Below, one piece after another: positions 1 through 64,000 of a stretch of 64,000 nt of DNA; position 1 is the stretch's first letter, and every line of letters begins with the position of its first letter. Made by a program: the position numbers and the translations under genes. The stretch lies in NCBI GenBank assembly GCA_018436595.1, contig JAHDLC010000012.1, positions 26,953 through 90,952 on the forward strand, read 5' to 3'. The notes beneath the pieces are model-generated. The model saw only the letters and a program-made list of their open reading frames with translations, did not search any database and was not told the DNA's origin. Origin of the DNA: Synergistaceae bacterium. GTDB lineage: Bacteria; Synergistota; Synergistia; Synergistales; Aminobacteriaceae.

Positions 1-887
1 AGTCCTTCGCGGCGGCGGTGGTGGCCACGGGAGGCACTGTGGGCATCGTCATCCCCCCGAGCGTCACCATGGTGGTCTACGGCGTCATCGCCGGAACGTC
101 CATAGGAGACCTCTTCATGGGCGGCTTCGCTCCCGGCATCCTCATGGGAGGGGCCACCTGCCTCGTGAGCTGGTTCATTGCCAGGAAAAAGGGATACAAA
201 GGTGAAGGAAAGGCGAGCTTCGCCCGGATCGCCAGGACCTTCAGGGACTGCATCTGGGCCCTCCTCATGCCGGTGATCATCCTGGGCGGCATCTACGGAG
301 GCATCTTCACCCCAACGGAAGCATCGGCAGTCGCAGCCGTGTACGGGGCTTTCATCGGGCTGTTTGTCTACAGAGACCTCAAGTGGAAGGATATTCCCAA
401 GGTGCTCCTGGGAGCTGCAACCAGCACAACCATGATCATGTACGTGGTGGGTGCGGCCAACCTCTTCGGCTGGATCCTCACCAACGCCCAGGTTCCCCAC
501 AAGATCGCGGCCGGCTTCATCGCCCTGACGGACAGCCCGTTCATCTTCCTGATGCTGGTGAACGTACTGCTCCTCTTCATCGGTACGCTGCTCAACGCCT
601 CGGCGGCGGTGGTCATCCTGACGCCCATCCTGCTCCCGGTGGTTCTGCAGCTCGGCATCGACCCCGTCTTCTTCGGGGTGCTCATGGTGGTGAACCTCGC
701 CATCGGGTGCATCACGCCCCCGGTGGGACTGGACCTCTTCGTGGTGTCCAGCATCACCAAGATTTCCATCGACAAGATAATGAGGGACATCACACCCTAC
801 CTCATCGCCCTTCTTGTCGTTCTTTTCGTTCTCACATGGCTCCCCGACATCATCCTCTTCCTGCCGAGGCTTCTCGGGGGAGCATAG
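1..887 (+). CDS. dctM: TRAP transporter large permease (5' truncated by window edge)
   Basis: Open frame from the window start; GTVGIVIPPS, GGIYGGIFTPTEAS and GCITPPVG motifs; multiple TM helices. Confidence 0.9.
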   Translation, partial: SFAAAVVATGGTVGIVIPPSVTMVVYGVIAGTSIGDLFMGGFAPGILMGGATCLVSWFIARKKGYKGEGKASFARIARTFRDCIWALLMPVIILGGIYGGIFTPTEASAVAAVYGAFIGLFVYRDLKWKDIPKVLLGAATSTTMIMYVVGAANLFGWILTNAQVPHKIAAGFIALTDSPFIFLMLVNVLLLFIGTLLNASAAVVILTPILLPVVLQLGIDPVFFGVLMVVNLAIGCITPPVGLDLFVVSSITKISIDKIMRDITPYLIALLVVLFVLTWLPDIILFLPRLLGGA

Positions 888-892
888 CGTTG

Positions 893-924
893 AAAAACCG
901 CCCGGTCCGCCGGGCGGTTTTTTT
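893..924 (+). terminator. Intrinsic terminator after dctM
   Basis: AAAAACCGCCCGG-TCCG-CCGGGCGGTTTTTTT hairpin with T-tract. Confidence 0.85.
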
Positions 925-939
925 CCAAGGAGGTCCGGG

Positions 940-1671
940 ATGAACGGTACTATTGAAAAACTTGCGCACGCACTTCTGAATTCCTCCTCCACGGTGGTTT
1001 TCACCGGTGCGGGAATGAGCACCGAGTCCGGCCTGCCCGATTTCCGCTCGCCGGGAGGATTGTGGGGAAAGTACCGGCCCGAGGACCTGGCGTCCACTGA
1101 CGCCCTGAACAGGAACTTCGAGCAGTTCGCCGCCTTTTACAGGCAGCGCATGGAAACCCTCGGCGAAGTGCGGCCGAACAGCGGGCACCTCACCCTGGCC
1201 GAATGGGAACGGAAGGGGCTGGTGTCGGCTATCGTCACCCAGAACGTGGACGGCCTCCACCAGGCGGCAGGATCAAAAGCCGTGCACGAGCTCCACGGAA
1301 CGCTCCGTATGGTCCGGTGCCAGTCCTGCGGCAGAGAGTTCCCTGCGGAGCTGTTTTCCTCGGAAACGGCCTGCGGACAGTGCGGCGGGAAACTCCGCCC
1401 CGCGGTGGTGCTCTTCGGCGAAATGCTCCCCGAGAGAACTCTGGCCGAAGCCACGGACCTCGCTTCCTCCTGTTCGCTCTTTCTCGTCCTCGGCTCTTCC
1501 CTTGCAGTCTCCCCCGCCAACCTTCTTCCCGAAAGGGCAAAACGGCACGGGGCATGGCTCTTTATCGTGAACAACACCCCCACCCATCTGGATTTCATCG
1601 CCGACGGCGTTATCCGGAATTCCATCGGCGACGTTCTGGCAAGGACCGACGACATTGTTTCGAAAGGATAA
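940..1671 (+). CDS. cobB: NAD-dependent protein deacylase (sirtuin)
   Basis: GAGMSTESGLPDFR, TQNVDGLH, HG, two CxxC Zn pairs, GSSL; AGGAGG before ATG 940 (start moved from ORF track). Confidence 0.92.
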   Translation: MNGTIEKLAHALLNSSSTVVFTGAGMSTESGLPDFRSPGGLWGKYRPEDLASTDALNRNFEQFAAFYRQRMETLGEVRPNSGHLTLAEWERKGLVSAIVTQNVDGLHQAAGSKAVHELHGTLRMVRCQSCGREFPAELFSSETACGQCGGKLRPAVVLFGEMLPERTLAEATDLASSCSLFLVLGSSLAVSPANLLPERAKRHGAWLFIVNNTPTHLDFIADGVIRNSIGDVLARTDDIVSKG

Positions 1672-1878
1672 CAGGTTCTCTTCATTCCTTGTTTGATCAA
1701 AAAACACCCCTCATATGCATCCAGTTGACTTTTCCAATAATGTCATAGACAATCTATGTGCGTCATCACAATTCCACCATCCGATGAAGGGGGGGATTAT
1801 TCCGCTCCCGTACCTGTATTGAAGCTTTTCCGACGAGAGTCTGCACAAACACAGGCATTTCACAAGATCTAAGGAGGG

Positions 1879-3234
1879 ATGAGCATGTTCAGGAAACTCG
1901 GTCAGTCAATGGCAGCATGGTCCTTCAAGTATATCCCCGACCCAAGCATCTTCGCGGTTCTTCTGACGTTCATCGCGTTCGGCCTCGGTATGGCCCTTAC
2001 CCCAAGCGGCCCCATGGACATGGTTCTCCACTGGTACAAGGGTTTCTGGGAACTCCTTACCTTCAGCATGCAGATGGCCCTCATGGTCATCACCGCTTCA
2101 ACAGTGGCGAACGCCCCGGCGATCAAGAAGGGCATCTCCGCTCTCGCGTCCATCCCGAAAAACAGCAAGCAGGCTGTATACTTCGTCGCCCTGGTCTCCG
2201 TGGCGGTCTCCATCGTCCACTGGGGCCTCAGCCTCGTTCTCGGCGCCCTTCTCGCCCGGGAAGTCGGAAAATCCCTGAAGAAAAGAAACATGGCCTTTGA
2301 ATATGGTCTCATCGGCGCCGCCGCCTACCTGGGGCAGATGACCTGGCACGGCGGCATGTCGGCGTCCGTCGGCCTTCTCATCGCCACCCCCGGGCACTTC
2401 CTCGAGAAGCAGATCGGCATAATCCCCATCGCGGACTACATGTTCAACCCCATGAACATCGCCGTCACCATCGGTGTTTTGGTCTTCCCGCCCCTCTTCG
2501 CGTGGATGATCCACCCGAAGGACGACGAGATCAAGCTCCTCGAGCCCGACGTAGCTGAATACCTTGACAGGACCGACGAAGGAGCCCATCGGGCCCGCTC
2601 CGTGGTCACCGTGGGCGACAGGATGAACAACAGCAAAATCATCGCCCTGCTCCTCGCCGCCCTCGGCTTCACGTACATCTATTACCACTTCTCCACCAAG
2701 GGCTTCAGCCTGGACCTCAACATCGTGAACGCCATCTTCTTCTTCGCCGGCATCGCCCTTCACGGCACCATGGCCGATTACGTCCAGGCGGTGAAGGACG
2801 CCACGCCGGGCGTGAGCGGCGTCATCTTCCAGTTCCCCCTCTATGCGGGCATCATGGGCATGGTCCGCTACTCCGGACTGGTGGACGTGTTCTCTGCGGC
2901 CATCGTCTCCATCAGCACGCTGAACACCTTCTATCTCTGGACCTTCATCAGCTCCAGCATCGTCAACCTCTTTGTCCCCAGCGGCGGCGGCCAGTGGGCC
3001 GTCCAGGGCCCCATCGCCATGAAATCAGCGGAAATGATGGGCGCCAGCTACATCAAGTCGGCCCTCGCCGTGGCGTACGGCAATACCTGGACGAACATGC
3101 TGCAGCCCTTCTGGGCCATAGCGCTTCTCGGCATCACGGGACTGAAGGCCCGGGACGTGATCGGCTACGCCACCGCCGTGATGATCCTGAGCTTCGTCGT
3201 CTTCGCGATTCCTCTCCTGTTCCTTCCGGTGTAG
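1879..3234 (+). CDS. atoE: Short-chain fatty acid transporter, AtoE family
   Basis: N-terminal IPDPSIFAVLLT, WELLTFSMQM, FVPSGGGQWAVQGP, NMLQPFWAI motifs; AAGGAGG RBS. Confidence 0.85.
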   Translation: MSMFRKLGQSMAAWSFKYIPDPSIFAVLLTFIAFGLGMALTPSGPMDMVLHWYKGFWELLTFSMQMALMVITASTVANAPAIKKGISALASIPKNSKQAVYFVALVSVAVSIVHWGLSLVLGALLAREVGKSLKKRNMAFEYGLIGAAAYLGQMTWHGGMSASVGLLIATPGHFLEKQIGIIPIADYMFNPMNIAVTIGVLVFPPLFAWMIHPKDDEIKLLEPDVAEYLDRTDEGAHRARSVVTVGDRMNNSKIIALLLAALGFTYIYYHFSTKGFSLDLNIVNAIFFFAGIALHGTMADYVQAVKDATPGVSGVIFQFPLYAGIMGMVRYSGLVDVFSAAIVSISTLNTFYLWTFISSSIVNLFVPSGGGQWAVQGPIAMKSAEMMGASYIKSALAVAYGNTWTNMLQPFWAIALLGITGLKARDVIGYATAVMILSFVVFAIPLLFLPV

Positions 3235-3284
3235 GATAAAGGACGGAGCCGACAGCCTCACCGGAATATTCTGAACGAAAGGAA

Positions 3285-4778
3285 GTGGAACGATTGTCCG
3301 AAAAGGGTTTTCGCGTGGAAGAAGCGACCGTGCGGCAGATCCATGAGGCCATGAAGCGCGGCGAGACATCCTGCAGGGCCATCACGGAAGAGTATATCCG
3401 CCGCATTGAAGCCTACGACAGGAAAGGGCCTTCCCTCCACGCCGTCATCCTGGTCAACCCAAAGGCGCTGGAGGAAGCGGACGAGCTCGACCGGATCTTC
3501 CGGGAAAAGGGCCCCGTGGGACCCCTTCACGGCATTCCCGTGCTGCTCAAGGATAACGTGGAGACGGCGGACATGGTGACCACCAGCGGTTCCCTCTCGC
3601 TTGAACACTACCTTCCCGACGACGACGCCTTCATCACGAGGAAGTTCCGGGAGGCGGGAGCCCTCATTCTCGCCAAGGCGAACATGCACGAGTTCGCCGT
3701 GTGGGGTGAGAGCGTGAGTTCCATCCTCGGGCAGGTGATCAACCCCTACGACCTCACCCGGACGCCGGGTGGCTCGAGCGGCGGCACCGGCGCCGGCATG
3801 GCGGCCAATTTCGCAGCCGTGGGCATCGGCACCGACACCATCAACTCCATACGGTCCCCGTCCTCGGCCTGCAGCTGCGTGGGCATCCGGCCCACCATCG
3901 GCCTCGTGAGCCGGGACGGCATCTCCCCCTACTCGCTGGACCAGGACACGGCGGGCCCCATCTGCCGCACCGTGGAGGACGCCGTCCGGGTGCTCGACGT
4001 CATCGCCGGGTATGATCCGGCGGACCCGGAGACGGCATGGGCCGTTGGGAACGCCCCCGAAAGCTACATGGACTATCTCTGCCCGGACGGGCTGAAGGGA
4101 AAGCGCATCGGCGTCCTCCGGAGCCTCTTCGGAGACAAGCCGGAGCACGAGGACGTGAACGCCGCCATGAAGCGGAGCCTCGACGCCATGAAGGAGGGCG
4201 GGGCCGAGCTTGTGGAGGTATCCGAGCCCATAGACACCAACTACCTGGCGTCGAAGGTGAGCGTCCATCTTCACACCCTCAAGGACGACCTCGAGGGGTA
4301 CCTGAAGAGTCTCGGCGACAAGTGCGAGTACCACACGGTGGAGGCCCTCATCGACTCCGGCAAGATCCACCCCGGCATCGTGGAGAACATGAAGACCGCT
4401 GCGGGACTGAGCAAGGACAGCGACGAATACCGGTCCCGGACACTGAAGCGCCTCGCCCTGAAGACCCAGGTGATGAAGCTCATGGCGGACCTGAAGCTGG
4501 ATGCCCTCGTCTATCCCCACCAGAAGCGGCTCGCCGTACCCGTGGGCGAATCCCAGGTGGAGCGCAACGGAGTCCTCGGCTCAGCCACGGGCTTTCCGTC
4601 CATCGCCGTGCCGGCGGGATTCTCCAGGCCCACGGAGTCGGCTCCCGAAGGAGTCCCCATCGGGCTGGAAATCCTGGGGCGCCCCTGGAGCGAAGGAATC
4701 CTCATCTCCATGGCCTACGCTTTCGAACAGCGTACCGGTTTCCGGAAACCGCCCTTCAGCACTCCACCGCTTTCCTGA
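3285..4778 (+). CDS. Amidase-signature family amidase
   Basis: LHGIPVLLKDN, GGSSGGTG and GTDTINSIRSPS (Lys-cisSer-Ser triad motifs). Confidence 0.88.
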   Translation: MERLSEKGFRVEEATVRQIHEAMKRGETSCRAITEEYIRRIEAYDRKGPSLHAVILVNPKALEEADELDRIFREKGPVGPLHGIPVLLKDNVETADMVTTSGSLSLEHYLPDDDAFITRKFREAGALILAKANMHEFAVWGESVSSILGQVINPYDLTRTPGGSSGGTGAGMAANFAAVGIGTDTINSIRSPSSACSCVGIRPTIGLVSRDGISPYSLDQDTAGPICRTVEDAVRVLDVIAGYDPADPETAWAVGNAPESYMDYLCPDGLKGKRIGVLRSLFGDKPEHEDVNAAMKRSLDAMKEGGAELVEVSEPIDTNYLASKVSVHLHTLKDDLEGYLKSLGDKCEYHTVEALIDSGKIHPGIVENMKTAAGLSKDSDEYRSRTLKRLALKTQVMKLMADLKLDALVYPHQKRLAVPVGESQVERNGVLGSATGFPSIAVPAGFSRPTESAPEGVPIGLEILGRPWSEGILISMAYAFEQRTGFRKPPFSTPPLS

Positions 4779-4798
4779 GGTACAATAGGGGACGGACC

Positions 4799-4835
4799 GG
4801 GGGGAGACCTTAAGGTCTCCCCCCTTTCACTTTTT
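4799..4835 (+). terminator. Intrinsic terminator after amidase
   Basis: GGGGGGAGACC-TTAA-GGTCTCCCCCC followed by TTTCACTTTTT. Confidence 0.75.
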
Positions 4836-4884
4836 CAGGCGGCCGCGGCCGGATGCGGCTCCCCGCCTGCAGGGAGGGAATCGG

Positions 4885-5970
4885 ATGAAAACCTATGCCA
4901 TAGGGCTCGTACCGGGCCCCGTTTCGGTGCCTGAGGAATTCCGGAGAGCCTATCTCGAGAATTACGGCAGCGCCGACCTCGAGGAGGATTTTTTTCTCCT
5001 CTGTGAAGAGACCGAAGGCCTGCTTCGGCAGCTCCTGAAGACTCAAAATCCGGTAACCGTCCAGAGCGGCGAGGCCATGTCCGTTCTCTGGGGGGCCCTG
5101 AAAAGCTGCCTCCTGCCTGGAGACAGGCTGCTGGCCGTATCCAACGGCGTCTTCGGGCGGGGGTTCGGCGAAATGGGGCAGGCCCTCGGAATGGAGGTCC
5201 GTATCGTGGAGGCTCCCGACGGTGACTTTCCCGATCCGGAGGTCATCAGGAGGGAAGCCCTGGCCTTCCGGCCCCGTATGATCACCGCCGTCCACTGCGA
5301 AACGCCCGGAGGCCTGCTGAACCCCGTCGCTCCCCTGGGCGGGATCGCGGAAGAGGCGGGGGCCCTTCTCTGCGTGGACTGCGTGGCCAGTGCCGGAGGC
5401 GCCGATGTGCGCACCGACGGGTGGGGCATCGACATCGGCCTCCTCGGGAGCCAGAAAGTCCTTTCCCTTCTTCCCGACCTCTCCATGGCGGCGGTGAGCC
5501 CGAAAGCCTGGAAGGCCATGGAGCGGGTGAACTACCAGGGATACGACGCCCTCCTCCCCTGGAGGGACGGCGTGAGGAACCGGTATCTTCCCTACACCTT
5601 CAACTGGCAGGCCCTGAGCGCCCTCAGGCTCTCCCTGCTCAGGCTGCTCGGGGAGGGCCTGGAAGCCTCCTTCGAGCGCCATGAACGGACCGCCCGGTAC
5701 TGCAGGGAGCGGCTGGCGGCAATGGGCGTGTCCCTCTACCCGAAGCGGGAGGAACTCTGCTCCCCCACGGTAACCGCCGCCCTCGTGCCGGAAGGGTGGT
5801 CCTGGAAGATGCTGGACGGCGCCCTCAGAGAACGGGGAATGGCCGTGGGAGGCAGCTACGGCCCCCTGGCGGGAAAAGTGTTCCGCATAGGGCACATGGG
5901 ATCCCAGGCTGACATGGAGCTGGTGAAAAACGGCATGGATGTCCTGGAGGACATCCTCGGCGAAAAGTAA
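4885..5970 (+). CDS. PLP-dependent aminotransferase class V (alanine-glyoxylate/serine-pyruvate type)
   Basis: PGPVSVP, VHCETPGG, VDCVAS, GSQK (PLP lysine), FRIGHMG. Confidence 0.88.
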   Translation: MKTYAIGLVPGPVSVPEEFRRAYLENYGSADLEEDFFLLCEETEGLLRQLLKTQNPVTVQSGEAMSVLWGALKSCLLPGDRLLAVSNGVFGRGFGEMGQALGMEVRIVEAPDGDFPDPEVIRREALAFRPRMITAVHCETPGGLLNPVAPLGGIAEEAGALLCVDCVASAGGADVRTDGWGIDIGLLGSQKVLSLLPDLSMAAVSPKAWKAMERVNYQGYDALLPWRDGVRNRYLPYTFNWQALSALRLSLLRLLGEGLEASFERHERTARYCRERLAAMGVSLYPKREELCSPTVTAALVPEGWSWKMLDGALRERGMAVGGSYGPLAGKVFRIGHMGSQADMELVKNGMDVLEDILGEK

Positions 5971-6008
5971 AAATCGGGCGTTCCGGACGGAAAGAAAGGG
6001 GTACGGCC

Positions 6009-7610
6009 ATGAAAATCCTGCGGAAAAGCATCCTTGCGTTCCTGGCGGTCCTGGTTCTCGCGGCGGCGGCCTTCGCTTCCGGCGGCAGGGTCACCCTGCT
6101 GTCGCTGAACGACATCCACGGCCATATCTACCCCGAGGACGGCAAAGGCGGCCTCGCCAAGGCCGCCACGGTGATCGAAGCGATCCGGGGGGAAAACCCC
6201 GGCAACACCTTCCTTTTTGAAATCGGAGACGTGAACGAAGGACCCCTCTTTTTCTACTTCCACGGCCATGCCGAGATGAGGGGGCTCTCCCTGCTCGGCA
6301 CCGACGGGGGCACCCTCGGCAACCACGAGTTCGACCTCGGCGAGGACGTGCTGTTCGAAACGGTGTCCCGAGCCCGGTTCCCCATTGTGGTTTCCAACCT
6401 GAGGTACAGGGACGGCCGCCCGGCCCCCTTCCCCACCCACGGCATAAAAAAGACCGCCGACGGCCTGACCCTGGGCTTTTTCGGCCTCGTTACCCCCGAG
6501 CTGGGTGCCATGACCTCGGGAAGGGGCAATTTCCGCGCCGGGCAGGACCTCCCCTCCGAGGCGGAACGGATGGTGAATCTCCTCCGCCGTGAGGGGTGCG
6601 ACGCAATAGTGCTCCTGAGCCACTGCGGCCTTGACGTGGACCGGATGATCGCCAGGTCCGTGGCGGGTATTTCCGCCATCCTCGGGGGGCACAGCCACAC
6701 CCTCATGGAGCGGGAAGAATTCGTGGAGGGCCCCGGCGGCTGGGTCACCGTCATAGGCCAGGCAGGATCCTATGCCAGATACCTTGGGAGGATGGACCTT
6801 GTCCTTTCGGAAGGCATGGCGGACAGGGAGGGAACATCATGGCGGGCGATTCCTCTGGAGAAGGACATCCCCGAGGATCCCCGGGTCGCCCTGCTGATCG
6901 AGCCCTTCCGGGAGCGGCTGAAGGAGAAGCTGGACATCCCCCTCGCCCCCCAGCCCGAAGACTTCGACGCCCGGAGGGAGACCCTGCGGACAGGGGAAGC
7001 CCCCCTGGGGAATTTCCTTGCCGACGCCTTCCGGTGGAAGGCCGGAGCCGACGTGGCCTTTATCGCCGGGGGCAGCATCCGGGGGGACCGGATCTACCCG
7101 GCAGGATCGGCCACCTACGCCACCCTCACGAACATGATGCCCTTCGGCGGTTCCCTGTGGAAGGGGTCCCTCTCCGGCAGCGACCTGCTCCTGGTGCTTG
7201 AAACGTCCGCTTCGGGCTACGCCCTGGGAGAAGAGAATTACGACGCGGCCATGAGGGTTCCCACCGGGGGCTTCCTCCAGGTCTCGGGGCTGAGGTTCTC
7301 CATCGACCCGGGAAGGCAGCCCCTGCTCATCGACAACAACGGAATCGTCCGCACCCGGGGGTCCAGACTCGTGAAGGCAGAGGTGCGGCAGCCCGACGGC
7401 TCGTGGGCTCCCGTGGACCCGAAACGAATCTACACCGTGGCCACCACCGACTGGACGGCGGGGGGCGGTGACAAGCACTACATCCTGAAGAAAAACGGCT
7501 CCGCCTTCTCCTCCATGGAACAGATGTACCTCGAGGCGGCGGCGGACTACATCCGTTTTCTGAAAGAAATGGGCGGGAAAGCGGAAGGCAGAATCACCAT
7601 TCTTCGATGA
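6009..7610 (+). CDS. Secreted bifunctional metallophosphatase/5'-nucleotidase
   Basis: Signal peptide; NDIHG, GD, GNHEFD, SHCG, GGHSH metallophosphoesterase motifs; C-terminal nucleotidase domain. Confidence 0.9.
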   Translation: MKILRKSILAFLAVLVLAAAAFASGGRVTLLSLNDIHGHIYPEDGKGGLAKAATVIEAIRGENPGNTFLFEIGDVNEGPLFFYFHGHAEMRGLSLLGTDGGTLGNHEFDLGEDVLFETVSRARFPIVVSNLRYRDGRPAPFPTHGIKKTADGLTLGFFGLVTPELGAMTSGRGNFRAGQDLPSEAERMVNLLRREGCDAIVLLSHCGLDVDRMIARSVAGISAILGGHSHTLMEREEFVEGPGGWVTVIGQAGSYARYLGRMDLVLSEGMADREGTSWRAIPLEKDIPEDPRVALLIEPFRERLKEKLDIPLAPQPEDFDARRETLRTGEAPLGNFLADAFRWKAGADVAFIAGGSIRGDRIYPAGSATYATLTNMMPFGGSLWKGSLSGSDLLLVLETSASGYALGEENYDAAMRVPTGGFLQVSGLRFSIDPGRQPLLIDNNGIVRTRGSRLVKAEVRQPDGSWAPVDPKRIYTVATTDWTAGGGDKHYILKKNGSAFSSMEQMYLEAAADYIRFLKEMGGKAEGRITILR

Positions 7611-7624
7611 CGGGGGTGAATTTA

Positions 7625-8710
7625 ATGGAAAGAACGACGGTCGGATACGAAAAACTCAGAAACTACGTGGCGGATATGCTGGAGAAGGGTCTCGGCTATT
7701 CCAGGGAGACGGCGGAGACAGGAGCCTGGGTCCTCGTGGAGGCCGACGCCCGTGGACATGCGTCCCACGGTACGGCCCGGGTCGAACTGTATCATAATCT
7801 TATCGCCAAAGGAAAGGCCGACCCTCACGGGAAGCCGGAAATCGTGCATGAAACACCCGTTTCGCTGGTCCTGAGCGGCAACAACGGCTCCGGGTTCTCC
7901 GCGGCGAAAATGGCCATGGAGAGGACCATCGAAAAGGCCCGGCAGAGCGGCACCTGCATGACCACCGTCAGGGATTCCGGCCACTTCGGCATGGCAGGAG
8001 TCTGGGCTGAGATGGCCGCCGATGCGGGTATGATGGGGGTTGCCCTCACCAACACCATCCGGGCGGCCATTCCGCTCTTCGGCCGGGAGCGCCTGCTGGG
8101 GACCAACCCCATCTGCGTGGCCATTCCCCGGGGGAAAAAGCCCCACTTCATGCTCGACATGGCAACCACCACGGTGGCCATGGGAAAGGTGGAAGTGGCG
8201 GCCCGTCGGGGCGGAACCATGCCCGAGGGGTGGTTCGTGGACGAAAACGGAAAAGACCTGTGCGACGCAGAGAGAGCCCTTGAGATCGCGCGCCTTGGAG
8301 CGAGCCCCTACGGGGGAATCGTCTTTCTCGGCGGGAGCGGCGAGACCCTGGGAGGACACAAGGGGTACGGACTCGGGCTTCTCGTGGAACTGCTCACCGC
8401 CGGCATCTCTCTCGGCGCCCCAACCTTCGACGCCTATTCCGAACGGTGCGGCATCTGCCACTACTTCCAGGCCACCAGCCTGGACCTCTTCGGCGACGGT
8501 ACGGCCATCCAGGAACACGTGGAGTACATCCTCGAAAAGCTCAGAAGCAGCCCGAAGGCCGAAGGGCACGAGAGAATCTACATTCACGGGGAAAAGGAAT
8601 ACGAACGGCGGCTGAAGTCCCTGGAAGAGGGGGTGTATCTCGACCCCGCCACGTGGAAGAAGCTGGACGGCTACGCGGATCTCTTCGGGATGCCCCGCCT
8701 GGAACCCTGA
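7625..8710 (+). CDS. Ldh_2-family (AllD/ComC/YiaK-like) NAD(P)-dependent oxidoreductase, paralog 1
   Basis: ADARGHASHG, HFGMAG, GTNPI, LDMATT, GGHKGYGL, PG/GEKE-type C-terminus. Confidence 0.88.
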   Translation: MERTTVGYEKLRNYVADMLEKGLGYSRETAETGAWVLVEADARGHASHGTARVELYHNLIAKGKADPHGKPEIVHETPVSLVLSGNNGSGFSAAKMAMERTIEKARQSGTCMTTVRDSGHFGMAGVWAEMAADAGMMGVALTNTIRAAIPLFGRERLLGTNPICVAIPRGKKPHFMLDMATTTVAMGKVEVAARRGGTMPEGWFVDENGKDLCDAERALEIARLGASPYGGIVFLGGSGETLGGHKGYGLGLLVELLTAGISLGAPTFDAYSERCGICHYFQATSLDLFGDGTAIQEHVEYILEKLRSSPKAEGHERIYIHGEKEYERRLKSLEEGVYLDPATWKKLDGYADLFGMPRLEP

Positions 8711-8727
8711 AAGGGAGGCGGGGGGTA

Positions 8728-10206
8728 ATGGACGTCTATCTCGGTCTGGACATCGGCACCACCAATATCAAGATGATCCTGGCCGACGGGGAGGGGAAGG
8801 TGATCGAAAGCCGCTCCCACCCCCTCGGAATTTCCGCCCCCGGGCACGGCTGGGCCGAACAGGATCCGGAGGACTGGTGGACGGGAGTGACGGAGCTGCT
8901 CTCGTCCGTGCCCGGGAAGGTCCGGGTGGCGGGGATCGGCCTTTCCGGGCAGATGCACACTCTCGTGCCGGTGGACCGGGAGGGAAGGGTGCTGCGGAAG
9001 GCGATCCTCTGGTGCGACCAGCGCACCGCGGCCGAATGCGCCGAGGCCGAGGCTCTTCTCGGCGGGGAATCCCGGGTGGTGGAAATGACGGGAAACCTCA
9101 TCTATCCCGGCTTTACCCTGCCCAAAATTCTCTGGATCAGGAAGCACGAGCCGGAGATCTACCGAAAGATAGCCACCTGCTACATCGCCAAGGACTACAT
9201 CGGATGGCGCCTCACGGGCGAACGGGCCACGGAGTGGTCCGACGCCTCGGGAAGCGCCTGCTGGGACGTTTCGGCCCGGAAATGGCGGAGCGATCTCCTC
9301 TCCGCCCTGGGCGTGGACGAGGGATGGCTCCCCCCCGTGAAGGGGTCTGCGGAAATCCGGGGAATCCTCAGGCCCGAACTGACACGGCGGTTCGGCTGGG
9401 GAGAAACGAAGGTGATCTGCGGCGGGGCGGACAACGCCGTTTCCGCCTTCGGTCTCGGGGTGGCCTCTCCCGGAGACTGCATGATCTCCATCGGCACCTC
9501 GGGTACGGTCCTCGCAATTACCGGGTCAACGGCTCCCGATCCGACCGGGCGGCTCCATTTCTTCAATTCCGTCCTTCCCGGCCAGTCCTACTACATGGGG
9601 TGCATGCTCGCCGCGGCCGCCTCACTGAACTGGTTCCGGGACGTCGCCGGCAGGGACCTCACGTGGGACGACATCGGGAAGGCCGTCGAAGAGACACCCC
9701 CCGGGGCGGGGGGCATGCTCTGGCTTCCCTACCTCAACGGCGAGCGCACCCCCCACAGAAACCCCAACGCCAGGGGGGTGCTCTACGGCCTGTCCTCCGT
9801 GAGCGACAGGCGTCATGTCTTCCGGGCGGTCATGGAGGGAATCAGCTACGGACTGCGGGATTCCTTCGAGCTCGTCCGGGCGGCCACTCCCGTAAAGCGG
9901 GTCATCATGGCGGGAGGAGGGGCAAAAAGCGCCGTCTGGCGAAAAATGACCGCTTCCGTGATGGGGTTTCCCGTCTCCATACCCGAGACGGAGGAAGGAG
10001 GGGCCTACGGTGCGGCCATGCTTGCCGCCCTCGGCGGCGGCCTTTCCCCGGACGATGTGAGGAGATGGACCCGGATCCTGGAAACTGTGGAACCGGACGA
10101 CGCGGAAAAGAAAACATACGACAGGGGATATCTGCAGTTCCAGGCCCTGTACCGGGACCTCAGGGAGCGGTTCGACGCCACGGCACACAACACGGGCGAA
10201 CAGTAA
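8728..10206 (+). CDS. xylB: Xylulokinase (FGGY family)
   Basis: LGLDIGTT, SGQMH, WCDQRT, GADNA, SIGTSG, PYLNGERTPH, GGGAKS; GGGAGG RBS before ATG 8728. Confidence 0.85.
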   Translation: MDVYLGLDIGTTNIKMILADGEGKVIESRSHPLGISAPGHGWAEQDPEDWWTGVTELLSSVPGKVRVAGIGLSGQMHTLVPVDREGRVLRKAILWCDQRTAAECAEAEALLGGESRVVEMTGNLIYPGFTLPKILWIRKHEPEIYRKIATCYIAKDYIGWRLTGERATEWSDASGSACWDVSARKWRSDLLSALGVDEGWLPPVKGSAEIRGILRPELTRRFGWGETKVICGGADNAVSAFGLGVASPGDCMISIGTSGTVLAITGSTAPDPTGRLHFFNSVLPGQSYYMGCMLAAAASLNWFRDVAGRDLTWDDIGKAVEETPPGAGGMLWLPYLNGERTPHRNPNARGVLYGLSSVSDRRHVFRAVMEGISYGLRDSFELVRAATPVKRVIMAGGGAKSAVWRKMTASVMGFPVSIPETEEGGAYGAAMLAALGGGLSPDDVRRWTRILETVEPDDAEKKTYDRGYLQFQALYRDLRERFDATAHNTGEQ

Positions 10207-10208
10207 GA

Positions 10209-10244
10209 CAGGGGCGGACTGTGAGCCCGCCCCTGTTATTTTTT
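10209..10244. terminator. Terminator between convergent xylB and nadE
   Basis: CAGGGGCGGACT-GTG-AGCCCGCCCCTG then TTATTTTTT. Confidence 0.75.
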
Positions 10245-10248
10245 CCCG

Positions 10249-12300
10249 TCACTCCTCCCCGTCGGGGATGTTCTCCAGGTCCTTCTCCCACGGGGCGGAG
10301 CTGCCGTCGCTCGGTGCCCGGTAATCGCCCCGGGGAGAAAGGGATCCTCCCGAACCGACCTTGGGCCCGTCGGGAACGCAGGATCGCTTGTACTGGCTCA
10401 TTGTGAAAAACCGGCGGAGAAAGACGGAAAGCCAGTGCTTTATTTCGGCAAGGGTGTACTCCGTCCTCCGACCGGGGAGAATGTCGGGCCACACGCCCGC
10501 GGCGGCGTCCCGCCAGGCGGATTGTGCCAGGAAGGCCACCTTGGACGGGAGGTAACCGTACCTCAGGGTATAGAAGAGGTTGAAGTCCTGCAGCTCATAG
10601 GGGCCGATGACGGCCTGGGTACTCTGGGAGGGGCCGTCCTCCGCCGATCCCGGGACGAGTTCCGGACTGATCTCCGTTCCGAGGACAGCTTCCAGCACCG
10701 GCGACACCTCTTTGCCGAGAATTTCGCTTGCGGCGGCCCACCGGACGAGATACTGGATGAGGGTCTTGGGGAGACTGGCATTCACGTTGTAGTGGGACAT
10801 GTGATCCCCCACGCCGTAGGTGCACCACCCGAGGGCAAGCTCGCTGAGGTCGCCGGTGCCCACCACCATGGCATCCCGGGCGTTGGCGATCCGGAAGAGG
10901 ACCGATGTTCTCTGCCCCGCCTGGACGTTCTCGAAGGCCACGTCATAGACCGGTTTCCCTTCCGCGAAGGGGTGCCCCATGTCCTTCAGCATCTGCATGC
11001 ACCCCGGGCGGATGTCGATCTCCCCCGCCTCCACCCCCAGGGATTCCATGAGTTTCCGCGCGCTGCCGGCGGTCCTTTCCGAAGTGGCGAATCCGGGGAG
11101 GGAATAGGCCTTGATGTTCGTCCTCGGCAGCCCCAGGAGATCCATGGTCCTGGCGCAGACGATGAGGGCCTGGGTGGAGTCGAGTCCTCCCGACACCCCG
11201 AGGACGAGGTTCCGTATCCCCGACGATTCCATCCTGGTGGCCAGCCCCTGGACCTGGATGCTGTAAATCTCCCGGCATCTCCGCTCCCGGAGGGACGGGT
11301 CGGAGGGAACATAGGGAAACCGGGGCACGTTACGGGCCAGGGGAATTATGCCAGGCGGCGCGCCCAGGGGAAAGGAAATCCTGCGGAAGGGGGGACGCTC
11401 CGTTCTTCCCCCGGCATCGGAGAAGGTGGTGATGGTCGTCCGGTCTCCGGCAAGGCGGCCAAGGTCGATATCGGCCAGGGTCACGGCGGGTTTCCGGGAG
11501 AACCGCTCCGATTCCGCCAGGATCTCCCCGTTCTCCGCCACCAGGGCATGGCCGTCCCAGGCAAGGTCCGTGGTGGACTCCCCCGCCCCCGCCCCGGCAT
11601 AGACATAGGCGGCGATGCACCGGGCCGACTGGTTGGCCACAAGGGCCCGGCGGTAGTCCGCCTTTCCCGTGGTGACATTCGAGGCGGACAGGTTCACCGC
11701 CACCGTGGCCCCGGAGAGGGCAGCGTAGCAGGAGGGCGGTACCGGAGTCCAGAGGTCTTCGCAGATTTCGCAGAAAAGCCTGAAGCCGGGAATCCCTTCC
11801 GCCTCGAAGATGAGATCGGCCCCCACAGGGATATCCTTCTGCCCCAGGAGGTCCAGGGTGTCCGACGGAAGGGCGGAGGCGGGCCTGAAATGCCTCAGTT
11901 CGTAAAATTCCCGATAGTTGGGGAGAAAGCTCTTGACGGCCACGCCGAGGACTCGGCCCCGGAAGAGGACGGCAGCGCAGTTGAAGAGCCCGTCCCCTAT
12001 CTTCAGCGGGACTCCTGCGGCAATGACCATGTCCAGGGAGGCCGAAGCGCCGAGGATCGTTTCGAGTCCCTTGAGAGCGGACTGCAGCAGGGCGTCCTGG
12101 AAGAAGAGATCCCCGCAGGAGTAGGCGGAGATTCCAAGCTCCGGGAAGACGGCGAGCACCGCCCTGCGGTCCGAGGCCTCCCGGAGCAGTTCGACGGTCC
12201 TCTCCGCGTTATGGGAAGGGTCCGCGGTCCGGACGGCGGGAACGCAGGCCGCCACCCGGATGAAGTCATGGCTGTACAGGTTGAAAAAATCGCTGTTCAC
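10249..12300 (-). CDS. nadE: Glutamine-dependent NAD+ synthetase
   Basis: Nitrilase-like domain (FPELG, ICEDLW) plus synthetase domain (GVSGGLDST, FENVQAG, GTGDLSE, GPYELQDF); GTG 12300 with GGAGG RBS. Confidence 0.95.
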   Translation of the reverse strand: MNSDFFNLYSHDFIRVAACVPAVRTADPSHNAERTVELLREASDRRAVLAVFPELGISAYSCGDLFFQDALLQSALKGLETILGASASLDMVIAAGVPLKIGDGLFNCAAVLFRGRVLGVAVKSFLPNYREFYELRHFRPASALPSDTLDLLGQKDIPVGADLIFEAEGIPGFRLFCEICEDLWTPVPPSCYAALSGATVAVNLSASNVTTGKADYRRALVANQSARCIAAYVYAGAGAGESTTDLAWDGHALVAENGEILAESERFSRKPAVTLADIDLGRLAGDRTTITTFSDAGGRTERPPFRRISFPLGAPPGIIPLARNVPRFPYVPSDPSLRERRCREIYSIQVQGLATRMESSGIRNLVLGVSGGLDSTQALIVCARTMDLLGLPRTNIKAYSLPGFATSERTAGSARKLMESLGVEAGEIDIRPGCMQMLKDMGHPFAEGKPVYDVAFENVQAGQRTSVLFRIANARDAMVVGTGDLSELALGWCTYGVGDHMSHYNVNASLPKTLIQYLVRWAAASEILGKEVSPVLEAVLGTEISPELVPGSAEDGPSQSTQAVIGPYELQDFNLFYTLRYGYLPSKVAFLAQSAWRDAAAGVWPDILPGRRTEYTLAEIKHWLSVFLRRFFTMSQYKRSCVPDGPKVGSGGSLSPRGDYRAPSDGSSAPWEKDLENIPDGEE

Positions 12301-12425
12301 TCTCGATGCCTCCCTCGGCAGTCCTTTTAGCGTTTTCCGACATTCCAACAATACACCAAACGGGGACTTTTGGCATTCTTTTCCCCAATCTCCCCACGGA
12401 AGGGGCGAGTATCCCCGCACCGGGA

Positions 12426-12456
12426 TTGACGGGAAACCACGGGAAGGACGTATAAT
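12426..12456 (+). promoter_or_regulatory. Candidate sigma70 promoter for ftsH
   Basis: TTGACG-N19-TATAAT; spacer is longer than optimal. Confidence 0.45.
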
Positions 12457-12560
12457 AGATTCCGGCCATATCAGAAGAGGCGGCGCTTCTTCCTGGACCG
12501 CCGCCTCTTCCCTGCCGCGGATCCCGGGACGGCGGATCATCCGCACCGAGGAGGATTTTC

Positions 12561-14570
12561 ATGGAAAAGAAAACCCAGCACACCGGCAGATCAAGGGAAA
12601 GCGGCAGATTTCAGCCTTTCCTGCGGAAGAACAGCCCGTCCGGAGGAGGTCAGCCGGGAAAGAATCTCCCCCCGAGCAGGATCTGGCTGTGGTTTCTCGC
12701 CGTTCTCGCCGTCAACTACCTCGTGGCGTCTCTCCTGACACCGGCGCCCAAGGAACCGGTGAACATTCCCTATACCCTCTTCAGGGAGGAAACGGCGAAA
12801 GGGAACGTCCACGCCATCTACAACAGGGGAGAGATCGTCTGGGGGGATTTCCGGAACCCCGTGACGTACCCCGGGGCCGGAACGGAAACAGGTCCTTCCG
12901 GGAGCGGGGCGAAAGCAGTCACACTCTTCACCACCACCCTTCCGGCATTCGTGGACAGCGGCCTGGAGGCGTTTCTGCTCTCCCATGGCGTGGAAATCAG
13001 CGCGAAACCAATGCACGAGGAGCGGAGCGCCTGGGAGACCCTGCTCTACGGTTTCGGCCCGGGACTGCTGTTCATCCTCTTCTACTTCTGGCTGTTCCGC
13101 CGCTCCGCCTCCCAGGGCGGCATGGGCGGCCTCATGGGGCTCGGGAAAAGCAAGGCCCGGCGGTACGACCAGGAGGGTGAAGAAAAGGTCACATTCAACG
13201 ACGTGGCGGGCATCGACGAGGCAGAGAACGAGCTTGTGGAGATCGTCGATTTCCTGAAGGATCCCGAAAAATACACCAGGCTGGGTGGAACCGCCCCAAA
13301 GGGCATTCTTCTCGTGGGAGCGCCGGGAACGGGAAAAACCCTGCTGGCGAAAGCGGTGGCCGGCGAGGCCGGAGTGCCCTTTTATTCGATGAGCGCCGCG
13401 GAATTCGTAGAGATGATCGTCGGCGTGGGAGCGGCAAGGGTGCGGGATCTTTTCAGCCAGGCACGGAAAAACGCGCCCGCCATCATCTTCATCGACGAGC
13501 TGGACGCCATCGGTCGGGCGAGGGGCCAGGTGAGCATCGGGGGCTCGAGCGAGCAGGAGCAGACCCTGAACCAGATCCTGACCGAGATGGACGGTTTCTC
13601 AAGCAGGACCGGGGTTATCGTCCTCGCGGCCACCAACCAGCCCGATGTGCTCGACAAGGCCCTGCTGAGGCCGGGGCGGTTCGACCGGCGGGTCGTGGTC
13701 AATCTTCCCGACAGGCCGGGGCGGGAGGCCATCCTGAAGGTACACACAAGGAACGTTCCCCTGTCCGGGGAAACCAGTCTCGACGAGATTGCCGCCACCA
13801 CTCCGGGCTTTTCCGGGGCCGACCTGAAGAACCTCGTCAACGAGGCCGCCCTTCTCGCCGCCAGGCGGGGACAGGACAGCGTGACCGCGAAGGATTTCCT
13901 GGATGCCCTCGAAAAAATCGTGCTCGGACCGGAACGGCCCCTTCTCCTGAGTACCGAGGACAGGGAGCGGGTGGCGTACCATGAAGGGGGACACGCCATC
14001 CTCGGCCTGACGGTCCCCGGCGCCGACCCCGTTCACAGGGTGACGATCATGCCCCGGGGCCAGGCCCTGGGGGTCACATACCAGCGCCCTGTCTCCGACC
14101 GGTACAGCTACCCGGAAGCCTATCTCCGGGCACGGATCATAGGCATCCTCGGCGGCAGGGCGGCGGAAGAGGTAGTCTACGGGACAAAGACCACGGGAGC
14201 GGAAAGCGACATCGAGCAGGCGACGGGGCTCGCCTGGAGAATGGTCACCCGGTGGGGCATGAGCGAACGGCTCGGCATGGTGCAGCTTGCGCCCCGGGAG
14301 AATCCCTACCTCGGCACCCAGGCGGGATTCGGGGGAACAAAACCTTTCAGCGAAGAGACCGGAAAGATCATTGACGAAGAGGTCCTCCGGATCATCAGGG
14401 AAAGCCTTGACGAAGCGAAAAGGCTGCTGACGGTGCACCGGAGGGAGCTGGACGCCCTGGCGGCCGCCCTTGTCTCCAGGGAAACGCTGGATGAAAAGGA
14501 TATCCTTTCCGTCACGGGGCTGACTCCGCCCCCCGCGCCCCCGGCGGCAAAACTGCCGGCAGAAGGCTGA
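12561..14570 (+). CDS. ftsH: ATP-dependent zinc metalloprotease FtsH
   Basis: Two N-terminal TMs, GAPGTGKT Walker A, IIFIDELD Walker [18 protein letters not shown] Zn motif. Confidence 0.97.
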
Positions 14571-14737
14571 AACAGAGGCCATCCCGGTCTGAATCCGTCC
14601 GTACCGGCACGGGGCAAAAAGCTCAATAGGCAGTATAATCTGAGGAAACACGGGGAATCCGGTGTTTCCCCATGAAGTCATTCCCCGGATTCCCCCGCCG
14701 GGATTCCGGGAAAAAACGCGGAAGGAAGGGATTTCTT

Positions 14738-15826
14738 TTGGCTTTTGAGCGAATACGATATGAAGGGCTCGTTGAACTCTCTGCGGCCGTCCTTGAAAAA
14801 CTTGGCTATCCCGCCCACAAGGCCAGCATCACTGCCGTGGTGCTTGCCGAAGCCGACGCCAGGGGAGTCTCCTCCCACGGGGTCACGAGGCTGAAGGTCT
14901 ACCGGAACGAACTTGAAGGAGGGCACGTCAAGCCGGGTGCGGACCCTGAAATCGTCCACGAAACCCCCATCTCCCTGGTGGTGGACGGGCACTACGGCGT
15001 GGGAGCCCACATCTCCGAGTTCACCATGAAAAGGGCAATCGAAAAGGCAAAGGCCCACGGAACGTGCTACGCCTCGGTGCGGAACTCGAACCACTTCGGC
15101 ATGGCGGGCCTGTGGGCAGAAATGGCGGTGAAGGAAGGCCTTCTGGGCAGCGCCTTCACAAATACCATCCGGTGCGCCGTTCCAACCCTGGGGAAGGAGC
15201 GCCTCCTCGGCACCAACCCCATCGCCGTGGGCATACCCTCCGACGGAGACCTCCCCTGGCTGCTCGACATGGCCACCACCACCGCTCCCAGGGGCAAGCT
15301 CGGCGTCTACAAGCGCCGGAATCTCGAGATGCCCGAGGGCTGGTTCGTGGGCGAGTCGGGCGAAACGGTGACCGATCCGTCGGAGGCCACCTCAATCCTG
15401 GCGGATCCCACGGGACGGTGGGGCGGCCTGCTCTTCCTCGGAGGAGCCGGCGAGCTCATGGGAGGACACAAAGGGTACGGCCTCGCCGTCCTGGTGGACA
15501 TGCTCTGCGGTCCCCTGGCGGGCGGACCCTGGACCCGGGACGTCTTCCAGACCATGGACGCCAACGTGGGGCATTTCTTCTCCGCCACGAGGCTCGACCT
15601 CTTCGGCGACGAAAAGGACATCCGCAGGCGGGTCGGGGACATGCTGTCCGCCCTGCGCTCCTCAGCTCCTTCAGAGGGGAACGAGCGGGTATACGTCCAC
15701 GGAGAGAAGGAATCCCTCCGCAGGAAGGAGGCCCTGGAGTCGGGAGTGCCCCTGGACGATGCCACCTTCAGGATGCTGAAGGACTTCGCCGCGGAATTCG
15801 GCCTCACTCCCCCCGAAAAAGCTTAA
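14738..15826 (+). CDS. Ldh_2-family oxidoreductase, paralog 2
   Basis: ADARGVSSHG, HFGMAG, GTNPI, LDMATT, GGHKGYGL; closely similar to 7625..8710; probable TTG start at 14738 after GGAAGGAAGGG. Confidence 0.88.
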   Translation: MAFERIRYEGLVELSAAVLEKLGYPAHKASITAVVLAEADARGVSSHGVTRLKVYRNELEGGHVKPGADPEIVHETPISLVVDGHYGVGAHISEFTMKRAIEKAKAHGTCYASVRNSNHFGMAGLWAEMAVKEGLLGSAFTNTIRCAVPTLGKERLLGTNPIAVGIPSDGDLPWLLDMATTTAPRGKLGVYKRRNLEMPEGWFVGESGETVTDPSEATSILADPTGRWGGLLFLGGAGELMGGHKGYGLAVLVDMLCGPLAGGPWTRDVFQTMDANVGHFFSATRLDLFGDEKDIRRRVGDMLSALRSSAPSEGNERVYVHGEKESLRRKEALESGVPLDDATFRMLKDFAAEFGLTPPEKA

Positions 15827-15845
15827 AAATTGAGGAGGTAACGTC

Positions 15846-17138
15846 ATGGCACGGATTACTTTCCCCTACGAGGGATTCGGAGACGCGGAAATTCCCGACG
15901 GAAATCTCCTGGCGGTGCTCGCCCCCAGGACGGCCGTCCCTGCCTCCGGGAGTGACCTGGATGAAGTGAAACGGGCCCTCGGAGAACCCATCGGCTCGCC
16001 GAGACTGCGGGAGATGGTGAAAAAGGGAGACTCCGCTCTCATCCTGATTGATGACAACACCAGGAACACCCCCACCGCCCGGCTGCTCCCCCTGGTCCTC
16101 GAGGAACTTGCTGCCGGGGGAGCGGCGCTGCAGGACACCGCCATCCTGATAGCCCTCGGAACCCACCGGCCCATGACGGGCGCCGAGGTGGAAGCCAAGG
16201 TCGGAAAGGACCTTCTGGAGAGGATCCGGGTCTACCAGCACGACGCCCACGACCTGCAGGGACTGGCGAACCTGGGGACCACGGAGCACGGCACGGAGGT
16301 GTGGGTCAACAAGCTGCTTCTCGAGTTCGATCACGTGGTGGCCCTGGGGCACATCACCCCCCACAGGGTGGCGGGCTTCTCCGGCGGAGCCAAGATGGTC
16401 CAGCCCGGCGTCTCCGGGGTGGTCACCACGGGACAGACCCACTGGGTGAGCGCCCTCTACGAAGGTGAAGAGATCATGGGCACCATCGACAACCCCGTCC
16501 GCCGGGAGATGAACGCCGTGGCGAAAAAGGCGGGACTCTCCTTCATCGTGAACGTTGTTCTCGACCGGGAGGAGCGGATCTACCGCTGCGTCTGCGGCGA
16601 CCCGGAAAAGGCCCATGCGGCGGGCTGCGAGGCATCCAGGGAGATCTTCGGTGTTCCCTTCCCTGAATACGCCGACATCGTGATCACCGACACCTTCCCT
16701 GCGGACAGCGAACTCTGGCAGGCCGCCAAGGGCATCTACGCGGGCGACCTCCCCCTGAAGAAGGGCGGTGTCCTGGTGACGGTGACACCCTGCCCCGAAG
16801 GAGTGGCCCAGGGACATCCGGAACTGACGGATATCGGTTATCTCCCCTTCGCCGAGGCGAAGGCCATGGTTGACCGGGGCGAAATCGAAGACCTCACCCT
16901 GGCCGCCCACATTGTTCACGTGGGACGGATCATCCGGGACAAGGGCAGGGGCATTATGGTCTGTCCCTGCATCGGCGCCGAAACCTCCCGGAAGCTTGGC
17001 TTCGCCCCTGCAGCGACCCCTCAGGAGGCGGTGGACCTCGCCTTCTCCATGACCGGCCCCGGAGCGAAGGTCATCGTCCTGCAGAACGGCGGAGATTTGC
17101 TCCCGATCCTCCGTCCCGAAGGAGGCTCCTCGTCATGA
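15846..17138 (+). CDS. larA: Nickel-pincer-dependent lactate racemase family protein (LarA homolog)
   Basis: DDNTRNTP, ALGTHRPM, PHRVAGFSGGAK, GQTHW: the conserved Asp/Arg/His/Lys residues of LarA; GAGGAGG RBS. Confidence 0.85.
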   Translation: MARITFPYEGFGDAEIPDGNLLAVLAPRTAVPASGSDLDEVKRALGEPIGSPRLREMVKKGDSALILIDDNTRNTPTARLLPLVLEELAAGGAALQDTAILIALGTHRPMTGAEVEAKVGKDLLERIRVYQHDAHDLQGLANLGTTEHGTEVWVNKLLLEFDHVVALGHITPHRVAGFSGGAKMVQPGVSGVVTTGQTHWVSALYEGEEIMGTIDNPVRREMNAVAKKAGLSFIVNVVLDREERIYRCVCGDPEKAHAAGCEASREIFGVPFPEYADIVITDTFPADSELWQAAKGIYAGDLPLKKGGVLVTVTPCPEGVAQGHPELTDIGYLPFAEAKAMVDRGEIEDLTLAAHIVHVGRIIRDKGRGIMVCPCIGAETSRKLGFAPAATPQEAVDLAFSMTGPGAKVIVLQNGGDLLPILRPEGGSSS

Positions 17139-17629
17139 AACGGCTGCTTGACCTTGGAATCCTCTTCTACAAAGCGGTGCTCACCGTGATGACCATCGCC
17201 CTTTTCATCATCGTGGGGGTGAGCGTCTTCACCCGGTACTGCCTGAACAGTTCCCTCGGATGGTCTGACGAGCTCTCCCGGTTCCTCTTCATCTGGGTGA
17301 CCTTCCTGGGCGCTGCCTACGCCTACGGGCTGAACGAACACATCGGCCTCGACTTCGTGGTGGACAGGATCAGGAGCGAAAAGACAAGAACGGTGATCCG
17401 CCTTCTCGGGGAAATCTGCATCGGCGTGGTCATCTTCGTCATCGCCTGGTACGGGTGGGACGTCGCGATTTCGGCCACGAACCTCTCCCCTGCCCTGGAC
17501 ATTCCCATGACCTTCGTCTACGGAGTGGTCCCCCTGACGGGCGCACTCATGATCGTCCAGAACATCCTGAAGATCCTGCACTGGATCGGGCGGCTTCGGA
17601 CCCTGTCCGCAGCTCCGGAAAGGAGGTAG
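17135..17629 (+). CDS. dctQ: TRAP transporter small permease
   Basis: 4 TMs; WSDELSR, LGAAY, HIGLD. Confidence 0.9.
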   Translation: MKRLLDLGILFYKAVLTVMTIALFIIVGVSVFTRYCLNSSLGWSDELSRFLFIWVTFLGAAYAYGLNEHIGLDFVVDRIRSEKTRTVIRLLGEICIGVVIFVIAWYGWDVAISATNLSPALDIPMTFVYGVVPLTGALMIVQNILKILHWIGRLRTLSAAPERR

Positions 17630-17633
17630 GCTC

Positions 17634-18917
17634 ATGCTCTGGCTCTTTCTCGGCATCCTGTTCTTCTTCACCATCTTCGGCGTTCCCATCGTTTTCTGCC
17701 TCGGCATCGCCAACCTCGTGATGCTCCTGGTCATGGACATCCCCCTGATGGCCCTTCCGGCAAAGGTCATCCAGGGTGCGGACAGTTTCCCCCTCCTCGC
17801 CATCCCCTTCTTCATGTTCGTGGGAGAGGTCATGAACCGGGGCGGCATCGCCCGGAGGCTGGTGGATTTCGCCGATGCGCTGGTAGGGCACATCACCGGC
17901 GGCCTCGGCCATGTTTCCATCCTCAGCAGCATGTTTTTCGGGGGCATCTGCGGCTCGGCGGTGGCTGAAACTGCTGCCATCGGCGGCCTCCTTATCCCCC
18001 CCATGAAGAAGCAGGGCTTTCCGGGGCCCCTGGCGGCGGCCATCTGCGCTTCCGCGGCGGTCATCGGCATCATCATTCCGCCGAGCATTCCCTTCATCCT
18101 CTTCGGGATCATCACCAGCACATCCATCGCCAAAATTTTCCTCGGGGGCATCATCCCGGGCATCGTCGTGGGGCTTGCGCTGATGGTGACCACCTACTTC
18201 ATTACCAGGAAGAAGGGCATCGCCCGCCCGGCACCGGACAGGAGATTCTCTCTCCGGCGGGTGGGGCAGACCCTCCTGAGCGCCGGGTGGGCCCTCTCCA
18301 TCCCCGTGATCATCGTGGGCGGCATTCTGGGCGGCGTCTTCACCGCCACGGAAGCGGGGGCAGTCTCCGCCTTCGTGGCCATGATCCTCGGCCTCTTCGT
18401 CTACAAGGAGATCTCCTTCAAAGACCTGCCGGGCATCTTTCTCTCCACCGGCAAAACCACGGCCACGGTGCTGTACCTCTGCGGCATGGCCATGTGCACC
18501 GCGTGGCTCCTCACCAGGGCGCGGGTTCCCTTTGAACTGGCGGCCATGGTCCAGTCCATTACCGACTCCCAGCTCGGGGTGCTCCTCATGACCAACGTCC
18601 TGCTCTTCTTCGTGGGGTTCGTCATGGACCTTACGCCGGCCATGCTTATCCTGGCCCCCATTCTTCTGCCGGTGATGCAGCAGGTGGGAATAGATCCGGT
18701 GTACTTCGGCGTGCTCATGTCGGTCAACCTGGGGATCGGGCTCATCACGCCGCCTGTGGGAACGGTACTCTACGTGGCCACCGGCGTCGCGGGGGTGAAG
18801 TTCGAGGAACTGGTGAAGTCCATCGCCCCCTTCGTGGTGGCTGAACTGGCGGTGCTGGTACTGCTCATCTTCTTCCCCCAGGTCGTCCTGTTCATCCCCA
18901 ATCTCGTCCTGCCCTAG
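17634..18917 (+). CDS. dctM: TRAP transporter large permease
   Basis: LLAIPFF, GGICGSAVAE, IIIPPSIP, FTATEAG, GLITPPVG. Confidence 0.92.
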   Translation: MLWLFLGILFFFTIFGVPIVFCLGIANLVMLLVMDIPLMALPAKVIQGADSFPLLAIPFFMFVGEVMNRGGIARRLVDFADALVGHITGGLGHVSILSSMFFGGICGSAVAETAAIGGLLIPPMKKQGFPGPLAAAICASAAVIGIIIPPSIPFILFGIITSTSIAKIFLGGIIPGIVVGLALMVTTYFITRKKGIARPAPDRRFSLRRVGQTLLSAGWALSIPVIIVGGILGGVFTATEAGAVSAFVAMILGLFVYKEISFKDLPGIFLSTGKTTATVLYLCGMAMCTAWLLTRARVPFELAAMVQSITDSQLGVLLMTNVLLFFVGFVMDLTPAMLILAPILLPVMQQVGIDPVYFGVLMSVNLGIGLITPPVGTVLYVATGVAGVKFEELVKSIAPFVVAELAVLVLLIFFPQVVLFIPNLVLP

Positions 18918-19041
18918 GGGACAGGGCTCCGGGGAGGAGACTTCCGACGGAGAAGGGAGGCTGGGAACGGGAAAATTCTCGCAGGAAGGCGCAAAGGGAG
19001 CGATTTTTTCAATGTGTGAAAAAACGAAAGGGGAGAAAACA

Positions 19042-20034
19042 ATGAAAATAAGAACAGGTATCGCGGCATTGATTCTTGTCGGCCTCCTGGCCACCGCCGG
19101 CTTCGGCGCCGAATTTACCATCAACGCGGGCATCGGCCTCAACGACAAGTCGGCCCAGTTCCAGTCCCTGAAGTTCTTCAAGGAGCTCGTGGAGAAGAAC
19201 TCCGAAGGGAAGATCGAAGTGGTCCTCTTCCACTCCAGCCAGCTCGGCGACGACCGCACCATGATGGAAGCCCTCAAGATGGGAACCCAGGAGATGACCT
19301 GCCCCTCCACCGCTCCCATGACGGCCTTCGTCAACGCCTATAAAATCTATGACCTTCCCTTCATCTTCGCCAACGAGGAAGTGGCCGACTACATTCTTGA
19401 CGGCCCCGTGGGGAAAAAGCTCCTCGACATGCTCCCCGCCCAGGGAATGATCGGCCTCGCCTACTGGGAGAACGGCTTCAGGATGCTCACCAACAGCGTC
19501 CACTCCGTCAAGTCCCCCGAGGATCTGAAGGGTCTCAAGATCCGCACCATGGAGAACCCCATCCACCTGGCCGCCTTCAAGGTCATGGGCGCCAACCCCA
19601 CGCCCATGGCCTTCGGCGAGCTCTTCTCCGCCATGCAGCAGAAGGTTGTGGACGGGCAGGAGAATCCCTGGGGCACCATCTTCCTGCAGAACTTCTTCGA
19701 GGTCCAGAAGTTCGCCACCGACACGGGACACGTCTATTCCCCCTTCGTGCTCCTCATTTCAAAAATCTTCTGGGACAAGCTGCCCGACGACATGAAGAAA
19801 GTCGTCCAGAGCGCCGCCGACCTGGCGAAGGTCCACAACCGGGAGATCAACCGGAAGATGAACGCCGAGTACCTGGAGAAGCTGAAGGAGAAGATGGAAG
19901 TGACCATCCTCACCCCGGAGCAGAAGGCCGCCTTCCAGCAGGCCTGCCAGCCCATTTACGACCAGTTCGCCAAGGACATCGGCGAGGACCTGATCAAGGA
20001 AGTCCAGAAGCTTACCTCGGAATACAAGAAATAA
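19042..20034 (+). CDS. dctP: TRAP transporter solute-binding protein
   Basis: Signal peptide, QLGDD, WENGFR, DLKGLKIR, NPTPMAFGE, VDGQENP. Confidence 0.93.
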   Translation: MKIRTGIAALILVGLLATAGFGAEFTINAGIGLNDKSAQFQSLKFFKELVEKNSEGKIEVVLFHSSQLGDDRTMMEALKMGTQEMTCPSTAPMTAFVNAYKIYDLPFIFANEEVADYILDGPVGKKLLDMLPAQGMIGLAYWENGFRMLTNSVHSVKSPEDLKGLKIRTMENPIHLAAFKVMGANPTPMAFGELFSAMQQKVVDGQENPWGTIFLQNFFEVQKFATDTGHVYSPFVLLISKIFWDKLPDDMKKVVQSAADLAKVHNREINRKMNAEYLEKLKEKMEVTILTPEQKAAFQQACQPIYDQFAKDIGEDLIKEVQKLTSEYKK

Positions 20035-20046
20035 AAATCAGCGCAG

Positions 20047-20093
20047 CGCAAAAACAGGGCGGTCTCCCAAAGGGAGGCCGCCCTGTTTTTGCG
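20047..20093. terminator. Bidirectional terminator between TRAP operon and heterocycle operon
   Basis: CGCAAAAACAGGGCGGTCTCCC-AAA-GGGAGGCCGCCCTGTTTTTGCG near-perfect 22-bp stem with A/T tracts on both sides. Confidence 0.88.
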
Positions 20094-20109
20094 GTTCTGA
20101 AAAAAATGC

Positions 20110-21501
20110 CTACTTCATCCTGACGCCGATGCCCCGCTCCTCGTCCGTTCCGGGGACAAGGGAGTCGCAGAAGGCCGCGCAGATGCCCGCCACTGCCATG
20201 GGGGTCTTCAGGATGGCCCAGATCATGCCGCCGATTGTCTGCAGGAAGGGATTGTAGTCAGGGTTCATGAAGAACGCCTGGTTCTGCTCGATCCACCCGG
20301 GAAGACCCATGGCCATGAGGAACGAGAATCCCACGATGAGGACGTTCCGCTGGCTTCCCATGTCGGCCCGCATGAGTACCTGGATTCCCAGGGCGCCGAT
20401 GGTGCCGAAGAGGGCGATGTAGGCGCCGCCGATGACGGGCGACGGCATGGTGGCAACCAGGGCACCGAGCTTCGTGACGAAGCTCATGAGAATGAGGATG
20501 ATGGCTCCGGTGCGGACCACCCAGCGGGAAGCCACGCCGGTAAGGCCGATGAGACCGATGTTCTCCGTGTAGGAGGTGGTTCCCACCGATCCGAAGAGGC
20601 CGGACAGGGCGCAGTTGAGCCCTTCGGCGCCTATGCCCCGGCTGATGGTCGCCTCGTCGGGATCATCGAGTCCCGAAGCGTAAGAAACGGAGTGGTAGTC
20701 ACCCACCGATTCGATCATGACGGCAAAGAACCCGGCGAGCAGGGCACCGAAGGCCAGCATGCTGAACTTGGGGGCGCCCCAGGGCATGATCACGTTATAG
20801 CGGAACCACGGCGCCTCGGCGACCTTGCCCAGGTCAACGTGGGCGGGGTGGCCGGCGGGGAATATTCCCGCCCTGCTCAGCCCCAGGCAGACGAGGTAGG
20901 TCAGCACGATGGAGGAGAGAATGGCGAAGATGTTGGCGTACTTGTTCTTGCTCACGAGGCTGAAGATGAAGATGAGGGCCACCACCATGAGGGAGATGGG
21001 CCAGTAGTTCGCCGCGTTGAACTGGATGGCCGTGGGGGCCAGAGAAAAGCCTATGGCCATGATGACGGGGCCGATGACCACGGGCGTGATGATCTTCCTG
21101 ATGTAGCCGATGATCCCGGTGTAGCCTATCACCGAGAGGATGATGCCGCCCAGGATGAGACCTCCGCCCATGTACTGCATGACCACGTCGGGCCCCATGG
21201 CCTTGTAGGCCCCGATGATGGTCATTACCGACGGGATGAAGCTGAAGCTCGATCCCTGGACGATGGGAAGGCCGGTGCCGAACTTCGGGTGGGTCTGGAT
21301 GAGGGTGGCCACGCCCATCCCGAAGTAAACGCACGAAATCAGGGCGGCGATCTGGAGCTGGTCCATCCCCATGGCGGGGCCGAAGATCAGGGGAACGAGC
21401 GTTGTGGCGCCGAACAGGGTCAGAACGTGCTGGGCGCCCGCGAGGACCATGATGGGGAACGGGGGCCTGTCGAGCAATCCGTAGACTACTTTCTTTGCCA
21501 T
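20110..21501 (-). CDS. NCS2 (uracil/xanthine/urate) permease
   Basis: QHVL motif, PIVQGSSFSF, ESVGD, NCS2 signature TSYTENIGLIGLTG; AGGAGG RBS. Confidence 0.9.
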   Translation of the reverse strand: MAKKVVYGLLDRPPFPIMVLAGAQHVLTLFGATTLVPLIFGPAMGMDQLQIAALISCVYFGMGVATLIQTHPKFGTGLPIVQGSSFSFIPSVMTIIGAYKAMGPDVVMQYMGGGLILGGIILSVIGYTGIIGYIRKIITPVVIGPVIMAIGFSLAPTAIQFNAANYWPISLMVVALIFIFSLVSKNKYANIFAILSSIVLTYLVCLGLSRAGIFPAGHPAHVDLGKVAEAPWFRYNVIMPWGAPKFSMLAFGALLAGFFAVMIESVGDYHSVSYASGLDDPDEATISRGIGAEGLNCALSGLFGSVGTTSYTENIGLIGLTGVASRWVVRTGAIILILMSFVTKLGALVATMPSPVIGGAYIALFGTIGALGIQVLMRADMGSQRNVLIVGFSFLMAMGLPGWIEQNQAFFMNPDYNPFLQTIGGMIWAILKTPMAVAGICAAFCDSLVPGTDEERGIGVRMK

Positions 21502-21611
21502 TGGCGAAAACACCTCCTGTAAGTTAGGTATTCCTTCGAACGAACTTCAGTTTCTTCCCGGCGCACGGGAAATGCTTCACCACACCTCCTTTCGCGGAGA
21601 GTGTCAGTACC

Positions 21612-22991
21612 TCACATTTCGGGACCGTCATCCCCCGAGGCGAGGAAATGGTTGACCAGCAGGTTCATGAGGACACCCACGGTAACGGCTATGAACACGT
21701 TGTTGTTCACGTACATCCTCCAGAAGGGAGTCAGCGTGGCCACCCACTTGGCCCCGGCCGTGCTCGCGTAGAAAGGAAGCATGATGGCCATGCCGAGGGC
21801 CGTACCGGCCACGAGGTTATTTTTGAGATTCCGCTTCTCAGAGGTGATCACGTCAACGCCGGAGAACATGATGAGGCTTGCGCTGATGGCGAAAACCCCG
21901 CCGATGGCCGCCCTGGGAATTGAAGCGAGCATGACGGCGAGTTTCGGTGACAGGCCGTACAGGAGGAACATCACCGCGGCCACCTGGGTGACGAACCTGC
22001 TGGCGATCCCCGTGGCGGCTATGATGCCGATGTTCTGGGTGTAGCTCGTGACAGGCAGGGCCCCAAGAAAACCGCTGACCATGCACCCGGCACCTTCGGC
22101 GGCGATCCCCCGATTGATGTGCTTCACCCTGTACTTCTCGCCGGAAACGGCGCAGGTTGCGGCGTAGTCGCCAAGAGACTCGAAGATCGAGCCGATGTAC
22201 CCCGTGAGCCCCCCGATGATTGCAGCCACGACAAAGGTCACGGCATTGCCGGTGCCGTCAAGGCCCCTGAAGGGGAAAAGCTTCGGCATGGCGAACCAGG
22301 GAGCCTCGGCCACCCTAGCCCAGTCATATTCCCCGAGAAAAGTCGCCGCCGCCACCCCGACGAGGAGGGTGGACACGAGGATAAATCCTCTGGACAGGAT
22401 CCCCCTGCACCGGAACTTGAGAAAGAGGGCAACCAGGAAGGCTACGAGGGCGAGGATCAGGTGAAGCTGCTTGCCGCTGCCGAAGATCCACGTGAGGGAG
22501 ATCCTTGCGGCGACAAAGCCGATGGTGGCCACCACGGAACCGGTCACTACGGGAGGGATGAATTTCCTGATCTTTCCGAGCACCCTCGAGAATCCGAGCA
22601 GGGTTTCCAGCAGGCCGCCCACGAGCACCGATCCCCACATGGCGGTGAAGCCGTACATGGCAGTCACGGGCCCCATGGCGGAGAGCACAGAAGCGGACGG
22701 TCCCTGGACGATGGGAAGTCTGTTTCCCACTGTAGTCTGGATAAGTGTACCCACGCCCATGGCGAGGAAGCATGTGCTGATCATGACGGGCAGCACGTTC
22801 TCGGGAAGCCCCGCAAGGGTGACGAACATTCCTGCCCAGATGAAGGGGGTGAAATCAACCAGGGTCACCTGCCAGGCGTAAAACAGGGTTTCGAGAAAGG
22901 TCTTCGGCCGGTCCTCGATGCCGAGAACCGGCTTGATGGAACTGACCACTTCCTGTTCAAATACGAGCTGTTCCGGATCATAGGAAGCCAT
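21612..22991 (-). CDS. NCS2 family nucleobase permease (second, divergent)
   Basis: RLPIVQGPS, ESLGD, TSYTQNIGIIAATG; QV replaces the usual QH in TM1. Confidence 0.87.
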   Translation of the reverse strand: MASYDPEQLVFEQEVVSSIKPVLGIEDRPKTFLETLFYAWQVTLVDFTPFIWAGMFVTLAGLPENVLPVMISTCFLAMGVGTLIQTTVGNRLPIVQGPSASVLSAMGPVTAMYGFTAMWGSVLVGGLLETLLGFSRVLGKIRKFIPPVVTGSVVATIGFVAARISLTWIFGSGKQLHLILALVAFLVALFLKFRCRGILSRGFILVSTLLVGVAAATFLGEYDWARVAEAPWFAMPKLFPFRGLDGTGNAVTFVVAAIIGGLTGYIGSIFESLGDYAATCAVSGEKYRVKHINRGIAAEGAGCMVSGFLGALPVTSYTQNIGIIAATGIASRFVTQVAAVMFLLYGLSPKLAVMLASIPRAAIGGVFAISASLIMFSGVDVITSEKRNLKNNLVAGTALGMAIMLPFYASTAGAKWVATLTPFWRMYVNNNVFIAVTVGVLMNLLVNHFLASGDDGPEM

Positions 22992-23092
22992 TCTCTCTTT
23001 TCCTCCTTGCTATTTTTTCGTTGGCCCCGGCTGACCGGGCAGAGCCAGGATCCGGGAGAAGAAGCCACCGGGGGACCCTTCGCATCGAAATC

Positions 23093-25033
23093 TTACAATG
23101 TTTCCGGCCATCTCCCCTTCCGGAGATATTCCGCGATGTCCTGAGCGCCGATTTCCATCAGCCCTTCGGGGGTCTGGAGGCCCGTTTCAGGGTCCCATCC
23201 CCGTTCGCGGTAGAATTCATCAAGCATCCCGTCAAAGGACAACCTGTCCATCACCGCCCCGGCATAGGGACCGAAGGTGAGGGGTTCTTCCATGACCCGT
23301 TGGGGCAGAATGTCATCTTTCCTGCCGAACCCCGCGTGGACCGTATTGAAGGCTTTCTCCGCCTCCACGATCCACCGCCCCCTTTTCCACAGCTCTTCAG
23401 GGGTGAGCCCTTCGCAGCCGAAGGCCCCCAGGGCCCGGGACAGGGGTCCAATGTCCGCCAATGCAGGATCATACCATCCGGAAGTGAAATAGCACATCCC
23501 CACCGAGTCAACGATGGCCTTGTAAACTTCGTACCAGGCGACGAGCTTTCCCTTTCCCTTGCAGGAACCGGGAACTCCCGCATCTTCGTTGTCGAAGAGC
23601 CATTTTCCGGTCCAAGGGGGAATCTGCCGGTTTTCCGTCTGGGGGGATCCGTTGAGGTGTCCTCCCCCCCTGGCGCTGACCGCCATACCGAAGCCCCATG
23701 CCTTGTGGGACCGGACCCCCTGTTCGTTCAGACCGACGCCCTTGACGTGCATGGCGAACCGTTCGCTGCCCCGGCCCACAGTCTTCGCCGCCTCGAAAAC
23801 ACCTTCACCGAGAAGCCGGCCGAATCCCTTCCGCTCCGCGATCATTCCGATCAGGGCAAGGATCGCTTCACCGCTTCCCCAGCGGAGTTCCAGGCCGTCA
23901 GTATCCCCTGGGCCGAGGATCCCCCGCTCGAAACACTCGATGGCCCAACCCACTGCGGCGGCCACCCCGTCCACGTCAAGGCCCGACTCGTTGCAAAGCC
24001 TGTGGGCCTCGAGGAGAGCTGCCGGATCGTCCAGGTCGAGGTTGGATCCCAGGCCCCGGACCGAGTTGGCATGCATACCCTCCACCTCGATCCTCTCCCC
24101 GTCCCGTTCCGTTTCGTAGAGGTGGAGGCAGGAGAGGGGGCAATTCCAGCAGGCGGTCCGTTTCTTTTCAAGGGGACGGAAGGCCGCCTCGTTGATGCGG
24201 GCGGATTTTTCGCCGTCCCAGAATTCCTCCTGGAGATTCCTCACGGAAGTGGGGACTTTTCCGCTCCATCCGCCCACTCCGGCCATTCCGTGGGTTCCCC
24301 CGGTCCGAAGGGCGGCCGATGCGGATGACGCCCGAAGAACCCAGGAATATCTCCGGCTCTCCTCCAGGAAGGCATCCCCGTCTGCGGCGGCGGGATAAAC
24401 CCTGCCGGAGGCGGCCACCGCCTTAAGGTTCTTGAATCCCATGACGGCGCCGGAACCTCCCCACGCCAAGGCGTGGGCTTTGCCGATCATGACGCAGGAC
24501 ACGCCGGCAAGCCGTTCCCCCGCGATGCCGATGGAGGCCGTTTCGGCCCCTGGATCGCCGGTCACTCTCCGGACCGCGTCCGCCGCGGCGGAGACGGAAA
24601 GACCCCAAAGATCCGAACCGTCCCGTATTTCCACCTGACCGTCCTTCAGAAGTATCCAGCAGGGAGAGGAAGATCGTCCCGACACCACCAGGGCGTCGAA
24701 CCCGGCCTGCCGGAACTTCGGCCCAAGGTTCCCGCCTCCGCTGGAGGTTGATATGCCTCCGGTCAGAACGTTTTTCGTCACCAGTGCGATCCGGGAACTT
24801 CCAGGAAAGGAGGTCCCGGTCAGGCTTCCCGCCGCGAATACGAGAAGGTTTTCTGCGGACAGGGGATCCGTCCCGGGGGTGACGCCCCGGAGAAGCTCGA
24901 ATACACCGAATCCGCGACCACCGATATTTCCGTAGAAATCAGGAGTGTCGCGGATTTCCACCCTCCGCTCCGTCAGGTCCACCCGGGCGACTCTTCCCGT
25001 TTTAGCTTCCGGCACATCCGTCACATCCTTCAT
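23093..25033 (-). CDS. Aldehyde:ferredoxin oxidoreductase (AOR) family tungsten/molybdopterin enzyme, atypical active site
   Basis: RVDL..GGRG, DPLSAEN, AGFDA, GAVMGFKNLKA, CWNCPLSC, GLD, DSVGMCYF, RGWD; start may lie a few codons downstream. Confidence 0.88.
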   Translation of the reverse strand: MKDVTDVPEAKTGRVARVDLTERRVEIRDTPDFYGNIGGRGFGVFELLRGVTPGTDPLSAENLLVFAAGSLTGTSFPGSSRIALVTKNVLTGGISTSSGGGNLGPKFRQAGFDALVVSGRSSSPCWILLKDGQVEIRDGSDLWGLSVSAAADAVRRVTGDPGAETASIGIAGERLAGVSCVMIGKAHALAWGGSGAVMGFKNLKAVAASGRVYPAAADGDAFLEESRRYSWVLRASSASAALRTGGTHGMAGVGGWSGKVPTSVRNLQEEFWDGEKSARINEAAFRPLEKKRTACWNCPLSCLHLYETERDGERIEVEGMHANSVRGLGSNLDLDDPAALLEAHRLCNESGLDVDGVAAAVGWAIECFERGILGPGDTDGLELRWGSGEAILALIGMIAERKGFGRLLGEGVFEAAKTVGRGSERFAMHVKGVGLNEQGVRSHKAWGFGMAVSARGGGHLNGSPQTENRQIPPWTGKWLFDNEDAGVPGSCKGKGKLVAWYEVYKAIVDSVGMCYFTSGWYDPALADIGPLSRALGAFGCEGLTPEELWKRGRWIVEAEKAFNTVHAGFGRKDDILPQRVMEEPLTFGPYAGAVMDRLSFDGMLDEFYRERGWDPETGLQTPEGLMEIGAQDIAEYLRKGRWPETL

Positions 25034-25132
25034 ACTGTCGCTCTTTTTCTGTCTTCAATAAGTTCCGGGTGCAACCGGACGGTTTTGGGCGACCGGTTGC
25101 ACAAAAAAGATTCTATCACAGGCCCAGGAGAA

Positions 25133-27550
25133 TTACTTCCACTCCTTTATGGCGTTCTTGTACGACTGCTCCAGGGCGTAGGGATATTCCCAGAGGTCCG
25201 TTTCCCCCTTTTTCTTCGCCTGGATGGCCTTGTAGACCCGCTCCCTGCCGAGGGGATAGCTGTGGATCCTTATTCCCAGGGCATCAAAGAGGGCGTTGTC
25301 CATGGCGGGTGCGGGAGAGATCATGGAATGCTCGCCCACCCCCCTGTTGCCGTAGGGGGAAAGCTCCTCGGGGGTCTCCTCCCAGAAGGCGTCCAGGTCA
25401 GGAGGGACATCCAGAGCGGTGGCTATCTTGTAGTCCGTGAAATCGGGGGTAAGGAGTTTGCCGTGCTCGTCGTAGTACATGCCCTCCATGAGCCCCGCCG
25501 ATATGCCCTGGACGGTACCTCCCTCGATCTGTCCCTTCACGTTCACAGGCGAAATGGCCTTCCCCACGTCGTACCCCGCGGAGACCTTGTTCACCTCCAC
25601 GGCGCCGGTGGCCGGGTCCACTTCCACGTCGATGCCCACGGCGCCCACGGTGAAGTGGACCACGCTCTTGGGAGACTGCCCCGTTTCGGCGTCGGGATAG
25701 ATCACATCCGGCGGCACGAAGCTGCCCGTACCAATCACCGGGCCGCCCTTGTAGTTCCCGTCGGGCATGGGGAATCCGCTCTGGATATGTTCGTCAATGG
25801 GTTCCGCCTTGCCCTTTTTCCTGCATTTCACGATGCCATGCTCGATGGTGATGCTCTCGGGCTCCACCTGCCAGTACTCGGCGTACAGGGCGAGGAGTTT
25901 CTGTCGTGCGTCGGACGCCGCGCGCTTCACCGCCATGCCCATGGACCAGCAGGAGCGGCTGGCCACCGTCTGCCAGTCGTAGGGGTGACTCTGGGTGTCA
26001 GGGTAGGGGCACCTGATCTTTTCGATAGGAATGCCCAGTTCTTCGGAGACCATCTGCGAATAGGCGGTATAGGCCCCCTGCCCCATATCCATGGTGGCGG
26101 CGAGGACTTCCACCGTACCGTCCCCCAGAATCTTGACTATGGCGGAGGACGCCGCGTCCGCCGGCATGGCTGGAGCCTTCAGAGCGAGGGCGAAGCCCTT
26201 GCCCCGGACCCATCCTTTCCGGGTGGCGGGTTCCTTTTCGTTGAGCCTGATCCGGTCCACCACCTTGCCCACGATGGTGTCGAGGGCGTGGTTGTTCATG
26301 GGCATGCCCGTACATGTGGGCAGGCCGGGTTTCAGGATGTTCTTCAGCCGGAACTCGATGGGGTCCATGCCGACTTTTCTCGCGGCGATATCGATGACAA
26401 CTTCCATGGCGCCCATGAGCTCCGGAAGACCGAACCCCCGGTAGGCGCCGCCGAAGGGCTTGTTGGTGTAGACGGCGTAGCTGTCGGTCCAGACGTTGGG
26501 AATGTAGTAGCAGCCCGTGGAGGAATAGCCTGCGCTCCGGACGGGATTCGCCCCGTACTCGGCGGAAATGCCGGTGTCGAAGTAGAAGGTGTTCCGGATG
26601 GCGATGATTTTTCCGTCTTTGTCGATGCCAAGCTTGATCTTCGCCACATAGGCCTGGCGCACCCAGGATGTGAGGAGCACTTCCTCCCTGGGGATGTAGA
26701 GCTTCACCGGTCTGCCCCGGACGTCCGGGTTCATGGCCCCGGCGAGGCAGAGGGCCTCCACGGTCATGCCGGCCTTTCCGCCGAAACCTCCCCCGATGGG
26801 AGGGGCGATGACTCTGATTTTGCTCAGGGGATATTTCAGTCCCTTGGACACTATATCCCGGAGGGCGAAGGCCGACTGGGCGGTGGACCAGATCGTCAGG
26901 TCGCCCGTGGCGGGGTCTTCCCTGCAGATGCAGCAGTGGGGCTCGAGGAAGCCGTGGGCGATCTGCGGGCAGTTCACCGCTTCTTCCACGATGTATTCCG
27001 CCTCGGAGAAGGCCTTGTCCACGTCGCCCCTGCGGATACGGAACCAGTTGCCGATGTTCGTTCCGGGGAAGGGGGTGATGAAGTCCACGTGGTCGTAGGT
27101 TTCCAGTTCCGGATGCACCAGGACCGAGTTGTCCGTGGCGGCCTTGACGGGGTCGAAGATGGGGGGCAGCTCCCGGTATTTGGCGGTGACCTTGAGCATC
27201 CCCTCCTCCGCCGCCTCTTCGGACTCCGCGATCACGAGAGCCACCGGTTCGCCCATGTAGCGGACCTTGCCGATGGCCATGGGGGTGCGGTCCATGAGGT
27301 AGAGGCCGAAGCGGTGGACAAAATCCTTTCCGGTAACCACCTTGACGACGCCCTTTACCTTGAGGGCTTCGGAAAAGTCGATGGACAGGATCTCACCGTG
27401 GGCCACCGTGGAGCGGACCGCTCTCGCGTGGAGCAGCTCCGGCCCGAAACGGAGGTCATCAGTAAAGGCCAGGGTCCCCGCTGCCTTTTCAACATCGTAT
27501 TTTCTCTCGGTCCACGCTCCGATGCCGTTTTTCGTCACGGTCTGTTTCAT
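25133..27550 (-). CDS. Xanthine dehydrogenase family molybdopterin-binding subunit
   Basis: FLEPH, GGGFGGK, YRGFG, DMGQG, TVASRS, GQIEGG..QG, GVGE. Confidence 0.92.
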   Translation of the reverse strand: MKQTVTKNGIGAWTERKYDVEKAAGTLAFTDDLRFGPELLHARAVRSTVAHGEILSIDFSEALKVKGVVKVVTGKDFVHRFGLYLMDRTPMAIGKVRYMGEPVALVIAESEEAAEEGMLKVTAKYRELPPIFDPVKAATDNSVLVHPELETYDHVDFITPFPGTNIGNWFRIRRGDVDKAFSEAEYIVEEAVNCPQIAHGFLEPHCCICREDPATGDLTIWSTAQSAFALRDIVSKGLKYPLSKIRVIAPPIGGGFGGKAGMTVEALCLAGAMNPDVRGRPVKLYIPREEVLLTSWVRQAYVAKIKLGIDKDGKIIAIRNTFYFDTGISAEYGANPVRSAGYSSTGCYYIPNVWTDSYAVYTNKPFGGAYRGFGLPELMGAMEVVIDIAARKVGMDPIEFRLKNILKPGLPTCTGMPMNNHALDTIVGKVVDRIRLNEKEPATRKGWVRGKGFALALKAPAMPADAASSAIVKILGDGTVEVLAATMDMGQGAYTAYSQMVSEELGIPIEKIRCPYPDTQSHPYDWQTVASRSCWSMGMAVKRAASDARQKLLALYAEYWQVEPESITIEHGIVKCRKKGKAEPIDEHIQSGFPMPDGNYKGGPVIGTGSFVPPDVIYPDAETGQSPKSVVHFTVGAVGIDVEVDPATGAVEVNKVSAGYDVGKAISPVNVKGQIEGGTVQGISAGLMEGMYYDEHGKLLTPDFTDYKIATALDVPPDLDAFWEETPEELSPYGNRGVGEHSMISPAPAMDNALFDALGIRIHSYPLGRERVYKAIQAKKKGETDLWEYPYALEQSYKNAIKEWK

Positions 27551-27565
27551 GGCTGACACCTCCCG

Positions 27566-28063
27566 TCACCGCGCCCTGCCGGGGATGTGCCCCAGCTCGC
27601 GCATGACCGCGGCGGCTTTGTGAACCGCCCTGAAGATGGGGATGTACCCCGTGCACCGGCACAGGTTTCCCGCGAGGGCGACCCGGATTTCCTCTTCCGT
27701 GGGGTCCGGGGTCTTCCGGAGAAAGGCGTAAGCCGACATGATCATCCCCGGGGTGCAGAAACCGCACTGGATGGCTCCCTCGTCCACGAAAGCCTGCTGG
27801 ATGGGATGAAGCTCGCCCTTCGGGCCCACAAGCCCCTCCACCGTCAGGACGGATTTCCCTTCAGCCTCGAGGGCGAGGACCATGCAGGATTTCTGGGCCA
27901 GGTCGTCGATCACCACGGTGCAGGTGCCGCACTCGCCTTCTTCACAGCCCCGCTTGACGCTGGTGACGCCGTATTCCCGGAGCGCCCGGAGAAGGGTCGT
28001 CCGGGGTTCCACCGAAAAGGTCACCGGTTTGCCGTTGAGTATGAAGTGAACGTCTCTTTTCAT
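27566..28063 (-). CDS. Xanthine dehydrogenase family 2Fe-2S subunit
   Basis: CEEGECGTC, QCGFCTPG, GNLCRCTGY. Confidence 0.95.
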   Translation of the reverse strand: MKRDVHFILNGKPVTFSVEPRTTLLRALREYGVTSVKRGCEEGECGTCTVVIDDLAQKSCMVLALEAEGKSVLTVEGLVGPKGELHPIQQAFVDEGAIQCGFCTPGMIMSAYAFLRKTPDPTEEEIRVALAGNLCRCTGYIPIFRAVHKAAAVMRELGHIPGRAR

Positions 28064-28938
28064 GATGCCCTTCCTCCCTGGAGCCTCTCCGCGCAGAGAG
28101 CGACCGCCCGTTTCGTCAGCTCGTCCACCATGGAGAGCCGGTATTCCCGTGACGCCCGGACGTCGGTGATGGGGTTGGAAGCCTCGGCGGCGGCCTTCCC
28201 CGCCCGGTCAAGAAGATCATCGCCGGGGGCTGTGACCCCCTCAAGGATCTTCTCCGCTCCGGTCGCCCGGACCGGCCTGGGGGCCACCGCCCCGCAGGCG
28301 ATTCTGTAGGTCCTTCCTGCCTCTCCGTCTACGGCGAGGCAGGCCACTCCGACCTGGGCGAGGTCGAGAGCGTTTCGCCGGGCGAGCTTGAGATAGCATC
28401 CGGCACTTCTCTCCCCCGGGAATGGAAGGGTAGCGGAAACCACGATCTCGCCCGGCATGAGGCTGTTCTTCCTCGGCCCCGTAATGAAGTCGGAGAAGAA
28501 AATGTCCCGTTCGCCGCCGGGGCCGAAGACATGGAGCACCGCCTCGTGGACGGCAAAGGCGGGAATCAGGTCCCCGGAGGGGACAGAAGCGCAGATGTTG
28601 CCGAGCACGGTGGCCTTGTTCCGTATCAGGACGTCGGAATGGGAAAGACAGGCATCCCGAAGCGCCGGATAGCAGCGCTTCACGTCCTCGTTCTCTGCCG
28701 TCTCGTTTACCGTGGCGAGAGCGCCGATCTTGATGCCCCGATGAGGGTAGAAGGAGATTCCCTTCAATTCGGGTATTTCCGAAAGATCCACCAGCACTTC
28801 GGGATGCACTGCATGTTTTCGCATCCAGACGAGGACATCCGTTCCCCCCGCCTTCACCATGGCCTGTGAACCGTGCTTCTCCAGGATCTCCGCAGCGGAG
28901 GCGAGAGACCTGGGCCGCTCCATTTCAAAAGCCAGCAC
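28060..28938 (-). CDS. Xanthine dehydrogenase family FAD-binding subunit
   Basis: AGGTD, IGA, RNKATVLGN, P.GD; GTG 28938 with GGAGG RBS (track N-terminal extension rejected). Confidence 0.92.
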   Translation of the reverse strand: MLAFEMERPRSLASAAEILEKHGSQAMVKAGGTDVLVWMRKHAVHPEVLVDLSEIPELKGISFYPHRGIKIGALATVNETAENEDVKRCYPALRDACLSHSDVLIRNKATVLGNICASVPSGDLIPAFAVHEAVLHVFGPGGERDIFFSDFITGPRKNSLMPGEIVVSATLPFPGERSAGCYLKLARRNALDLAQVGVACLAVDGEAGRTYRIACGAVAPRPVRATGAEKILEGVTAPGDDLLDRAGKAAAEASNPITDVRASREYRLSMVDELTKRAVALCAERLQGGRAS

Positions 28939-29057
28939 GAATACCACCTCCCGAAAAGACACAGGCGAACGGCACGGCACAGGGAATGCCGCCGCAGCGG
29001 CCGCCTGCCCTATGGAAAAAGGGCGTCCCTTCAAAAGGGACGCCCGAAAGAACCGGA

Positions 29058-29861
29058 TTATTCCTCTGCGAAAGCGACGATGCGGGAGATGCAGGATTCC
29101 CCGCCGACGAAGCGCCAGGGGAAGCAGCCGATGGTGACGCGCTTGCCGCTGACGAGGTCGATGTCTCCCGCCACGCACTCGGCGTGGATCAGGTTGCTCG
29201 GGAAGAGGGCAATGTGCATCACCTGGTAGTCCTCTTCAGGGAAGAAGTCGTCGAGGCCCTTGCCGTACTTCTTCTTCAGGTGGGCGTCGGCCTGCCTGGC
29301 CTGGACGGGCATCCACTCGCGGATCTTGGTGTTCATGGGGTGGTCAGCGGAGCCGCAGTCCACGCCGATCCACTTGAACTTTCTCTTGAGGGCCCACGTG
29401 GCGAACTCCCTGGTGGGTCCGGGGTGCTTCACCATGTACCGGACTTCGTCCGCCTCGGGCTCGTTCCAGCCATACCGGTGGTAGCCGGTGTTGATGATGA
29501 GGATGTCGCCGTCATGGATGTCCGCCCGGTCCTCGAGGTCCTTGGGGGTGTAGATGCCGTAGTCCTCGGCGATGTCCTTGATATCCACCACGACGCCGGG
29601 TCCCACGAGGAAATCCTTCAGGGGCAGGCTGGCGATGTCGCCGCCGTGGCCGCAGAAGTGGATGGGCCCGTCGAGGTGGGTCCCCACGTGGTTGGAGTGG
29701 GTGACAAGCTGCCCGTTGGCTCCGTTGGGGGCCAGGCGCTTGAAGTATTTCACCTGCAGGGGTTCATAGGTGGGCCAGGGCGGAGTCTGCACGCCGATGG
29801 GAATGGTGAGGTCATACACCTTGATGTTGCTCCAGTTCTTCAGTTCGAGACTATTGCTCAT
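29058..29861 (-). CDS. Cyclase-family metal-dependent amidohydrolase (kynurenine formamidase/isatin hydrolase-like)
   Basis: YDLT, HVGTHLDGPIH (HxGTHxDxPxH), GDILIINTG, GVD..SAD, HIALF. Confidence 0.88.
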   Translation of the reverse strand: MSNSLELKNWSNIKVYDLTIPIGVQTPPWPTYEPLQVKYFKRLAPNGANGQLVTHSNHVGTHLDGPIHFCGHGGDIASLPLKDFLVGPGVVVDIKDIAEDYGIYTPKDLEDRADIHDGDILIINTGYHRYGWNEPEADEVRYMVKHPGPTREFATWALKRKFKWIGVDCGSADHPMNTKIREWMPVQARQADAHLKKKYGKGLDDFFPEEDYQVMHIALFPSNLIHAECVAGDIDLVSGKRVTIGCFPWRFVGGESCISRIVAFAEE

Positions 29862-29906
29862 TCAAAAGCGCCTCCTTTGAGATTGAATCAATCCAGTCTT
29901 CCCGGG

Positions 29907-31166
29907 TCATTCGCCCAGGTACCGGTCAGCGAACGCCCCGGCGGCCTTGAGAAAAGCCTCCGCGGGCATCCGGACAATTCCAGCGCCCACCTGTCCCTTT
30001 CCGGGTTCCCTGTGGGCCGCGCCGGTATCAAGAACGGGAGTCACTCCCGTCTCCGCCACCTTGAGAATGTCGATCCCCGTGGGGGTTCCCCTGAAGTTCA
30101 GGGCGGGGATGGTGAACATGTTGTTTTCGCCCCCCGTGATCTCGTACATTTCGAGGGTGTAGTTGGCCGCGTCCTTCGGCGTTCCGCCGATGAACTGGAC
30201 GATGGCCGGGGCTGCGGCGAGGGCGAATCCTCCCACGCCGTAGGTTTCCATGATGGCGCTGTCACCGATGTCCCGGTTGGTGTCCTCCCTGGTGAAGCCG
30301 GGGAAGAGAAGCACATCGGGGAGGGCCGCCTGACAGGTGAACCAGTCATCTCCGAGGCCGGACACCTTGATGCCGAACTCCGTGCCGTTCCGTGCCATGA
30401 TGGTGACGAGGCTGGAACCCTCCACTCCGTGGGCCGCTTCCGTGGACGCCTTGGCGGCCGCCATGGCGAGATTCAGGAAGAAATGGTCGTTCTTGTCGAT
30501 GAACCGGATGACCTCGGCGAGTTCCGCTGCGTTCTTGCAGGTTTCGACGAGGAAGGGGGCGATGGCCCTCAGGAAGAGGGACGTTCCCGCCTTGTTCCTG
30601 TTGTGGAGCTCGTCTCCCATGTGGAGCGCCTGGGCGACAATGTTTTTCACGTCCACCTCCTGTCCCCGCTCGACGCTGAGCCGGATTCCGGCGTCAAGGA
30701 CAGGGTACAGAACCTTCTCCATCCAGCGGAGCCTCTCGATGACCTCGGGGGCGAAGGCCCCCATGCGGAGCACCTTGCCGAGTCCCTCGTTCATGGTGAC
30801 ATAGGATGTGTTGCCCGCCGTCCTGTTCTCAAGGACGAAGACGGGCATGCTGGGAGAGACGATTCCCGCCATGGGACCCACCGCGTGGTGATGGTGGCAG
30901 GGGTCGAAGGTGATAGCCCCGCCGGCGGCGAGTTTTTCAGCTTCCTCGGGAGTGTCCGCCCACCCTTCGTACATGCATGCGGCCATAACGCCTCCCCGGA
31001 TGGGTCCGGACGCCGTCTCCCACGTAAGAGGAGGTCCGGCGTGGAGAAGCATCCTGTCCTTCATTCCCGGCACGGTATCCTTTGCCTTCCCCATGCCCAC
31101 CAGCAGAGGCTGGGCGGAAAGCAGCCGGGAAAGGGCCTCCCCGTTCGCCTTTTCGATGTCGATCAC
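29907..31166 (-). CDS. DUF1116 protein (YahG/YlbE-AllG-like)
   Basis: LHAGPP, PCHHHHAVGPMAG, MGDELHNRN, NDHFFLN, RNGTEFG, DIGDSAIMETYG.GG, GQVGAG. Confidence 0.88.
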   Translation of the reverse strand: MIDIEKANGEALSRLLSAQPLLVGMGKAKDTVPGMKDRMLLHAGPPLTWETASGPIRGGVMAACMYEGWADTPEEAEKLAAGGAITFDPCHHHHAVGPMAGIVSPSMPVFVLENRTAGNTSYVTMNEGLGKVLRMGAFAPEVIERLRWMEKVLYPVLDAGIRLSVERGQEVDVKNIVAQALHMGDELHNRNKAGTSLFLRAIAPFLVETCKNAAELAEVIRFIDKNDHFFLNLAMAAAKASTEAAHGVEGSSLVTIMARNGTEFGIKVSGLGDDWFTCQAALPDVLLFPGFTREDTNRDIGDSAIMETYGVGGFALAAAPAIVQFIGGTPKDAANYTLEMYEITGGENNMFTIPALNFRGTPTGIDILKVAETGVTPVLDTGAAHREPGKGQVGAGIVRMPAEAFLKAAGAFADRYLGE

Positions 31167-31168
31167 TG

Positions 31169-31351
31169 TCAGTTTCCTCCCTTCCTGAGCTTTTTCAGCC
31201 GGGCGAGGAGATCCCCGCCCGCAGCGGAGGGCTTCCAGTCCATGGAGACCGCCTCCGCCTTCTGGGTCTTCAGATCGGCGTAAAACTGTTCCACGCCGAT
31301 ATTCACAACCTTGGGTCCTTCCTTGAGCAGTTTCGTCACGGACATGGTCAT
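31169..31351 (-). CDS. Small FdrA/YahG-associated protein (60 aa)
   Basis: KVVNIGVEQFYADLKTQ..DWKP motif; overlaps the fdrA stop (ATGA); GGAGGG RBS. Confidence 0.7.
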   Translation of the reverse strand: MTMSVTKLLKEGPKVVNIGVEQFYADLKTQKAEAVSMDWKPSAAGGDLLARLKKLRKGGN

Positions 31352-32907
31352 CCCTCCAGGATCATGGCCGCCAGGCGGGCCGCCCGGGCGTTGCTTTCGC
31401 AGACATGCACGCCCAGCTCCTCGAGAATACGGCGCTGCTCCGACGCATTCTGGGGATCTGTATCCACGCCGCAGATGGACGCCACGAAGGCTATCCGATC
31501 GCCGGCGGCGGACCGGGCCTTGCGGATCCCTTCAGCGAGCCCCGCGGCGGGATCGTCGTTGCACCCGTAGCCGAGGACCACGTCGAAGAGGATCACTCCC
31601 ACTTCGGGGTCCTTTGCCTCCTCGTAGATCCGCTCCGCCCGCAGGGAGACGTCGATCATGGGATGGAGCCGCCCCTGGGTGAATTCGTCCTCGCCGTAAT
31701 CCACCATGGAATGCTGTTCGCTCCTCAGGCTGTCTTCGAGCTTCATCTCTTTTTCCAGTGGGGTGTTGCTCCGGATGGGACCAAGGATGTCCCGGGCGAT
31801 GAGCTGTCCCTCGTAGCACAGTGTCCCGCCGGAATAGAGCCCCCGGAGGAATCCCTTCCGCCTCCCGATGGTTTCGGCCCTCTGCCGGAGCGACTCATAG
31901 TCCCGAAAGAGGTTCTCCCTCGCGCGGGCCCCGTCCTCGCCTTTTGCAAGAGCGGCGGCCACGGCGGCGGTTTCCTCGAGCTCCCGGCAGATGAACACGC
32001 CGTCGGAATCACCCTTCGCCTCGCCTCCGATGAAGCCGAGAACGGCAGGCTTCTTCCCCGCCTTCACAGTCTGGAGGATCTTCTGCTCCACTTCCGGTGC
32101 GGGAGGCTTGCCGAGGACGGTAAGCACCTCCACCTCGTCGTCGGCGAGAAGGGCGTTCACCGCCTGGAGACACATGATGCCCCCCACCTCGCGGCGGACG
32201 TCCCTGCCTCCCGTCCCGATACCGTGGAGGACGCCCACTCCCCGCCTTGCGAGCTGGACGTGAACCTCCTGGAGCCCGGTTCCTGCAGCCGCGACGATGC
32301 TCACGGGTCCCGGAGGGCAGGCGTTCGCCATGCCCAGAGCCACGCCCCGGACGATGATGGTGCCGCAGTCGGGGCCCATGACGAGCAGCCCTTTTTCGGC
32401 GGCAGCCTTCTTTATCTCCACTTCCTTCTCCACCGGCACGTTGTCGGAGTAGAGCATGACGTTGAGTCCCTTCCCGATGCAATCCATGGCGACGTCGCCG
32501 GCGTATTTTCCCGCCACGGAGATCAGGGCGAGGTTCGCGTCGGGGAGGATCGAGAGCGCTCCGTCAAGGCTCTTGGGACGGTAGTCGCCCCCTGAATCCG
32601 CTTTTCTCCCGGGGGGATTGGCGAGGTATTCCTTCGCTTTTTCAAGGGCTCCTTCCAGGAGAGCCTCCCTTTCCCCTTCAGGGGCATCGGTCTTAACGGC
32701 AATGATGAGGTCGTTGGGGGTGGCGTCCACCCCGCCGAGGTCGAAACCTCCCGAGCCCATGATCTTGTAGTTCGCCTCGGTTCCCATGCTCAGCGAGGCC
32801 ACGGACACTCCTTCAGTCTTGAGAAGCTCCTTCGCCACAAGCATGAGGGTGACGCTGTCATAATAGGTCCTTCGGATAATTTGAATCCGCTGATTCGAAG
32901 AGGGCAC
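31348..32907 (-). CDS. fdrA: Acyl-CoA synthetase-like FdrA (YahF/AllF family)
   Basis: YYDSVTLM, GTEAN, ANLALISVAG, YSDNV, MGPDCGT, GTGGRD, GLYSGGTL, DEFTQGRLHPMID. Confidence 0.92.
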   Translation of the reverse strand: MPSSNQRIQIIRRTYYDSVTLMLVAKELLKTEGVSVASLSMGTEANYKIMGSGGFDLGGVDATPNDLIIAVKTDAPEGEREALLEGALEKAKEYLANPPGRKADSGGDYRPKSLDGALSILPDANLALISVAGKYAGDVAMDCIGKGLNVMLYSDNVPVEKEVEIKKAAAEKGLLVMGPDCGTIIVRGVALGMANACPPGPVSIVAAAGTGLQEVHVQLARRGVGVLHGIGTGGRDVRREVGGIMCLQAVNALLADDEVEVLTVLGKPPAPEVEQKILQTVKAGKKPAVLGFIGGEAKGDSDGVFICRELEETAAVAAALAKGEDGARARENLFRDYESLRQRAETIGRRKGFLRGLYSGGTLCYEGQLIARDILGPIRSNTPLEKEMKLEDSLRSEQHSMVDYGEDEFTQGRLHPMIDVSLRAERIYEEAKDPEVGVILFDVVLGYGCNDDPAAGLAEGIRKARSAAGDRIAFVASICGVDTDPQNASEQRRILEELGVHVCESNARAARLAAMILEG

Positions 32908-32927
32908 GGTTCCTCCTCCTTTCCCGC

Positions 32928-33620
32928 TTATCCGGTCCGCTCCCCGCAGAGGGCTTCCGAAAGCCCTGCAAGCCAGGCCCGGCCGGAGGTATGACCCCAG
33001 TCCGCAATACTCCCGGCACTTCCCGTTACTGCCACCGGATCCTCCGATGCAAGAGCGCCGAGAAGCCGCTTTGCCCGAAACCAGATTCCGCCTGCGAGGG
33101 TGTCCCGGAGCATTTCTTCAGAAAGCCAGGTCGTTTGGCCGGGAACAGGATGAAAAGGAACGGCTTTTCCCTGCCAGATCATCCCCGAGGCAAGGCCGGA
33201 GAGAAAGTCGTCCCCGGCGGGGGTGCTGCCCGGCCCGCGGCCGATGAGTTCATCCCAGGTCCGCCGGATGACCGGCTCCTGCAAATCCTCGAGCTCATCG
33301 GCAAGAAAATCCCGCCACTCGCCCACGAGCCCCCTCCAGCGCGGGTTCATCTTTCCCGCCGGAAGGGCGGGATCGTAGATCACCTGAACGCCCTCGGGAA
33401 CGACAATAACGTTTTCCCCTCCACGGAAATTGGGGAGCGTTTTCACGAGAAAGGTTCTCGGCCCCATGTCCTCTGCCGAGGTCACGAGGGACCATCGTCT
33501 CAGGCCTTCTTTTTCCTCGAGATTGACTGTTCTTCTATAAATTTCCCGGACGGAGAGAGAGACCGGTTCTTCGCCGGTATCGGCACTCCGTCCGGAGACG
33601 GGGATTGCAATTCCGATCAG
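32928..33620 (-). CDS. DUF2877 protein (YahE/YlbF-AllH-like); start uncertain
   Basis: IGRGPGSTPAGDDFLSG and GHTSG motifs; no canonical start codon upstream of the conserved-looking N-terminal segment. Confidence 0.75.
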   Translation of the reverse strand: MIGIAIPVSGRSADTGEEPVSLSVREIYRRTVNLEEKEGLRRWSLVTSAEDMGPRTFLVKTLPNFRGGENVIVVPEGVQVIYDPALPAGKMNPRWRGLVGEWRDFLADELEDLQEPVIRRTWDELIGRGPGSTPAGDDFLSGLASGMIWQGKAVPFHPVPGQTTWLSEEMLRDTLAGGIWFRAKRLLGALASEDPVAVTGSAGSIADWGHTSGRAWLAGLSEALCGERTG

Positions 33621-34801
33621 ACGACGCCGTCCTTCTTGAGGGCCTCGAATTCCTCGGCGCCGAGACCGAGGAAGGAGGTGAGCACCTCTTCGGTATGCTG
33701 GCCGAGAAGGGGGGCGGGTTCCTTTACCTCCGCCGGCGTGTCGGAAAACTTCACAGGAACGCCGGGAATCTTCATGGCTCCCGCCACGGGGTGAACCACG
33801 TCCACGATCATCTTTCGGGCGAGCACCTGGGGATCGTGCACCACGTGGGCCATGTCGTTGATGGGCCCGCTGGGGACATTCACCTTCTCGAACTCGCCAA
33901 GCCAGTGCTCCGAGGTATTCTTCATGGTCCTCTCTTCGAGGATTTCCTTCAGGGCGTGGAAATGCTCCACCCTGGCGGGGTTGTCGGCAAAGCGGGGATC
34001 GTTCACATATTCTTCCATGCCGAGCACGGCGCACATTCTCTTCCAGATTTCATCGTTCCCCACGGCGATGTTCATGGCACCGTCCGACGTCGCGAGGGTG
34101 GTGAAAGGGGAGATGGAGGGATGGCGGTTGCCGATGGGGTGGGGGATCTCTCCGCTGACCAGGTACCTGGAGACGGCGTTCTCGAGGACGGCCACCATGC
34201 AGTCGAGCATGGCTACATCCACGAGCTGGCCCCTGCCGGTACGGATCCTGGCGTTCACGGCGGATAGAACGCCGATGACGGTGAACAGTCCGGCGAAGAT
34301 ATCCGCCACGGAGCTTCCCACTTTCGTGGGGCTGTGCTCGTCCGGTCCGGTGACGCTCATCATGCCGCCCATGCCCTGGATGATGAGGTCATAGGCGGGG
34401 CGGGAACTGTAGGGTCCCGTCTGGCCGAAGCCCGAGCTTGCGGCGTAGATGAGCCGGGGATTGACCTTCCTGAGATCTTCGTATCCGACGCCGAGTTTGT
34501 CCATGGTTCCCGGCTTGAAGTTTTCTATGAGGATGTCGCTTTTTTTCGCAAGGTCCTTCAGGATCTCCTTGCCCCTGGGGTGTTTCAGGTTCAGCGTAAC
34601 GCTTCTCTTGCCCCGGTTGAGGCTCATGAAATAGGCGCTCTCGCCCTTCTGGAAGGGAGGATAGGCCCGGGTATCGTCCCCTCCGTCGGGACGTTCGATC
34701 TTGATCACTTCCGCCCCCAGGTCGGCGAACATCATGGCGGCAAAGGGGCCCGCAAGAACGCGGGTCATGTCCAGTACAACAAGTCCTTCCAACGGTTTCA
34801 T
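33617..34801 (-). CDS. Family III CoA-transferase (CaiB/BaiF/Frc-like)
   Basis: LAGP, DLGAEVIKIE..GDDTR, NRGKRS, ENFKPG, GFGQTGP, DVAMLD (catalytic Asp), APLLGQHT. Confidence 0.93.
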   Translation of the reverse strand: MKPLEGLVVLDMTRVLAGPFAAMMFADLGAEVIKIERPDGGDDTRAYPPFQKGESAYFMSLNRGKRSVTLNLKHPRGKEILKDLAKKSDILIENFKPGTMDKLGVGYEDLRKVNPRLIYAASSGFGQTGPYSSRPAYDLIIQGMGGMMSVTGPDEHSPTKVGSSVADIFAGLFTVIGVLSAVNARIRTGRGQLVDVAMLDCMVAVLENAVSRYLVSGEIPHPIGNRHPSISPFTTLATSDGAMNIAVGNDEIWKRMCAVLGMEEYVNDPRFADNPARVEHFHALKEILEERTMKNTSEHWLGEFEKVNVPSGPINDMAHVVHDPQVLARKMIVDVVHPVAGAMKIPGVPVKFSDTPAEVKEPAPLLGQHTEEVLTSFLGLGAEEFEALKKDGVV

Positions 34802-35146
34802 AGGGCAAACACCTCCAAAATTCTAGCTGCGGCGCACATGGTTCCAGCCCGCTCTCCTCACTGCTCCCCGGCCCCGTCAAATGTAAGTTTGTGACAAGAT
34901 GACGGGAACCGCACGCCTCTCTCGAAATGTCATCGCTATCCAGCTTCGGCGCGGACCGGGGTGGAATCCCCCGGGTGCCGGGAAAAACGCGAAATGGCAC
35001 AAATTCATGTTTTACATAGAGTTTATTTTATCATACACTATGTTTGGTCCCAAGGAATTACAATGTCAACACATAACATAAATGCTCTTCCATTCCCGCA
35101 CTCCGTGACACCTGCCGGGAGGAGGATGCACACAAAAAAAAGAGGT

Positions 35147-36712
35147 ATGTCCTGCATGATCGTCGCCGATCTTCTGAAAAAGAACCTTTTTCCGGACTTC
35201 CAGATTCTTGCCGGCAGCGGCGGCATGGGCCGCGAGATCAGCGCCGTCTCAGTCCTTGAGGCTCCCGATGCGGACCACTGGATGCGCGGCGGCGAGTTTC
35301 TCGTGGGAAGCGGTTTTGTTTTCAGGGACGACCCCGAGCAGCTCACTCCCCTCATCAGGAGAATGAACGGCAAGGGAATCGCGGCGGTGGGCTTCAAGCT
35401 CGACCGCTTCCACCACAAGCTGCCGGAAAGCATGACCGAGGAGGCGGACATCCTCCAGCTCCCCATCCTGGAGATACCTATGCACTACCGCTGGACGGAC
35501 ATCATCGACGTGATCCACACTCACCTGGTCCAGGAGCGGAACAGGGACCGTCCCGACGACCTGAGCGCCTTCTGGGAGGAAGGGCTCGACTTCCGGAAGC
35601 TCATGTCCGGCTTCGCCCAGAATCTCAGGAGAGACCTCCTGGTTCAGGCCCCCCAGCTTGATCTCAACAACCTTTTTCTCGCCGACGGTTCCATCCTCGG
35701 CGGAGAAGACGTGCAGAAATGCCTGGATCTTCCTGTGGTGCAGGAGACCGCCCTTCCCAAAAAAGGGCAGGTCCATTCCTGCGTGGAGGTCCGGAACAGC
35801 GGGCAGGTCCAGCGGTTCGCCGCCTACCGGCTGCGGCTCGACACCCCCATCTCCATCTTCGTGGTCCTCTCCCCGGGTGAACTCTCCCCGTCGGCCCGGC
35901 AGGAGCGCATGGTGCTGAGAGCCCTGACCATGCTCAGGGCGTCGGCCCTCGAGATCGCCATCGTGTCCAGCAAGAAAGTGATGAAGAAGGAGCGGTTCCT
36001 GGAGGGGCTGTGCTTCGGCCTCTACTGCGATCCCTCCATGATCCGGATCAATCTCAGGGAGCTGGGAATTCCCCTCTCCCTTCCGGCGTCAGTTCTCATC
36101 GCCTCCACCGCCGACAGACTTTCCACGCCCCGCTGGACATCACCGTCAGGACTGAGCTACAGGCTCGGCAACACATGGGTCACCCTTATCCCCTCTTCCA
36201 CCATCGAGGACCTGAAGAACGCCCTCCAAAAGGAAGGGCATGCCCTGGGGTTTCATTTTTCTTTCGGCTCTCCCGCCGCGGACCTCATGGAAATTTCCCG
36301 GTCTTACCAGGAGGCCCGGAGAACCTTTTCCCTGCTTCGGGATTTCTCCCTTCCCCCCGGGGTCTACTTTTACGAGGAACTCTCCCTGTACGGCCTCCTG
36401 CAGAGCATGTCGAAGCTGCCCGAGGCACGGGATGTCTGGGAGAGATTCTGGGAACCCCTGGAAAAAGACTCAAACCAGGCCCGGCGGAGCCTGCCCCTGA
36501 AGGAGCTTGCTTCCATGCTCGTGGCCAGGGATTTCAACGCCAAGTCATGCGCCGACGGGCTCCACCTCCATTACAACACCGTGAGGAACTACCTCAGGGA
36601 GATCGAGACGGTGCTGAAAGTGGACCTCAGCAATCCCCACCATCGTCTCGGCATCACCCTGGGCTGCCACATCAACGGAAGCATCGCCGGGCAACGCTCC
36701 TCCCTGGGGTAA
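35147..36712 (+). CDS. PucR family transcriptional regulator
   Basis: N-terminal PucR ligand domain (LAG..G..REI..VSVLEAPD..WMRGGE) and C-terminal HTH (LHLHYNTVRNYL); divergent from the heterocycle operon. Confidence 0.9.
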   Translation: MSCMIVADLLKKNLFPDFQILAGSGGMGREISAVSVLEAPDADHWMRGGEFLVGSGFVFRDDPEQLTPLIRRMNGKGIAAVGFKLDRFHHKLPESMTEEADILQLPILEIPMHYRWTDIIDVIHTHLVQERNRDRPDDLSAFWEEGLDFRKLMSGFAQNLRRDLLVQAPQLDLNNLFLADGSILGGEDVQKCLDLPVVQETALPKKGQVHSCVEVRNSGQVQRFAAYRLRLDTPISIFVVLSPGELSPSARQERMVLRALTMLRASALEIAIVSSKKVMKKERFLEGLCFGLYCDPSMIRINLRELGIPLSLPASVLIASTADRLSTPRWTSPSGLSYRLGNTWVTLIPSSTIEDLKNALQKEGHALGFHFSFGSPAADLMEISRSYQEARRTFSLLRDFSLPPGVYFYEELSLYGLLQSMSKLPEARDVWERFWEPLEKDSNQARRSLPLKELASMLVARDFNAKSCADGLHLHYNTVRNYLREIETVLKVDLSNPHHRLGITLGCHINGSIAGQRSSLG

Positions 36713-36851
36713 GCGGCTTCCCGGCGTCGCCGGACATCAAGGCTCCATTCCCGTTTCCGGAAAACAGGAGGGACGAATATTCCCGGAGACCGAAATGTGT
36801 TACAATTGCATCAGTACCGCATACGACTCATTTTCAGGAGGGATTCCGGAC

Positions 36852-37862
36852 ATGAAAAAACACGGCAGACTGTTGACGGTTCTCGCGGGGGCGCTTCTCG
36901 TCCTGTCGCTTCTTTCCGGGGCGGCGGCGTCGAAGGAGCTGGTGGTCTACTCCAGCGTGGACGAGGAGAACGCGAAGAACATCCTCGACGAATTCTCCAA
37001 GGCCACCGGCATCCGGGTGAACATGGTCTTCCTCTCTTCCGGCCCGGCCATGAGCCGCATCGAGGCTGAAAAGGGGAACCCCCAGGCTGACGTGTGGTTC
37101 GGCGCCCCCAGCGAAAACCACATCGTGGCGAAAAACCGGGGCCTGACCCAGCCGTACCTTCCCCCGTCCGCCGCTGACCTGGCGGCGGGTTTCAAGGATC
37201 CCGAGGGCTGCTGGGTCGCCTTTTACATGAACCCCCTCGGCTTCGGCGTCCTGGCCGAGGAGCTGAAGAAAGACGGCAAGCCCGTGCCGGCATCATGGAA
37301 GGACCTTCTCGACCCGGCATACAAGGGCATGATCCAGATGCCCTCCCCCCAGTCCTCGGGCACGGCTTACGCCATGATCATGACTCTCGTCGAAACCTAC
37401 GGCGAGGACGAGGCCTTCAAGTACATGAAAGCCCTCAACCCCAACATCCAGACCTACACCCAGAGCGGCACGGGACCGAGCAAGAACCTGGCCATCGGGG
37501 AGACCCAGATCGCCATTCAGTTCACACCGGCCTTTCTGAAGCTCGTTGACGAGGGCTTCCCCGCCTCGGTCATCTTCCCGGCCGAGGGTGTGGGCTTCGA
37601 GGCCGCCGCCATGTCCATCCTCAAGGGAGCGAAAAACATCGACTCCGCCAAGGCCCTCGCCGACTGGATCGTGTCAGTGGACGGCCAAAAGGTGCTGAGC
37701 GCGAAGAAGACCTACTTCTTCCCCGTCCGCTCCGACGTCTCCGCAGGGAAAGGGCTGCCTCCCCTTTCGGAGATCAAGCTCATCGACTACGACCGCATCA
37801 GGGCGGCCCAGGAGAAAAAGCGCATCATCGACCGCTGGGTGACCGAGGTCCTGGGACAGTAG
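36852..37862 (+). CDS. ABC transporter substrate-binding protein (AfuA/FbpA/thiamine-like)
   Basis: Signal peptide, ADVWFG, SW.DLLDP.YKG, PQSSGTAY, FPAEG. Confidence 0.85.
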   Translation: MKKHGRLLTVLAGALLVLSLLSGAAASKELVVYSSVDEENAKNILDEFSKATGIRVNMVFLSSGPAMSRIEAEKGNPQADVWFGAPSENHIVAKNRGLTQPYLPPSAADLAAGFKDPEGCWVAFYMNPLGFGVLAEELKKDGKPVPASWKDLLDPAYKGMIQMPSPQSSGTAYAMIMTLVETYGEDEAFKYMKALNPNIQTYTQSGTGPSKNLAIGETQIAIQFTPAFLKLVDEGFPASVIFPAEGVGFEAAAMSILKGAKNIDSAKALADWIVSVDGQKVLSAKKTYFFPVRSDVSAGKGLPPLSEIKLIDYDRIRAAQEKKRIIDRWVTEVLGQ

Positions 37863-37884
37863 GAACTCCCGGAAGACAGACAGC

Positions 37885-37918
37885 GCGGGGGGAAGGTCTG
37901 CGCCTTCCCCCCGCTTTT
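37885..37918 (+). terminator. Hairpin/attenuating terminator after SBP gene
   Basis: GCGGGGGGAAGG-TCTGCG-CCTTCCCCCCGC-TTTT. Confidence 0.7.
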
Positions 37919-37929
37919 CAGGAGGCGTC

Positions 37930-39621
37930 ATGGTCACATTCGCACACGGGCGGAGGGAGATCCGGCTCCTCGCCCGGGATCCTCTTCTCGCGTTTCTGGT
38001 AGTGCTCCTCTTTCTCTCCCTGGCCCTCTTCGTGGCCTATCCCCTGCTCTCGGTGCTCGTGAAGAGCCTCCAGAGCGACGAAGGGACCTTCACCTTCGGG
38101 AACTACACCCGCTTTCTCACCTTCAAATATCTCCGATCGTCCTTATGGAACAGCCTCATCACCGGCTTCGCCACGGCGGCGGCCAGCGTGGCGGTGGGCT
38201 ACGCGGCGGCCTTCACCATCACCCGGACGTCGATCCGGTGGAAGAAAGCCCTCCACCTTGTCTTCATCCTGCCCATCATCTCCCCGCCCTTCACGAGCGC
38301 TCTCTCCATCCTCATGCTCTTCGGCGCCAACGGCCTCATCACCCGGGGACTGCTGGGCATACGGAACTACAACATCTACGGCTTCAAGGGAGTGCTTCTC
38401 TCCCAGATCTTCACCTTCGCCCCCGTGGCCTACCTCACCCTGAAGGGGGTGCTTGAATCGCTGAACCCCACCCTGGAGGACGCCGCCATGAACGTAGGAG
38501 CAGGCAGGATGCAGACCTTCCTCAGGGTAACCTTGCCCCTCAGCCTTCCGGGCATCGCCAGCGCCTTCCTCGTGGTGCTCATCGAATCCCTGGCGGACTT
38601 CGGCAACCCCCTGGTGCTCGCCGGAAGCCGGTTCCCCATGCTCTCCACCCAGGCCTACCTGGAGATCACCGGCTCCTTCAACCTTCCCCTGGGAGCGGCC
38701 CTCGCCGTGGTGCTCCTCATCCCGTCCATCACGTCCTTCGCCATCCAGAGGTACTACCTCCAGAAAAGGCAGTACACCACCGTGACGGGAAAGCCCACCG
38801 CCTCGTCGTCGAAGCTGGTCAGCCGGGGGGCCCGGCGGGGGCTCGTCACGTTCGCGGCCCTGTTCTCCGGCTTCGTTCTCCTCTTCTACGGCACCATTTT
38901 CCTCGGGGCCTTCACCAGGGTCTGGGGGTACGACTTCTCCCCCACTCTCGATCATTTTTCATACGCCTTCGGCGTCGGCATGGGGACCATCCGGGACACC
39001 CTTATCGTGGCCCTCTGCTCCACGCCCCTCTCGGGGTTCCTGGGAATGCTCATCGCCTTCCTCGTTGTCCGCACATCCTTTCCCGGCAAGGGGCTCATGG
39101 AGTTCACCTCCATCCTTAATTTCGCCGTGCCGGGAACCGTCATCGGCATCGGCTACATCCTCGCCTTCAACCGGCCTCCCGTAGTGCTCATGGGGACCCT
39201 GGCGATCCTGGTGCTGAACTTCGTCTTCCGGTACATCCCCGTGGGCATCCAGTCGGGCATCGCCGTGCTCCGGCAGATCGACCCCTCCATCGAGGAAGCG
39301 GCCCAGAACCTGGGAGCGGACAGGATGACCACCTTCCGCAAGGTCACCCTGCCCATCATCGCACCGGCCTTCTTCTCGGGCCTTGTCTTCGCCTTCGTCC
39401 GGGCCATGACCGCCATCAGCGCCGCCATTTTCCTGGTGTCGGCCAACTGGAACCTGCTCACCGTGCAGATCCTCAACCAGGTGGGCTCAGGAAGGCTCGG
39501 CGTCGCCGCCGCCTTCAGCGTGATTCTCGTGGTCATCGTCGTAACGGCCATGGCCGTCATCGCGCGCCTCGTCCCCGGCCGGACCGGGGGTATGGCGGCA
39601 ATCCGGATACAGGAGGAATAA
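37930..39621 (+). CDS. ABC transporter permease (fused double domain, AfuB/FbpB-like)
   Basis: Two EAA loops (LEDAAMNVGA, IEEAAQNLGA); LADFGNP. Confidence 0.9.
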   Translation: MVTFAHGRREIRLLARDPLLAFLVVLLFLSLALFVAYPLLSVLVKSLQSDEGTFTFGNYTRFLTFKYLRSSLWNSLITGFATAAASVAVGYAAAFTITRTSIRWKKALHLVFILPIISPPFTSALSILMLFGANGLITRGLLGIRNYNIYGFKGVLLSQIFTFAPVAYLTLKGVLESLNPTLEDAAMNVGAGRMQTFLRVTLPLSLPGIASAFLVVLIESLADFGNPLVLAGSRFPMLSTQAYLEITGSFNLPLGAALAVVLLIPSITSFAIQRYYLQKRQYTTVTGKPTASSSKLVSRGARRGLVTFAALFSGFVLLFYGTIFLGAFTRVWGYDFSPTLDHFSYAFGVGMGTIRDTLIVALCSTPLSGFLGMLIAFLVVRTSFPGKGLMEFTSILNFAVPGTVIGIGYILAFNRPPVVLMGTLAILVLNFVFRYIPVGIQSGIAVLRQIDPSIEEAAQNLGADRMTTFRKVTLPIIAPAFFSGLVFAFVRAMTAISAAIFLVSANWNLLTVQILNQVGSGRLGVAAAFSVILVVIVVTAMAVIARLVPGRTGGMAAIRIQEE

Positions 39622-39625
39622 TCCC

Positions 39626-40699
39626 GTGAAACTTCGCATCAACTCTCTCGTCAAGGATTTCGGCAGCTTCGACGATCCGGGAGGCCTCTTCCGCGCCGTG
39701 GATTCCGTCTCCCTGGAGGTGGACGACGGGGAGCTCGTCACCCTGCTCGGGCCGTCGGGGTGCGGCAAGACCACCCTGCTCCGGATGGTGGCGGGGTTCG
39801 AGGACCCCACCTCAGGCGGCATCTTCTTCGGCGAACAGCGGATGAACGACGTCCCTCCGAACAAGAGGAACGCCGCCATGGTCTTCCAGTCCTACGCCAT
39901 CTTCCCCCACCTGAACGTGCGGGACAACATCGCCTTCGGGCTGCGGCTCAGAAAGCTGACGGGCATGGAAATCCGCGAGCGGACGGAGAAGGTGGTGGAC
40001 CTGGTGGGGCTCGGCGGCATGGAGGCACGCCAGCCAAGCCAGCTCTCGGGGGGACAGCAGCAGCGGGTCGCCCTTGCAAGGGCGGTGGTGATGGAACCTT
40101 CCCTGCTCCTCTTTGACGAACCCCTGTCGAACCTGGACGCCAAGCTCAGGGAGCAGATGAGGATCGACATCCGGAAACTCCAGCAGCGGCTGGGGATCAC
40201 CAGCATCTACGTCACCCACGACCAGATCGAGGCCATGAGCATCTCCGACAGGGTGGTGGTGATGAACCGGGGAAAAATCGAGCAGACGGGAGCCCCAAGG
40301 GAGCTGTACTCAAAACCGGCGAACCGCTTCGTGGCCTCCTTCATCGGGAAGGCCGCCTTCCTCCCGGGAGAAAAGACGGCGACAGGATGGACTCTTCTCG
40401 GAAGGCCGTGGAATCCGGAAGCGGGAGGATACCTGCCTCAGGGAAAATACGACGTCATGATCCGCCCGGAGGGAATCCGGCTCTCTCCCGCAGGAAGCGG
40501 GCTGGGACACCTCAAGGGAACGGTTATCCGGTCCACCTACCTCGGCAGCCTCATGGAATACGAAGTGGACCTCCCCGGCACGGAACCGCTCACAGTACAT
40601 ATCCCAAACCCTTTTGAACGGAATCCCCTCGCTCCGGGGGCCGCGGCGGAGCTCACGCTGATACCGGAAGGCCTCCATTTTCTTCCGGCGGAAAAATAG
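39626..40699 (+). CDS. ABC transporter ATP-binding protein (PotA/FbpC-like)
   Basis: GPSGCGKT, LSGGQQQR, DEPLSNLD, VTHDQ; TOBE-like C-terminus. Confidence 0.95.
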   Translation: MKLRINSLVKDFGSFDDPGGLFRAVDSVSLEVDDGELVTLLGPSGCGKTTLLRMVAGFEDPTSGGIFFGEQRMNDVPPNKRNAAMVFQSYAIFPHLNVRDNIAFGLRLRKLTGMEIRERTEKVVDLVGLGGMEARQPSQLSGGQQQRVALARAVVMEPSLLLFDEPLSNLDAKLREQMRIDIRKLQQRLGITSIYVTHDQIEAMSISDRVVVMNRGKIEQTGAPRELYSKPANRFVASFIGKAAFLPGEKTATGWTLLGRPWNPEAGGYLPQGKYDVMIRPEGIRLSPAGSGLGHLKGTVIRSTYLGSLMEYEVDLPGTEPLTVHIPNPFERNPLAPGAAAELTLIPEGLHFLPAEK

Positions 40700-40727
40700 A
40701 AAAAGGGGAGAGCCTTAGGCTCTCCCC
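40700..40727. terminator. Terminator between convergent genes
   Basis: AAAAAGGGGAGAGCC-TTA-GGCTCTCCCC; T-tract on the minus strand. Confidence 0.75.
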
Positions 40728-40742
40728 GGAAACCATTCCCTT

Positions 40743-41972
40743 TTACGGACAGCTGCATCCGCCTCCGCTGCCCCCGTTGCCTCCCTCTCCTCCGCCGCTT
40801 CCCGTATCTGCAGGAGACTGGTAATCTCTCCGTGCGTTCAGGCTTTCCAGGAAAGCCTGCCTGTCGGGGGCGTTCAGGTACCCGGCCAGTTCCTCCGGTG
40901 AAAGGGTTCTTCTCCCTGTCGTATTGGCAATCTCGTCCCCGGTGGCTCCGAGAACGGCCAGGGTGATTTCCTTCGGGTCACCGCTCACCACTCCGATCAG
41001 GGACGTAGCCTGGTTTATTCGGGTCGTCGCCGTTTCGACATCCCCCGCGCCTCTTCCCCCATGGATCTGGCTCATGTCGTTGGCAAAAGAAACACAGGCC
41101 CCGACATTCGCGGCCGTGTAGACAGCCACGGCGGTCAGGGCTCCCGCAGTCGATACGGCGGGGGCAGAAATGACTACAACAAGACCTACACCCGCAAGGG
41201 TAATCGCCGTGACGAACTTCGTTCCCGCCATGGCCGTCGCCCAGTTCTTCTGTCCGACAACGCTGCCGATTTTGTGATGTCCTGCGGCGACTTTGTCAGC
41301 GACCCATCCCACGGCGTTCTTCAGTCCTCTGCCGATGCTGGAAGCCGTATTCTGGACCGTCTGCGCCGCCCTGGAAAAACCGTCCATAACGGCACCGAAC
41401 TCCTTGTTCAGCTGTTTTCCTACCTCCTGCATCTGGTATTCCATCTCGTCCATCGGGGTATCAAAAGCAATTGCCGGAGAAGCGGCGAGCACCTCCACGA
41501 GGAACGGGAAGACTTCAAAAAGCTCGTCCAGGGCTGCCGAAAAACTCTCCGGGCCTGCCTCTCCCTTCAGAGCCACCCTGACTATCCTCACTGAATCCTC
41601 CAGGCGTTTTCCCGCCTTTTCAAGGGCGTCGCAGGCCTCGACGGCATGATTCAGCCGGGCCTTCATCTCCTCCCCGGTCGCTTCTCTTGTGTCAAGCTCT
41701 TCGAGATTCCTCAGCGCAAGGCTCGCCTGAATGCCTGTGAGCCGAACAAGCTCGAGGCTGTCCGCCAGCCGCGTTTTCTGGTTCTTCGGCAGGTCGAGCC
41801 TGGCTACCGTTCCCTTGCTGCTCTCCCCGCGGGAGGACGGGGCTGGTTTCCCGTTTTTCTTCACCGGGGCGGCTCCACCTCCGGAACTCTCAAAAGTGAC
41901 TGCCTCCACCACTGAGGAAAAACCCGTGAGGAAAAGAAACAAAACAAGAAAAATTCCGCTCGCTTTCCGCAT
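40743..41972 (-). CDS. Hypothetical exported protein with hydrophobic hairpin and Gly-rich GGGCSCP tail
   Basis: Signal peptide MRKASGIFLVLFLFL..VEA; helical N-half; Gly/Ala-rich hydrophobic segment; 409-aa open frame. Confidence 0.75.
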   Translation of the reverse strand: MRKASGIFLVLFLFLTGFSSVVEAVTFESSGGGAAPVKKNGKPAPSSRGESSKGTVARLDLPKNQKTRLADSLELVRLTGIQASLALRNLEELDTREATGEEMKARLNHAVEACDALEKAGKRLEDSVRIVRVALKGEAGPESFSAALDELFEVFPFLVEVLAASPAIAFDTPMDEMEYQMQEVGKQLNKEFGAVMDGFSRAAQTVQNTASSIGRGLKNAVGWVADKVAAGHHKIGSVVGQKNWATAMAGTKFVTAITLAGVGLVVVISAPAVSTAGALTAVAVYTAANVGACVSFANDMSQIHGGRGAGDVETATTRINQATSLIGVVSGDPKEITLAVLGATGDEIANTTGRRTLSPEELAGYLNAPDRQAFLESLNARRDYQSPADTGSGGGEGGNGGSGGGCSCP

Positions 41973-42184
41973 TGCCGCTCCACCGCCTTTCACATAATTC
42001 TCAACTCGTCCGCAGGCTCCCCGAAGCTTCCTGCGATAATGAGCCCGGACAGCCGATACAGCACCACATTCCGTCGCACCGGCAAAAACTCTCTTTACAT
42101 TAAAAGACGTTCAAAAATACAATAAAAAAGGAGAATATACAGGCAAAAACAACCAACACCCAAGGGACTCAAGACTCATTCAAG

Positions 42185-42213
42185 TTGAAAACACAGGCTT
42201 ATTGTTTTATAAT
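42185..42213 (+). promoter_or_regulatory. Sigma70-type promoter for the exported-protein operon
   Basis: TTGAAA-N17-TATAAT in an AT-rich intergenic region. Confidence 0.7.
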
Positions 42214-42315
42214 TATACATCAAAATGATCCACATGATTGTTATTTTTTCCTTCTTCGCTTTGTATGCTTTTACGTTGTGATTTTTTTTTCGGACAGACG
42301 AGAGGGGGATTCAAG

Positions 42316-43281
42316 ATGCTTCCAAAAAAAATGTTCCGATGCCTGCTGCTGGTTCTTCTGTTGGCCCTTCCCTCATGGGGGGAGGAACTGGTTCTTCCTC
42401 CGATTGAGGAACTGCCGGCGGGAGAAACTCCCCCCGCCGCCCCGGTCATTCCCTCCCTTCCTGCTGTTCCTGCCGTTGACGCGGTCCCGGCTTTCGAGAC
42501 AAGCGGTTCTACAGGGCAGCCTCCTGCTCCTCCGGCAGGGGGAGACGTGCTGGATGAAACGGAGTTCGCAAAGATCAACTGGACAGGGGACTACGTGGAG
42601 GCAACCGGTCAGGCTGTGCCTCCCCCGGGAATGGAAAATTCTCCCCAGGGCAAGCTTCTTGCCCGTCGGGGCGCCGTGGTGGATCTCCAGCGGAACCTTC
42701 TCGAGGCCGTCCAGGGAGTGAAGGTCGACTCGAAAACCATCATGACCGATTTTATGGCCTCCGACCTTGTCAGGACCGAGGTGCAGGGCCTGATCAAAGG
42801 CGTGGAGGTCCAGGAAGGCTCATGGGACGGAGCCGTCTATACCGTCAAGGGGAGGGTGAAGCTTGAGAAGGTCCGGGCCGCCGTGCTGCCGGCCCTGCCG
42901 AAGCAGCCCGGAAAAAAGGCCGTTCCCTCGCTCCAGCCGAAAACAGGCGGAGCGTCGGGGCTCCTTGTGGATGCCCGCCATCTTCCTCTGATCCCCGCCC
43001 TGATCTTTCGTATAGTGGACGGAAACGGAAAGGAAGTGTACGGGCTCGACTTCGTCGACCAGGAACGTTTTCTCGCTTCAGGCCTCTGCGACTACCATAC
43101 GAATATCGACTACGCGCGGGGGGCTCCCCGCATCGCGTCGTCCCCCCTGGTGATCAAGGCAGTCAAAACGGTGTCCCCCGGAAATGCGGATCTGGTGATT
43201 TCGAACGCCGATGCGGCAAAAATACGGGGAAACGCCTTCGACTTCCGGATTCCCTGCAGGGTAACCGTGGTGAAGCGGTGA
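42316..43281 (+). CDS. Exported protein with LPP20-like domain
   Basis: Signal peptide, Pro-rich linker, INWT..VEATG..LARRGAVVDLQRNLLE..GV.VDS.T; GAGGGGG RBS. Confidence 0.7.
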   Translation: MLPKKMFRCLLLVLLLALPSWGEELVLPPIEELPAGETPPAAPVIPSLPAVPAVDAVPAFETSGSTGQPPAPPAGGDVLDETEFAKINWTGDYVEATGQAVPPPGMENSPQGKLLARRGAVVDLQRNLLEAVQGVKVDSKTIMTDFMASDLVRTEVQGLIKGVEVQEGSWDGAVYTVKGRVKLEKVRAAVLPALPKQPGKKAVPSLQPKTGGASGLLVDARHLPLIPALIFRIVDGNGKEVYGLDFVDQERFLASGLCDYHTNIDYARGAPRIASSPLVIKAVKTVSPGNADLVISNADAAKIRGNAFDFRIPCRVTVVKR

Positions 43282-43285
43282 GATC

Positions 43286-44419
43286 ATGAGAAGATCTTTT
43301 GCCGCCCTTTGCATTCTGCTGTCGGTTCTGATTCCCCGGCCCGCTGCATGGAGCGCCGACCCTGTTGCCGTACAGGCCGAAGGAATGGCTGCCGTTATTG
43401 AAGGAAACACCGCCCGTGCCCGTGAGGAAGCCACCCGCCATCTGTACAGGGACGCCGTCGAGAAGGCCCTGGGCGCCTACGTCCAGGGGATCACCGAGAT
43501 GAAGGATTTCGCCGTCGTCAGGGACAGGGTTTTTTCCCAGTCCCAGGGAATAGTGACTTCAACGAAAAACCTGGCGGAGACCCTCGGACAGGACGGCATT
43601 CTTCGCCTCACGGCGGACTGCACTGTTTCCACGACCGTTCTCGACGGGGTTCTCGGTCCCGCCGTCATCGACATGCTCGGCAACCCGAGGGTCATGGTGC
43701 TGGTGGACGAAGTGGTGGAAGGAGAGCGGCAGTTCCTCTCCACTGCTGAAGGAGAGGTGCTGCGGGTTTTTCAGAAGGCGGGCTACCTGATCGTGGACCC
43801 GGCGCAGGCGGGAGTCATCAGGGAAGGAGAACTCGAGGCCGCCAGGCTCTCGGGCGACCCGGCGAAACTCCGGGAAGTGGCAAAATCCTTCCGCTCCGAT
43901 GTGCTGATCCACGGCAAGGCCCAGGGAAATTCCTTCGCCAGGCAGAAGATTGAAGGCGTTACCCTGTTCGGTGTGCGGTCCCAGCTCCAGCTCAAGGCCG
44001 TCATCACCCAGAACGCCGTCGTTCTGGGAACGGAGATCGCCGAAGCGAAGACCAAAGGGACATCCCCCGGGGACGGAGCGGTGAAGGGTTTCACCACCCT
44101 CGCTCCCAGATCGGCGGCGGAACTCGTCCACAAGGTGGCCTATGCCCTCGTGAGCGGGTCTTCCGGCGGCATTCCTGGGAGGACGTACCGGGTCTCCGTA
44201 TCCGGCGTTTCGTTCAGCGAAGCCAGAAACCTCCGGGAAGGCCTGGCGGGAAAGAAGGGTATAACGGGGGTTTACCAGAGAAGCTTTGCCGACAGGACTC
44301 TCGAGATGGACGTGACGGCGGAGCTCACATCTGAAGAGGTGGCCCTTGCCCTGGAAGCCCTCGGCGTTGAGGTAACCGGCCTGACCGGGGGGACCGTTGA
44401 AGGGAGAAAGCATCCATGA
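43286..44419 (+). CDS. Exported protein with FlgT_N-like N-domain and CsgG-like middle domain
   Basis: Signal peptide; V.AEG.A....ARAREEA...AVEKA.G pattern; GY.IVD middle domain. Confidence 0.65.
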   Translation: MRRSFAALCILLSVLIPRPAAWSADPVAVQAEGMAAVIEGNTARAREEATRHLYRDAVEKALGAYVQGITEMKDFAVVRDRVFSQSQGIVTSTKNLAETLGQDGILRLTADCTVSTTVLDGVLGPAVIDMLGNPRVMVLVDEVVEGERQFLSTAEGEVLRVFQKAGYLIVDPAQAGVIREGELEAARLSGDPAKLREVAKSFRSDVLIHGKAQGNSFARQKIEGVTLFGVRSQLQLKAVITQNAVVLGTEIAEAKTKGTSPGDGAVKGFTTLAPRSAAELVHKVAYALVSGSSGGIPGRTYRVSVSGVSFSEARNLREGLAGKKGITGVYQRSFADRTLEMDVTAELTSEEVALALEALGVEVTGLTGGTVEGRKHP

Positions 44420-44865
44420 AAGGGATCCTGCCGCTGTTCCTGCTCCTCTTTCTTCTCGCGGCCGCCCGGGGATGTGCCTCCCTGTCCCTGGAACAGATCG
44501 ATCAGATACGGCGGAACAACGGCGGAGCGGAGGGAATACAGGTGTTCCGGTACGGTGTCGTGGACTGGAGCGGGGGATCCGTCACCGCCGAAGGCAGAGG
44601 CCCCCTTCTCTCCGGTTCACCCCATGACAGGCTTCTGGCCAAAAGGGGAGCCGTTTCCGATGCCCGCCGGAATCTTCTCTGCCTTCTGTACGAAATGAAG
44701 TTCGGCCTTCCGGAAAAGCTGGAGTCCATCGAGGTATCGGGAGAAGTCGTCGAGGGGAACATTGACTTCCAGGGAGTCAGGAACGGCATGTACATCGTCG
44801 AAGTGACCGTTTCGCTGGACAGGTTTCTCTCGGAGAGCCTGATTTTCAGCAGCACGGTGAGGTGA
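44416..44865 (+). CDS. Small exported/possible lipoprotein, LPP20-like paralog of 42316 N-domain
   Basis: VDWSGGSVTAEG..LLAKRGAVSDARRNLL aligns with 42316; signal ends AARGC. Confidence 0.65.
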   Translation: MKGILPLFLLLFLLAAARGCASLSLEQIDQIRRNNGGAEGIQVFRYGVVDWSGGSVTAEGRGPLLSGSPHDRLLAKRGAVSDARRNLLCLLYEMKFGLPEKLESIEVSGEVVEGNIDFQGVRNGMYIVEVTVSLDRFLSESLIFSSTVR

Positions 44866-44870
44866 TTTTC

Positions 44871-45668
44871 ATGAAATGGCGTCCATGGATACTCCTGGTA
44901 TTGCTTGTCATCTCCTGCCTCCTCCTTCCGGATGCCGAAGCCCTGGGAGCCGCCCTTCCTCAAGGAAAGACCATCGCCGTTCTCGTCAGGGGGACACCCT
45001 CTCATGCGGCTGCGACCCGTTCTCTCCTGGTCCGGGCCCTTCTCGACGGGGGCTATCGGGCAGTGGACGAGCAGCAGCTCGAAAAAATCAGGCGCAGCAA
45101 GGCCGCAGCCCTGGCTCTTGAAGGGAATGTGGATGCCATTCTTCAGCTCGGCCGAAGTTTCGGGTTTTCCGTGCTTCTCTCAGGCGCGGTCACCGTTCCG
45201 AAACCGGTGCGAAATGAATTCGGACTTTTTACAGCCACGGCCTCCGTTTCGGTCACGGCCTGCCATGCAGCCAACGGCAGGCAGATTCTGGCCCTGACGG
45301 AATCGGCGAAAGAGATCGGCTACACTCCGGAAGAGGCGGCGCAAAAAGCGGCGGAAAAGGCCGCCTCGTCCGCAGGAGATGTCATCCTGGGAAAAAGAGC
45401 CGCCGGAAAGCCGGAGAACCCGGCGTCAAAATACACAGTCATCGTTTCGCCGGTGAGATCCTTCGCGGAAGCCCACGGCATAGTGGAAAGCTGCAGGGAT
45501 GCCGGAGCCCTCTCCGCTTCCCTTCTGCGGTTCGCCGCCGGAAAGGCCGAGGTGGAGGCGGAGTTCGGAGGAACGGCGGCGCAGCTTGTTGCCGCCCTTC
45601 TTCGGGTTCGCAAGGAGTTCTTCGAAGAGTCCGCGGAGGGGAACGTCATCAGGCTGGGGAAGCAGTGA
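44871..45668 (+). CDS. Exported protein, paralog of the middle and C-terminal domains of 43286
   Basis: Signal peptide; GYRAVDE; YTVIVS.V.SFAEA aligns with YRVSVSGVSFSEA of 43286. Confidence 0.7.
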   Translation: MKWRPWILLVLLVISCLLLPDAEALGAALPQGKTIAVLVRGTPSHAAATRSLLVRALLDGGYRAVDEQQLEKIRRSKAAALALEGNVDAILQLGRSFGFSVLLSGAVTVPKPVRNEFGLFTATASVSVTACHAANGRQILALTESAKEIGYTPEEAAQKAAEKAASSAGDVILGKRAAGKPENPASKYTVIVSPVRSFAEAHGIVESCRDAGALSASLLRFAAGKAEVEAEFGGTAAQLVAALLRVRKEFFEESAEGNVIRLGKQ

Positions 45669-45693
45669 AACGGCCTTTTCATGAAAGGAAGGG

Positions 45694-46413
45694 ATGATGA
45701 TGATCCACGGGAAAAGAATCGCGCTCCTGATGCTCGCAGGGATCCAGTTTTTCCTCGTTCTCTCCGGCACGACGGCTGCACGGGCCGAGGTCAGTCTGTT
45801 CATCGATGCCCATACCGTCCGGGTCCATGATCCCTCTCTCGGGCGCCAGTCAGTTCTCAACGACTTCCGGACAAAAGGTCACCGGACCCACAACTACCTT
45901 GCCCTTGTATGGAGCGAAGATACTGCATGGGTATACGACACCAGGACCCATCAGTGGCTCACCCAGGGAGATTTCCGGACCCTGCTCGGTTCCCTCTCCG
46001 ACGAATTCGCCCTCGTCTGGAACGACAGCGAGGCGGCAGTTTTCGACGCGAAGAAGCAGGAATGGATACGGAGCGAAACCATGCCCTGGACCGTCAGCGG
46101 CGCCCATCTCTCCCGGGGAATGGCCGCTCTCTCCGGAGACGACGGCTTCGTGGTCTACGATCCCGTACTGAAGCAGTGGCAGTACGCCAACGATTTTCCG
46201 GTACTGAAGGCCCAGGTGGGAGATGTGCTTGCGGCGGCATGGGATGCGGACAACCTCGTCCTTTATGATCTGACGGTGCACCAGTGGGTTCTCCGGGAAG
46301 GAATCAGGGCTCAGGCATGTATCATCAACGGACACAAGGCCATTATCTACACCGCGGACAAAATCCTTGAATACGACGCCATGACCCACCGCTGGACCGA
46401 GAAAAACCGGTAG
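45694..46413 (+). CDS. Exported repeat protein (probable beta-propeller)
   Basis: Signal peptide then about six 36-38-aa repeats with [YF]D....W. Confidence 0.75.
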   Translation: MMMIHGKRIALLMLAGIQFFLVLSGTTAARAEVSLFIDAHTVRVHDPSLGRQSVLNDFRTKGHRTHNYLALVWSEDTAWVYDTRTHQWLTQGDFRTLLGSLSDEFALVWNDSEAAVFDAKKQEWIRSETMPWTVSGAHLSRGMAALSGDDGFVVYDPVLKQWQYANDFPVLKAQVGDVLAAAWDADNLVLYDLTVHQWVLREGIRAQACIINGHKAIIYTADKILEYDAMTHRWTEKNR

Positions 46414-46439
46414 GGAAGCCCACGAAAGGAGAATCGGGC

Positions 46440-47597
46440 ATGAAAGAGGCACTCCGCAGAATATCCATTCTTTCCGCAGTTCTTTTCCTGTTCCTTCTCC
46501 CGGGAGCGGAGGGAGCCTCCCTTTCCGTGGCCGTCCAGCCCTTCCTTTCCCAGGGAACGGAATTCCACCTCGGGCCGGCCGTCTCGGACATCGTCTCCAC
46601 CAGCCTGGCCGGGGCCAGGGACATCACGGTGGTCGAACGGATGCGCCTCGCGGAGGTCGCCAGACAGCACCGCCTTTCCATGTCCGGAGTGGTGGATACG
46701 GCAACCGCTGCCACAGCGGGAAAACTCTCCGGGGCCAGGTATTTCATTCTCGGCGCGGTCAGCCGTTTCGGCGCCCTTCTCGTGGTCACCGCACGGCTGG
46801 TGGACGTGGAGTCCGGCAGGGTTCTCGGGAGCTTCGAACAGACTTCACGGCAGGGAGAGGATGAGATCGTCCTTGTCTCGAGAAACCTCTCGGCGGAGCT
46901 TCTGGCCTTTTTCAGCGGAGATGCCCCTGCGCCGGGCGATCCTCTGAAGGACTACAGGTACTATCTCTACGAAGCCCTGGGCTACTACAACCTGGGTGAG
47001 TACAGAAAATCCCTTCCCTTCTGGGAGAAGATGACCCAGCTCAGTCCCCGCAACGGACTCCTCCGGTTCATCGCCGCGGGGATCTACTTCCAGGCGGGGA
47101 GGCACTCCGACGCCCTTATCGCCGCCCAGCAGGCGGTCACATGGGATCCCTCCTTCGCCGAAGCCCATCTTCTCGTCGGGAAAGCCTATTTCCTCCTCGG
47201 GGACAACCATAAGGCCACACCGCCCCTTGACAGGGCCCTGGAGCTGAATCCCAGGCTGACGGAAGCCCTTTTTCTCAAGGGATCGGCCTTCAAAAACAGG
47301 AAGCGGACCGAAGAGGCGGCCGATTTCTTCGTGGAGGCTATCCAGACCGATGAAACCTATGTTCCCGCGTATCTCGCCCTCGGTCAGCTGCTCCTGGAGA
47401 ACGGGGCGGCAGAGGAAGCCGCAGGCGTTCTTCTTTCGGGAATGAAGCACCAGCCGGGCAACGGCAATCTCCGGTTTCTTCTCGGCACGGCCCATCTGAT
47501 GCGGGGCAATCTCCAGGGAGCGAAGGAACAGGCCGCAGCCCTGAAATCCATAGATACTGCGCTGGCAAAAAAACTGGAACAGCTCTGCAGCCAGTGA
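46440..47597 (+). CDS. CsgG/HfaB/FlgO-like domain plus TPR repeats
   Basis: Signal peptide; VVERMRL, AGKLSGARYFILGAV, ARLVDVESG; several TPR-like helix pairs. Confidence 0.8.
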   Translation: MKEALRRISILSAVLFLFLLPGAEGASLSVAVQPFLSQGTEFHLGPAVSDIVSTSLAGARDITVVERMRLAEVARQHRLSMSGVVDTATAATAGKLSGARYFILGAVSRFGALLVVTARLVDVESGRVLGSFEQTSRQGEDEIVLVSRNLSAELLAFFSGDAPAPGDPLKDYRYYLYEALGYYNLGEYRKSLPFWEKMTQLSPRNGLLRFIAAGIYFQAGRHSDALIAAQQAVTWDPSFAEAHLLVGKAYFLLGDNHKATPPLDRALELNPRLTEALFLKGSAFKNRKRTEEAADFFVEAIQTDETYVPAYLALGQLLLENGAAEEAAGVLLSGMKHQPGNGNLRFLLGTAHLMRGNLQGAKEQAAALKSIDTALAKKLEQLCSQ

Positions 47598-47631
47598 GAG
47601 CTGCAATCTGCAGAAAGGGAGTGACGCGATC

Positions 47632-48366
47632 ATGAAGTTGAAAGCCCATGTATCGGCAGGAATCCTGATTCTCGGCTTCGCTCTCCTCCTCTCCCCAGTC
47701 CGGGGATTCGGATGAGGCGGAGGAAGCGACGGGGGCGGCGGGGCGTCGTCCACAGCAGAGGAGAAGGCCATCGAGAGAATAGTGAGCGTGTTTACCTCGA
47801 AGGGAATGCTTGAGGGCAGGGATCTCGACGAGGCGGTCAAGCTGGCGGGGTCCGTCACGAAGGAAGGGGAATGCAAGGCGGCATACCTGGCCGGCGCCAG
47901 CCTGCTGCGAAAGGGAGAGTATGACAGGGGCAGGGAGTTCATGCTGAAGGCCCTTGACGGATGCTACGATCTGTCCGTGAATTTCTGGGGCGACATGGAA
48001 CGGCTCCGGACCATCGCGGCCGGAGAACTCGCCCTCCACGCGGGCACCAGGGGAGATTACCGGACCATCATCGCCGTTGAGGAGAAAGTGGCAAAGGACA
48101 TTGCCACGGACAGGCTTCTGGTGAGAGACGCGAAATGCATTCTCCAGGGAAGGACCAAGCTCGGTGATATACTGAAATTCCACAAGGCTCGGGCGTACCA
48201 TGCTTCGAAGATGACCGCCGATGCAAAGAACACCCTGAACGAACTCCAGTTCGCTTCGGGGAAAGTGTTCGTTGACGGCGAAGTGGTCGGTTTGAAGGAC
48301 GCTATTTCGAAACTGCAGCTTCAGGTGGACGGAGCGGCCTTTCTGCCTTTCCTGAAGGCTGTTTGA
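47632..48366 (+). CDS. Exported TPR-like protein interrupted by in-frame TGA at codon 28 (recoded or pseudogene)
   Basis: GAAAGGGAG RBS, ATG 47632, signal peptide, TGA 47713-47715, then the same frame stays open to 48366. Confidence 0.65.
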
Positions 48367-48388
48367 CGTGTTTCGGGAGGAATGAGTG

Positions 48389-48880
48389 ATGGGCAGAGTG
48401 CCGGCGGCTGTTCTGCTGCTTCCTGTTTTTCTGGGGATCCTTTTGTTCCCCTGCCCTTCAGCGGGAGAAATGGTTCTTGCCGTACCTGATTTCCAGGCCG
48501 TGGGCTGCATGCCCTACCTTGGCTCCGGAGTGGCTGAACAGGTAAGGGCGAAACTGACGGGCCGGGGCCCGTGGACACTTCTTGAATCCTCCCAGATGGC
48601 GAAGATCGCCTCGGAACATCGTCTCTCCATGTCCGGGCTGATGGATGAAAAGAAAGCGATATCTGTCGGAAAGGTTCTCGGGGCCCAATATCTTATTGTC
48701 GGTTCCGTCAGCCTGACGGGATCCGTATTCACTCTGACTGCCCGTCTGGTGGACGTCAGTACCGGGGTGGTTCATGCCGGTTTTCAGACCGTCACCCATG
48801 AGGGAGAGGAAGGCCTGCCGGCTGCCGCAGGGTTCCTGGCGGAGGACATCGCCGCGGAGCTGGGCGGACCTGATGCCTGA
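48389..48880 (+). CDS. CsgG/HfaB/FlgO-like exported protein
   Basis: Signal peptide; LAVPDF, EHRLSMSGL, VGKVLGAQYLIVGSV, ARLVDVSTG; paralog of 46440 N-domain. Confidence 0.8.
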   Translation: MGRVPAAVLLLPVFLGILLFPCPSAGEMVLAVPDFQAVGCMPYLGSGVAEQVRAKLTGRGPWTLLESSQMAKIASEHRLSMSGLMDEKKAISVGKVLGAQYLIVGSVSLTGSVFTLTARLVDVSTGVVHAGFQTVTHEGEEGLPAAAGFLAEDIAAELGGPDA

Positions 48881-48891
48881 TACAGGAATAT

Positions 48892-48922
48892 AAAAGAGGG
48901 CGGGGGATTTCCCCCGCCCTCT
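48892..48922. terminator. Terminator between convergent genes
   Basis: AAAAGAGGGCGGGGG-ATTT-CCCCCGCCCTCT. Confidence 0.8.
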
Positions 48923-48944
48923 GCTTATCAGCCGCCCTGGCTCG

Positions 48945-50102
48945 TTACGGCTTTATCTTCTTGAAGAAGACCGCCTTTTTGCCGGCGATGTCGGACACGA
49001 GCATGATGCCGTCCTTGTCCTTGGGGTTGTGGAACTCGTCCATGGTCAGGGTGGCGTGCATGAGCTTCAGGTCCTTCGTGGCCTCCAGGGCGTCCCGTAC
49101 CTTCACGGGATCGTCGCTGCCGGCCCGCTCCATGGCGTCCTTCACCCAGTAGACGCTGTCATAGGCCATGACGGCGTTCATGAACTCCATGCACTCGGTG
49201 CCGGTCTGCTCCTCGTACTTCTTGAAGAAACCGGCGAGGGCCGGGTCCGCCTTGTCCACGTGGCTCACCCAGTAGGTATCCTTCATGGCGTCGCCGGCGA
49301 TCTCCCACATGAAGTCGCCGTAGCCGTCGCCGCCCACGATCTCAATGTTCAGGTCAAGCTCCCGGGCCTGCTTCACCGCCAGGGGGAGGCACTTGCCCAT
49401 GGTGGGGATGACCAGCACGTCGGGGTTGGCCTGCTTGATCACCGTGAGCTGGGCGCGGAAGTCCACGTCCTCGGCCCTGTGGCCTTCGTCGGCCACGATC
49501 TCTCCGCCGTATTCCTTGAAGGACTTCATGAAGAACTCCCGGAGCCCCTGGGAGTAGTCGCTGGACACGTCATAGAGGACGGCCGCCTTTTTCTTCCCGA
49601 GGTCCTTGGCCGCAAAAGCGGCAATCATCTTGCCCTGATAGGGGTCAAGGAAGCAGATGCGGAAGTTGTAGGGACGGACCTGCCCCTTCTCGTCCACGGT
49701 CACCAGGGGATTCGTGGGGAGGGTTCCGATGTGGGGCACCTTGCCGCGGTTGAACACAGGGGCGGCGGCGATGCAGAGTCCGCTTCCGCTGGGCCCGATG
49801 ACCACGCTGACCTTGTCCTGCTCCACAAGGCGCCGGGCCGCGTTGACCATGTCCTCCTGGCGGGTGCGGCAGTCGTACATGACGACTTCCACGGGCCTGC
49901 CGAGGATTCCGCCTGCGGCGTTGATCTCAGCCACGGCAATCTTCACCGATTCCACTTCCGCCACGCCGTAGGCGGCAAAGTCACCCGTCACCGTCGCGAT
50001 TTCACCGATCCGGATAGGATCCGCCGCACAGGCGGGCACGGCAAAAAGACACACCAGGAACACCAACGCCATCGCTTTCCGAATGCTGCCGAAACTCCTC
50101 AT
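48945..50102 (-). CDS. Branched-chain amino acid ABC substrate-binding protein (LivJ/K-like), orphan
   Basis: Signal peptide, IRIGE, EINAAGGILGRPVE, VIGP.GSG, DYSQG, DF..QL, YDSV. Confidence 0.88.
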   Translation of the reverse strand: MRSFGSIRKAMALVFLVCLFAVPACAADPIRIGEIATVTGDFAAYGVAEVESVKIAVAEINAAGGILGRPVEVVMYDCRTRQEDMVNAARRLVEQDKVSVVIGPSGSGLCIAAAPVFNRGKVPHIGTLPTNPLVTVDEKGQVRPYNFRICFLDPYQGKMIAAFAAKDLGKKKAAVLYDVSSDYSQGLREFFMKSFKEYGGEIVADEGHRAEDVDFRAQLTVIKQANPDVLVIPTMGKCLPLAVKQARELDLNIEIVGGDGYGDFMWEIAGDAMKDTYWVSHVDKADPALAGFFKKYEEQTGTECMEFMNAVMAYDSVYWVKDAMERAGSDDPVKVRDALEATKDLKLMHATLTMDEFHNPKDKDGIMLVSDIAGKKAVFFKKIKP

Positions 50103-50273
50103 TCTTCCAACCTCCTCACATGATATGGTGCCTTTCGGAACAGTATGACTCAATCAAGTTCAGGCGAACGGAATATCCGCCCGCCGGTCCTCCGGGGAAA
50201 AAGACCAACATTGAGAAAAAATTCTCCGCATGGCACAAATAATAATACTACAGCCGAACCTTTTCCGCATCAG

Positions 50274-50867
50274 TCATTCCTTCGGGACATACAGCCCCTC
50301 GGGATTGGATCCGGCAAGACCGGCCTGAAGAAGATGGTCCGGGACAGGCGAAAGACCGGCGATCTGTTCTTCTCCGAGCAGGGGGTAATAGGGCAGCCTG
50401 TTGAAGCCGTCGGCGATGTATTCGAGATCGTCATCTCCGTCCGCCCATCTGCAGCCGTCGTACCGTTCCAGCTTCAGGGGGCGGGAATACGCCCTGAGGG
50501 TTTTCTGCCCAAGGGTGTTGAAATAGAAATCGAAATAGGACATGGCCAGTTCCCTGAGGTTCCGGTAGACCGGCTCCCGGAACCGGAGAGTGGTGAAGTT
50601 GGACTTCGCCACGGCCCCCCAGCACCCTCTCTCCCGGAAGACAGCGATCACGTGGTCGTCGTCGTTCCAGGCTTTGAGGTCCACCACCAGGGGAGGGTAT
50701 CCGAGCTCCCGGAGGCATGCCGCCGCAAAGAGGGCGCCCTCGAAACAGTGGGCGTTCTTTTCGGTGAAAACCCTTTCCGGCGGTTTGCACTCCTCTTTCG
50801 CATTGTAGGGAATGGAGTCGAGAAACCGCTGTATTTCCGCAGGACTTCCAAAGCCTGGCCGGAACAT
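50274..50867 (-). CDS. Hypothetical protein, transglutaminase/cysteine-protease-like
   Basis: AHCFEGALFAA (Cys), DDDHVIA (His), WGAVAKSN; GGAGGG RBS. Confidence 0.6.
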   Translation of the reverse strand: MFRPGFGSPAEIQRFLDSIPYNAKEECKPPERVFTEKNAHCFEGALFAAACLRELGYPPLVVDLKAWNDDDHVIAVFRERGCWGAVAKSNFTTLRFREPVYRNLRELAMSYFDFYFNTLGQKTLRAYSRPLKLERYDGCRWADGDDDLEYIADGFNRLPYYPLLGEEQIAGLSPVPDHLLQAGLAGSNPEGLYVPKE

Positions 50868-50883
50868 GAAACCACCCTCCGGA

Positions 50884-50917
50884 ATAAAAATGGCCGGAAG
50901 GCATAATCCCTTCCGGC
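50884..50917 (-). terminator. Terminator downstream of CofE-like gene
   Basis: GCCGGAAGG/CCTTCCGGC stem followed on the minus strand by CATTTTTATT. Confidence 0.6.
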
Positions 50918-50927
50918 ATTGTTTCCA

Positions 50928-52106
50928 TCAATCGTCCAGGTAAGAATCGAAGTAGCCCGAAATGTGGATCACCGGGGTTCCCTTGTCTCCCGACCCGGAC
51001 GTGAGATCGCAGAGGGATCCGATAAGGTCGGTGAGCCTCCGGGGGGTCGTCCCGAGAGTGGAATGGCTGAACCGGTCCATGGCGCCCTTCGAGCGGATGG
51101 CGTCCCGTACGGCCTCTTCCGGAGACTTGTCCCCGGAGTTGTCGGCGACGTACTTGAGCTTGATCTCCTTCGGCATTCCGTCGAGGCCGTCGGTGTAACC
51201 GGGTGAGACCACCGGGTCGGCCAGTTCCCAGATGCCGCAGACGGGGTCCTTGAAAGCTCCGTCGCCGTAGACGAGGACTTCCATGCGTTTTCCCGTCCGG
51301 GTCTGAAGCTCCTTCTGGAGATCCAGGGCAAAGGGGCGGCTGTCCCGGGGAAAGAGCTTCACTGTCCCGTCGTTCGTGTAATTCGATCCCAGAAGCCCGA
51401 ATTCCGGGTTGTATCCCATGCCCACCCTGTGGGGCTCCGAACAGAGCTGGTCGAGGGATACCACCAGGGCCCCCGACTGCTCCAGTATCTCCCTGTGAAG
51501 CCGGCGGGCATGGATGCTCGCCGCGATGACCGTGTTCGAGAATTCCAGGGCCGCCAGCGGGGTATCGGCGAAATGGATCTCAACCCTGCCGGGCTCCATC
51601 TCCCTGTAATACCTGACGTAATCCACGCCGGTAAAGGGGTGGAGGTAACGCCCGAAGACCTGCTCGTACTCCTTTTCGTCAAAAAGGCCGCCTTTCAGCC
51701 TGCCGCTCCTGAGGAAAAACTCCCGGGGATCCATGACAAGATTGCCCACCTCGTCGGCCGGGTAGGAAAGAAGAATGTGGACCTTCCCCCGGACGCCCCG
51801 CAGGATGCCTTTCAGTATCTGCCCGAACCGGTTCCTGCTGAGGATCGGGAACAGAAGGGCCACGTCGCCCTCCGGAACCTTGCGGCGGACATCCTCCGCT
51901 ATGTCCTCCAGGGTGGCGTAATTGCCCTGGGCCCTCGCCAGGAGAGATTCCGTCACGCCGACGATGTCGCGGTCACGGAGGGGAAAGGGGTCGCAGGGGC
52001 ACTCCGATGCTGTAATCAATTCCGAGGAAACGATATCAACGAGGTCTGCACCCCGGGAAATGACGGGGAGACGAATTCCCCGCGAAACGGCGCCGATGCA
52101 GCGCAT
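50928..52106 (-). CDS. Coenzyme F420-0:L-glutamate ligase (CofE)-like family protein
   Basis: GIRLPVI..GADL, DIVGVTES, YGDGAFKD, DLIGSLCDL.SGSG.KGTP. Confidence 0.75.
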   Translation of the reverse strand: MRCIGAVSRGIRLPVISRGADLVDIVSSELITASECPCDPFPLRDRDIVGVTESLLARAQGNYATLEDIAEDVRRKVPEGDVALLFPILSRNRFGQILKGILRGVRGKVHILLSYPADEVGNLVMDPREFFLRSGRLKGGLFDEKEYEQVFGRYLHPFTGVDYVRYYREMEPGRVEIHFADTPLAALEFSNTVIAASIHARRLHREILEQSGALVVSLDQLCSEPHRVGMGYNPEFGLLGSNYTNDGTVKLFPRDSRPFALDLQKELQTRTGKRMEVLVYGDGAFKDPVCGIWELADPVVSPGYTDGLDGMPKEIKLKYVADNSGDKSPEEAVRDAIRSKGAMDRFSHSTLGTTPRRLTDLIGSLCDLTSGSGDKGTPVIHISGYFDSYLDD

Positions 52107-52239
52107 GGGTCCTCATTCCTTCCGAAGAGGGTGTGTGGATGGCTGCAGGAACGGCGTCCCGCGCCTCCGATATTGTATCATTTTTCCGCCACCCGACAAA
52201 AGGAGGAATTACGCCGGGAAAAGGATCGTTCCCCCGCGT

Positions 52240-52788
52240 TTAGGGAAGAGAGGCACAGATCGAAGCGGCCGTTTCGACCCTGGAGAAAGCGCTGAGAGCC
52301 GCGAGGAAGGCCGCCTGGACATGCTCCGCGGGAACGGCAGTCTCTCCGAAGACAAGGGATCGTGTCGCGCAGGCATCCCCGGCAAGGGTGCAGTTGAAGG
52401 CCAGGTCAGCGGCAGCCCGGACCGTGGTGTCGATGCACATGTGGGTCATCATGCCCGCGATGACCAGCCGGTCGGGATTCAGTTCCCGCAGACTGTCGAG
52501 GAGCGGAGTGTCCCGGAAGCTGTTGGGGAAATGCTTGACGAAAACAGCCTCTCCGTCTTCAGGGAGGACACAGGGGCGGATATCCGCGCCCTTCGTTCCG
52601 GGCAGGAAAAAAGTCGATCCCGGCCGGGTCGAAACATGGCGGACATGAATCACCGGGAGCTTCCGGCTTCTGAAGGCGGAAAGGAGTTCGGCAGCCTTCC
52701 CGCCCGCCGCTTCGCTCCCATGGAGTTCCATGGCCCCTCCGGGGAAATAGTCGTTCTGGAGGTCAACAAGCAAAAGGACAGGGTTCAT
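52240..52788 (-). CDS. Isochorismatase-family cysteine hydrolase
   Basis: LLLVDLQNDYF, KHFPNSF, GMMTHMCIDTT, DAC. Confidence 0.9.
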   Translation of the reverse strand: MNPVLLLVDLQNDYFPGGAMELHGSEAAGGKAAELLSAFRSRKLPVIHVRHVSTRPGSTFFLPGTKGADIRPCVLPEDGEAVFVKHFPNSFRDTPLLDSLRELNPDRLVIAGMMTHMCIDTTVRAAADLAFNCTLAGDACATRSLVFGETAVPAEHVQAAFLAALSAFSRVETAASICASLP

Positions 52789-52863
52789 AAGACACCTCCC
52801 ACGTCGTGATGCCGCCCCCTTCGGGCGGAACAGGTTTCCATTATACGCCCTTGTTCGTTTCGG

Positions 52864-53159
52864 TCATGGAGGATCCGTACGGGAGGGAAAGGAGTTCAGC
52901 TGCTTTTTTTCATCCTGTCGAGCTCCATTTTCAGGCGCCCGATTTCCTCGTAGAGCACGGCCGATGGCTCTTCCCGGTTCTTTTTCATCTGTTTCCCCGT
53001 AAAAACAAGAACCGCATTCGACTGCAGCTTCTTTTTCCATCTGCATATCTGTTCAGGAGACACACCGAACTCCCGAGAAAGCTGGGCAAGCGTCCTGTCT
53101 TCCTTGCACGCCTCAAAAGCGACATGGACCTTGAAATCGACAGAATACCGCGTGGACAT
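52864..53159 (-). mobile_element. IS3-family remnant: intact orfA, orfB lost
   Basis: RYSVDFK.HVA.EA....TLAQLSREFGVSP.QI.RWKK HTH; LYEEIGRLKMELD; A7G slippery site at the orfA end; the -1 frame stops about 12 codons after the shift. Confidence 0.8.
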
Positions 53160-53319
53160 CCCGAAATTCCTCCCGGCATGGCTGATCCTGAACGGGAACA
53201 TCCATAACCGGACATCGGCCCCGGGCTCAAAAAAAGAATTCCAGGGCAAAACCAGCCATGGAAACAAAAGGACATGCCGATCCATGCTGTACTGCCGCAA
53301 CGGCACACCCCGGCCAGGC

Positions 53320-53868
53320 CTACATATCCCGAACAGTCAGAACCAATACAGCCTGCCCCGCCCCGGGCGCAAGGCTGTTGTTGCCCGTCATTTTCACCGT
53401 CCCCCTGCCGCCGGCGCAGAAAATCCCCCGAACCCCCGTAAGGAGGTCGACCTCTCCGGTTCCGAGAGCCTGGGGTCCGGTGGACCGCCCTTCCCTTGGT
53501 GAAGTTATCTCCACCGTCAGCGACAGCCCTGCCGGCAGAGGCGACACAAGACGGCCCGTCAGCTTTCTCGGCGCATCCCCGGTGGAGGAAAGGAGAAAGA
53601 AAAAGGCGCTCTCGCCCGGTTTTCCGCCGATCATGGCGGCCATTGAGACGGAAGTGTTCGTGAGATGGACCCCGCGGAATTCCGGAATGGTCACTTCCAG
53701 GGAAAGCGCGGCCGATTCCGCCGCCTCCGAGGGGAAATCCATGGCCCCCAGCAGCAGCGCTCCCGCGGCGCACGCGAGAAGAATCGAAAGAATCGAAAGA
53801 ATCGGAAGCGATCCGGAACCGGACCGAGAAATCATCATTGTGCCCTTCCCCTTTCCCCGAGGGTTCAT
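53320..53868 (-). CDS. Exported pilin-like subunit (terminal gene), paralog of 58160
   Basis: Signal peptide; K..G..LP.G.S..TGPQ.LGT..VDL shared with 58160; start 53868 (ATGA overlap) or 53838. Confidence 0.65.
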   Translation of the reverse strand: MNPRGKGKGTMMISRSGSGSLPILSILSILLACAAGALLLGAMDFPSEAAESAALSLEVTIPEFRGVHLTNTSVSMAAMIGGKPGESAFFFLLSSTGDAPRKLTGRLVSPLPAGLSLTVEITSPREGRSTGPQALGTGEVDLLTGVRGIFCAGGRGTVKMTGNNSLAPGAGQAVLVLTVRDM

Positions 53869-56693
53869 TTCTTTTTTCCGGAAGAGGACGTCGTCGTAAC
53901 GGTGCCGCTGTCGATAAACTGTATGGTCCGTTTCTTCCGGAAAATGTGATTCACCATCTCCATCACGTCCCCAGGCGCCAGATCAATGGTTTTCGACTCG
54001 GTCTCGAACTGGTAGCCGGCGGGGATGCCCGCTTCGTAAAATGTCAGCTGCCAGTTCCCGGGGCGGATGTTGTCGAACACGAACTCCCCGTTCATGTCGG
54101 TGGAACGTCTGACTGTCTGGTCATCCCTTGTCAGCTCCACCAGTATGTGGGCCAGGCTGACAGGCTTGGCGCCGGATTCCGTCGCCGGCGGTCCCCCGGC
54201 ACCTTCCTTTCCGCCATCTCCCGTTCCTCCCTCCCTGAGAGCGAGCCTTCCCCTGAAAATCGCCCCTTTGGTTATGCCGATATCCATGGAGACAGGTTTG
54301 GGCCCTCCCGCGATCTCGAGGGAGATGGGGTACTTCTGCACCGTGGTGAAACCGTAGCCGATGGACTTGGGGTCGATCATGACGCGGTAAAAACCGGGCT
54401 CCAGGGCGGGGAAGAGGAAAAGACCGTCCTTGTCGGTCACCACGGCTTCAGTCCCTACCCTGACAACAATGTCAGGAAGCCCCGGCTTTTCCGGATTCAT
54501 GGAGTCGAATACCTTGCCCCTGAGAATCCCCACGTTCGTCTTCTTCACCGTCTTGATGCCCACCGGAATCTGGTAGGAAAGGCGGTATTCCGTTTCATAA
54601 TCGTCCCTGGTGACTTCCAGGGTAAGAAGCCGTTCTTCCGTCATCTCGTAGGTTGCGATAAGGTCGAACTGGTTTGACAGCATCTCGGCGTTGTCCCCGA
54701 TGCCGGATCTCGTATAGGCCAGGGAAAGGGTGAGCCGGGGAGAGGCCCTCCAGAAGACAGCCCCTCCGAAACTGCTCGACCCCCTGAGAAGGTAGCTCTC
54801 GCTCAGGACATCGTTGTCGCCGAGGTTCCAGAAAAAGCTCAGGGTGAGGTTGGGCGACGGGAAATAACTCACGAGGAAATTCACGTTCCAGGCCGATTCC
54901 GACACCCCGGTGAGATGATTGTGCTGGTCGCTGAACCGGGGCTCCACGGACCAGTTGATCTGGCCGAAATTCCGGCCGAACCGGATCCAGTACGATGTCT
55001 CCGAATAATCGAAGTTTGCGGGAGCAAGCCGATCGACCCGCCCGAAATCATCAAAGCCGACCATGAGGAACCAGCCGTTCTGCAGAGAGAAATCGAGGGT
55101 CGCCTGCACCAGGTTCTCGGATACGGCCGTATCCGACTCTCCCGGCCTGCGGTCGAGATTGTTCTCGTAGGAGGACGCTCCTATCCCCAGCCGCATTTTT
55201 GGACCTACCGGCAGGCTGACGGAAGCGTTTTCGTAATCGTAGCTGTGGAAATAGCCCCAGTAGTCGGCCCCGGCATGGGTCTTGCCAAGGGAGTAGGACA
55301 TCTTTCCCGCCGTCATCCCCCGCCACAAAAAGCGGTAGGCATCGTCGTCGTTTTTCGCTCCGGGCCGGTCAGTGCTGCTGCGCCCGTACTCAACTTCAAG
55401 CGTGCTGTTCTTTCCCGTCCTGAAGCGCCCTTCCAGGCTCCAGAGCTTGTCCTCCACCTCCGGTTCGCTGCTCGTGGCTTTTGTCTCGGACTGGGCCACG
55501 TTCAGGCGGAGAAAGGAATCATCCCCGAGGGAACGCTGCAGGTAAAATCCCCTGTCGATCCAGTCCTCTTCCCCGGCCCGGTCCCTCACGTAGAACAGGC
55601 CTGCGGACATGTTCCCTCCGGCCATGGACTTGAAATCCACCCCAAACCCCCTTCCGTAGGAGGAATAAACGGTCAGGGGGGAGACGCCGTAGGGCTGGTC
55701 CCCCATCAGGATCCCGAGGGAGCGGCTCGAGTAATTCATCCAGTATTCGTCGGTCCTGCTGAAGAAGGAGGAATCGTCCACATCGGGCCCCCGGAAGGAA
55801 AAGGAAAATTGCTGTTCTCCCTCTTCGTCGAGGGTACCCGCCCCTTTCCATTCGAAGGACGGCTTTGTGTCTCCTCCAGCGGTTCTCGCAGCCGATACGG
55901 CGAACGTGGAAGGGAGGATATGGTAGGGTTCCGGTTTTTTAAAGAGGGCGGGTACGACCTCCAGGAGGACAGCAGTGGAGACGGCCTCCTCTTTTTTTCC
56001 GTCCTTCTCGATTTCCGCCGTTAACTGGATGACGGTGACAGTTCCCCGGAATCCGGGGTCGATCTTTCCCGAGACGGAAATGGCCGCCCCTTCCCCGGGC
56101 TTGAGTGAAACTTCCGATGGAGCCGCCAGAGCTGGTGAGTTCGGATCCGTGTTCTTCGCCCGTATCAGGAAGGTACGGGGGATATTGCCCGAATTGACCA
56201 GCCGGGCGGAAAACTCGTATTCTTCCCCCGCCATGAGCGATGCCGGAGGGTTCTCCACCATCAGGTCAGTCTTCGCCACCGCGAGAACGACCACCTCATA
56301 TTCCATCGAGCCCCGTATGGACGGATCCCGGTCAGACTGCACCGAATATTGGATTTTCGCCCGTCCCTCTGCGGCATTGATGGGTATCTGGAACGACAGG
56401 AGGCGGGCCGTCGAGGCCTGGGGAGGCAGCACGAAGGACGTCATGGGGATCACCATTGACCAGCCTTTCGGCAGGATGACGTCTTCCCGGAACCGTTCCT
56501 GCCTGTTCGTCCGGTTGGTAACCTCGATACTGATGGTGTGCATGCGGCTCGGCTCGGACACGATCTGGACCGGTGAAACAACCCGGACCTCCGCTCCCCT
56601 GCCGTGAAACTGGGCACAGGAAGGCCCTCCTCCCAACAGAAGGAGAAAGACAAGCCCCGCCGACAATCCCCTGCCGACCCGCATGGCGTCCAT
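53865..56693 (-). CDS. Usher-like outer-membrane protein (Ig-like domains, beta-barrel, carboxypeptidase-regulatory-like domains)
   Basis: Signal peptide; two Ig-like N-domains; long run of amphipathic aromatic beta-strands; G.LRGKVFD..TDKDG.F.F..L.PG.Y domain occurring twice. Confidence 0.65.
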   Translation of the reverse strand: MDAMRVGRGLSAGLVFLLLLGGGPSCAQFHGRGAEVRVVSPVQIVSEPSRMHTISIEVTNRTNRQERFREDVILPKGWSMVIPMTSFVLPPQASTARLLSFQIPINAAEGRAKIQYSVQSDRDPSIRGSMEYEVVVLAVAKTDLMVENPPASLMAGEEYEFSARLVNSGNIPRTFLIRAKNTDPNSPALAAPSEVSLKPGEGAAISVSGKIDPGFRGTVTVIQLTAEIEKDGKKEEAVSTAVLLEVVPALFKKPEPYHILPSTFAVSAARTAGGDTKPSFEWKGAGTLDEEGEQQFSFSFRGPDVDDSSFFSRTDEYWMNYSSRSLGILMGDQPYGVSPLTVYSSYGRGFGVDFKSMAGGNMSAGLFYVRDRAGEEDWIDRGFYLQRSLGDDSFLRLNVAQSETKATSSEPEVEDKLWSLEGRFRTGKNSTLEVEYGRSSTDRPGAKNDDDAYRFLWRGMTAGKMSYSLGKTHAGADYWGYFHSYDYENASVSLPVGPKMRLGIGASSYENNLDRRPGESDTAVSENLVQATLDFSLQNGWFLMVGFDDFGRVDRLAPANFDYSETSYWIRFGRNFGQINWSVEPRFSDQHNHLTGVSESAWNVNFLVSYFPSPNLTLSFFWNLGDNDVLSESYLLRGSSSFGGAVFWRASPRLTLSLAYTRSGIGDNAEMLSNQFDLIATYEMTEERLLTLEVTRDDYETEYRLSYQIPVGIKTVKKTNVGILRGKVFDSMNPEKPGLPDIVVRVGTEAVVTDKDGLFLFPALEPGFYRVMIDPKSIGYGFTTVQKYPISLEIAGGPKPVSMDIGITKGAIFRGRLALREGGTGDGGKEGAGGPPATESGAKPVSLAHILVELTRDDQTVRRSTDMNGEFVFDNIRPGNWQLTFYEAGIPAGYQFETESKTIDLAPGDVMEMVNHIFRKKRTIQFIDSGTVTTTSSSGKKK

Positions 56694-56708
56694 GACCGTT
56701 ACCTCCCG

Positions 56709-57533
56709 CTACTTGAGCTCCAGCGTGTAATTCGCCCCAAACACGTTGTCGTCCCCGTTGTCCGCAACGACAACGGCCTTGTACCCTCCCGGCGCAAGCT
56801 TCGACAGGTCGAGCACGAACCGTGCCGAACACCCCGGGTAGATCCGGTGCCTGCTCCCGTCGATCTTCCCGCTCGACTGCCCCTTTTTGTTGAACAGTTC
56901 GGTCCACACATGGGGTGTCAGCAGCCGCTCCCCCGTGTTTTCGAGATCGAGGGTCAGGAAACGGCCGTTCTTTTCCTTCGCCAGGCTCCTGCTCTGGAAG
57001 CTGAGCTTCGCTTCCCCGGAAGAGCCAATGGTGGTGATCATCTGCACGGCAAGGCGGATCACGGTAACGACCTGGATGTCCACGTCGCTTTCCTGCTTTC
57101 CCGGCGTCAGGAGGCTTTTCGGGACAGGTTCGATCATGAGCAGGCTCCAGTAGGTTCCCTTGAGTTTCGGGTCAGGAGGAACGGAAAGGGTGAAATTGAT
57201 CGTCAGGGATCCCTTTGCCGGTATCACCGCCTGGTTGGGAGTCAGGCTTATCCAGGAGGCGTTTGACCGTCCCACGGTCCCGGTTTTCTGGAAGAGAGCC
57301 CGTCCGTCCGCGTAGTGAAGATAGTCCTGGAGAAAAATCTTGAGCTCGCTTTCCTCGTCTCCGGTGTTCTGGACGACGATCTCCCCCCGGGTCTTTCCCC
57401 CCGGATCGAGGGTAAACGACCTGGTCAGCGTTCCGTCCACATTCAGGTTGATGCCGGCCGAAAGGCTGCCGCACATCCCTGCCAGCAACAGGCAGGCCAG
57501 GCACAATCCGTTCACGAGCACCCTGTATTTCAT
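56709..57533 (-). CDS. Periplasmic pilus chaperone-like protein (PapD/DUF916-like)
   Basis: Signal peptide; V.NTG, SWISLTP, V.IPA, GTYWS.LMIEP, L.LENTG, IYPG. Confidence 0.65.
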   Translation of the reverse strand: MKYRVLVNGLCLACLLLAGMCGSLSAGINLNVDGTLTRSFTLDPGGKTRGEIVVQNTGDEESELKIFLQDYLHYADGRALFQKTGTVGRSNASWISLTPNQAVIPAKGSLTINFTLSVPPDPKLKGTYWSLLMIEPVPKSLLTPGKQESDVDIQVVTVIRLAVQMITTIGSSGEAKLSFQSRSLAKEKNGRFLTLDLENTGERLLTPHVWTELFNKKGQSSGKIDGSRHRIYPGCSARFVLDLSKLAPGGYKAVVVADNGDDNVFGANYTLELK

Positions 57534-58030
57534 CGCGTTCTCACCACCGTAAAAATCAGGCTGGTCCGTATCGTTGCCCCGGGCGTCCGGGGGGTGATCC
57601 CCCCAATTTTGAGCTGCAGGGGGACCTGCATCCTGTCACCTGTTCCGGAAAAAAGAAGCACCGGGCTCTCGCCGACGGGTACAAACCCCAGTCCGTTGCG
57701 GATCCAGCCTGCCCCATGCCCGCTGCCGCTCCGGCGCACCCAGAGCTTCACTCCCTCCGGAAGAGGTGAACCCTGTATTTTGACCTCAATTCCCCACTGT
57801 TCACGGGTATTTCCCGCATTGACCACGCTGAGAGCAGCGGATCCCGGCATGCTCTGCATCGAGGGATCGGAAGAGGACCAGAAAGAAGCCCTGAGAGGAA
57901 ATCTCCAGCTTCCCGAAACGATGACGTCAAGACCTTCCGCAGCCAGGGGAGACAAAACCGCCCCGGACAAAAAGAAGCACAGGAAAAGAAAAACTGCGGG
58001 TGCCTTCCAACGTTCCGTTCTCATGAACAT
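57530..58030 (-). CDS. Exported pilin-like minor subunit
   Basis: Signal peptide; LPEGVKLWV motif; terminal beta-strand TSLIFTV. Confidence 0.6.
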   Translation of the reverse strand: MFMRTERWKAPAVFLFLCFFLSGAVLSPLAAEGLDVIVSGSWRFPLRASFWSSSDPSMQSMPGSAALSVVNAGNTREQWGIEVKIQGSPLPEGVKLWVRRSGSGHGAGWIRNGLGFVPVGESPVLLFSGTGDRMQVPLQLKIGGITPRTPGATIRTSLIFTVVRTR

Positions 58031-58159
58031 GTCCCCCCTCGATGGTGCCGTATTCGTATTGCTTGTATAGAAAAGCCGGCGGGGCCTTCCAAGACACTTC
58101 ATTCAGTTCTTCCGGCCGATGAAGCAAACGACGAGTACCTGTCTGTCCGCTTCCCTGCA

Positions 58160-58690
58160 CTAAATCTGGTCGAGAATGGTGAGCTTCAGGACAACCATTC
58201 CGTTGCCGCCTGCGGCGGTGTTGTCGGCGAAGAGGCTGACCTCACCCGTCCCGTTGGCCATGTACAGTTTCTCGAGATCCTTCACGAGATCCACGTCCGC
58301 GGTCCCGAGCACCTGGGGTCCCGTGGTATGTCCGATTCCGTCAGGCCTGTTCAGCAGGCCCCACATGGACACGCCCGTGGGAAGGGCAGGCGAAATGGAC
58401 CCGACGATCTTCCGGAGCCCTACGCCTGTCGCCGCGGCCATGTACTTGAAACCCTTATGGAAGTTGCCTGACCCGGGAGCGCCGATATAGGTGCAGATCT
58501 TCAGTTCGTCGTCAAAAATATAGATCGTTGACATCGGCTGGACTTTCCAGAAGATGTTCAACGAATCGGAATTGGGAAGGGGATCGCAGGACGGAGGACA
58601 AAACAGCAAATCCACTTCCTCCGCCAGGACAGCCCCTGCCACACCTACCACAAACAGCACCGCGAGAAGCACCAGTATCGCTTTCTTCAT
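58160..58690 (-). CDS. Exported pilin-like major subunit candidate
   Basis: Classic signal peptide MKKAILVLL..VLA; N-terminal Cys pair CPPSC; terminal strand VVLKLTILD; GAGGTG RBS. Confidence 0.65.
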   Translation of the reverse strand: MKKAILVLLAVLFVVGVAGAVLAEEVDLLFCPPSCDPLPNSDSLNIFWKVQPMSTIYIFDDELKICTYIGAPGSGNFHKGFKYMAAATGVGLRKIVGSISPALPTGVSMWGLLNRPDGIGHTTGPQVLGTADVDLVKDLEKLYMANGTGEVSLFADNTAAGGNGMVVLKLTILDQI

Positions 58691-58983
58691 TTCACTCACC
58701 TCTTCTTTCTCGGTAAATTGCCCCAAAGAAGGCCCCGCCGGCCTTCGGACACAAAGAACCACCTGTCTGCGGAGACAATTTCCTGTCCGCGCAGCAAACG
58801 CCGAAAATACATTTCAGACCCTGAAATGCAGAACCGCTGCGACCGGGAAAGAATTACGGAAATGAGAGAACGGAAAAACTGAAGGGATTATGGAAGACCG
58901 GGATAAAGCCTGGATAAATGGAACGACCATCAAAAAGAAAAAAATTCCATGCCCCACAATGTGCCTTTACGTCGTACCACGAC

Positions 58984-59110
58984 CTGCCCCACGCATTGCC
59001 ACTGTATTGCCTTTTGTTTTGCCCCTTGTTTTGCACCCTGCATTGCCCCATGCCTTGCAGGTTGCTTTACCCTTTGCCTTGTGCCTTGCATTGCATACTG
59101 CCTTTCTTGT
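58984..59110. repeat. Degenerate 12-bp tandem repeat array (about 10 units, TTGCnnnnTGYn)
   Basis: Units: CTGCCCCACGCA, TTGCCACTGTA, TTGCCTTTTGTT, TTGCCCCTTGTT, TTGCACCCTGCA, TTGCCCCATGCC, TTGCAGGTTGCT, TTACCCTTTGCC, TTGTGCCTTGCA, TTGCATACTGCC. Confidence 0.85.
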
Positions 59111-59170
59111 TTCGCCCCTTTGCACATCAAAAATCTTCTTTTCTTTTGCACTACTATTTATTTCAGCTCA

Positions 59171-59198
59171 ATTATAACCATTGCATCTTCTTTGTCAA
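59171..59198 (-). promoter_or_regulatory. Consensus sigma70 promoter facing the pilus-like operon
   Basis: TTGACA-N16-TATAAT on the minus strand. Confidence 0.75.
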
Positions 59199-59398
59199 TC
59201 ACCCTGTCTTTGTATTATGTATTTTCTGATTTCATGTATTCGCTCACCCCTTTTCATGGTTCTGATCCGGCAGTATGCAGGATGAACGAAGAAGAATCAG
59301 CAACCCCGAAGGGGGACAAAACATTGTTTCCGGCAGATGCATGACGAAGGGAGCCGAAGAAAAACATTCTCCGGCTCCCTTCGTCCTCCCGCTAAATA

Positions 59399-60475
59399 TC
59401 AGGCTTTCAGCGCCACCGCCACTGCCGGGTCGAACAAGAGGCTGACCGCCTCTCCCTCGGCCCACATCCTTTTCCCGGGAAGGAAGGGGTCGAAGGAGAG
59501 CACCGTCCGGCCGCTTTCCAGGGCGACTTCGTACTCCATGCGCCCGCCGAGGAAGGTCGCGGTGAGAATTGTCCCCTTCATCCCGTCTCCTGAGGAGGGC
59601 AGGAGGTTTTCCGGCCGGACGACCACCGCCGCTTCGTCTCCGGGTACGAAGGAAGCGTCTTTAACGGCCCGTACGGACACGCTGATATCCGGAAGGGAGA
59701 CGGAGACTGCCCCTCCCTCCGCGGAGAGGACTTTGCCCGGTATGATGTTCGCCTGGCCGATAAAATCGGCCACGAAAAGGGAGCTCGGGTCGCTGTAAAT
59801 ATCGAGGGGGGCCCCGATCTGTTCCACCTTTCCCCTGTTCATCACCATGATCCGGTCGGACATGGTGAGGGCCTCCCCCTGGTCATGGGTGACATAGAGG
59901 CAGGTGATGTCCAGGTGTTTCTGAATCCTCCGTATTTCGGTGCGCATGTGGATTCTCAGCTTTGCGTCGAGGTTTGACAGGGGCTCGTCCATCAGCAGCA
60001 CCCTCGGCTGCAGCACGAGCACCCTGGCCAGGGCCACCCGCTGCTGCTCGCCCCCCGAGAGCTGGTTCGGGAACCGGTTTTCCGCCTTCGCCAGGCCCAC
60101 GAGGTCGAGCCCCTCCCGGACCTTCCGGCGGATCTCCTCCTCACGGCCACCCTTGACCCGAAGCCCGTAGGCCACGTTCTCGAAGACGCTCATGTGGGGG
60201 AACAGGGCGTAATTCTGGAAGACGAAGCCGATATCCCTCCTGTTCACCGGGACATTGGTCACGTCCTGGCCGTCGATGGTGATGGTTCCACCGGAGGGGG
60301 TTTCGAACCCCGCCACCATCCTGAGGGTCGTGGTCTTCCCGCATCCGGAGGGACCGAGAAAAGTGACCATCTCTCCCGGCGCCACCGTCATGGAGACGTT
60401 GTCCACAGCCCGGACCAGTTCCCGGTCCTTCCGGAATATTTTCGACACATTCAAGAGTTCGAGTGTTACGGCCAT
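59399..60475 (-). CDS. ABC transporter ATP-binding protein (PotA/FbpC-like), second copy
   Basis: GPSGCGKT, LSGGEQQR, DEPLSNLD, VTHDQ. Confidence 0.95.
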   Translation of the reverse strand: MAVTLELLNVSKIFRKDRELVRAVDNVSMTVAPGEMVTFLGPSGCGKTTTLRMVAGFETPSGGTITIDGQDVTNVPVNRRDIGFVFQNYALFPHMSVFENVAYGLRVKGGREEEIRRKVREGLDLVGLAKAENRFPNQLSGGEQQRVALARVLVLQPRVLLMDEPLSNLDAKLRIHMRTEIRRIQKHLDITCLYVTHDQGEALTMSDRIMVMNRGKVEQIGAPLDIYSDPSSLFVADFIGQANIIPGKVLSAEGGAVSVSLPDISVSVRAVKDASFVPGDEAAVVVRPENLLPSSGDGMKGTILTATFLGGRMEYEVALESGRTVLSFDPFLPGKRMWAEGEAVSLLFDPAVAVALKA

Positions 60476-62172
60476 CAGCCTCGGCCTCCTTCACCGGAAA
60501 TGCGCCTCGTTGCGAAGCGGGTCAGGCCCGTCAGGACGGCGGTGGCGCCGAAGACGAGCAGAATGAGCACGACGGAAAAGGCGCAGGCCTGGGCGAACTG
60601 CAGCTCCGTCATGCACTCGAGGATGCGGGTCGTGAGCAGGCTCCACTTGACGGACACGAGGAAAATGGTGGCGCTGATGGCGGTCATGCAGTGGATGAAC
60701 AGGTACCGCATCCCCATGAGCACCGCGGGAACCACCAGGGGGACGGTCACCCTGAAGAAGGTCCTGGCCGCCCCGGCGCCGAGACTTGCCGACGCCTCCT
60801 CGATGGAGGGATCGATCTGGTGGAGGGACGCGATCACCGCCCGGATGCCCGCGGCGTGGTAGCGGAACATGTAGGCCGCCACGAGGATGGTCATGGTGCC
60901 CGTGAGCAGGATGGGCTTTTCGTTGAAGGCGATGACGTAGGCGATGCCCACCACCGTTCCGGGAAGGGCGTAGTTCAGCATGGAGAAAAATTCCATGGCC
61001 CTGGTGCCGAAAAACCGCTTCCGCTGGGCGATATAGCCTACCACCACGGCCATGAGACCTCCGAGAGGCGTGGCCACCGCAGCGATGGACAGGGTGTCGG
61101 CAATGGCCTTGCGCCCGTGGGTGAACACGTACCGGAAATTCTCCCAGGTCATGGAGTTGTCCACGCCCCAGACCTTCACCAGGGCTCCCCAGAGGATCAG
61201 GGAATACAGGTACAGGATGAAGGCGGTGACGGCGAAGCACACCCCGAGCACGAGCCCCTCCGCGAGCTTGCCCTTGCTCTTGAAGCCCGAGCGGCTTCCC
61301 GTCTTTCCGCTGATGGTCACGTAATTTTTCCGTCCAACCCAGAAGCGCTGCAGGGCGTAGACCCCCATGGCGGGAAGAAGGAGAAGGAAGGAAAGGGCCG
61401 CCCCGCCCCGCAGGTCATAGAGCCCCGTGATCTGGAGGTACGCCTGGGTGGGAAGCACGGGGAAGCTGTGGCCCGCCAGCACCAGGGGAGTGGCGAAATC
61501 CGCCAGGGAGCTGGCGAAGAGGAGCAGCACCGAGTTGGCGATGCCCGGGGTGGACAGGGGCAGGGTCACTGTCCGGAAAACCCGCCCCGGCGAAGCCCCC
61601 AGGGACAGCCCGGCGTCCTCGAGGTTCGGGTCGATGGCGGAAAGGACCGCCGCCAGGGTGAGGAAGGAGACGGGAAAATAGGTGAGCGTCTCGGACATCC
61701 AGGTACCCCAGAATCCGTAGAAACTGAAGTTCTCTATGCCGAAGAACTTCAGGAGGATGCCGTTGGGCCCCAGGGAAAGGGTCAGGGCGATGCTGCTCGT
61801 GAAGGGCGGGGAAATGAGGGGCAGCGTGGTGACCGCTCCGAGAAACCATTTCAGCCAGGAGGGAAGGGGAATCCTGGTTACCGCGAAGGCGTAGATGTAC
61901 CCCAGCACCGTCCCGGCAAACGAAACGGCCCCCGCGAGCCAGAGGCTGTTCAGGAAGGCCTGCCGGTCGTACCAGCTGTCGAGAACCGCCCCGAGGTTCG
62001 CGAAGGAAAACTGGCCTTCCACCATAAACGTCATAAGAAAAAGCCGAAGGACCGGGTACAGGACGAACACCGCCAGGGAAATCCAGATGGCGGCAAGGGC
62101 AGGGAGAAGGGCCGGGTCCCGTTTGAGCGGCGACACCTTCTCCGGAGCGGAGAGCGCGGATGGTCGGTTCAT
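60475..62172 (-). CDS. ABC transporter permease (AfuB/FbpB-like), second copy
   Basis: Two EAA loops (LEDAGLSLGA, IEEASASLGA); LADFATP. Confidence 0.9.
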   Translation of the reverse strand: MNRPSALSAPEKVSPLKRDPALLPALAAIWISLAVFVLYPVLRLFLMTFMVEGQFSFANLGAVLDSWYDRQAFLNSLWLAGAVSFAGTVLGYIYAFAVTRIPLPSWLKWFLGAVTTLPLISPPFTSSIALTLSLGPNGILLKFFGIENFSFYGFWGTWMSETLTYFPVSFLTLAAVLSAIDPNLEDAGLSLGASPGRVFRTVTLPLSTPGIANSVLLLFASSLADFATPLVLAGHSFPVLPTQAYLQITGLYDLRGGAALSFLLLLPAMGVYALQRFWVGRKNYVTISGKTGSRSGFKSKGKLAEGLVLGVCFAVTAFILYLYSLILWGALVKVWGVDNSMTWENFRYVFTHGRKAIADTLSIAAVATPLGGLMAVVVGYIAQRKRFFGTRAMEFFSMLNYALPGTVVGIAYVIAFNEKPILLTGTMTILVAAYMFRYHAAGIRAVIASLHQIDPSIEEASASLGAGAARTFFRVTVPLVVPAVLMGMRYLFIHCMTAISATIFLVSVKWSLLTTRILECMTELQFAQACAFSVVLILLVFGATAVLTGLTRFATRRISGEGGRG

Positions 62173-62216
62173 GGCGTCATTCTCCTTGAGTGAGCTGTAA
62201 TGCCTGCAGAACAGGG

Positions 62217-62249
62217 AAAAAGCCCCGGCGGGAGACACTCCCGCCGGGG
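62217..62249 (-). terminator. Hairpin/terminator after SBP gene
   Basis: CCCCGGCGGGAG/CTCCCGCCGGGG stem with T-tract on the minus strand. Confidence 0.75.
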
Positions 62250-62281
62250 ATGGGGTCTGCGTCGGATTCCAGAAAAAGGGC

Positions 62282-63289
62282 CTACTTGATGACTTCGTTG
62301 ATCCAGCGGTCAACGAAGGCCTTGCGGTTCTGGCCCTTCCAGGTCACGTCCACTTCCACCAGGCTGACCTTGGAAAGGTCAAGGGCGGGATTGGTCACTT
62401 CCACGTCGCCCCGGGTGGGGATGTAGTTGATCTTCCTGTCCACCAGCAGCTGGGCGAAGGTTTTCGAGGAAGCCCAGTCCATAAACTTTTTGGCGTTCTC
62501 CAGATTTCTGGCGCCCTTCAGGACACCGGTAGCCTCGATGCCGAAGGAAACTCCCTCCTTCGGGTAGCTGATCACGACAGGGTGTCCCTGCTGCTGGATG
62601 TCCAGGGCGTCCACGATGTAGAAAATGCCGGAGGCCGCCTGTCCCATCGCCACGGGCATGGCGCCGCCGGCGCCGCTCTTTGTGTACATCTGGATGTTCT
62701 GGTGGAGTTTCTTCTGGTAGGCGAAGGCCTCGTCCTCGCCCAGAATCTTCACAAGGGAGTAGATTCGCTCCGTGGCCGTGCCGGAGGTCCGGGCGTCGGC
62801 CATCTGGAGGCCGTTTTTATAGGCGGGGTCCAGGAGATCATTCCACGACGCGGGAGCTTCGAGCCCCTTGTCCGCCAGGAACTTCGTGTTGGTGAGGAAA
62901 ACCAGCGGGATGATCCCGATGCCGGTCCAGAAGTTCTCTTTCGAGCGGAACTTGTCCGGGATGCCGTCAGCCCCTGCGGGCCTGTAGGCCTCGAAGACCC
63001 CTTCCTTTATGCCCGCCTCGTAGGTGTCGGCGGGGCCGCCGAGGATCATGTCCACCTGGGGATTGTTCTTCTCCGCCACTACCCTGGCGAGCGCCTCGCC
63101 GGAGGAAAACCGCATGAAATTCACCTTGATTCCCGTTTCGGCGGTGAAGGCCTCAAAAACCTGGGAGGCGTACTTCTCCGGCATGATGGTGTAGGCGTTC
63201 AGTTCTCCCGAAGCGAACGCTCCTCCGGCCATGACGGCGACAAGGAGCAGTGAAGCGATGACGACTCTGAGTCTGGACACAACGATCAT
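62282..63289 (-). CDS. ABC transporter substrate-binding protein (AfuA-like), second copy
   Basis: Signal peptide; SSGE, SWNDLLDP.YK, RTSGTA, YPKEG; start at ATG 63289 or GTG 63280. Confidence 0.85.
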   Translation of the reverse strand: MIVVSRLRVVIASLLLVAVMAGGAFASGELNAYTIMPEKYASQVFEAFTAETGIKVNFMRFSSGEALARVVAEKNNPQVDMILGGPADTYEAGIKEGVFEAYRPAGADGIPDKFRSKENFWTGIGIIPLVFLTNTKFLADKGLEAPASWNDLLDPAYKNGLQMADARTSGTATERIYSLVKILGEDEAFAYQKKLHQNIQMYTKSGAGGAMPVAMGQAASGIFYIVDALDIQQQGHPVVISYPKEGVSFGIEATGVLKGARNLENAKKFMDWASSKTFAQLLVDRKINYIPTRGDVEVTNPALDLSKVSLVEVDVTWKGQNRKAFVDRWINEVIK

Positions 63290-63337
63290 CTCCTTCTTTT
63301 TTTGCATGCAATGTAAACGCTTTGTTCCTGCACCTTT

Positions 63338-63366
63338 ATTATGGCCCCGGTGCTCCTGTTTCGCAA
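63338..63366 (-). promoter_or_regulatory. Candidate sigma70 promoter for second ABC operon
   Basis: TTGCGA-N17-CATAAT on the minus strand. Confidence 0.55.
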
Positions 63367-63430
63367 CATGGACCTGAAAAGAAAGAAAAAAGAGAAAAGA
63401 GGCCGATCTGCTTTCCTCTCTTCTCCATGC

Positions 63431-63476
63431 GAAAATACAGCGGGATCCGCCCGGAGGCGGATCCCGCTGTATTTTC
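63431..63476 (-). terminator. Strong terminator after dctP-like gene
   Basis: Perfect 21-bp stem GAAAATACAGCGGGATCCGCC-CGGA-GGCGGATCCCGCTGTATTTTC. Confidence 0.85.
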
Positions 63477-63499
63477 TTTGCCTGTTTTCTGCCGGCGGA

Positions 63500-64000
63500 T
63501 TACTTTGAGAAGCCGAGTTCCTTCGCTTCGTCCTTGTAGCCGAGATCCCACAGGACCGTACGGTAGATCTCGAGGAATTCCTTGCCCTCTGCAGACTTGC
63601 CGCACTCTTCGACCACGAGCTTGTGTCCCACACTGCGGGCCTTGGCTTCGTCCTCAGGGCTCCAGCGGACCACGGTGACGTTGGGCATTTCCTTCCACTT
63701 CTCCCGGGCCTTGATCTCATGGACGTAGACCATGGCAGAGAGATAGCGGATGCGATCGCGGGCGATAATCACAATATCCTTGTACTCCTGGGGAAGGTCA
63801 TTCCACCTGTCGGGATTGACCACCAGGGGGAAGTACTCGCAGGTCCCGTTCTGGAAGGCGGGGTCCACGGCGTAGGCGGCCACTTCGTGGAAGCCCATGC
63901 GCATGTTCTCATCCCAGAAGGTCCACTCGGCGGCGTCAATGTTCTTCGTCTGGAAGGCGGTGTAGATCTCGGGGGCGGAGAGAGACACCGTGGTGGCTCC
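63500..64000 (-). CDS. dctP: TRAP solute-binding protein C-terminal part (5' truncated by window edge)
   Basis: LSAPEIYTAFQT..IDAAEW, MGFHEVA, VN..RWNDLP..YK. Confidence 0.75.
   Translation of the reverse strand, partial: GATTVSLSAPEIYTAFQTKNIDAAEWTFWDENMRMGFHEVAAYAVDPAFQNGTCEYFPLVVNPDRWNDLPQEYKDIVIIARDRIRYLSAMVYVHEIKAREKWKEMPNVTVVRWSPEDEAKARSVGHKLVVEECGKSAEGKEFLEIYRTVLWDLGYKDEAKELGFSK

Follow-up and report, generated by a model that had tools for sequence, protein, structure and literature searches.

Results

A divergent gene cluster next to a PucR-family regulator

Twelve minus-strand open reading frames (ORFs) occupy positions 20110-34801 of the 64-kb stretch of DNA analysed here (the window), divergent from a gene for a PucR-family regulator. 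The gene families named in the original prediction were all recovered in place by Pfam: two NCS2 permeases, an aldehyde:ferredoxin oxidoreductase (AOR), the large, 2Fe-2S and FAD subunits of a Mo-hydroxylase, a cyclase (PF04199), AllG/DUF1116, FdrA/AllF, AllH/DUF2877, a family III CoA-transferase and the divergent PucR. The predicted total of 12 genes is reached only when a 60-aa ORF (31169-31351) is counted. The features are as follows.

20045-20095, both strands: bidirectional intrinsic terminator between a DctP gene (+) and the last cluster gene (-)
20110-21501, minus: NCS2/NAT permease 'a', 463 aa from ATG (Pfam Xan_ur_permease, 8e-81)
21612-22991, minus: NCS2/NAT permease 'b' (Pfam match; NAT motif Q-N-I-G, purine type)
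23093-25033, minus: tungsten-type AOR (AFOR_N and AFOR_C domains)
25133-27550, minus: Mo-hydroxylase large (molybdopterin) subunit, XDH/CODH family (Pfam Ald_Xan_dh_C, MoCoBD_1 and MoCoBD_2)
27566-28063, minus: Mo-hydroxylase 2Fe-2S subunit (Fer2 and Fer2_2 domains)
28060-28938, minus: Mo-hydroxylase FAD subunit, 292 aa from GTG (FAD_binding_5, CO_deh_flav_C)
29021-29045, minus: terminator- or attenuator-like hairpin followed by U5, between the cyclase and XDH genes
29058-29861, minus: cyclase-family (PF04199) metal-dependent amidohydrolase (Pfam 4e-34)
29907-31166, minus: AllG/DUF1116 subunit (Pfam AllG, 4e-97)
31169-31351, minus: 60-aa ORF, detached C-terminal AllF segment (translation and AllF match)
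31348-32907, minus: AllF/FdrA subunit, succinyl-CoA-synthetase-alpha-like (CoA_binding, Ligase_CoA)
32928-33554, minus: AllH/DUF2877 subunit, uncertain start (Pfam AllH, 6e-19)
33617-34801, minus: family III CoA-transferase (CaiB), dicarboxylate clade (Pfam 3e-138)
34802-35155, no strand: divergent control region with promoter-like sites on both strands (promoter scan)
35156-36712, plus: PucR-family regulator, 518 aa (PucR, GGDEF_2 and HTH_30)

As predicted, stop and start codons overlap between the FAD and 2Fe-2S subunit genes (28060-28063) and between AllF and the short ORF (31348-31351); AllG starts 2 nt from the stop of the latter. The GTG start of the FAD subunit is preceded by a GGGAGGTGG ribosome-binding site, and the same start is called on the sister contig L001. 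For AllH, starts are called at a GTG (33485) and an ATG (33467), but similarity to relatives continues further upstream; no ATG, GTG or TTG is found between 33554 and the CaiB stop.

The bidirectional terminator was borne out by folding energies of -45.6 (+) and -40.3 (-) kcal/mol, with z about -8, and is flanked by A5 and T5 runs. The hairpin at 29021-29045 has a folding energy of -22.2 kcal/mol (z -5.2); L012 and the Moorella locus L092 have a hairpin at the corresponding position, but L045 does not. Because this strong terminator-like structure lies inside the presumed operon, single-transcript status is not assured, and the proposal of one 12-gene transcript is doubtful. Within the control region, an alignment revealed a block that four Synergistota have in common; it contains an inverted repeat at 35063-35079, which reads ATGTCAT-N3-ATGACAT in the relatives. 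No Rfam match was found in 34802-35155. A PucR gene also lies beside the cluster in Moorella, in a Thermoanaerobacteraceae contig and in an Ignavibacteriales MAG.

A hydroxylase, cyclase and AllFGH unit recurs in at least ten phyla

To place the cluster we compared 80 AllG loci, collected by tblastn and analysed by ORF clustering. All of these AllG relatives share at least 56% identity with the window AllG (E. coli AllG: 44%), and most are cyclase-linked. A cyclase gene is present in 58 of the 80 loci and the Mo-hydroxylase large subunit in 52, in a recurring order: [AllH], AllF, AllG, cyclase, and then the FAD, 2Fe-2S and Mo subunits. The loci span Synergistota, Thermotogota, Elusimicrobiota, Caldisericota, Chloroflexota, Bacteroidota, Kiritimatiellia, Myxococcota, Bacillota and others, at least ten phyla in all, and include Moorella thermoacetica. 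As the core order recurs over this range, the arrangement exceeds chance. The conserved unit is a three-subunit XDH-like Mo-hydroxylase, a cyclase-family hydrolase and AllF/AllG/AllH.

Two components of the predicted synteny do not belong to this unit. The AOR, whose closest solved structure is the Pyrococcus furiosus enzyme (1aor, 4e-85), is linked in none of the 80 loci and is deleted in the sister strains (L001 and L003). Permease 'b' is missing from the same two contigs, where only its last 10 codons remain. We read the AOR and this second, purine-type permease as a recent strain-variable addition outside the proposed pathway. CaiB is found in 14 of the 80 loci, none of which carries the alternative family c13. 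CN-hydrolases occur in 21 loci, and eight of the 14 CaiB loci carry both genes. Among NCBIfam models, CaiB comes nearest to those for succinate-glutarate and oxalate CoA-transferases but stays below each cut-off, and its closest structures are 4ed9, YfdE and SUGCT. We propose that CaiB performs a lineage-specific downstream step, the activation of malonate or malonamate.

The Mo-hydroxylase and the cyclase are distinct from characterised relatives

All three XDH-type subunits (Mo-pterin, FAD and 2Fe-2S) were identified from Pfam domains. Curated equivalog cut-offs (XdhA, PucD and XdhB) were used to assess whether the enzyme is a bona fide xanthine dehydrogenase, and the large subunit falls below every one in NCBIfam; its best score, 451 bits on XdhA, compares with a cut-off of 780, and a 4-hydroxybenzoyl-CoA reductase model scores nearly equally. 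The closest PDB entries, 4-hydroxybenzoyl-CoA reductase, CoxL and quinoline oxidoreductase, include no xanthine dehydrogenase. The motifs GGGFGxK-AG and G-x-GEH, in the region of the active site, are common to all cluster-linked orthologues of the large subunit and differ in E. coli XdhA; the window protein and all orthologues carry GGGFGGK-AG, whereas E. coli XdhA has K-QD. These positions may correspond to the xanthine-binding residues Glu802 and Arg880 in bovine numbering. The large subunit is proposed as a candidate uracil/thymine C6-hydroxylase.

The cyclase matches PF04199 at 118 bits (cut-off 23) and contains HVGTHLDGPIH, fitting the HxGTHxDxPxH metal motif. It shares this fold family and motif with kynurenine formamidase and isatin hydrolase, the latter being a precedent for lactam ring opening within the family. 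Within the family it forms a separate subfamily that goes with AllFGH and XDH. This subfamily is tightly conserved, with 53-96% identity between phyla, and its genes are syntenic with AllG in 58 loci. Assignment as a kynurenine formamidase (arylformamidase) was rejected, as TIGR03035 scores 43.8 against 223 bits and the similarity to kynurenine formamidase in the PDB is remote (1e-8). None of the 2826 relatives at E <= 1e-20 is informatively named. We propose the cyclase as a candidate ring-opening hydrolase, converting barbiturate to ureidomalonate.

An AllFGH-type enzyme outside its allantoin context

E. coli AllFGH is the oxamic transcarbamylase of anaerobic allantoin degradation and catalyses oxalurate + Pi <-> carbamoyl-P + oxamate (PMC11326118). 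The window encodes the same three adjacent subunit families, at 39% (AllF), 44% (AllG, full length) and about 29% (AllH) identity, and N-acylurea phosphorolysis to carbamoyl phosphate is presumably shared. AllF scores 463 bits on the NCBIfam FdrA subfamily (cut-off 433) and matches PDB 3dmy at 1e-83. In contrast to E. coli, the AllF C-terminus is a separate 60-aa ORF, which matches residues 504-550 of E. coli AllF (38% identity, 3e-7) and is called by gene callers on every sister contig; this segment has its own ORF in 20 loci and in 30 forms the N-terminus of the AllG ORF.

The genetic setting also differs. The usual allantoin partners and ygeW/ssnA partners are indeed not in the cluster: Pfam revealed no allB, allC, allD or allE family among its genes, and AllD identity was rejected for the Ldh_2 proteins elsewhere in the window (7607-8710 and 14672-15826; about 165 against 496 bits). 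The cluster lacks the operon carbamate kinase of E. coli, and tblastn with E. coli AllK found no match in the 64-kb window. Instead, the linked genes encode an XDH-like hydroxylase together with a cyclase-family hydrolase, and ureidomalonate is a likelier substrate than oxalurate. Across the 80 loci AllK matched only L069, where the gene lies just downstream of the cyclase region. A further carbamate kinase is found in L093, where a CN-hydrolase and the kinase directly follow the cyclase.

Transporters and neighbouring genes point to a probable pyrimidine substrate

The NAT motif has been described as a specificity determinant of NCS2 permeases (PMC5972032). Its first position is Glu in UraA and RutG and Gln in XanQ and UacT. 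Permease 'a', which is cluster-linked and conserved in related Synergistota, reads E-N-I-G, like E. coli UraA and RutG, and Glu is found in all 21 cluster-linked NCS2 proteins of the 80 loci as well as in L092, L093 and L095. The NCS2 protein of the M. thermoacetica cluster (L092) reaches 650 bits against NF007995, an equivalog model for uracil permeases (cut-off 477), and its gene lies directly behind pyrK-pyrD-pyrE, an adjacency that may be incidental. Five loci have a gene for a CodA-like amidohydrolase beside the cluster.

Neighbouring genes also suggest a C3 product, as does the dicarboxylate clade of CaiB. In eight Chloroflexota loci the genes just upstream of AllF encode an MmdA-type carboxyltransferase, a biotin carrier and an OadB Na+ pump, and in L094 a cyclase of 74% identity adjoins a malonate decarboxylase of the biotin/Na+ type that is complete. 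The carbamate kinases and CN-hydrolases of related loci are signs of carbamoyl-P and an amide as products. No gene for a carbamate kinase, a CN-hydrolase or a decarboxylase lies within the window, so the lower pathway would depend on genes elsewhere than in these 64 kb.

Taken together, the sequence context points to a pyrimidine over a purine. The prediction of an N-heterocycle catabolic cluster stands, in that the cluster is coherent and unmatched by characterised pathways in the literature searched, but the context agrees better with a pyrimidine that gives a C3 (malonyl) product than with a purine substrate and the predicted oxamate or oxalyl product. The predicted order of events, in which hydroxylation and ring opening by the cyclase deliver a ureide to the AllFGH-type enzyme, agrees with the conserved synteny.

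Discussion

Judged from sequence and gene context, we give an even chance to the reading that the region is a Synergistota copy of a widespread, uncharacterised anaerobic module acting on a base that contains a ureide, with uracil and/or thymine the likeliest. The base would be taken up by the NCS2 permease and hydroxylated at C6 by the three-subunit XDH-like Mo-hydroxylase, converting uracil to barbiturate and passing electrons to an anaerobic acceptor. The cyclase-family metallo-amidohydrolase would open the ring to ureidomalonate, an N-acylurea and the CH2-homologue of oxalurate. The AllF (with the 60-aa piece)/AllG/AllH complex could then phosphorolyse ureidomalonate to carbamoyl phosphate and malonamate, as E. 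coli AllFGH acts on oxalurate, and a carbamate kinase encoded elsewhere might yield ATP from carbamoyl phosphate. The C3 product would be deamidated and activated, by the CaiB-type CoA-transferase in the lineage of the window and also with a CN-hydrolase in relatives, and malonyl-CoA decarboxylated to acetyl-CoA, with PucR controlling the divergent promoter. With such a module, anaerobes could probably degrade bases of the uracil type, releasing malonate and carbamoyl phosphate.

Another ureide or lactam heterocycle is unlikely to be the substrate, be it a modified or 5-substituted pyrimidine, an orotate or dihydroorotate derivative, hydantoin/parabanate or pterin/lumazine. The logic would be the same with another carbon skeleton, and a thiolase/DUF35/c13 module would process the longer acyl-CoA. 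That trio occurs in 14-15 loci, has no place in the pyrimidine scheme and hints that a CoA ester is cleaved at a C-C bond, a reaction that plain malonate would not need. This reading also draws on the second Mo-hydroxylases and the CodA-like deaminase that adjoin the cluster in some Synergistota, and on several alternative linked transporters (a BMP-type ABC system, SSF and MFS). However, the Moorella uracil-permease equivalog and the malonate decarboxylase beside a cyclase orthologue point to the simplest pyrimidine. Hydantoin to parabanate would take two oxidations, and hydantoins are normally carried by NCS1, not NCS2, transporters.

A purine route is distinctly unlikely. Here xanthine or hypoxanthine would be oxidised by the Mo-hydroxylase, giving urate or a related oxopurine, the cyclase would open a ring, AllFGH would cleave oxalurate or another purine-derived ureide to carbamoyl-P and oxamate, and CaiB would form the CoA ester of oxamate or oxalate. 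Several features do count against a pyrimidine: the regulator is of the PucR family, first described for purine catabolism, and the TM8 motif of permease 'a', ESVGD, is XanQ-like. This permease is overall closer to the pbuX (xanthine-permease) subfamily, yet below the cut-off of the NCBIfam model, and the best NCBIfam matches of the hydroxylase subunits are XdhA, XdhB and XdhC, though again below cut-off. A purine would also suit the resemblance of CaiB to the oxalate CoA-transferase YfdE, the oxalurate substrate of E. coli AllFGH and the extra Q-type permease of the window strain. In L095, ygeW/ygeX/ygeY-like genes lie next door, so a mixed-purpose nucleobase island is possible. Against this, the cluster has no allantoinase, allantoate amidohydrolase, AllD/AllE equivalog or ygfK/ssnA/hyuA, and every linked permease of the related loci has the Glu-type NAT motif. 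A C2 oxalyl product clashes with the (methyl)malonyl-CoA/malonate decarboxylases, uracil-permease equivalog, pyrKDE and CodA-like gene of orthologous clusters. On chemical grounds, one hydroxylation and one hydrolysis would not yield oxalurate from a purine.

That the AllF/AllG/AllH homologue is an ADP-forming acyl-CoA synthetase or acyl-urea:CoA transferase (e.g. ureidomalonate + CoA -> malonyl-CoA + urea) and not a phosphorylase is very unlikely: the sole characterised member makes carbamoyl-P with no need for CoA, and the carbamate kinase and CN-hydrolase of L093 fit carbamoyl-P and amide products, although AllF retains the succinyl-CoA synthetase alpha domains CoA_binding and Ligase_CoA, carbamate kinase is linked in only two of the roughly 84 loci examined, and a thioester product would account for clusters with malonyl-CoA decarboxylase and no CoA-transferase, such as those of Chloroflexota that combine an Mmd-type decarboxylase with AllFGH, cyclase and c13 and lack CaiB and CN-hydrolase.

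A literature search returned no characterised pathway matching the cluster and no paper on the proposed uracil route. A similar system is the reductive pathway by which E. coli and gut anaerobes degrade uric acid (XdhD, YgfK, SsnA, HyuA, YgeW, YgeY and YgeX; 10.1101/2025.05.19.654654). It, too, is an anaerobic nucleobase cluster centred on an enzyme of the XDH family, and it involves both the cleavage of a ureide and chemistry of the carbamoyl group. Cyclase, FdrA and CoA are all unmentioned in that paper, and none of YgfK, SsnA, HyuA, YgeW, YgeY and YgeX is in the Pfam content of our cluster.

The pyrimidine route proposed here would share its intermediates (uracil, barbiturate, ureidomalonate and malonate) and an oxidative first hydroxylation with the aerobic oxidative pathway of Rhodococcus and Mycobacterium, in which uracil/thymine dehydrogenase, barbiturase and ureidomalonase act in turn (EC 1.17.99.4, 3.5.2.1 and 3.5.1.95). 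If correct, it would be a new and probably ATP-yielding variant of that pathway. The aerobic ring opener has the AtzD/barbiturase fold, whereas the proposed one is a PF04199 cyclase; no AtzD/cyanuric-acid-hydrolase-fold Pfam family was found among the cluster proteins. The ureide would be cleaved by AllFGH-type phosphorolysis, potentially yielding ATP, rather than by hydrolysis to urea. Unlike the aerobic organisms, the cluster hosts are strict anaerobes, and malonate would be linked in this cluster family to a CoA-transferase or to Na+-pumping decarboxylases.

A conserved hydroxylase, cyclase and AllFGH-type module

The original prediction described a cluster of twelve genes, and this count is correct when a 60-aa ORF between AllF and AllG, predicted by gene callers on all six of the six sister contigs, is counted in.

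Genes of the cluster in transcription order, and the regulator gene
33617–34801, minus strand: family III CoA-transferase (CaiB), first in transcription order
32928 to ~33554, minus strand: AllH (DUF2877), second
31348–32907, minus strand: AllF (FdrA), third
31169–31351, minus strand: 60-aa ORF, between AllF and AllG
29907–31166, minus strand: AllG (DUF1116), after the 60-aa ORF
29058–29861, minus strand: PF04199 cyclase-family protein, after AllG
28060–28938, minus strand: XDH-family hydroxylase, FAD subunit, after the cyclase
27566–28063, minus strand: XDH-family hydroxylase, 2Fe-2S subunit
25133–27550, minus strand: XDH-family hydroxylase, molybdopterin subunit
23093–25033, minus strand: tungsten-type aldehyde:ferredoxin oxidoreductase (AOR)
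21612–22991, minus strand: NCS2 permease, second and strain-variable
20110–21501, minus strand: NCS2 permease, last cluster gene
35156–36712, divergent from the cluster: PucR-family regulator

Two gene pairs of the cluster overlap by 4 nt, and the G+C content of the window is about 62%. The nearest relatives of its AllG in the genome collection come from Aminobacteriaceae/Synergistaceae MAGs at 85% identity, and the source organism is therefore an uncultured member of the Synergistota.

A scan of one genome per species yielded 80 AllG loci, which were searched with the window's proteins and in which every ORF was clustered. These lie in Synergistota, Thermotogota, Elusimicrobiota, Caldisericota, Chloroflexota, Bacteroidota, Kiritimatiellia, Myxococcota, Bacillota, Cloacimonadota and others. 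AllF is present in 69 of the 80, the cyclase in 58 and the XDH large subunit in 52, and the commonest order is [AllH] AllF AllG cyclase ... FAD/2Fe-2S/Mo. The cyclase is unusually highly conserved, with 53–96% identity between phyla, and its subfamily has 2826 relatives at E ≤ 1e-20. Every linked XDH large subunit carries the motifs GGGFGxK-AG and G-x-GEH; the corresponding motifs of E. coli XdhA read K-QD and GEPP. Together the locus counts, gene order, cyclase conservation and XDH motifs indicate that the functional unit kept is a hydroxylase, a cyclase-family hydrolase and an AllFGH-type enzyme. The cluster is very probably a conserved, uncharacterised module for the catabolism of ureide heterocycles. 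The predicted undescribed anaerobic N-heterocycle pathway is partly supported: AOR falls outside it, CaiB is optional, and a purine is a less likely substrate than uracil or thymine.

Two features of the AllFGH proteins were observed in passing. A segment of about 50 aa, matching residues 504–550 at the C-terminal end of E. coli AllF, varies in its attachment among loci L007–L086: in 20 loci (Synergistota/Thermotogota) it is a free 60-aa ORF, and in 30 loci from other phyla it forms the N-terminus of the AllG ORF. This switching between AllF and AllG hints that the segment sits at their interface. In AllH (window 33485–33620), homology to relatives extends beyond the predicted GTG/ATG starts by 23 or more codons on the upstream side, and only ATT, ATC and CTG, with no in-frame ATG, GTG or TTG, occur between the start of homology and the CaiB stop. 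Either translation of AllH begins at a non-canonical codon or the N-terminus of the protein is truncated (~185 aa, compared with 250–280 aa in relatives).

Gene context points to uracil or thymine as the probable substrate

The sole characterised AllFGH enzyme converts oxalurate, an N-acylurea, and phosphate to carbamoyl phosphate and oxamate (PMC11326118). Since AllFGH acts on an N-acylurea, the module should make one through one hydroxylation and one ring hydrolysis, a requirement that uracil meets exactly. In the route we propose, the Mo-hydroxylase would hydroxylate uracil at C6 to give barbiturate, which a cyclase-fold 'barbiturase' would hydrolyse to ureidomalonate, that is, oxalurate with one additional CH2. 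An AllFGH-type 'ureidomalonate phosphorylase' would then release carbamoyl phosphate and malonamate; the former would yield ATP through carbamate kinase and the latter would be converted to malonate or malonyl-CoA, whose decarboxylation would add a sodium gradient.

In Moorella thermoacetica (L092) the genes AllH-AllF-AllG-cyclase-FAD-FeS-Mo, with a cyclase 73% identical, lie directly behind pyrK, pyrD and pyrE, the last two exceeding their equivalog cut-offs. Next comes an NCS2 permease with the NAT motif of UraA and a score of 650 bits on the uracil-permease equivalog, against a cut-off of 477; after it lie PucR, c13 (a family of ~241-aa proteins), thiolase and DUF35. The NAT motif is described as a specificity determinant (PMC5972032). 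Across the 80 loci, the 21 cluster-linked NCS2 permeases fall into two distant clades, and every one (21/21) has Glu at the first position of this motif, a residue shared with E. coli UraA and RutG; Gln takes its place in XanQ, UacT and the window's strain-variable extra permease.

Genes suited to the predicted products also occur nearby. An Mmd-type decarboxylase is found in eight Chloroflexota clusters, and the window's CaiB falls in a dicarboxylate clade with YfdE, SUGCT and succinate-glutarate transferase. At L094 (GCA_900198705.1, 10001–20334), which has neither AllFGH nor XDH, a cyclase orthologue (74% identical) adjoins a hydrolase of M42/M20 type and a Malonomonas-type biotin/Na+ malonate decarboxylase with all its subunits; the locus may represent a variant of the pathway that works by hydrolysis. 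Genes for a carbamate kinase with 41% identity to E. coli AllK and for a CN-hydrolase of family c20 come after the cyclase in L093, and the carbamate kinase gene of L069 lies within the cluster or just downstream of the cyclase region. Several Synergistota and one Chloroflexota have, next to the cluster, a CodA-like amidohydrolase that falls in the cytosine deaminase subfamily with a score below cut-off. The Moorella permease and pyr genes, the NAT-motif Glu and this malonyl, carbamoyl phosphate/amide and CodA-like context agree with uracil as the putative substrate.

Several observations count against a pyrimidine route. The Synergistota-type permease is pbuX-like overall with an XanQ-like TM8 motif, the PucR family was originally described from purine catabolism, and L095 has ygeW/ygeX/ygeY-like genes next door. 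The 64-kb window lacks c13 and any gene for a carbamate kinase, a CN-hydrolase or a decarboxylase, and the thiolase/DUF35/c13 module has no place in the scheme. Because of these objections, we give the pyrimidine route as written about an even chance, the remaining weight being shared by a purine route, another heterocycle and a CoA-dependent reaction of the AllFGH homologue. Uracil or thymine is nevertheless more probable than the purine substrate first suggested.

Downstream genes vary between loci

The genes for the lower part of the pathway differ among loci and are mutually exclusive (CaiB, c26 or c13). The original prediction included CaiB in the pathway; with 14 of 80 loci it is one lower-pathway option, accompanied in 8 of these 14 by a c20 CN-hydrolase. 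The c26 CN-hydrolase belongs to Elusimicrobiota loci. The partners of c13 (241 aa) are, by Pfam and NCBIfam, either thiolase and DUF35 or a Na+-translocating MmdA/biotin-carrier/OadB decarboxylase, encoded directly upstream of AllF. No locus combines c13 with CaiB or either CN-hydrolase. The c13 gene follows the cyclase in 26 loci (for example L048, 12226–12951; the Moorella copy is at L092 18100–18747), often with thiolase and then DUF35 next. The family has 28 invariant residues and no match in Pfam or NCBIfam, nor in the PDB even at E ≤ 10 with a profile of 25 c13 proteins.

A malonyl-CoA decarboxylase at L075 (PF05292, 1e-104) was dropped as a linked gene, as unrelated SNF, SIS/CBS and BacA genes intervene before AllFG. 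Two Ldh_2 dehydrogenases as AllD candidates and an amidase-signature protein as a ureidomalonase were likewise rejected, being below equivalog cut-offs, 5–25 kb away and among unrelated neighbours. Four Synergistota loci (L012 1–6983, L014 1–7281, L016 and L017) carry a second, FAD-less Mo-hydroxylase pair (large and 2Fe-2S subunits) and a cytosine-deaminase-like amidohydrolase immediately upstream of AllH, preceded in L012 and L014 by a BMP-type ABC transporter.

Relation to known pathways

The reductive (dihydropyrimidine) route is the present explanation of how anaerobes degrade pyrimidines, and to our knowledge the oxidative barbiturate route is described only from a few aerobic actinobacteria, which use other enzymes. 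Our proposed route would share intermediates with this aerobic pathway through non-homologous enzymes: the ring opener would have a cyclase fold rather than that of the AtzD-type barbiturase, and the ureide would be cleaved by phosphorolysis rather than by ureidomalonase. The cluster also differs from the E. coli allantoin system, whose allB/C/D/E and allK it lacks (AllG is 44% identical), and from the reductive uric acid pathway, whose YgfK, SsnA, HyuA, YgeW, YgeY and YgeX are absent. The paper on the latter makes no mention of cyclase, FdrA or CoA (10.1101/2025.05.19.654654). No description of such a pathway was found in the full-text literature searched for FdrA/DUF1116/DUF2877, cyclase with XDH, pyrimidines and Moorella, the coverage of which is incomplete.

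At a little under even odds, we suggest that an undescribed energy-conserving oxidative route lets a wide range of strict anaerobes, Synergistota and the acetogen Moorella among them, ferment uracil or thymine. Three enzyme functions would be new: a Mo-hydroxylase specific to C6 of pyrimidines, the cyclase-fold 'barbiturase' and the 'ureidomalonate phosphorylase'. If true, this would add a widespread ATP-yielding anaerobic nucleobase fermentation relevant to digesters, sediments and guts. A large cyclase subfamily and a clade of 'xanthine dehydrogenase family' proteins would gain functions, and the recently discovered AllFGH, now tied to a single substrate, would come to stand for a whole class of N-acylurea phosphorylases. 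Cultured M. thermoacetica, of which strain GCA_001874065.1 has the cluster, allows the route to be tested directly; isolate M3-1 (CP159918) is another cultured carrier.

AOR and the second permease are strain-variable

The window's exact AllG protein was found on at least 23 metagenome contigs, two of which (L001 and L003) are without AOR and the second permease. Alignment of window 21642–25070 with L001 16097–16247 shows about 150 bp in its place, keeping the permease's last ten codons; the difference is a deletion in the sister strains. The segment with AOR and the Gln-type (purine-type) NCS2 permease occurs in no other species among the 80 loci. With AOR in 0 of 80 AllG loci and deleted in two sister contigs, its proposed membership of the pathway is not borne out. 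Another sister strain, L004, has at 821–4460 an extra three-subunit XDH-family enzyme (784, 269 and 160 aa), which the window lacks, between an ABC binding-protein gene and PucR.

Terminators, control region and neighbouring genes

The bidirectional terminator predicted at the cluster end is present at 20045–20095 and of textbook type, as shown by sequence reading and folding; a simple terminator scan missed it owing to one stem mismatch. Absent from the original prediction is a G+C-rich hairpin of 11 bp with a U5 tail at 29021–29045, between the cyclase and XDH genes (-22.2 kcal/mol, z -5.2), on account of which the 'operon' may be two units or one attenuated unit. A stable hairpin with a U-rich tail occupies the equivalent position in L012 (Synergistota) and Moorella L092, and none is found there in L045. 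An Rfam scan of 19800–36900 at E ≤ 1 gave no riboswitch or leader family, the sole match being a chance IRES, and the 215-nt leader of the CaiB operon was dropped as an RNA element owing to poor conservation among Synergistota species.

In the PucR/CaiB divergent region, a block at 35020–35090 is near-identical across four Synergistota species. Within this candidate operator and promoter for PucR lie a TATGATAAAAT box and an inverted repeat, ATGTCAT-N3-ATGACAT, the window copy of which is imperfect (35063–35079).

Elsewhere in the window, a row of genes at 1879–8710 specifies a transporter for short-chain fatty acids, an enzyme with an amidase signature, a class V aminotransferase, a protein resembling 5'-nucleotidase and a second Ldh_2 dehydrogenase. 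A role as malonamidase is conceivable for the amidase, which nothing ties to the cluster. The neighbouring plus-strand genes at 14672–20034 are for a dehydrogenase of the Ldh_2 family, a nickel-pincer racemase of LarA type (the nearest model is malate racemase, with a score below cut-off) and a TRAP transporter (DctQ, DctM, DctP), and look like a separate 2-hydroxyacid module.

Follow-up and report, generated by a model that had tools for sequence, protein, structure and literature searches.

The closest described counterparts of the locus analysed here are the H-ring of Vibrio, which is made of FlgT, FlgP and FlgO-type proteins (PDB 3w1e, 8z5n), and the FlgP basal disk of Campylobacter (9hmf). 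FlgP, FlgO and CsgG bear a lipobox, and to our knowledge FlgP, FlgT and CsgG-type domains are ring polymers in every solved case. The LP ring is encircled by 26 copies of FlgT and 26 copies of FlgP, which form rings (PMC13626733). The curli channel CsgG and HfaB are a further point of comparison, with an alpha/beta core that is common to LpoB, TolB_N, PelC and GNA1162. The type VIIb secretion system (T7SSb) of Bacillota, with EssC, YukD and WXG100 proteins and the membrane partners EssA, EssB and EsaA, has been described from monoderm bacteria. Leptospira LipL46 and Treponema Tp0624 are envelope proteins of atypical diderms for which we know of no function.

The locus is an operon of eight genes (g1 to g8) of a Synergistota bacterium from an anaerobic digester, located within the 64-kb stretch of DNA that was analysed as a whole and is called the window here. 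It shares with the Vibrio and Campylobacter rings the co-location of the same three families and the export of their products to the envelope. In contrast to these rings, it has no flagellar gene context, every family is duplicated, and its FlgP-like and FlgO-like proteins lack lipoboxes. Moreover, TPR, six-repeat and predicted selenoprotein partners are added, and its relatives are coupled to EssC and not to motor genes.

Results

Operon structure and transcription

The eight genes are one transcribed unit encoding exported proteins only (Table 1). The open reading frames at 42316-48880 are tightly packed on the + strand, with intergenic gaps of -4 to 34 nt, and the single promoter and single terminator that the first-pass annotation of this DNA had proposed were both recovered. 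Metatranscriptome contigs begin downstream of the near-consensus promoter at 42269/42283, where the RNA depth climbs from <1 to ~19 (run X29), and stop at 48836/48886 (runs X29 and X31). A single contig covers 44561-48254 and, in conjunction with these contig ends, is consistent with one polycistronic mRNA. The T-run of the terminator hairpin lies on the - strand, indicating that the hairpin is common to the operon and the convergent gene. At the N-terminus, all eight proteins have a basic n-region and then a hydrophobic stretch. Thus, the signal peptide claimed for every gene was present, although the in-frame TGA between the signal peptide of g7 and the remainder of the protein had been overlooked.

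The divergent neighbour of the operon is possibly associated with it. It adjoins the operon also in the closest relatives (L001-L003, L009, L011), and all copies end in a Gly-rich tail with a Cys motif, which is CxC or CxxC in most of them (CSCP, CGCG.., CGPCP and CGGCP, with DCGSH in one copy). A family search with this protein gave no match.

Table 1. Positions of the operon genes, their signals and the divergent neighbour in the window
Feature	Coordinates	Strand	Size	Description
Divergent neighbour	40743..41993	-	416 aa	Signal peptide, hydrophobic segments, Gly-rich C-terminal tail ending CxC
Promoter	42185..42213	+		Sigma-70-type, TTGAAA-N17-TATAAT, 11/12 consensus positions matched
g1	42316..43281	+	321 aa	Signal peptide, Pro-rich linker, FlgP/LPP20-like domain, Tp0624-related C-terminal domain
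g2	43286..44419	+	377 aa	Three-domain FlgT-like protein
g3	44416..44865	+	149 aa	Small FlgP/LPP20-like protein, paralogue of g1 N-terminal domain
g4	44871..45668	+	265 aa	FlgT-like middle and C-terminal domains, without N domain
g5	45694..46413	+	239 aa	Exported, six ~35-aa [VY]D...W repeats
g6	46440..47597	+	385 aa	Short CsgG/LpoB/TolB_N-type alpha/beta domain, then TPR repeats
g7	47632..48366	+	244 codons	Signal peptide, UGA, Gly-rich linker, TPR-like domain
In-frame UGA	47713..47715	+		Predicted Sec codon, position +1 after signal peptide (..SPVRGFG-U-GGGSDGGGG..)
SECIS-like hairpin	47733..47751	+		8-bp stem GGGCGGCG / CGUCGUCC, GGG loop
g8	48386..48880	+	164 aa	Minimal CsgG/LpoB/FlgO-type alpha/beta domain
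Operon terminator	48895..48922	.		12-bp GC-rich hairpin between convergent genes

Ring-protein families and paralogy

The FlgT, LPP20 and CsgG assignments of the first-pass annotation were borne out at the profile and fold level, but not throughout by direct Pfam matches, since a direct Pfam scan of g1, g2 and g3 of the window gave no match at E<=1. For the FlgP/LPP20-like pair, the evidence comes from family profiles that match solved FlgP chains. The g1 profile (A3) matched 9hmf_C (E 6.4e-18), 8z5n_2 'FlgP' (1.9e-7) and also 9yds 'FlgP', and the g3 profile (A6) matched 9hmf_C (E 4.5e-9). Pfam LPP20 was matched by four of the 34 g1 orthologues. The C-terminal part of g1, an addition compared to FlgP, matched residues 133-261 of Tp0624 (5jir_B, 2e-6).

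The AlphaFold2 model of g2 (pLDDT 84.6) shows the full N/M/C architecture of Vibrio FlgT, with 3w1e (E 1.4e-9) and the LPHT-ring chain of 8z5n (2e-8) as the best Foldseek matches; its middle domain is also similar to GNA1162, CsgG, PelC and TolB_N. PF16548 (FlgT_N) is recorded in many g2 orthologues. A partial match to NCBIfam LipL46 (1e-13) was found for g2 as well. The architectures of g2 and g1 differ, however, from those of LipL46 and Tp0624, and these matches are far under the family cutoffs. No direct match to g4 was found in PDB or Pfam, and its assignment to the FlgT module follows from its paralogy with g2. An alternative GTG start of g4 is located at 44862.

All three proposed paralogue pairs were recovered by BLASTP or profile comparison: g1 and g3 (E 2e-9), g2 and g4 (E 1e-3) and g6 and g8 (E 2e-26). 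The alignment of the g4 and g2 profiles (hhalign, A4/A2) has a probability of 98.8% and an E-value of 9.7e-17, pairing residues 35-265 of g4 with 133-373 of g2.

The CsgG-like proteins g6 and g8 both exceed the Pfam CsgG threshold. For g6, the match (1.5e-9) covers just profile positions 35-102 of 210 and is accompanied by strong TPR repeats (TPR_2 2.4e-18 and further TPR families), in line with the claimed TPR protein. For g8, CsgG (4.6e-7, positions 35-99/210), LpoB (4.8e-5), TolB_N (1.6e-4) and FlgO (6.7e-3) were matched, and its profile (A7) found LpoB (3.9e-6) and CsgG (4.4e-5) in PDB. Although the CsgG-type alpha/beta core is shared, the matches do not extend beyond about the middle of the profile and the domains have ~135 aa, the size of LpoB or FlgO. 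Therefore, neither g6 nor g8, which has 164 aa in total, has room for the two transmembrane hairpins of CsgG, and the operon does not encode a CsgG/HfaB-type channel. CsgG-like orthologues elsewhere in Synergistota span nearly the whole profile. A conserved lipobox is absent from all FlgP-like and CsgG-like operon proteins, which carry signal peptidase I-type signals instead.

The proposed propeller protein, g5, is possibly a small beta-propeller as judged from its repeats. The two halves of the protein are homologous (hhalign 98.1%, E 7.7e-14), indicating an internal duplication. The propeller assignment draws on this duplication, the six short repeats and a single Kelch_1 motif match (2e-5), and no PDB relative of g5 was found.

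A predicted selenoprotein family

The reading frame of g7 is open except for the single TGA, which is kept in 13 orthologues and is invariant across contigs of four independent metagenomes. The corresponding position is Cys in three homologues (P0146, P0160, L010) and Ser or Thr in others (P0127, P0132-P0134, P0145). Each of the 13 orthologues with UGA has, 21-31 nt downstream of it, a perfect hairpin of 6-9 bp with a G-initial loop of 3-4 nt; in the window, the GGG loop begins 28 nt past the U of UGA. The inner six pairs of this SECIS-like hairpin are paired in 13/13 sequences with three to five pair types each, i.e. they co-vary, and codon shuffling gave P values of 0.0025-0.06 per sequence. 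The hairpin is absent from both g7 orthologues without UGA. The conserved UGA, the co-varying hairpin and the Cys/Ser/Thr replacements together suggest that g7 represents a new, previously unnoticed selenoprotein family with Sec just after the signal peptide. This family is tiny, with 22 clusters among 1.84 billion representatives. The AlphaFold2 model of g7 (pLDDT 90.4) weakly matches TPR/MamA-like folds.

Known bacterial selenoproteins with a SECIS directly 3' of the UGA, such as FdhF and GrdA/B, share with g7 the in-frame UGA, the hairpin with a G-initial apical loop and Cys homologues; the host phylum, Synergistetes, has been described as rich in selenoproteins (PMC9312934). In contrast to these proteins, the predicted Sec of g7 directly follows the signal peptide and occupies a lipobox/cleavage position. 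It would be carried by a Gly-rich tether on a scaffold protein with a TPR-like domain, outside a redox active site, and is replaced in homologues by Ser or Thr besides Cys.

Synteny and genomic neighbours

The gene order of the operon is kept in about 50 Synergistota loci and in two more loci outside the phylum. No flagellar, curli or holdfast genes were found among the Pfam-annotated genes at ~11.6-62 kb of the window. Six related loci with annotated flanks likewise have no flagellar genes there, and the flanks of the other ~57 show no recurrent flagellar gene. These results agree with the earlier description of the assembly as stand-alone.

In nine fetched loci, a homologous module directly precedes a protein of ~1500 aa with FHA and FtsK/SpoIIIE domains. 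Its scores with the NCBIfam model of EssC, the ATPase of type VII secretion, were 853 and 990 bits (cutoff 778). The genes upstream of EssC include homologues of g2 and g4 (33-34% identity, E 8e-47 and 1.5e-19). The module consists, in order, of a FlgT-like protein, a FlgT-MC-like protein and one or two CsgG-like proteins, followed by EssC 4 nt downstream; of these CsgG-like proteins, the ones tested cover almost all of the CsgG profile. Downstream of EssC are a YukD-like gene, WXG100-domain proteins, a PP2C and a Ser/Thr kinase. Sister Synergistaceae thus have EssC, a YukD-like protein and WXG100 proteins of 100 aa in common with T7SSb, encoded in one operon with the homologous module. Unlike T7SSb, the host is diderm, the neighbours are exported FlgT/CsgG-type proteins, and no EssC was found in the window by tblastn. 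The EssC adjacency is limited to one Synergistaceae lineage (9 of ~57 loci from the g2 query and two loci reached from EssC) and therefore may reflect a single ancestral arrangement.

Discussion

The first-pass annotation had offered two readings of the operon, a remote motor scaffold or an export machine, and the evidence favours the latter through the EssC/YukD-like/WXG100 linkage. It appears distinctly unlikely that the operon encodes a flagellar motor accessory, an H-ring or basal-disk equivalent round the LP ring that is encoded apart from flagellar loci. The Vibrio H-ring is made of the same three families, g1 and g3 match best to the Campylobacter motor scaffold (9hmf), and the named operon carriers Fretibacterium, Aminivibrio, Dethiosulfovibrio and Thermovirgaceae are motile. 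However, no flagellar gene adjoins the operon in the annotated part of the window or in the six related loci with annotated flanks, one genome (L004) has two copies of it, one lineage couples it to EssC and WXG100, the FlgP-like and FlgO-like proteins have no lipobox, and the FlgT-like architecture is found also in LipL46, a lipoprotein. It is highly improbable that the operon exports an amyloid or a polysaccharide in the way of curli, holdfast or Pel systems, through an outer-membrane conduit formed by its CsgG-like and TPR proteins: csgA/B/E/F, hfa and polysaccharide synthase genes are absent from the annotated part of the window and from the flanks of its relatives, and the CsgG-like domains of the window are too short for a barrel. 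This is despite the above-threshold CsgG matches, PelC and CsgG among the fold matches, a TPR-CsgG-like fusion reminiscent of PelB/PelC, and the CsgG-like orthologues of other Synergistota that span nearly the whole profile.

An LpoB- or TolB-like module for envelope integrity, tethering the outer membrane to peptidoglycan or regulating peptidoglycan synthesis with no role in secretion, also seems unlikely. It would fit g6 and g8, which match LpoB and TolB_N about equally to CsgG, the likeness of the g1 C-terminal domain to a domain of Tp0624, an OmpA-like envelope protein, and a related locus outside Synergistota (L056) with a TPR + SLH (cell-wall-binding) protein. However, no recognisable peptidoglycan-binding domain was found in the eight proteins of the window. 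LpoB function needs a lipid anchor and the partner PBP1B, neither of which was seen, and the EssC/WXG100 linkage of the relatives would be left unexplained.

In our judgement, there is about an even chance that the operon encodes parts of a periplasmic, outer-membrane-proximal, non-flagellar protein scaffold typical of Synergistota. Such a scaffold is probably secretion-related. Against this reading, the window has no EssC, the EssC linkage is confined to one lineage, g6 and g8 are too short for a CsgG-like barrel, the signal peptidase I-type signals do not account for outer-membrane attachment, and the named carriers are motile. The solved FlgP, FlgT and CsgG-type cases are ring polymers, and the g2 model resembles the oligomers PelC and CsgG in fold. 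By analogy, the paralogue pairs would most likely assemble into oligomeric rings, stacked or concentric, with the TPR proteins holding them together. The predicted N-terminal Sec of g7 on its Gly-rich tether would serve as an anchor or cross-linking point, through lipidation, through a selenosulfide bond or as a metal site; a possible partner would be the CxC tail encoded by the divergent neighbour.

The position of the module 4 nt upstream of EssC in the sister lineage suggests that its ancestral role was most likely in type VII-like secretion. In that case, the ancestral module most likely supplied the periplasmic and outer-membrane portion of such an apparatus in this diderm phylum. From the copy in the window, the CsgG hairpin regions would have disappeared, while g5 and g7 would have been added; this copy may serve as a scaffold or accessory ring, not as a pore.

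Operon structure and expression

The window has a G+C content of about 60 % and stems from a Synergistota bacterium. The g2 protein, the product of the second operon gene, shares 99 % identity with a protein from an uncultured Synergistaceae MAG and 75 % with a protein of an Aminivibrio sp. MAG, and all of its close homologues belong to Synergistaceae, Aminobacteriaceae, Thermovirgaceae or Fretibacterium. The window sequence is also present in sludge and anaerobic-digester metagenomes with 96-100 % word identity.

The first-pass annotation had described an operon of eight exported proteins (g1 to g8) between one promoter and one terminator, and this observation was confirmed. The ORFs are separated by intergenic gaps of -4 to 34 nt, and each of the eight products starts with the basic and then hydrophobic segment of a signal peptide. 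The promoter matches 11 of the 12 consensus positions, and the hairpin at the 3' end is common to the operon and a convergent substrate-binding-protein gene. In two cDNA metatranscriptomes, contig starts fall at 42283 and 42269 and contig ends at 48836 and 48886, the RNA depth is below 1 upstream of the promoter versus about 19 within the operon, and a single RNA contig from 44561 to 48254 spans four gene junctions. Therefore, the operon is real and expressed and very probably polycistronic, based on assembled contigs in which some DNA carry-over is possible. Within the leader, a T-run is 1 nt or 4 nt shorter in RNA and metagenome contigs, which is a strain-level length polymorphism.

Positions of the operon, its elements and neighbouring or related features, each on the sequence named
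Feature	Sequence	Position	Strand	Description
Purine/xanthine catabolism cluster	window	~20110-32907		AllF/AllG-type genes, cyclase, two xanthine/uracil permeases, three-subunit xanthine-dehydrogenase-type molybdoenzyme, aldehyde:ferredoxin oxidoreductase
Divergent gene	window	40743-41993	-	416 aa, signal peptide, hydrophobic segments, no family match
Promoter	window	42185-42213		TTGAAA-N17-TATAAT
T-run	window	42281-42292		5' UTR, between promoter and g1 start
Operon g1-g8	window	42316-48880	+	eight ORFs
g7	window	47632-48366	+	244 codons
In-frame TGA of g7	window	47713-47715	+
g8	window	48386-48880	+	164 aa
Terminator	window	48895-48922		12-bp GC hairpin
Repeat protein gene	window	53865-56693	-	942 aa, faint CarboxypepD_reg/SpaA-type repeat matches
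Three small genes	window	beyond 53865-56693, to ~58762		274, 164 and 188 aa, no family match
g7 orthologue	L002, Aminivibrio sp. MAG	14413-15106
Window-type operon	L004	9064-15692	+	adjacent and convergent to next
Fretibacterium-type operon	L004	15778-21094	-
Related module	L056	422-7018		outside Synergistota

Conservation and genomic surroundings

Scanning one genome per species yielded 57 loci, and the operon, which is typical of the phylum, recurs in about 50. Its core order is g1-g2-g3-g4 followed by two CsgG-like genes, while g5 and g7 occur only in the clades nearest to the window. Operons of the window type and of the Fretibacterium type lie together on one contig (L004). A related module was found outside Synergistota in two loci (L056 and L057, Candidatus Coatesbacteria/uncultured), which contain a g1-like gene, genes for a TPR and SLH protein and for an FlgT_N/DUF6175 protein, and a pair of full-length CsgG genes, one with a canonical lipobox. 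Another locus assigned to a different phylum, L007 (Phycisphaerales bacterium Planc_01), is a typical Synergistota operon with a g2 of 65 % identity and the g7 UGA; this contig is therefore probably mis-binned.

The flanks of the operon vary among loci and consist of housekeeping or transport genes. No flagellar, curli or holdfast genes were found in the annotated flanks of related loci, and the absence of flagellar genes reported earlier holds for the annotated part of the window as well. The flagellar LP-ring context of FlgT (flgH/I, motX/Y, flgO/P) is missing from these regions. The neighbours in the window itself are transporters and the purine/xanthine catabolism cluster. Further downstream, the gene for the 942-aa repeat protein and the three small genes beyond it may be another envelope or surface set.

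Fold families of the operon products

Direct Pfam recognition was limited to g6, g8 and one g5 motif, and direct Pfam and NCBIfam scans of g1 to g5 and g7 gave nothing useful. For this reason, family profiles were built from alignments of proteins from syntenic loci. Fold families could be assigned to seven of the eight products, all except g5, which is internally duplicated and consists of six repeats of about 35 aa.

The g1 family profile matches solved FlgP chains, namely 9hmf_C from the Campylobacter motor scaffold with an E-value of 6.4e-18, as well as 9yds and 8z5n_2, which carry the name FlgP, with E-values of up to 1.9e-7. The g3 protein is a small paralogue of this domain (BLASTP E-value of 2e-9), and its profile matches 9hmf_C with 4.5e-9. 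At profile level, both thus carry an LPP20/FlgP domain; Pfam LPP20 (PF02169) matches 4 of 34 g1 orthologues, and g1 and g3 of the window have no Pfam match on their own. The C-terminal domain of g1 matches residues 133-261 of Tp0624 (E-value of 2e-6), which are probably its D2 domain, described by its authors as a previously uncharacterised fold (PMC5104382). The lipoprotein signal of FlgP was not found, as g1 has no Cys at its cleavage site (ALPSWG/EE, the slash marking the end of the signal peptide here and below) and the g3 Cys, which is preceded by Arg-Gly, lacks conservation across the family alignment. No conserved lipobox is present in the FlgP-like or CsgG-like proteins of the operon.

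For g2, the structure model (pLDDT 84.6) has its best fold matches over the whole length with Vibrio FlgT (3w1e, E-value of 1.4e-9) and the FlgT chain of 8z5n (2e-8), a cryo-EM structure of the LPHT-ring, and predicts the three-domain FlgT_N/FlgT_M/FlgT_C architecture. In the fold search, its middle domain also resembles GNA1162, CsgG, PelC and TolB_N. PF16548 is recorded in many g2 orthologues, and the window g2 sequence alone has no Pfam match. The g4 protein is equivalent to g2 from the middle domain to the C-terminal domain (hhalign 98.8 %, E-value of 9.7e-17). Profile searches against PDB sequences with g4, g5 and g7 gave no significant match.

The paralogues g6 and g8 (E-value of 2e-26) pass the Pfam CsgG (PF03783) cutoff, covering profile positions 35-102 and 35-99 of 210. 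This coverage and their length rule them out as CsgG channels: neither has a full-length CsgG domain with the two transmembrane hairpin segments. Their signal peptides belong to the signal peptidase I type and lack the CsgG lipobox, and no csgE/F/A/B partner genes were found in the annotated part of the window. CsgG-like orthologues of other Synergistota, in Fretibacterium- and Aminiphilus-type operons, match CsgG positions 6-199 of 210. The g6 and g8 proteins match LpoB and TolB_N about as well as CsgG, and FlgO weakly. For g8, FlgO (PF17680) reaches 16.7 bits with a cutoff of 22.6 and LpoB (PF13036) 23.7 bits with a cutoff of 22.3, and the g8 family alignment matches LpoB structures with 3.9e-6. 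These g8 matches to FlgO and LpoB are indicative of superfamily membership only. A single-sequence PDB search with a Fretibacterium CsgG-like protein returned only LpoB. In g6, the CsgG-like domain runs on into strong TPR repeats. The three paralogue pairs and family labels proposed in the first-pass annotation therefore stand at the superfamily level, with the reservation that g6 and g8 are unable to form a CsgG-type channel.

A conserved UGA codon in g7

The g7 gene reads MKLKAHVSAGILILGFALLLSPVRGFG-TGA-GGGSDGGGGASST and onwards in one reading frame. Its TGA is identical in contigs from four independent metagenomes, and it is kept in 13 orthologues of 28-99 % identity in which the coding frame continues. 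It always lies directly 3' of the signal peptide (GFG/U, AFG/U, ALG/U, GAT/U). All 13 UGA orthologues have a SECIS-like hairpin with a perfect stem of 6-9 bp and a G-initial loop of 3-4 nt, 21-31 nt after the UGA. The stem sequences are completely different between lineages. Counted in a fixed register, because the short hairpins were misaligned by MAFFT, each of the six inner base pairs is present in 13 of 13 sequences, with 3-5 types of pair at each position. In codon-shuffled sequences, a stem as long as the observed one arises with P-values of 0.0025-0.06 per sequence. The hairpin is absent in two syntenic, equally Gly-rich orthologues without the UGA (L010 with Cys and L006 with Thr).

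Other readings of this codon were considered. A pseudogene or sequencing error is ruled out by the occurrence of the TGA in 13 species-level orthologues and four independent metagenomes, with an open frame and conserved residues on both sides. Two separate genes, for a 27-aa peptide and a cytoplasmic protein, are ruled out because the stretch from the TGA to the conserved region contains no start codon, and the homologues that lack Sec, being continuous signal-peptide proteins, further count against this. Since TGA is the stop codon of g6 and g8, it does not reflect a change in the genetic code. Cys replaces Sec in database homologues P0146 (AALG/C), P0160 (AFA/C) and P0161 and in L010 (AFGGCGC), other full-length database homologues have Ser or Thr, and some lineages show U-G-C, C-G-C or C-N-C motifs at this site. 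Synergistetes are described as a selenoprotein-rich phylum (PMC9312934). Based on the conserved UGA, the hairpin, the Cys homologues, the unchanged code and this phylum context, g7 is very likely a selenoprotein, with support for the presence of sel genes and for selenium incorporation coming from the phylum level. No tRNA genes were found in the window.

The predicted Sec would be either lipidated or the N-terminal residue after cleavage by signal peptidase I. The motif in front of it satisfies loose lipobox rules, and the Cys forms resemble lipoproteins, but cleavage by signal peptidase I agrees better with the small-X-small motif and with the Ser and Thr forms. The remainder of g7 is a TPR-like helical protein (model pLDDT 90.4) with weak MamA/TPR fold matches only. 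The family is tiny, comprising 39 proteins in the initial search and 22 clusters in a set of 1.84 billion representatives, and g7 is truncated by gene callers everywhere in the databases. Judged by sequence, it would define a new, small family of selenoproteins with Sec in place of the signal-peptide cleavage or lipobox residue. The literature searched contained no report of Sec at a lipobox or of an N-terminal Sec anchor. In L002, the g7 orthologue aligns in two frames around residue 79, owing to either a frameshift or an assembly error, and g8 is truncated.

The divergent gene is kept beside the operon in the same clades as g7. Its C-terminus has a Gly-rich tail and, after it, a motif with Cys that in most cases is CxC or CxxC; the motif reads CSCP in the window and CGCG, CGPCP, CGGCP or DCGSH in orthologues. 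Because of this tail, it can be speculated that its product might be a selenosulfide or metal-sharing partner of the U/C-x-C N-terminus of g7.

Linkage to EssC in related loci

Clustering of flanking ORFs revealed a link to EssC. In nine loci from rumen and termite-gut Synergistaceae, the module of FlgT-like and CsgG-like genes is followed, with a gap of 0-25 nt or an overlap, by a protein of about 1500 aa with an FHA domain and three FtsK/SpoIIIE domains, whose scores against the NCBIfam EssC equivalog (cutoff 778) are 853 and 990 bits. Two further loci on long contigs were reached from EssC itself and show the full gene string: an FlgT-like gene (33 % identical to g2, E-value of 8e-47), a g4-like gene, one or two CsgG-like genes, EssC and a small YukD-like gene, and downstream two or three WXG100 genes of 100 aa, small unknown genes, PP2C, a Ser/Thr kinase and a glycosyltransferase. 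The YukD match is weak and occurs in one contig. The EssC-linked loci (L030, L031, L032, L039, L046, L047, L049, L051, L052, L066 and L067) have WXG100 genes and PP2C downstream, and the YukD-like gene and the Ser/Thr kinase occur in L066 and L067. At other EssC loci, a WXG100 domain forms the N-terminus of longer proteins. In terms of gene content, this is a type VIIb-like locus with a bona fide EssC in a diderm phylum.

EssC, which together with WXG100 genes in the locus marks a type VIIb system, is absent from the 64-kb window, so that the link extends to the window copy by homology only. The EssC linkage is the only functional association found for the module. The literature searched contained no relevant paper on a type VII secretion system with CsgG or in Synergistota.

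Discussion

The exported proteins of this operon would, by analogy with FlgT, FlgP, CsgG and PelC, oligomerise into a ring-like periplasmic scaffold; FlgT and FlgP are 26-mers (PMC13626733). Given the gene linkage to EssC in one lineage, the module probably served ancestrally as the envelope portion of a type VII-like secretion system, and the window variant, with hairpin-less CsgG domains and with g5 and g7, would be a derived scaffold. The earlier interpretation as either a remote motor scaffold or an export or attachment machine is partly supported and thereby sharpened towards a secretion-related scaffold.

Two other roles have to be weighed against a secretion-related one. A flagellar accessory role is possible since the named carriers of the operon (Fretibacterium, Aminivibrio, Dethiosulfovibrio and Thermovirgaceae) are motile; the operon itself is independent of flagellar loci. 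An envelope-tethering or peptidoglycan-regulating role is a serious rival, which fits the similarities to LpoB, TolB_N and Tp0624 as well as the SLH partner in the L056 module, and it leaves the EssC linkage in relatives unexplained. In its widest form, the secretion-related reading is proposed tentatively and at a low probability: diderm Synergistota would have a type VII-like apparatus with FlgT-, FlgP- and CsgG-type ring proteins as its periplasmic and outer-membrane part. Related to the motor H-ring and basal disk but not flagellar itself, this apparatus would possibly be their evolutionary source. The window operon would be a derived form held by a protein with Sec as its first mature residue, either lipidated or selenium-cross-linked.

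Two features described here are unreported, the protein with a predicted selenocysteine at its N-terminus and the linkage of the module to EssC in related loci, and nothing relevant on FlgT, FlgP or FlgO in Synergistetes was found in the literature searched. The truncation of g7 by gene callers is a practical annotation problem. The passage of type VII substrates across the outer membrane is an open question, and EssC and WXG100 genes in one string with exported CsgG- and FlgT-type genes in a diderm make it directly testable. In high-torque flagellar motors, FlgT, FlgP and FlgO are seen as additions specific to certain lineages. A conserved non-flagellar operon of these families in a distant phylum provides a concrete candidate for the origin of these motor parts or for another structure that these families can build.

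Follow-up and report, generated by a model that had tools for sequence, protein, structure and literature searches.

In bacterial genes for selenoproteins whose SECIS is intragenic, such as E. coli fdhF, an in-frame UGA has a small stem-loop 20-40 nt downstream (consensus of Zhang & Gladyshev); to the same picture belong a G in the apical loop (often GGU or GGUC), a TGA kept across orthologues and an orthologue with Cys. Signal peptides are also found among selenoproteins: SaoB, SaoC and SaoX each have one, are truncated at the UGA in databases, and their Sec was proposed to be an (organo)metal ligand (bioRxiv 10.1101/2022.07.06.499078). The gene described here resembles fdhF-type genes in all of these respects, and the logic of its discovery was the same as that for the SAO system (Haft & Gwadz, bioRxiv 10.1101/2022.07.06.499078 / J Bacteriol 2023), but it has no sequence or fold relationship to the SAO proteins and its operon context differs. 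SaoB and SaoX have their Sec within a substrate-binding-protein fold (positions 72 and ~192), and SaoC has it at the C-terminus, whereas here it is predicted to be mature residue 1. The gene also differs from fdhF-type selenoproteins: it matches no Pfam or NCBIfam model and has no thioredoxin-like or enzyme fold, its Sec would be at codon 28 after a signal peptide and on a disordered tether instead of in a folded active site, and most of its sense-codon homologues have Ser/Thr (plus His), not Cys. A preliminary description of this DNA knew of no family of exported Sec proteins, which goes too far for exported selenoproteins generally, as the three Sao proteins have signal peptides, but it apparently is true for the present family.

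The gene lies at 47632-48366 on the forward strand of the window, the whole 64-kb stretch of DNA that was analysed, and it most likely encodes a periplasmic selenoprotein of a previously unannotated and apparently Synergistota-restricted family. A Shine-Dalgarno-like AAGGGAG, as read from the sequence (47615-47621), stands 10 nt before the ATG at 47632. The 27 codons from this ATG (MKLKAHVSAGILILGFALLLSPVRGFG, 47632-47712) specify a Sec-type signal peptide with an MKLK n-region, a hydrophobic core, a Pro and the c-region VRGFG. They are followed by the in-frame TGA (47713-47715), which is the proposed Sec codon and precursor residue 28, and then by GGGSDGGGGASSTAEEK and onwards in the same frame to the true stop codon, again a TGA (48364-48366), for 244 codons in total. 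So the read-through frame of the preliminary description was correct, as was its remark that the program-made list of ORFs begins anew at GTG 47782 and misses the frame spanning the TGA. Behind the TGA come a Gly-rich flexible tether (GGGSDGGGGASST, 47716-47754), the RNA of which also holds a SECIS-like hairpin, and a folded domain (47755-48363). In GenBank and by gene callers, the orthologue products are 194-198 aa, and the gene product is currently annotated as a truncated "hypothetical protein".

The TGA itself was found unchanged in contigs of four independent DNA runs and four metatranscriptome runs, and the sole nearby variant in those contigs was 47697 A>T, a synonymous change in a Pro codon. 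We then found 26 distinct homologues with TGA at the same codon, never TAA or TAG, after ...[F/W]-[G/C]; their sources were MAGs of Aminobacteriaceae, Synergistaceae, Thermovirgaceae and Aminivibrio as well as metagenome contigs outside any bin, and they included three remote members (profile E of 3e-46 for L046, 3e-14 for L049 and 6e-13 for L050). Genomes with a homologue include CAXXXO01, JAHDKT01 and JAHDKR01, and also CAXXRY01, where it is of the sense-codon form. An identical TGA in independent assemblies of DNA and RNA and in 26 diverged homologues refutes the sequencing error or nonsense mutation that had been offered as one option, and the probability that we leave to an error of sequencing or assembly, or to a nonsense mutation of this one strain, is negligible.

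The read-through lengths were mostly 243-250 aa, and sense-codon homologues had 241-254 aa. In the terms used by Haft & Gwadz for a new family, there were at least 10 examples, TGA in 100% of them, similarity running through U, and equal lengths. In nine independent pairs, pN/pS was 0.42 in the signal peptide, 0.31 from the TGA up to the start as annotated and 0.22 in the remainder, so on these sequence comparisons both flanks of the TGA are under purifying selection in one frame. This bears on the idea that the TGA is a true stop, with a 27-codon leader or mini-ORF, a separate gene from an internal GTG or ATG (47782), or a pseudogene. The database products of 194-198 aa agree with it, but the annotated starts vary among orthologues and the L019/L043 clade lacks one at that position, the stretch between TGA and start is under the purifying selection just given and aligns with single-ORF sense-codon homologues bearing the same signal peptide, and a signal-less product would be cytoplasmic when all operon partners are secreted. 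Neither a true stop nor a pseudogene requires a constant TGA in 26 sequences, and we regard this explanation as highly improbable.

Alternation between TGA and Cys at this codon, which had been named as the orthologue check, was also observed: one orthologue, P0026 (L047/L048), has TGT at the site within a shared Kelch-like / CsgG-TPR / X / LpoB-like context, and this single cluster was the only one with Cys there. Motifs that combine Sec and Cys were found in TGA members as well, as CU dipeptides in L016 and L039, a likeness to the group of SAO-system selenoproteins and HgcA with its N-terminal CU motifs, and as U-G-C in L049. The other homologues had Ser/Thr codons (L018, L023, L024 and L025) or a Ser/Thr residue (P0027 and P0029), while L044 had Trp (which may be TGG) or Thr and P0034 started with DCNC. 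Ser/Thr instead of Cys in most sense-codon homologues is atypical for selenoproteins. Because the same codon after a signal peptide is TGA in 26 Synergistota genes, it is almost certainly read as selenocysteine, and we hold Sec decoding in an exported protein with good confidence.

A reassigned code, in which UGA means Gly or Trp as in Gracilibacteria/SR1 or Mollicutes, was also considered, and a Gly here would blend into the Gly-rich stretch. TGA, however, ends 24 of the 53 greedy ORFs in the window, Pfam-verified genes included, which makes it the commonest ordinary stop there, and it also ends this gene itself in most orthologues; therefore the code is not reassigned (as it is in table 4 or 25), and the chance that we allow for it is vanishingly small. 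A coding-potential scan of the 64-kb window for a second gene with an in-frame TGA, which would have been a sign that this organism uses Sec, found none, and TGA 47713 was the only convincing TGA with coding signal on both sides. The sole TGA that scored higher for such two-sided signal, at 27568 on the reverse strand, merely parts two abutting genes, and this too speaks against reassignment.

Downstream of the TGA, the preliminary description had drawn a hairpin of GCGACG (47726-47731) and CGTCGT (47744-47749) around a 12-nt loop (47726-47749 as a whole), beginning 16 nt after the TGA. The pairing does exist and its loop is G-rich, but the spacing is actually 10 nt and this is not the favoured fold. 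In the favoured fold the shared 3' arm pairs with GGGCGGCG (47733-47740) to give GGGCGGCG-GGG-CGTCGTCC (47733-47751), a stem of 8 bp with two G.U pairs and a G-only triloop at -12.1 kcal/mol, as compared to -7.6 kcal/mol for the former conformer, or -8.9 with a GG/CC extension. The ensemble pair probability was 0.5-0.6 for the favoured hairpin and 0.01 for the other, and the loop of the favoured hairpin begins 28 nt after the U of UGA. The arms of the first-drawn hairpin match short-loop hairpins in relatives (GACGACG-GTC-CGTCGTC in L001 and GGTGACG-GTC-CGTCGCC in L004). Equivalent hairpins were seen in other clades, most of which had a G-rich apical loop 3' of the TGA.

To put a number on this, we took the best bulge-free hairpin with a G in the first two loop positions and a loop start 16-37 nt from the U, and compared 11 clade representatives with synonymous-codon shuffles. 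The summed hairpin energy was -93.0 kcal/mol, as against -43.0 +/- 11.7 kcal/mol after shuffling (z -4.3, Fisher p 8.5e-5), and nine of the 11 representatives had a hairpin of -6.8 to -12.1 kcal/mol; by the same criterion the hairpins were weak in two TGA clades, L021/L045 and L046. Thus the folding check that had been suggested for a SECIS came out in favour, and the candidate SECIS-like hairpin is supported statistically across clades. In four Ser/Thr-codon homologues and in L044 the hairpin was no better than the null, and in L023 the TGA had become TCG and the 5' arm of the hairpin was destroyed. Unambiguous codon alignments showed two compensatory double changes (n=2), U-A to A-U from L007 to L017 and A-U to G-C from L001 to L004. 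The Cys-codon orthologue retains a good hairpin (-9.5), which may be the relic of a former SECIS or simply result from base composition. Hairpins arise readily from Gly (GGN) and Ser (TCN) codons. When the entire stretch 3' of the TGA was folded, its minimum free energy was not better than that of synonymous shuffles, and an Rfam gathering scan of the window matched no family and no SECIS model.

The hairpin also bears on a programmed leaky UGA, that is, a UGA that near-cognate tRNAs for Trp, Cys or Arg read at low level or that acts as a regulatory stop, which would yield a mixture of a 27-residue peptide and a Sec-free full-length protein. UGA is the leakiest stop codon, the folding energy of the whole region is unexceptional, L044 may carry TGG (Trp) at the site, and the sel genes have no match within the 64-kb window, all of which would be in line with leaky termination. 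Against it, a hairpin with a G-rich loop at SECIS distance beats the synonymous-shuffle null and is lost in homologues with Ser/Thr codons, the Cys orthologue together with the CU, UGC and CNC motifs forms a classical Sec signature, and the phylum is rich in Sec. Read-through contexts conserved to such a depth are not known from bacteria, and leaky termination is given a slim chance.

As for the Sec machinery, a Pfam survey of about 50 ORFs found none of selA, selB, selD or the known selenoprotein genes in the 64-kb window, and ARAGORN found no tRNA in it, hence no selC. The Pfam content of the window included TRAP and ABC transporters, Ldh_2, LarA, FtsH and AOR, as well as a xanthine-dehydrogenase-type Mo enzyme, AllG/AllH and PucR. 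The presumed Sec competence of the source organism rests on phylum- and family-level literature: in a 2016 survey Sec was used by 13 of 14 Synergistetes genomes and the phylum was rich in selenoproteins (PMC5029168), and 13 known selenoprotein genes were counted in Aminobacterium sp. and 18 in Cloacibacillus (PMC12013277).

The signal-peptide architecture is shared by all homologues, with a small residue both at -1 (G/A/C) and at -3 (G/S/A/V/I/C), and F/W at -2 in most. By the -3/-1 rule, we infer a signal peptidase I cut between G27 and the TGA-encoded residue, which would make Sec residue 1 of the mature protein. The preliminary description had also considered a lipid anchor. In such a Sec lipoprotein the +1 Sec (or the Cys in P0026) would receive a diacylglycerol from Lgt and the signal peptide cut by signal peptidase II, leaving a selenoether-linked lipid anchor. 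Mature lipoproteins often begin with C-G-G-S and a Gly/Ser linker; many orthologues (...A-G-F-G-U, ...S-A-F-A-C) would fit a permissive PROSITE-type lipobox if U is taken as C; and some operon neighbours have lipobox-like ends (LVISC and AARGC). But the strict lipobox [LVI][ASTVI][GAS]-C is absent from the window gene (V-R-G-F-G-U) and from the family, where -3 is G/S/A/V and -2 is F/W, and the R/K at -4 in the window gene and its close relatives (VRGFG, VKGFG) is excluded from lipoboxes. An invariant +1 Cys or its equivalent was not found across the family either, as six homologues have Ser/Thr (L018, L023, L024, L025, P0027 and P0029), so lipidation is not conserved, and alkylation of the selenol would presumably abolish the very chemistry that justifies a costly Sec in ~26 lineages. 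We therefore turned the lipid anchor down as very unlikely, and signal peptidase I cleavage is the preferred reading below.

For the rest of the protein, a search of Pfam and NCBIfam (release 20), with U replaced by C, matched no family, and the NCBIfam/Pfam models of the curated selenoprotein families in a 2026 review (PMC13188914) gave no match. The AlphaFold2 model (pLDDT 89.6, pTM 0.85) has residues 1-9 at pLDDT <50 and no secondary structure before residue 14, and the folded domain is modelled as a TPR-like helical repeat with two beta-hairpins. In this model, then, a disordered Gly-rich tether leads into a scaffold of TPR-like helices. Foldseek against the PDB returned generic TPR proteins as top matches, weakly (TM 0.4-0.5, E>=5e-3) and with no functional lead. 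Structurally, the folded domain came closest to the periplasmic TPR scaffolds YfgM, BamD, the TPR domain of BepA, and MamA, which are like it in the periplasmic setting and in having CsgG_N/LpoB-like and TPR partners; it differs from them in these low scores, in matching no Pfam TPR model, and in the two extra beta-hairpins of the model.

The partners are encoded in a cluster of genes for signal-peptide proteins at 42238-48880 on the forward strand, defined by Pfam/NCBIfam matches, N-termini and gene order, which is probably one operon. It comprises an unassigned ORF of 347 aa, a protein with a weak likeness to LipL46, two proteins of 149 and 268 aa, a Kelch-like protein of 239 aa, a CsgG_N+TPR protein, the Sec candidate and a CsgG/LpoB-like protein, and judging by the N-termini every partner is secreted. 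Around the homologues, the genes between that for the ~268-aa protein and the LpoB-like one, both included, come in the same order again. Metatranscriptome contigs join the neighbours (X30 covers 45600-48254 and X32 covers 46122-48793), which means that the Sec-candidate gene is transcribed together with them. In anaerobic digesters the carrier organisms are abundant and show active transcription.

What follows the predicted cleavage site is U, CU, UGC, C, DCNC, TH, SPH, SQH, SPGGH or TQGGH, and a Gly-rich stretch always comes after these residues. S-Q-H is the natural variant of L024, and DCNC is that of the cultured Aminiphilus circumscriptus (WP_026368561.1). Among the forms with neither Sec nor Cys, five of seven have a His at most 5 residues from the site, and none of the listed Sec forms has one. 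The S/T-x-His, Cys or CxC in homologues that lack Sec therefore suggests an N-terminal metal-binding hook. Such hooks form after removal of a signal peptide or propeptide in NiSOD (the Ni-hook), in ATCUN (NH2-X-X-His) and in the histidine brace of CopC/LPMO. The present N-terminus resembles them, as a resemblance only, in having its ligands at the mature N-terminus with the alpha-amine as a possible co-ligand, but none of them uses Sec. The S-Q-H variant has its His at position 3 as in ATCUN, while an ATCUN reading of S-P-H is weakened by Pro at position 2, which ATCUN does not tolerate. We tentatively propose an N-terminal soft-ligand hook that may bind a metal or capture a partner within an envelope complex that this operon would encode.

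Another likeness is to mammalian thioredoxin reductase, a cytosolic flavoenzyme with a eukaryotic SECIS, where Sec sits in the GCUG arm: both have Sec on a flexible terminal extension beside Gly, sometimes with Cys, and outside the core, but that arm is C-terminal. C81 and C111 are invariant in close orthologues. A conserved redox relay within the molecule, between Sec and this pair, was disfavoured, because both Cys are missing in the remote Sec-bearing L046 and in P0026, the orthologue with Cys. In a literature search for a natural "N-terminal selenocysteine", the phrase was in none of the papers listed. It is a more speculative and rather doubtful proposition that this would be the first natural family with Sec at a mature exported N-terminus, as a free 1,2-aminoselenol carried by a flexible poly-Gly tether and repeatedly exchanged for Ser/Thr-x-His, Cys and C-x-C, a pattern that would point to a selenium-based metal-binding or capture hook for a Synergistota envelope complex. 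More radical yet, and very unlikely, would be a lipoprotein with its lipid on a selenoether.

As we picture the most likely course for this gene, translation would begin at ATG 47632, and the UGA at codon 28 would be decoded as Sec in the usual bacterial way, with SelB delivering Sec-tRNA(Sec) while held by the small G-loop hairpin 20-38 nt downstream; the frame would then run on to the real stop at 48364-48366. The product would be exported in a Sec-dependent manner and most likely cut by signal peptidase I at ...G-F-G|U, leaving a mature chain with an N-terminal Sec, a disordered Gly-rich tether of ~13 residues and a TPR-like helical scaffold.

If confirmed, this would add a selenoprotein family that is now truncated to a ~195-aa "hypothetical protein" without its signal peptide, and since the annotation drops the signal peptide, it assigns the protein to the wrong compartment as well. 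The family also points to a blind spot, as standard screens need Cys/Sec pairs and the usual replacement here is Ser/Thr plus His; with almost no Cys homologues in the family, screens for Cys/TGA pairs miss it by design. It further flags a conserved operon of secreted proteins with no assigned function. A secreted protein whose chain opens with Sec, on a disordered tether and with no redox fold, would, if true, put selenium to an unusual use, and it would lend itself well to the study of Sec as a ligand for metals in the envelope of bacteria.

On the window sequence, an ATG at 47632 (+), with a Shine-Dalgarno-like AAGGGAG 10 nt upstream, began a signal-peptide reading frame (MKLKAHVSAGILILGFALLLSPVRGFG) that ran up to an in-frame TGA at 47713-47715, and the same frame continued beyond it as GGGSDGGGGASSTAEEK... 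to the TGA at 48364-48366 (244 codons in total). The mechanical ORF list restarted the gene at GTG 47782, and all of this agreed with the preliminary description, which had proposed selenocysteine (Sec) at the first TGA. A coding-potential scan of every in-frame TGA in the window ranked 47713 second, and the first-ranked TGA was a mere boundary between two abutting genes. On the antisense strand, ORFs of 390 aa (47338-48510, -) and 365 aa (46845-47942, -) overlapped the gene and its upstream neighbour. Both are of the spurious type that is typical of G+C-rich DNA, and a longest-ORF gene caller would pick them over the real gene, since the latter is split by the TGA.

A sequencing error or nonsense mutation had also been considered, but the codon was identical in contigs of four independent metagenome and four metatranscriptome runs (wastewater, sludge and anaerobic digesters), and 26 distinct sequences had TGA at the site while none had TAA or TAG, so this option was dropped. 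The sole variant near the TGA in the DNA and RNA contigs, 47697 A>T, was synonymous. The metatranscriptome contigs X30 (45600-48254) and X32 (46122-48793) connected the gene with its neighbours, so it is transcribed, probably as a member of an operon, and the TGA is not edited in the RNA, although metatranscriptomes may include DNA carry-over. As to the code and ALTERNATIVES, 24 of the 53 greedy ORFs in the window stopped at TGA, and this gene itself ended in TGA in most orthologues, so the code is standard and a reassigned UGA was excluded.

Among 5.8 billion proteins searched there were 25 relatives, from Synergistales and all unnamed or "hypothetical", most of which were annotated as 194-198 aa with a start just 3' of the expected TGA position, and four of which had 244-249 aa with a signal peptide. 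An HMM run exhaustively against 1.84 billion representatives showed a tiny family of 22 clusters. At the DNA level we examined the loci of the short relatives, species-representative genomes and metagenome contigs, and in all of these the frame extended upstream through TGA at the same codon into a signal peptide ending in F or W and then G or C. The remote homologues L046 (E 3e-46; ...AAFG-TGA-SGGGGSGGG), L049 (E 3e-14; ...IAFG-TGA-GCEGGAGG) and L050 (E 6e-13; ...PGWG-TGA-QDDNDSSGGG) also had it. Alternation of Cys with TGA, which the preliminary description had named as support for Sec, was seen between the 26 TGA sequences and a single orthologue cluster, P0026 (L047/L048), with TGT (Cys) at the site and the same operon context. 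Ser or Thr occupied the site in L024 (TCA), L023 (TCG), L025 (AGC) and L018 (ACT), and also in clusters P0027 and P0029. In a neighbour-joining tree the TGA form was present in every major clade and the sense-codon forms were nested within, implying that TGA was lost independently at least three times. The pN/pS of nine independent pairs was 0.42 for the signal peptide, 0.31 from the TGA to the annotated start and 0.22 beyond it, which means translation in this frame on both sides of the TGA. This homologue set is of the kind that the Haft & Gwadz criteria for new selenoprotein families describe.

Three loci deserve separate mention. In the divergent homologue L044 (WOYI011018276.1), the signal peptide ended in TCA TGG GGC ACA (nt 62-73, S-W-G-T), with neither a nearby His nor a hairpin, and the Sec codon may have turned into TGG (Trp) or ACA (Thr). 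L016 (LVBB01000095.1), labelled "Phycisphaerales bacterium Planc_01", was an orthologue with a mature domain 95% identical to that of L023, which was nested among Synergistaceae MAG orthologues, and its contig is probably mis-binned Synergistaceae. L011 (NZ_JBMNMY010000011.1, Aminivibrio sp. MAG) had the TGA and a frameshift about 50 codons downstream, probably a long-read assembly indel error and not a sign of a pseudogene.

The hairpin first drawn after the TGA, GCGACG (47726-47731) with CGTCGT (47744-47749), does have the complementarity, but 10 nt separate it from the TGA rather than the 16 first given, and this fold was not favoured (-7.6/-8.9 kcal/mol, pair probability 0.01). The favoured hairpin was GGGCGGCG-GGG-CGTCGTCC at 47733-47751 (+; -12.1 kcal/mol, pair probability 0.5-0.6), which competes with it through a common 3' arm. 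Folded as a whole, the 48 nt 3' of the TGA had a minimum free energy no better than that of synonymous-codon shuffles, so the earlier worry that Gly codons make the hairpin was justified for the energy of the region. A specific statistic, the best bulge-free hairpin with G in loop positions 1-2 and a loop start 16-37 nt after the U of the UGA (also computed in an 8-clade version), does discriminate where the region energy did not: its sum over 11 clade representatives was -93.0 kcal/mol vs -43.0 ± 11.7 for shuffles (z -4.3, Fisher p 8.5e-5). The clade stems differed in sequence (CTCCGGA-GGT-TCCGGAG, GACGACG-GTC-CGTCGTC, CGGAGCC-GGC-GGCTCCG, CTCCTC-GGTC-GAGGAG and TTCCTC-TGGAG-GAGGAA) and had in common their geometry and a G-rich triloop or tetraloop, a feature cited as common to bacterial SECIS. 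Two compensatory double changes (L007 to L017 and L001 to L004) lay in unambiguous codon alignment. In L023, where TGA became TCG, the 5' arm was destroyed, and the best hairpin did not beat the null in the four Ser/Thr-codon homologues or in L044. Hairpins were weak in L021/L045 and L046, and the Cys-codon orthologue kept a good one.

The 64-kb window contained no sel genes, tRNA-Sec or known selenoprotein genes. Sec is used by 13 of 14 Synergistetes genomes, and the phylum is selenoprotein-rich (PMC5029168), with 13 known selenoprotein genes in Aminobacterium sp. and 18 in Cloacibacillus (PMC12013277). From the sequence comparisons, the TGA at 47713-47715 is very likely decoded as Sec in an exported protein, and in mechanism this would be UGA/SECIS recoding of the ordinary bacterial kind.

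The signal peptide ended with a small residue at -1 (G; in some A or C) and at -3, an aromatic one at -2 in most, and Pro about six residues upstream. Because of the small residues at -3 and -1 (-3/-1 rule), signal peptidase I is predicted to cut directly before Sec, which would then probably be residue 1 of the mature chain. A lipid anchor, which had also been proposed, is unlikely because of R at -4 in the window and Ser/Thr at the site in several homologues, and a strict lipobox was absent. The protein matched no Pfam or NCBIfam family. AlphaFold2 modelled the post-TGA part (pLDDT 89.6, pTM 0.85) with residues 1-9 disordered, followed by a helical repeat with two beta-hairpins, and Foldseek found only TPR-like scaffolds (YfgM, MamA, BamD, BepA TPR; TM 0.4-0.5).

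The gene lies in a cluster of eight functionally unassigned signal-peptide proteins (42238-48880, +): an unassigned 347-aa ORF, a weakly LipL46-like protein, 149-aa and 268-aa proteins, a His-rich Kelch-like 239-aa protein, CsgG_N+TPR, the selenoprotein and a CsgG/LpoB-like protein. The order from the ~268-aa protein through Kelch-like, CsgG_N+TPR and selenoprotein to CsgG/LpoB-like was repeated around homologues, and the cluster looks like an uncharacterised envelope complex. Elsewhere in the window, 20113-36709 was a purine or xanthine catabolism neighbourhood with a three-subunit xanthine-dehydrogenase-type Mo hydroxylase (25136-29178, -), two xanthine/uracil permeases, AllG/AllH/CoA-ligase-like oxamate carbamoyltransferase genes and a PucR regulator. 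Such hydroxylases of some anaerobes need a labile selenium cofactor. Two Ldh_2 (malate/L-lactate dehydrogenase family) genes, a LarA-like lactate racemase homologue and a DctPQM TRAP transporter lay at 7607-20031, with FtsH in their midst. At 53868-56693 (-), a 942-aa protein had a C-terminal CarboxypepD_reg/SpaA-like domain as its sole domain, and the three small ORFs after it matched no family.

We place the gene in a new selenoprotein family, one whose Sec would lie at an unusual site. The nearest described cases, signal-peptide-bearing SAO-system selenoproteins and the N-terminal CU extension of HgcA, have no homology to it, and their Sec is internal or C-terminal, whereas here it is at the predicted mature N-terminus. 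Families tabulated in a 2026 review (PMC13188914) have Pfam or NCBIfam ids, none of which the gene product matched, and the phrase "N-terminal selenocysteine" for a natural protein was not found in any of the papers that a literature search listed. Apart from Sec, the site holds Cys in a single cluster and Ser/Thr in the others, and this may be the reason that the family is unannotated. In the cultured Synergistota species Aminiphilus circumscriptus, a member of cluster P0034 (WP_026368561.1) had the predicted mature N-terminus D-C-N-C-E-G-S... without Sec and could be an experimental handle. Across the family, the post-cleavage residues were U, C-U (C at -1), U-G-C, C, D-C-N-C, T-H, S-P-H, S-Q-H, S-P-G-G-H and T-Q-G-G-H, invariably followed by a Gly-rich disordered stretch, and His close to the site was found solely in forms without Sec and arose in separate clades. 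An alternative, a conserved intramolecular redox relay, is less probable, as the two Cys invariant in close orthologues were absent from the Sec-bearing L046 and the Cys orthologue. Since Sec, Cys and His are a soft-ligand set, the most economical reading is that the protein may use its flexibly tethered N-terminus as a hook that binds a metal or captures a partner, a function that we propose only tentatively.
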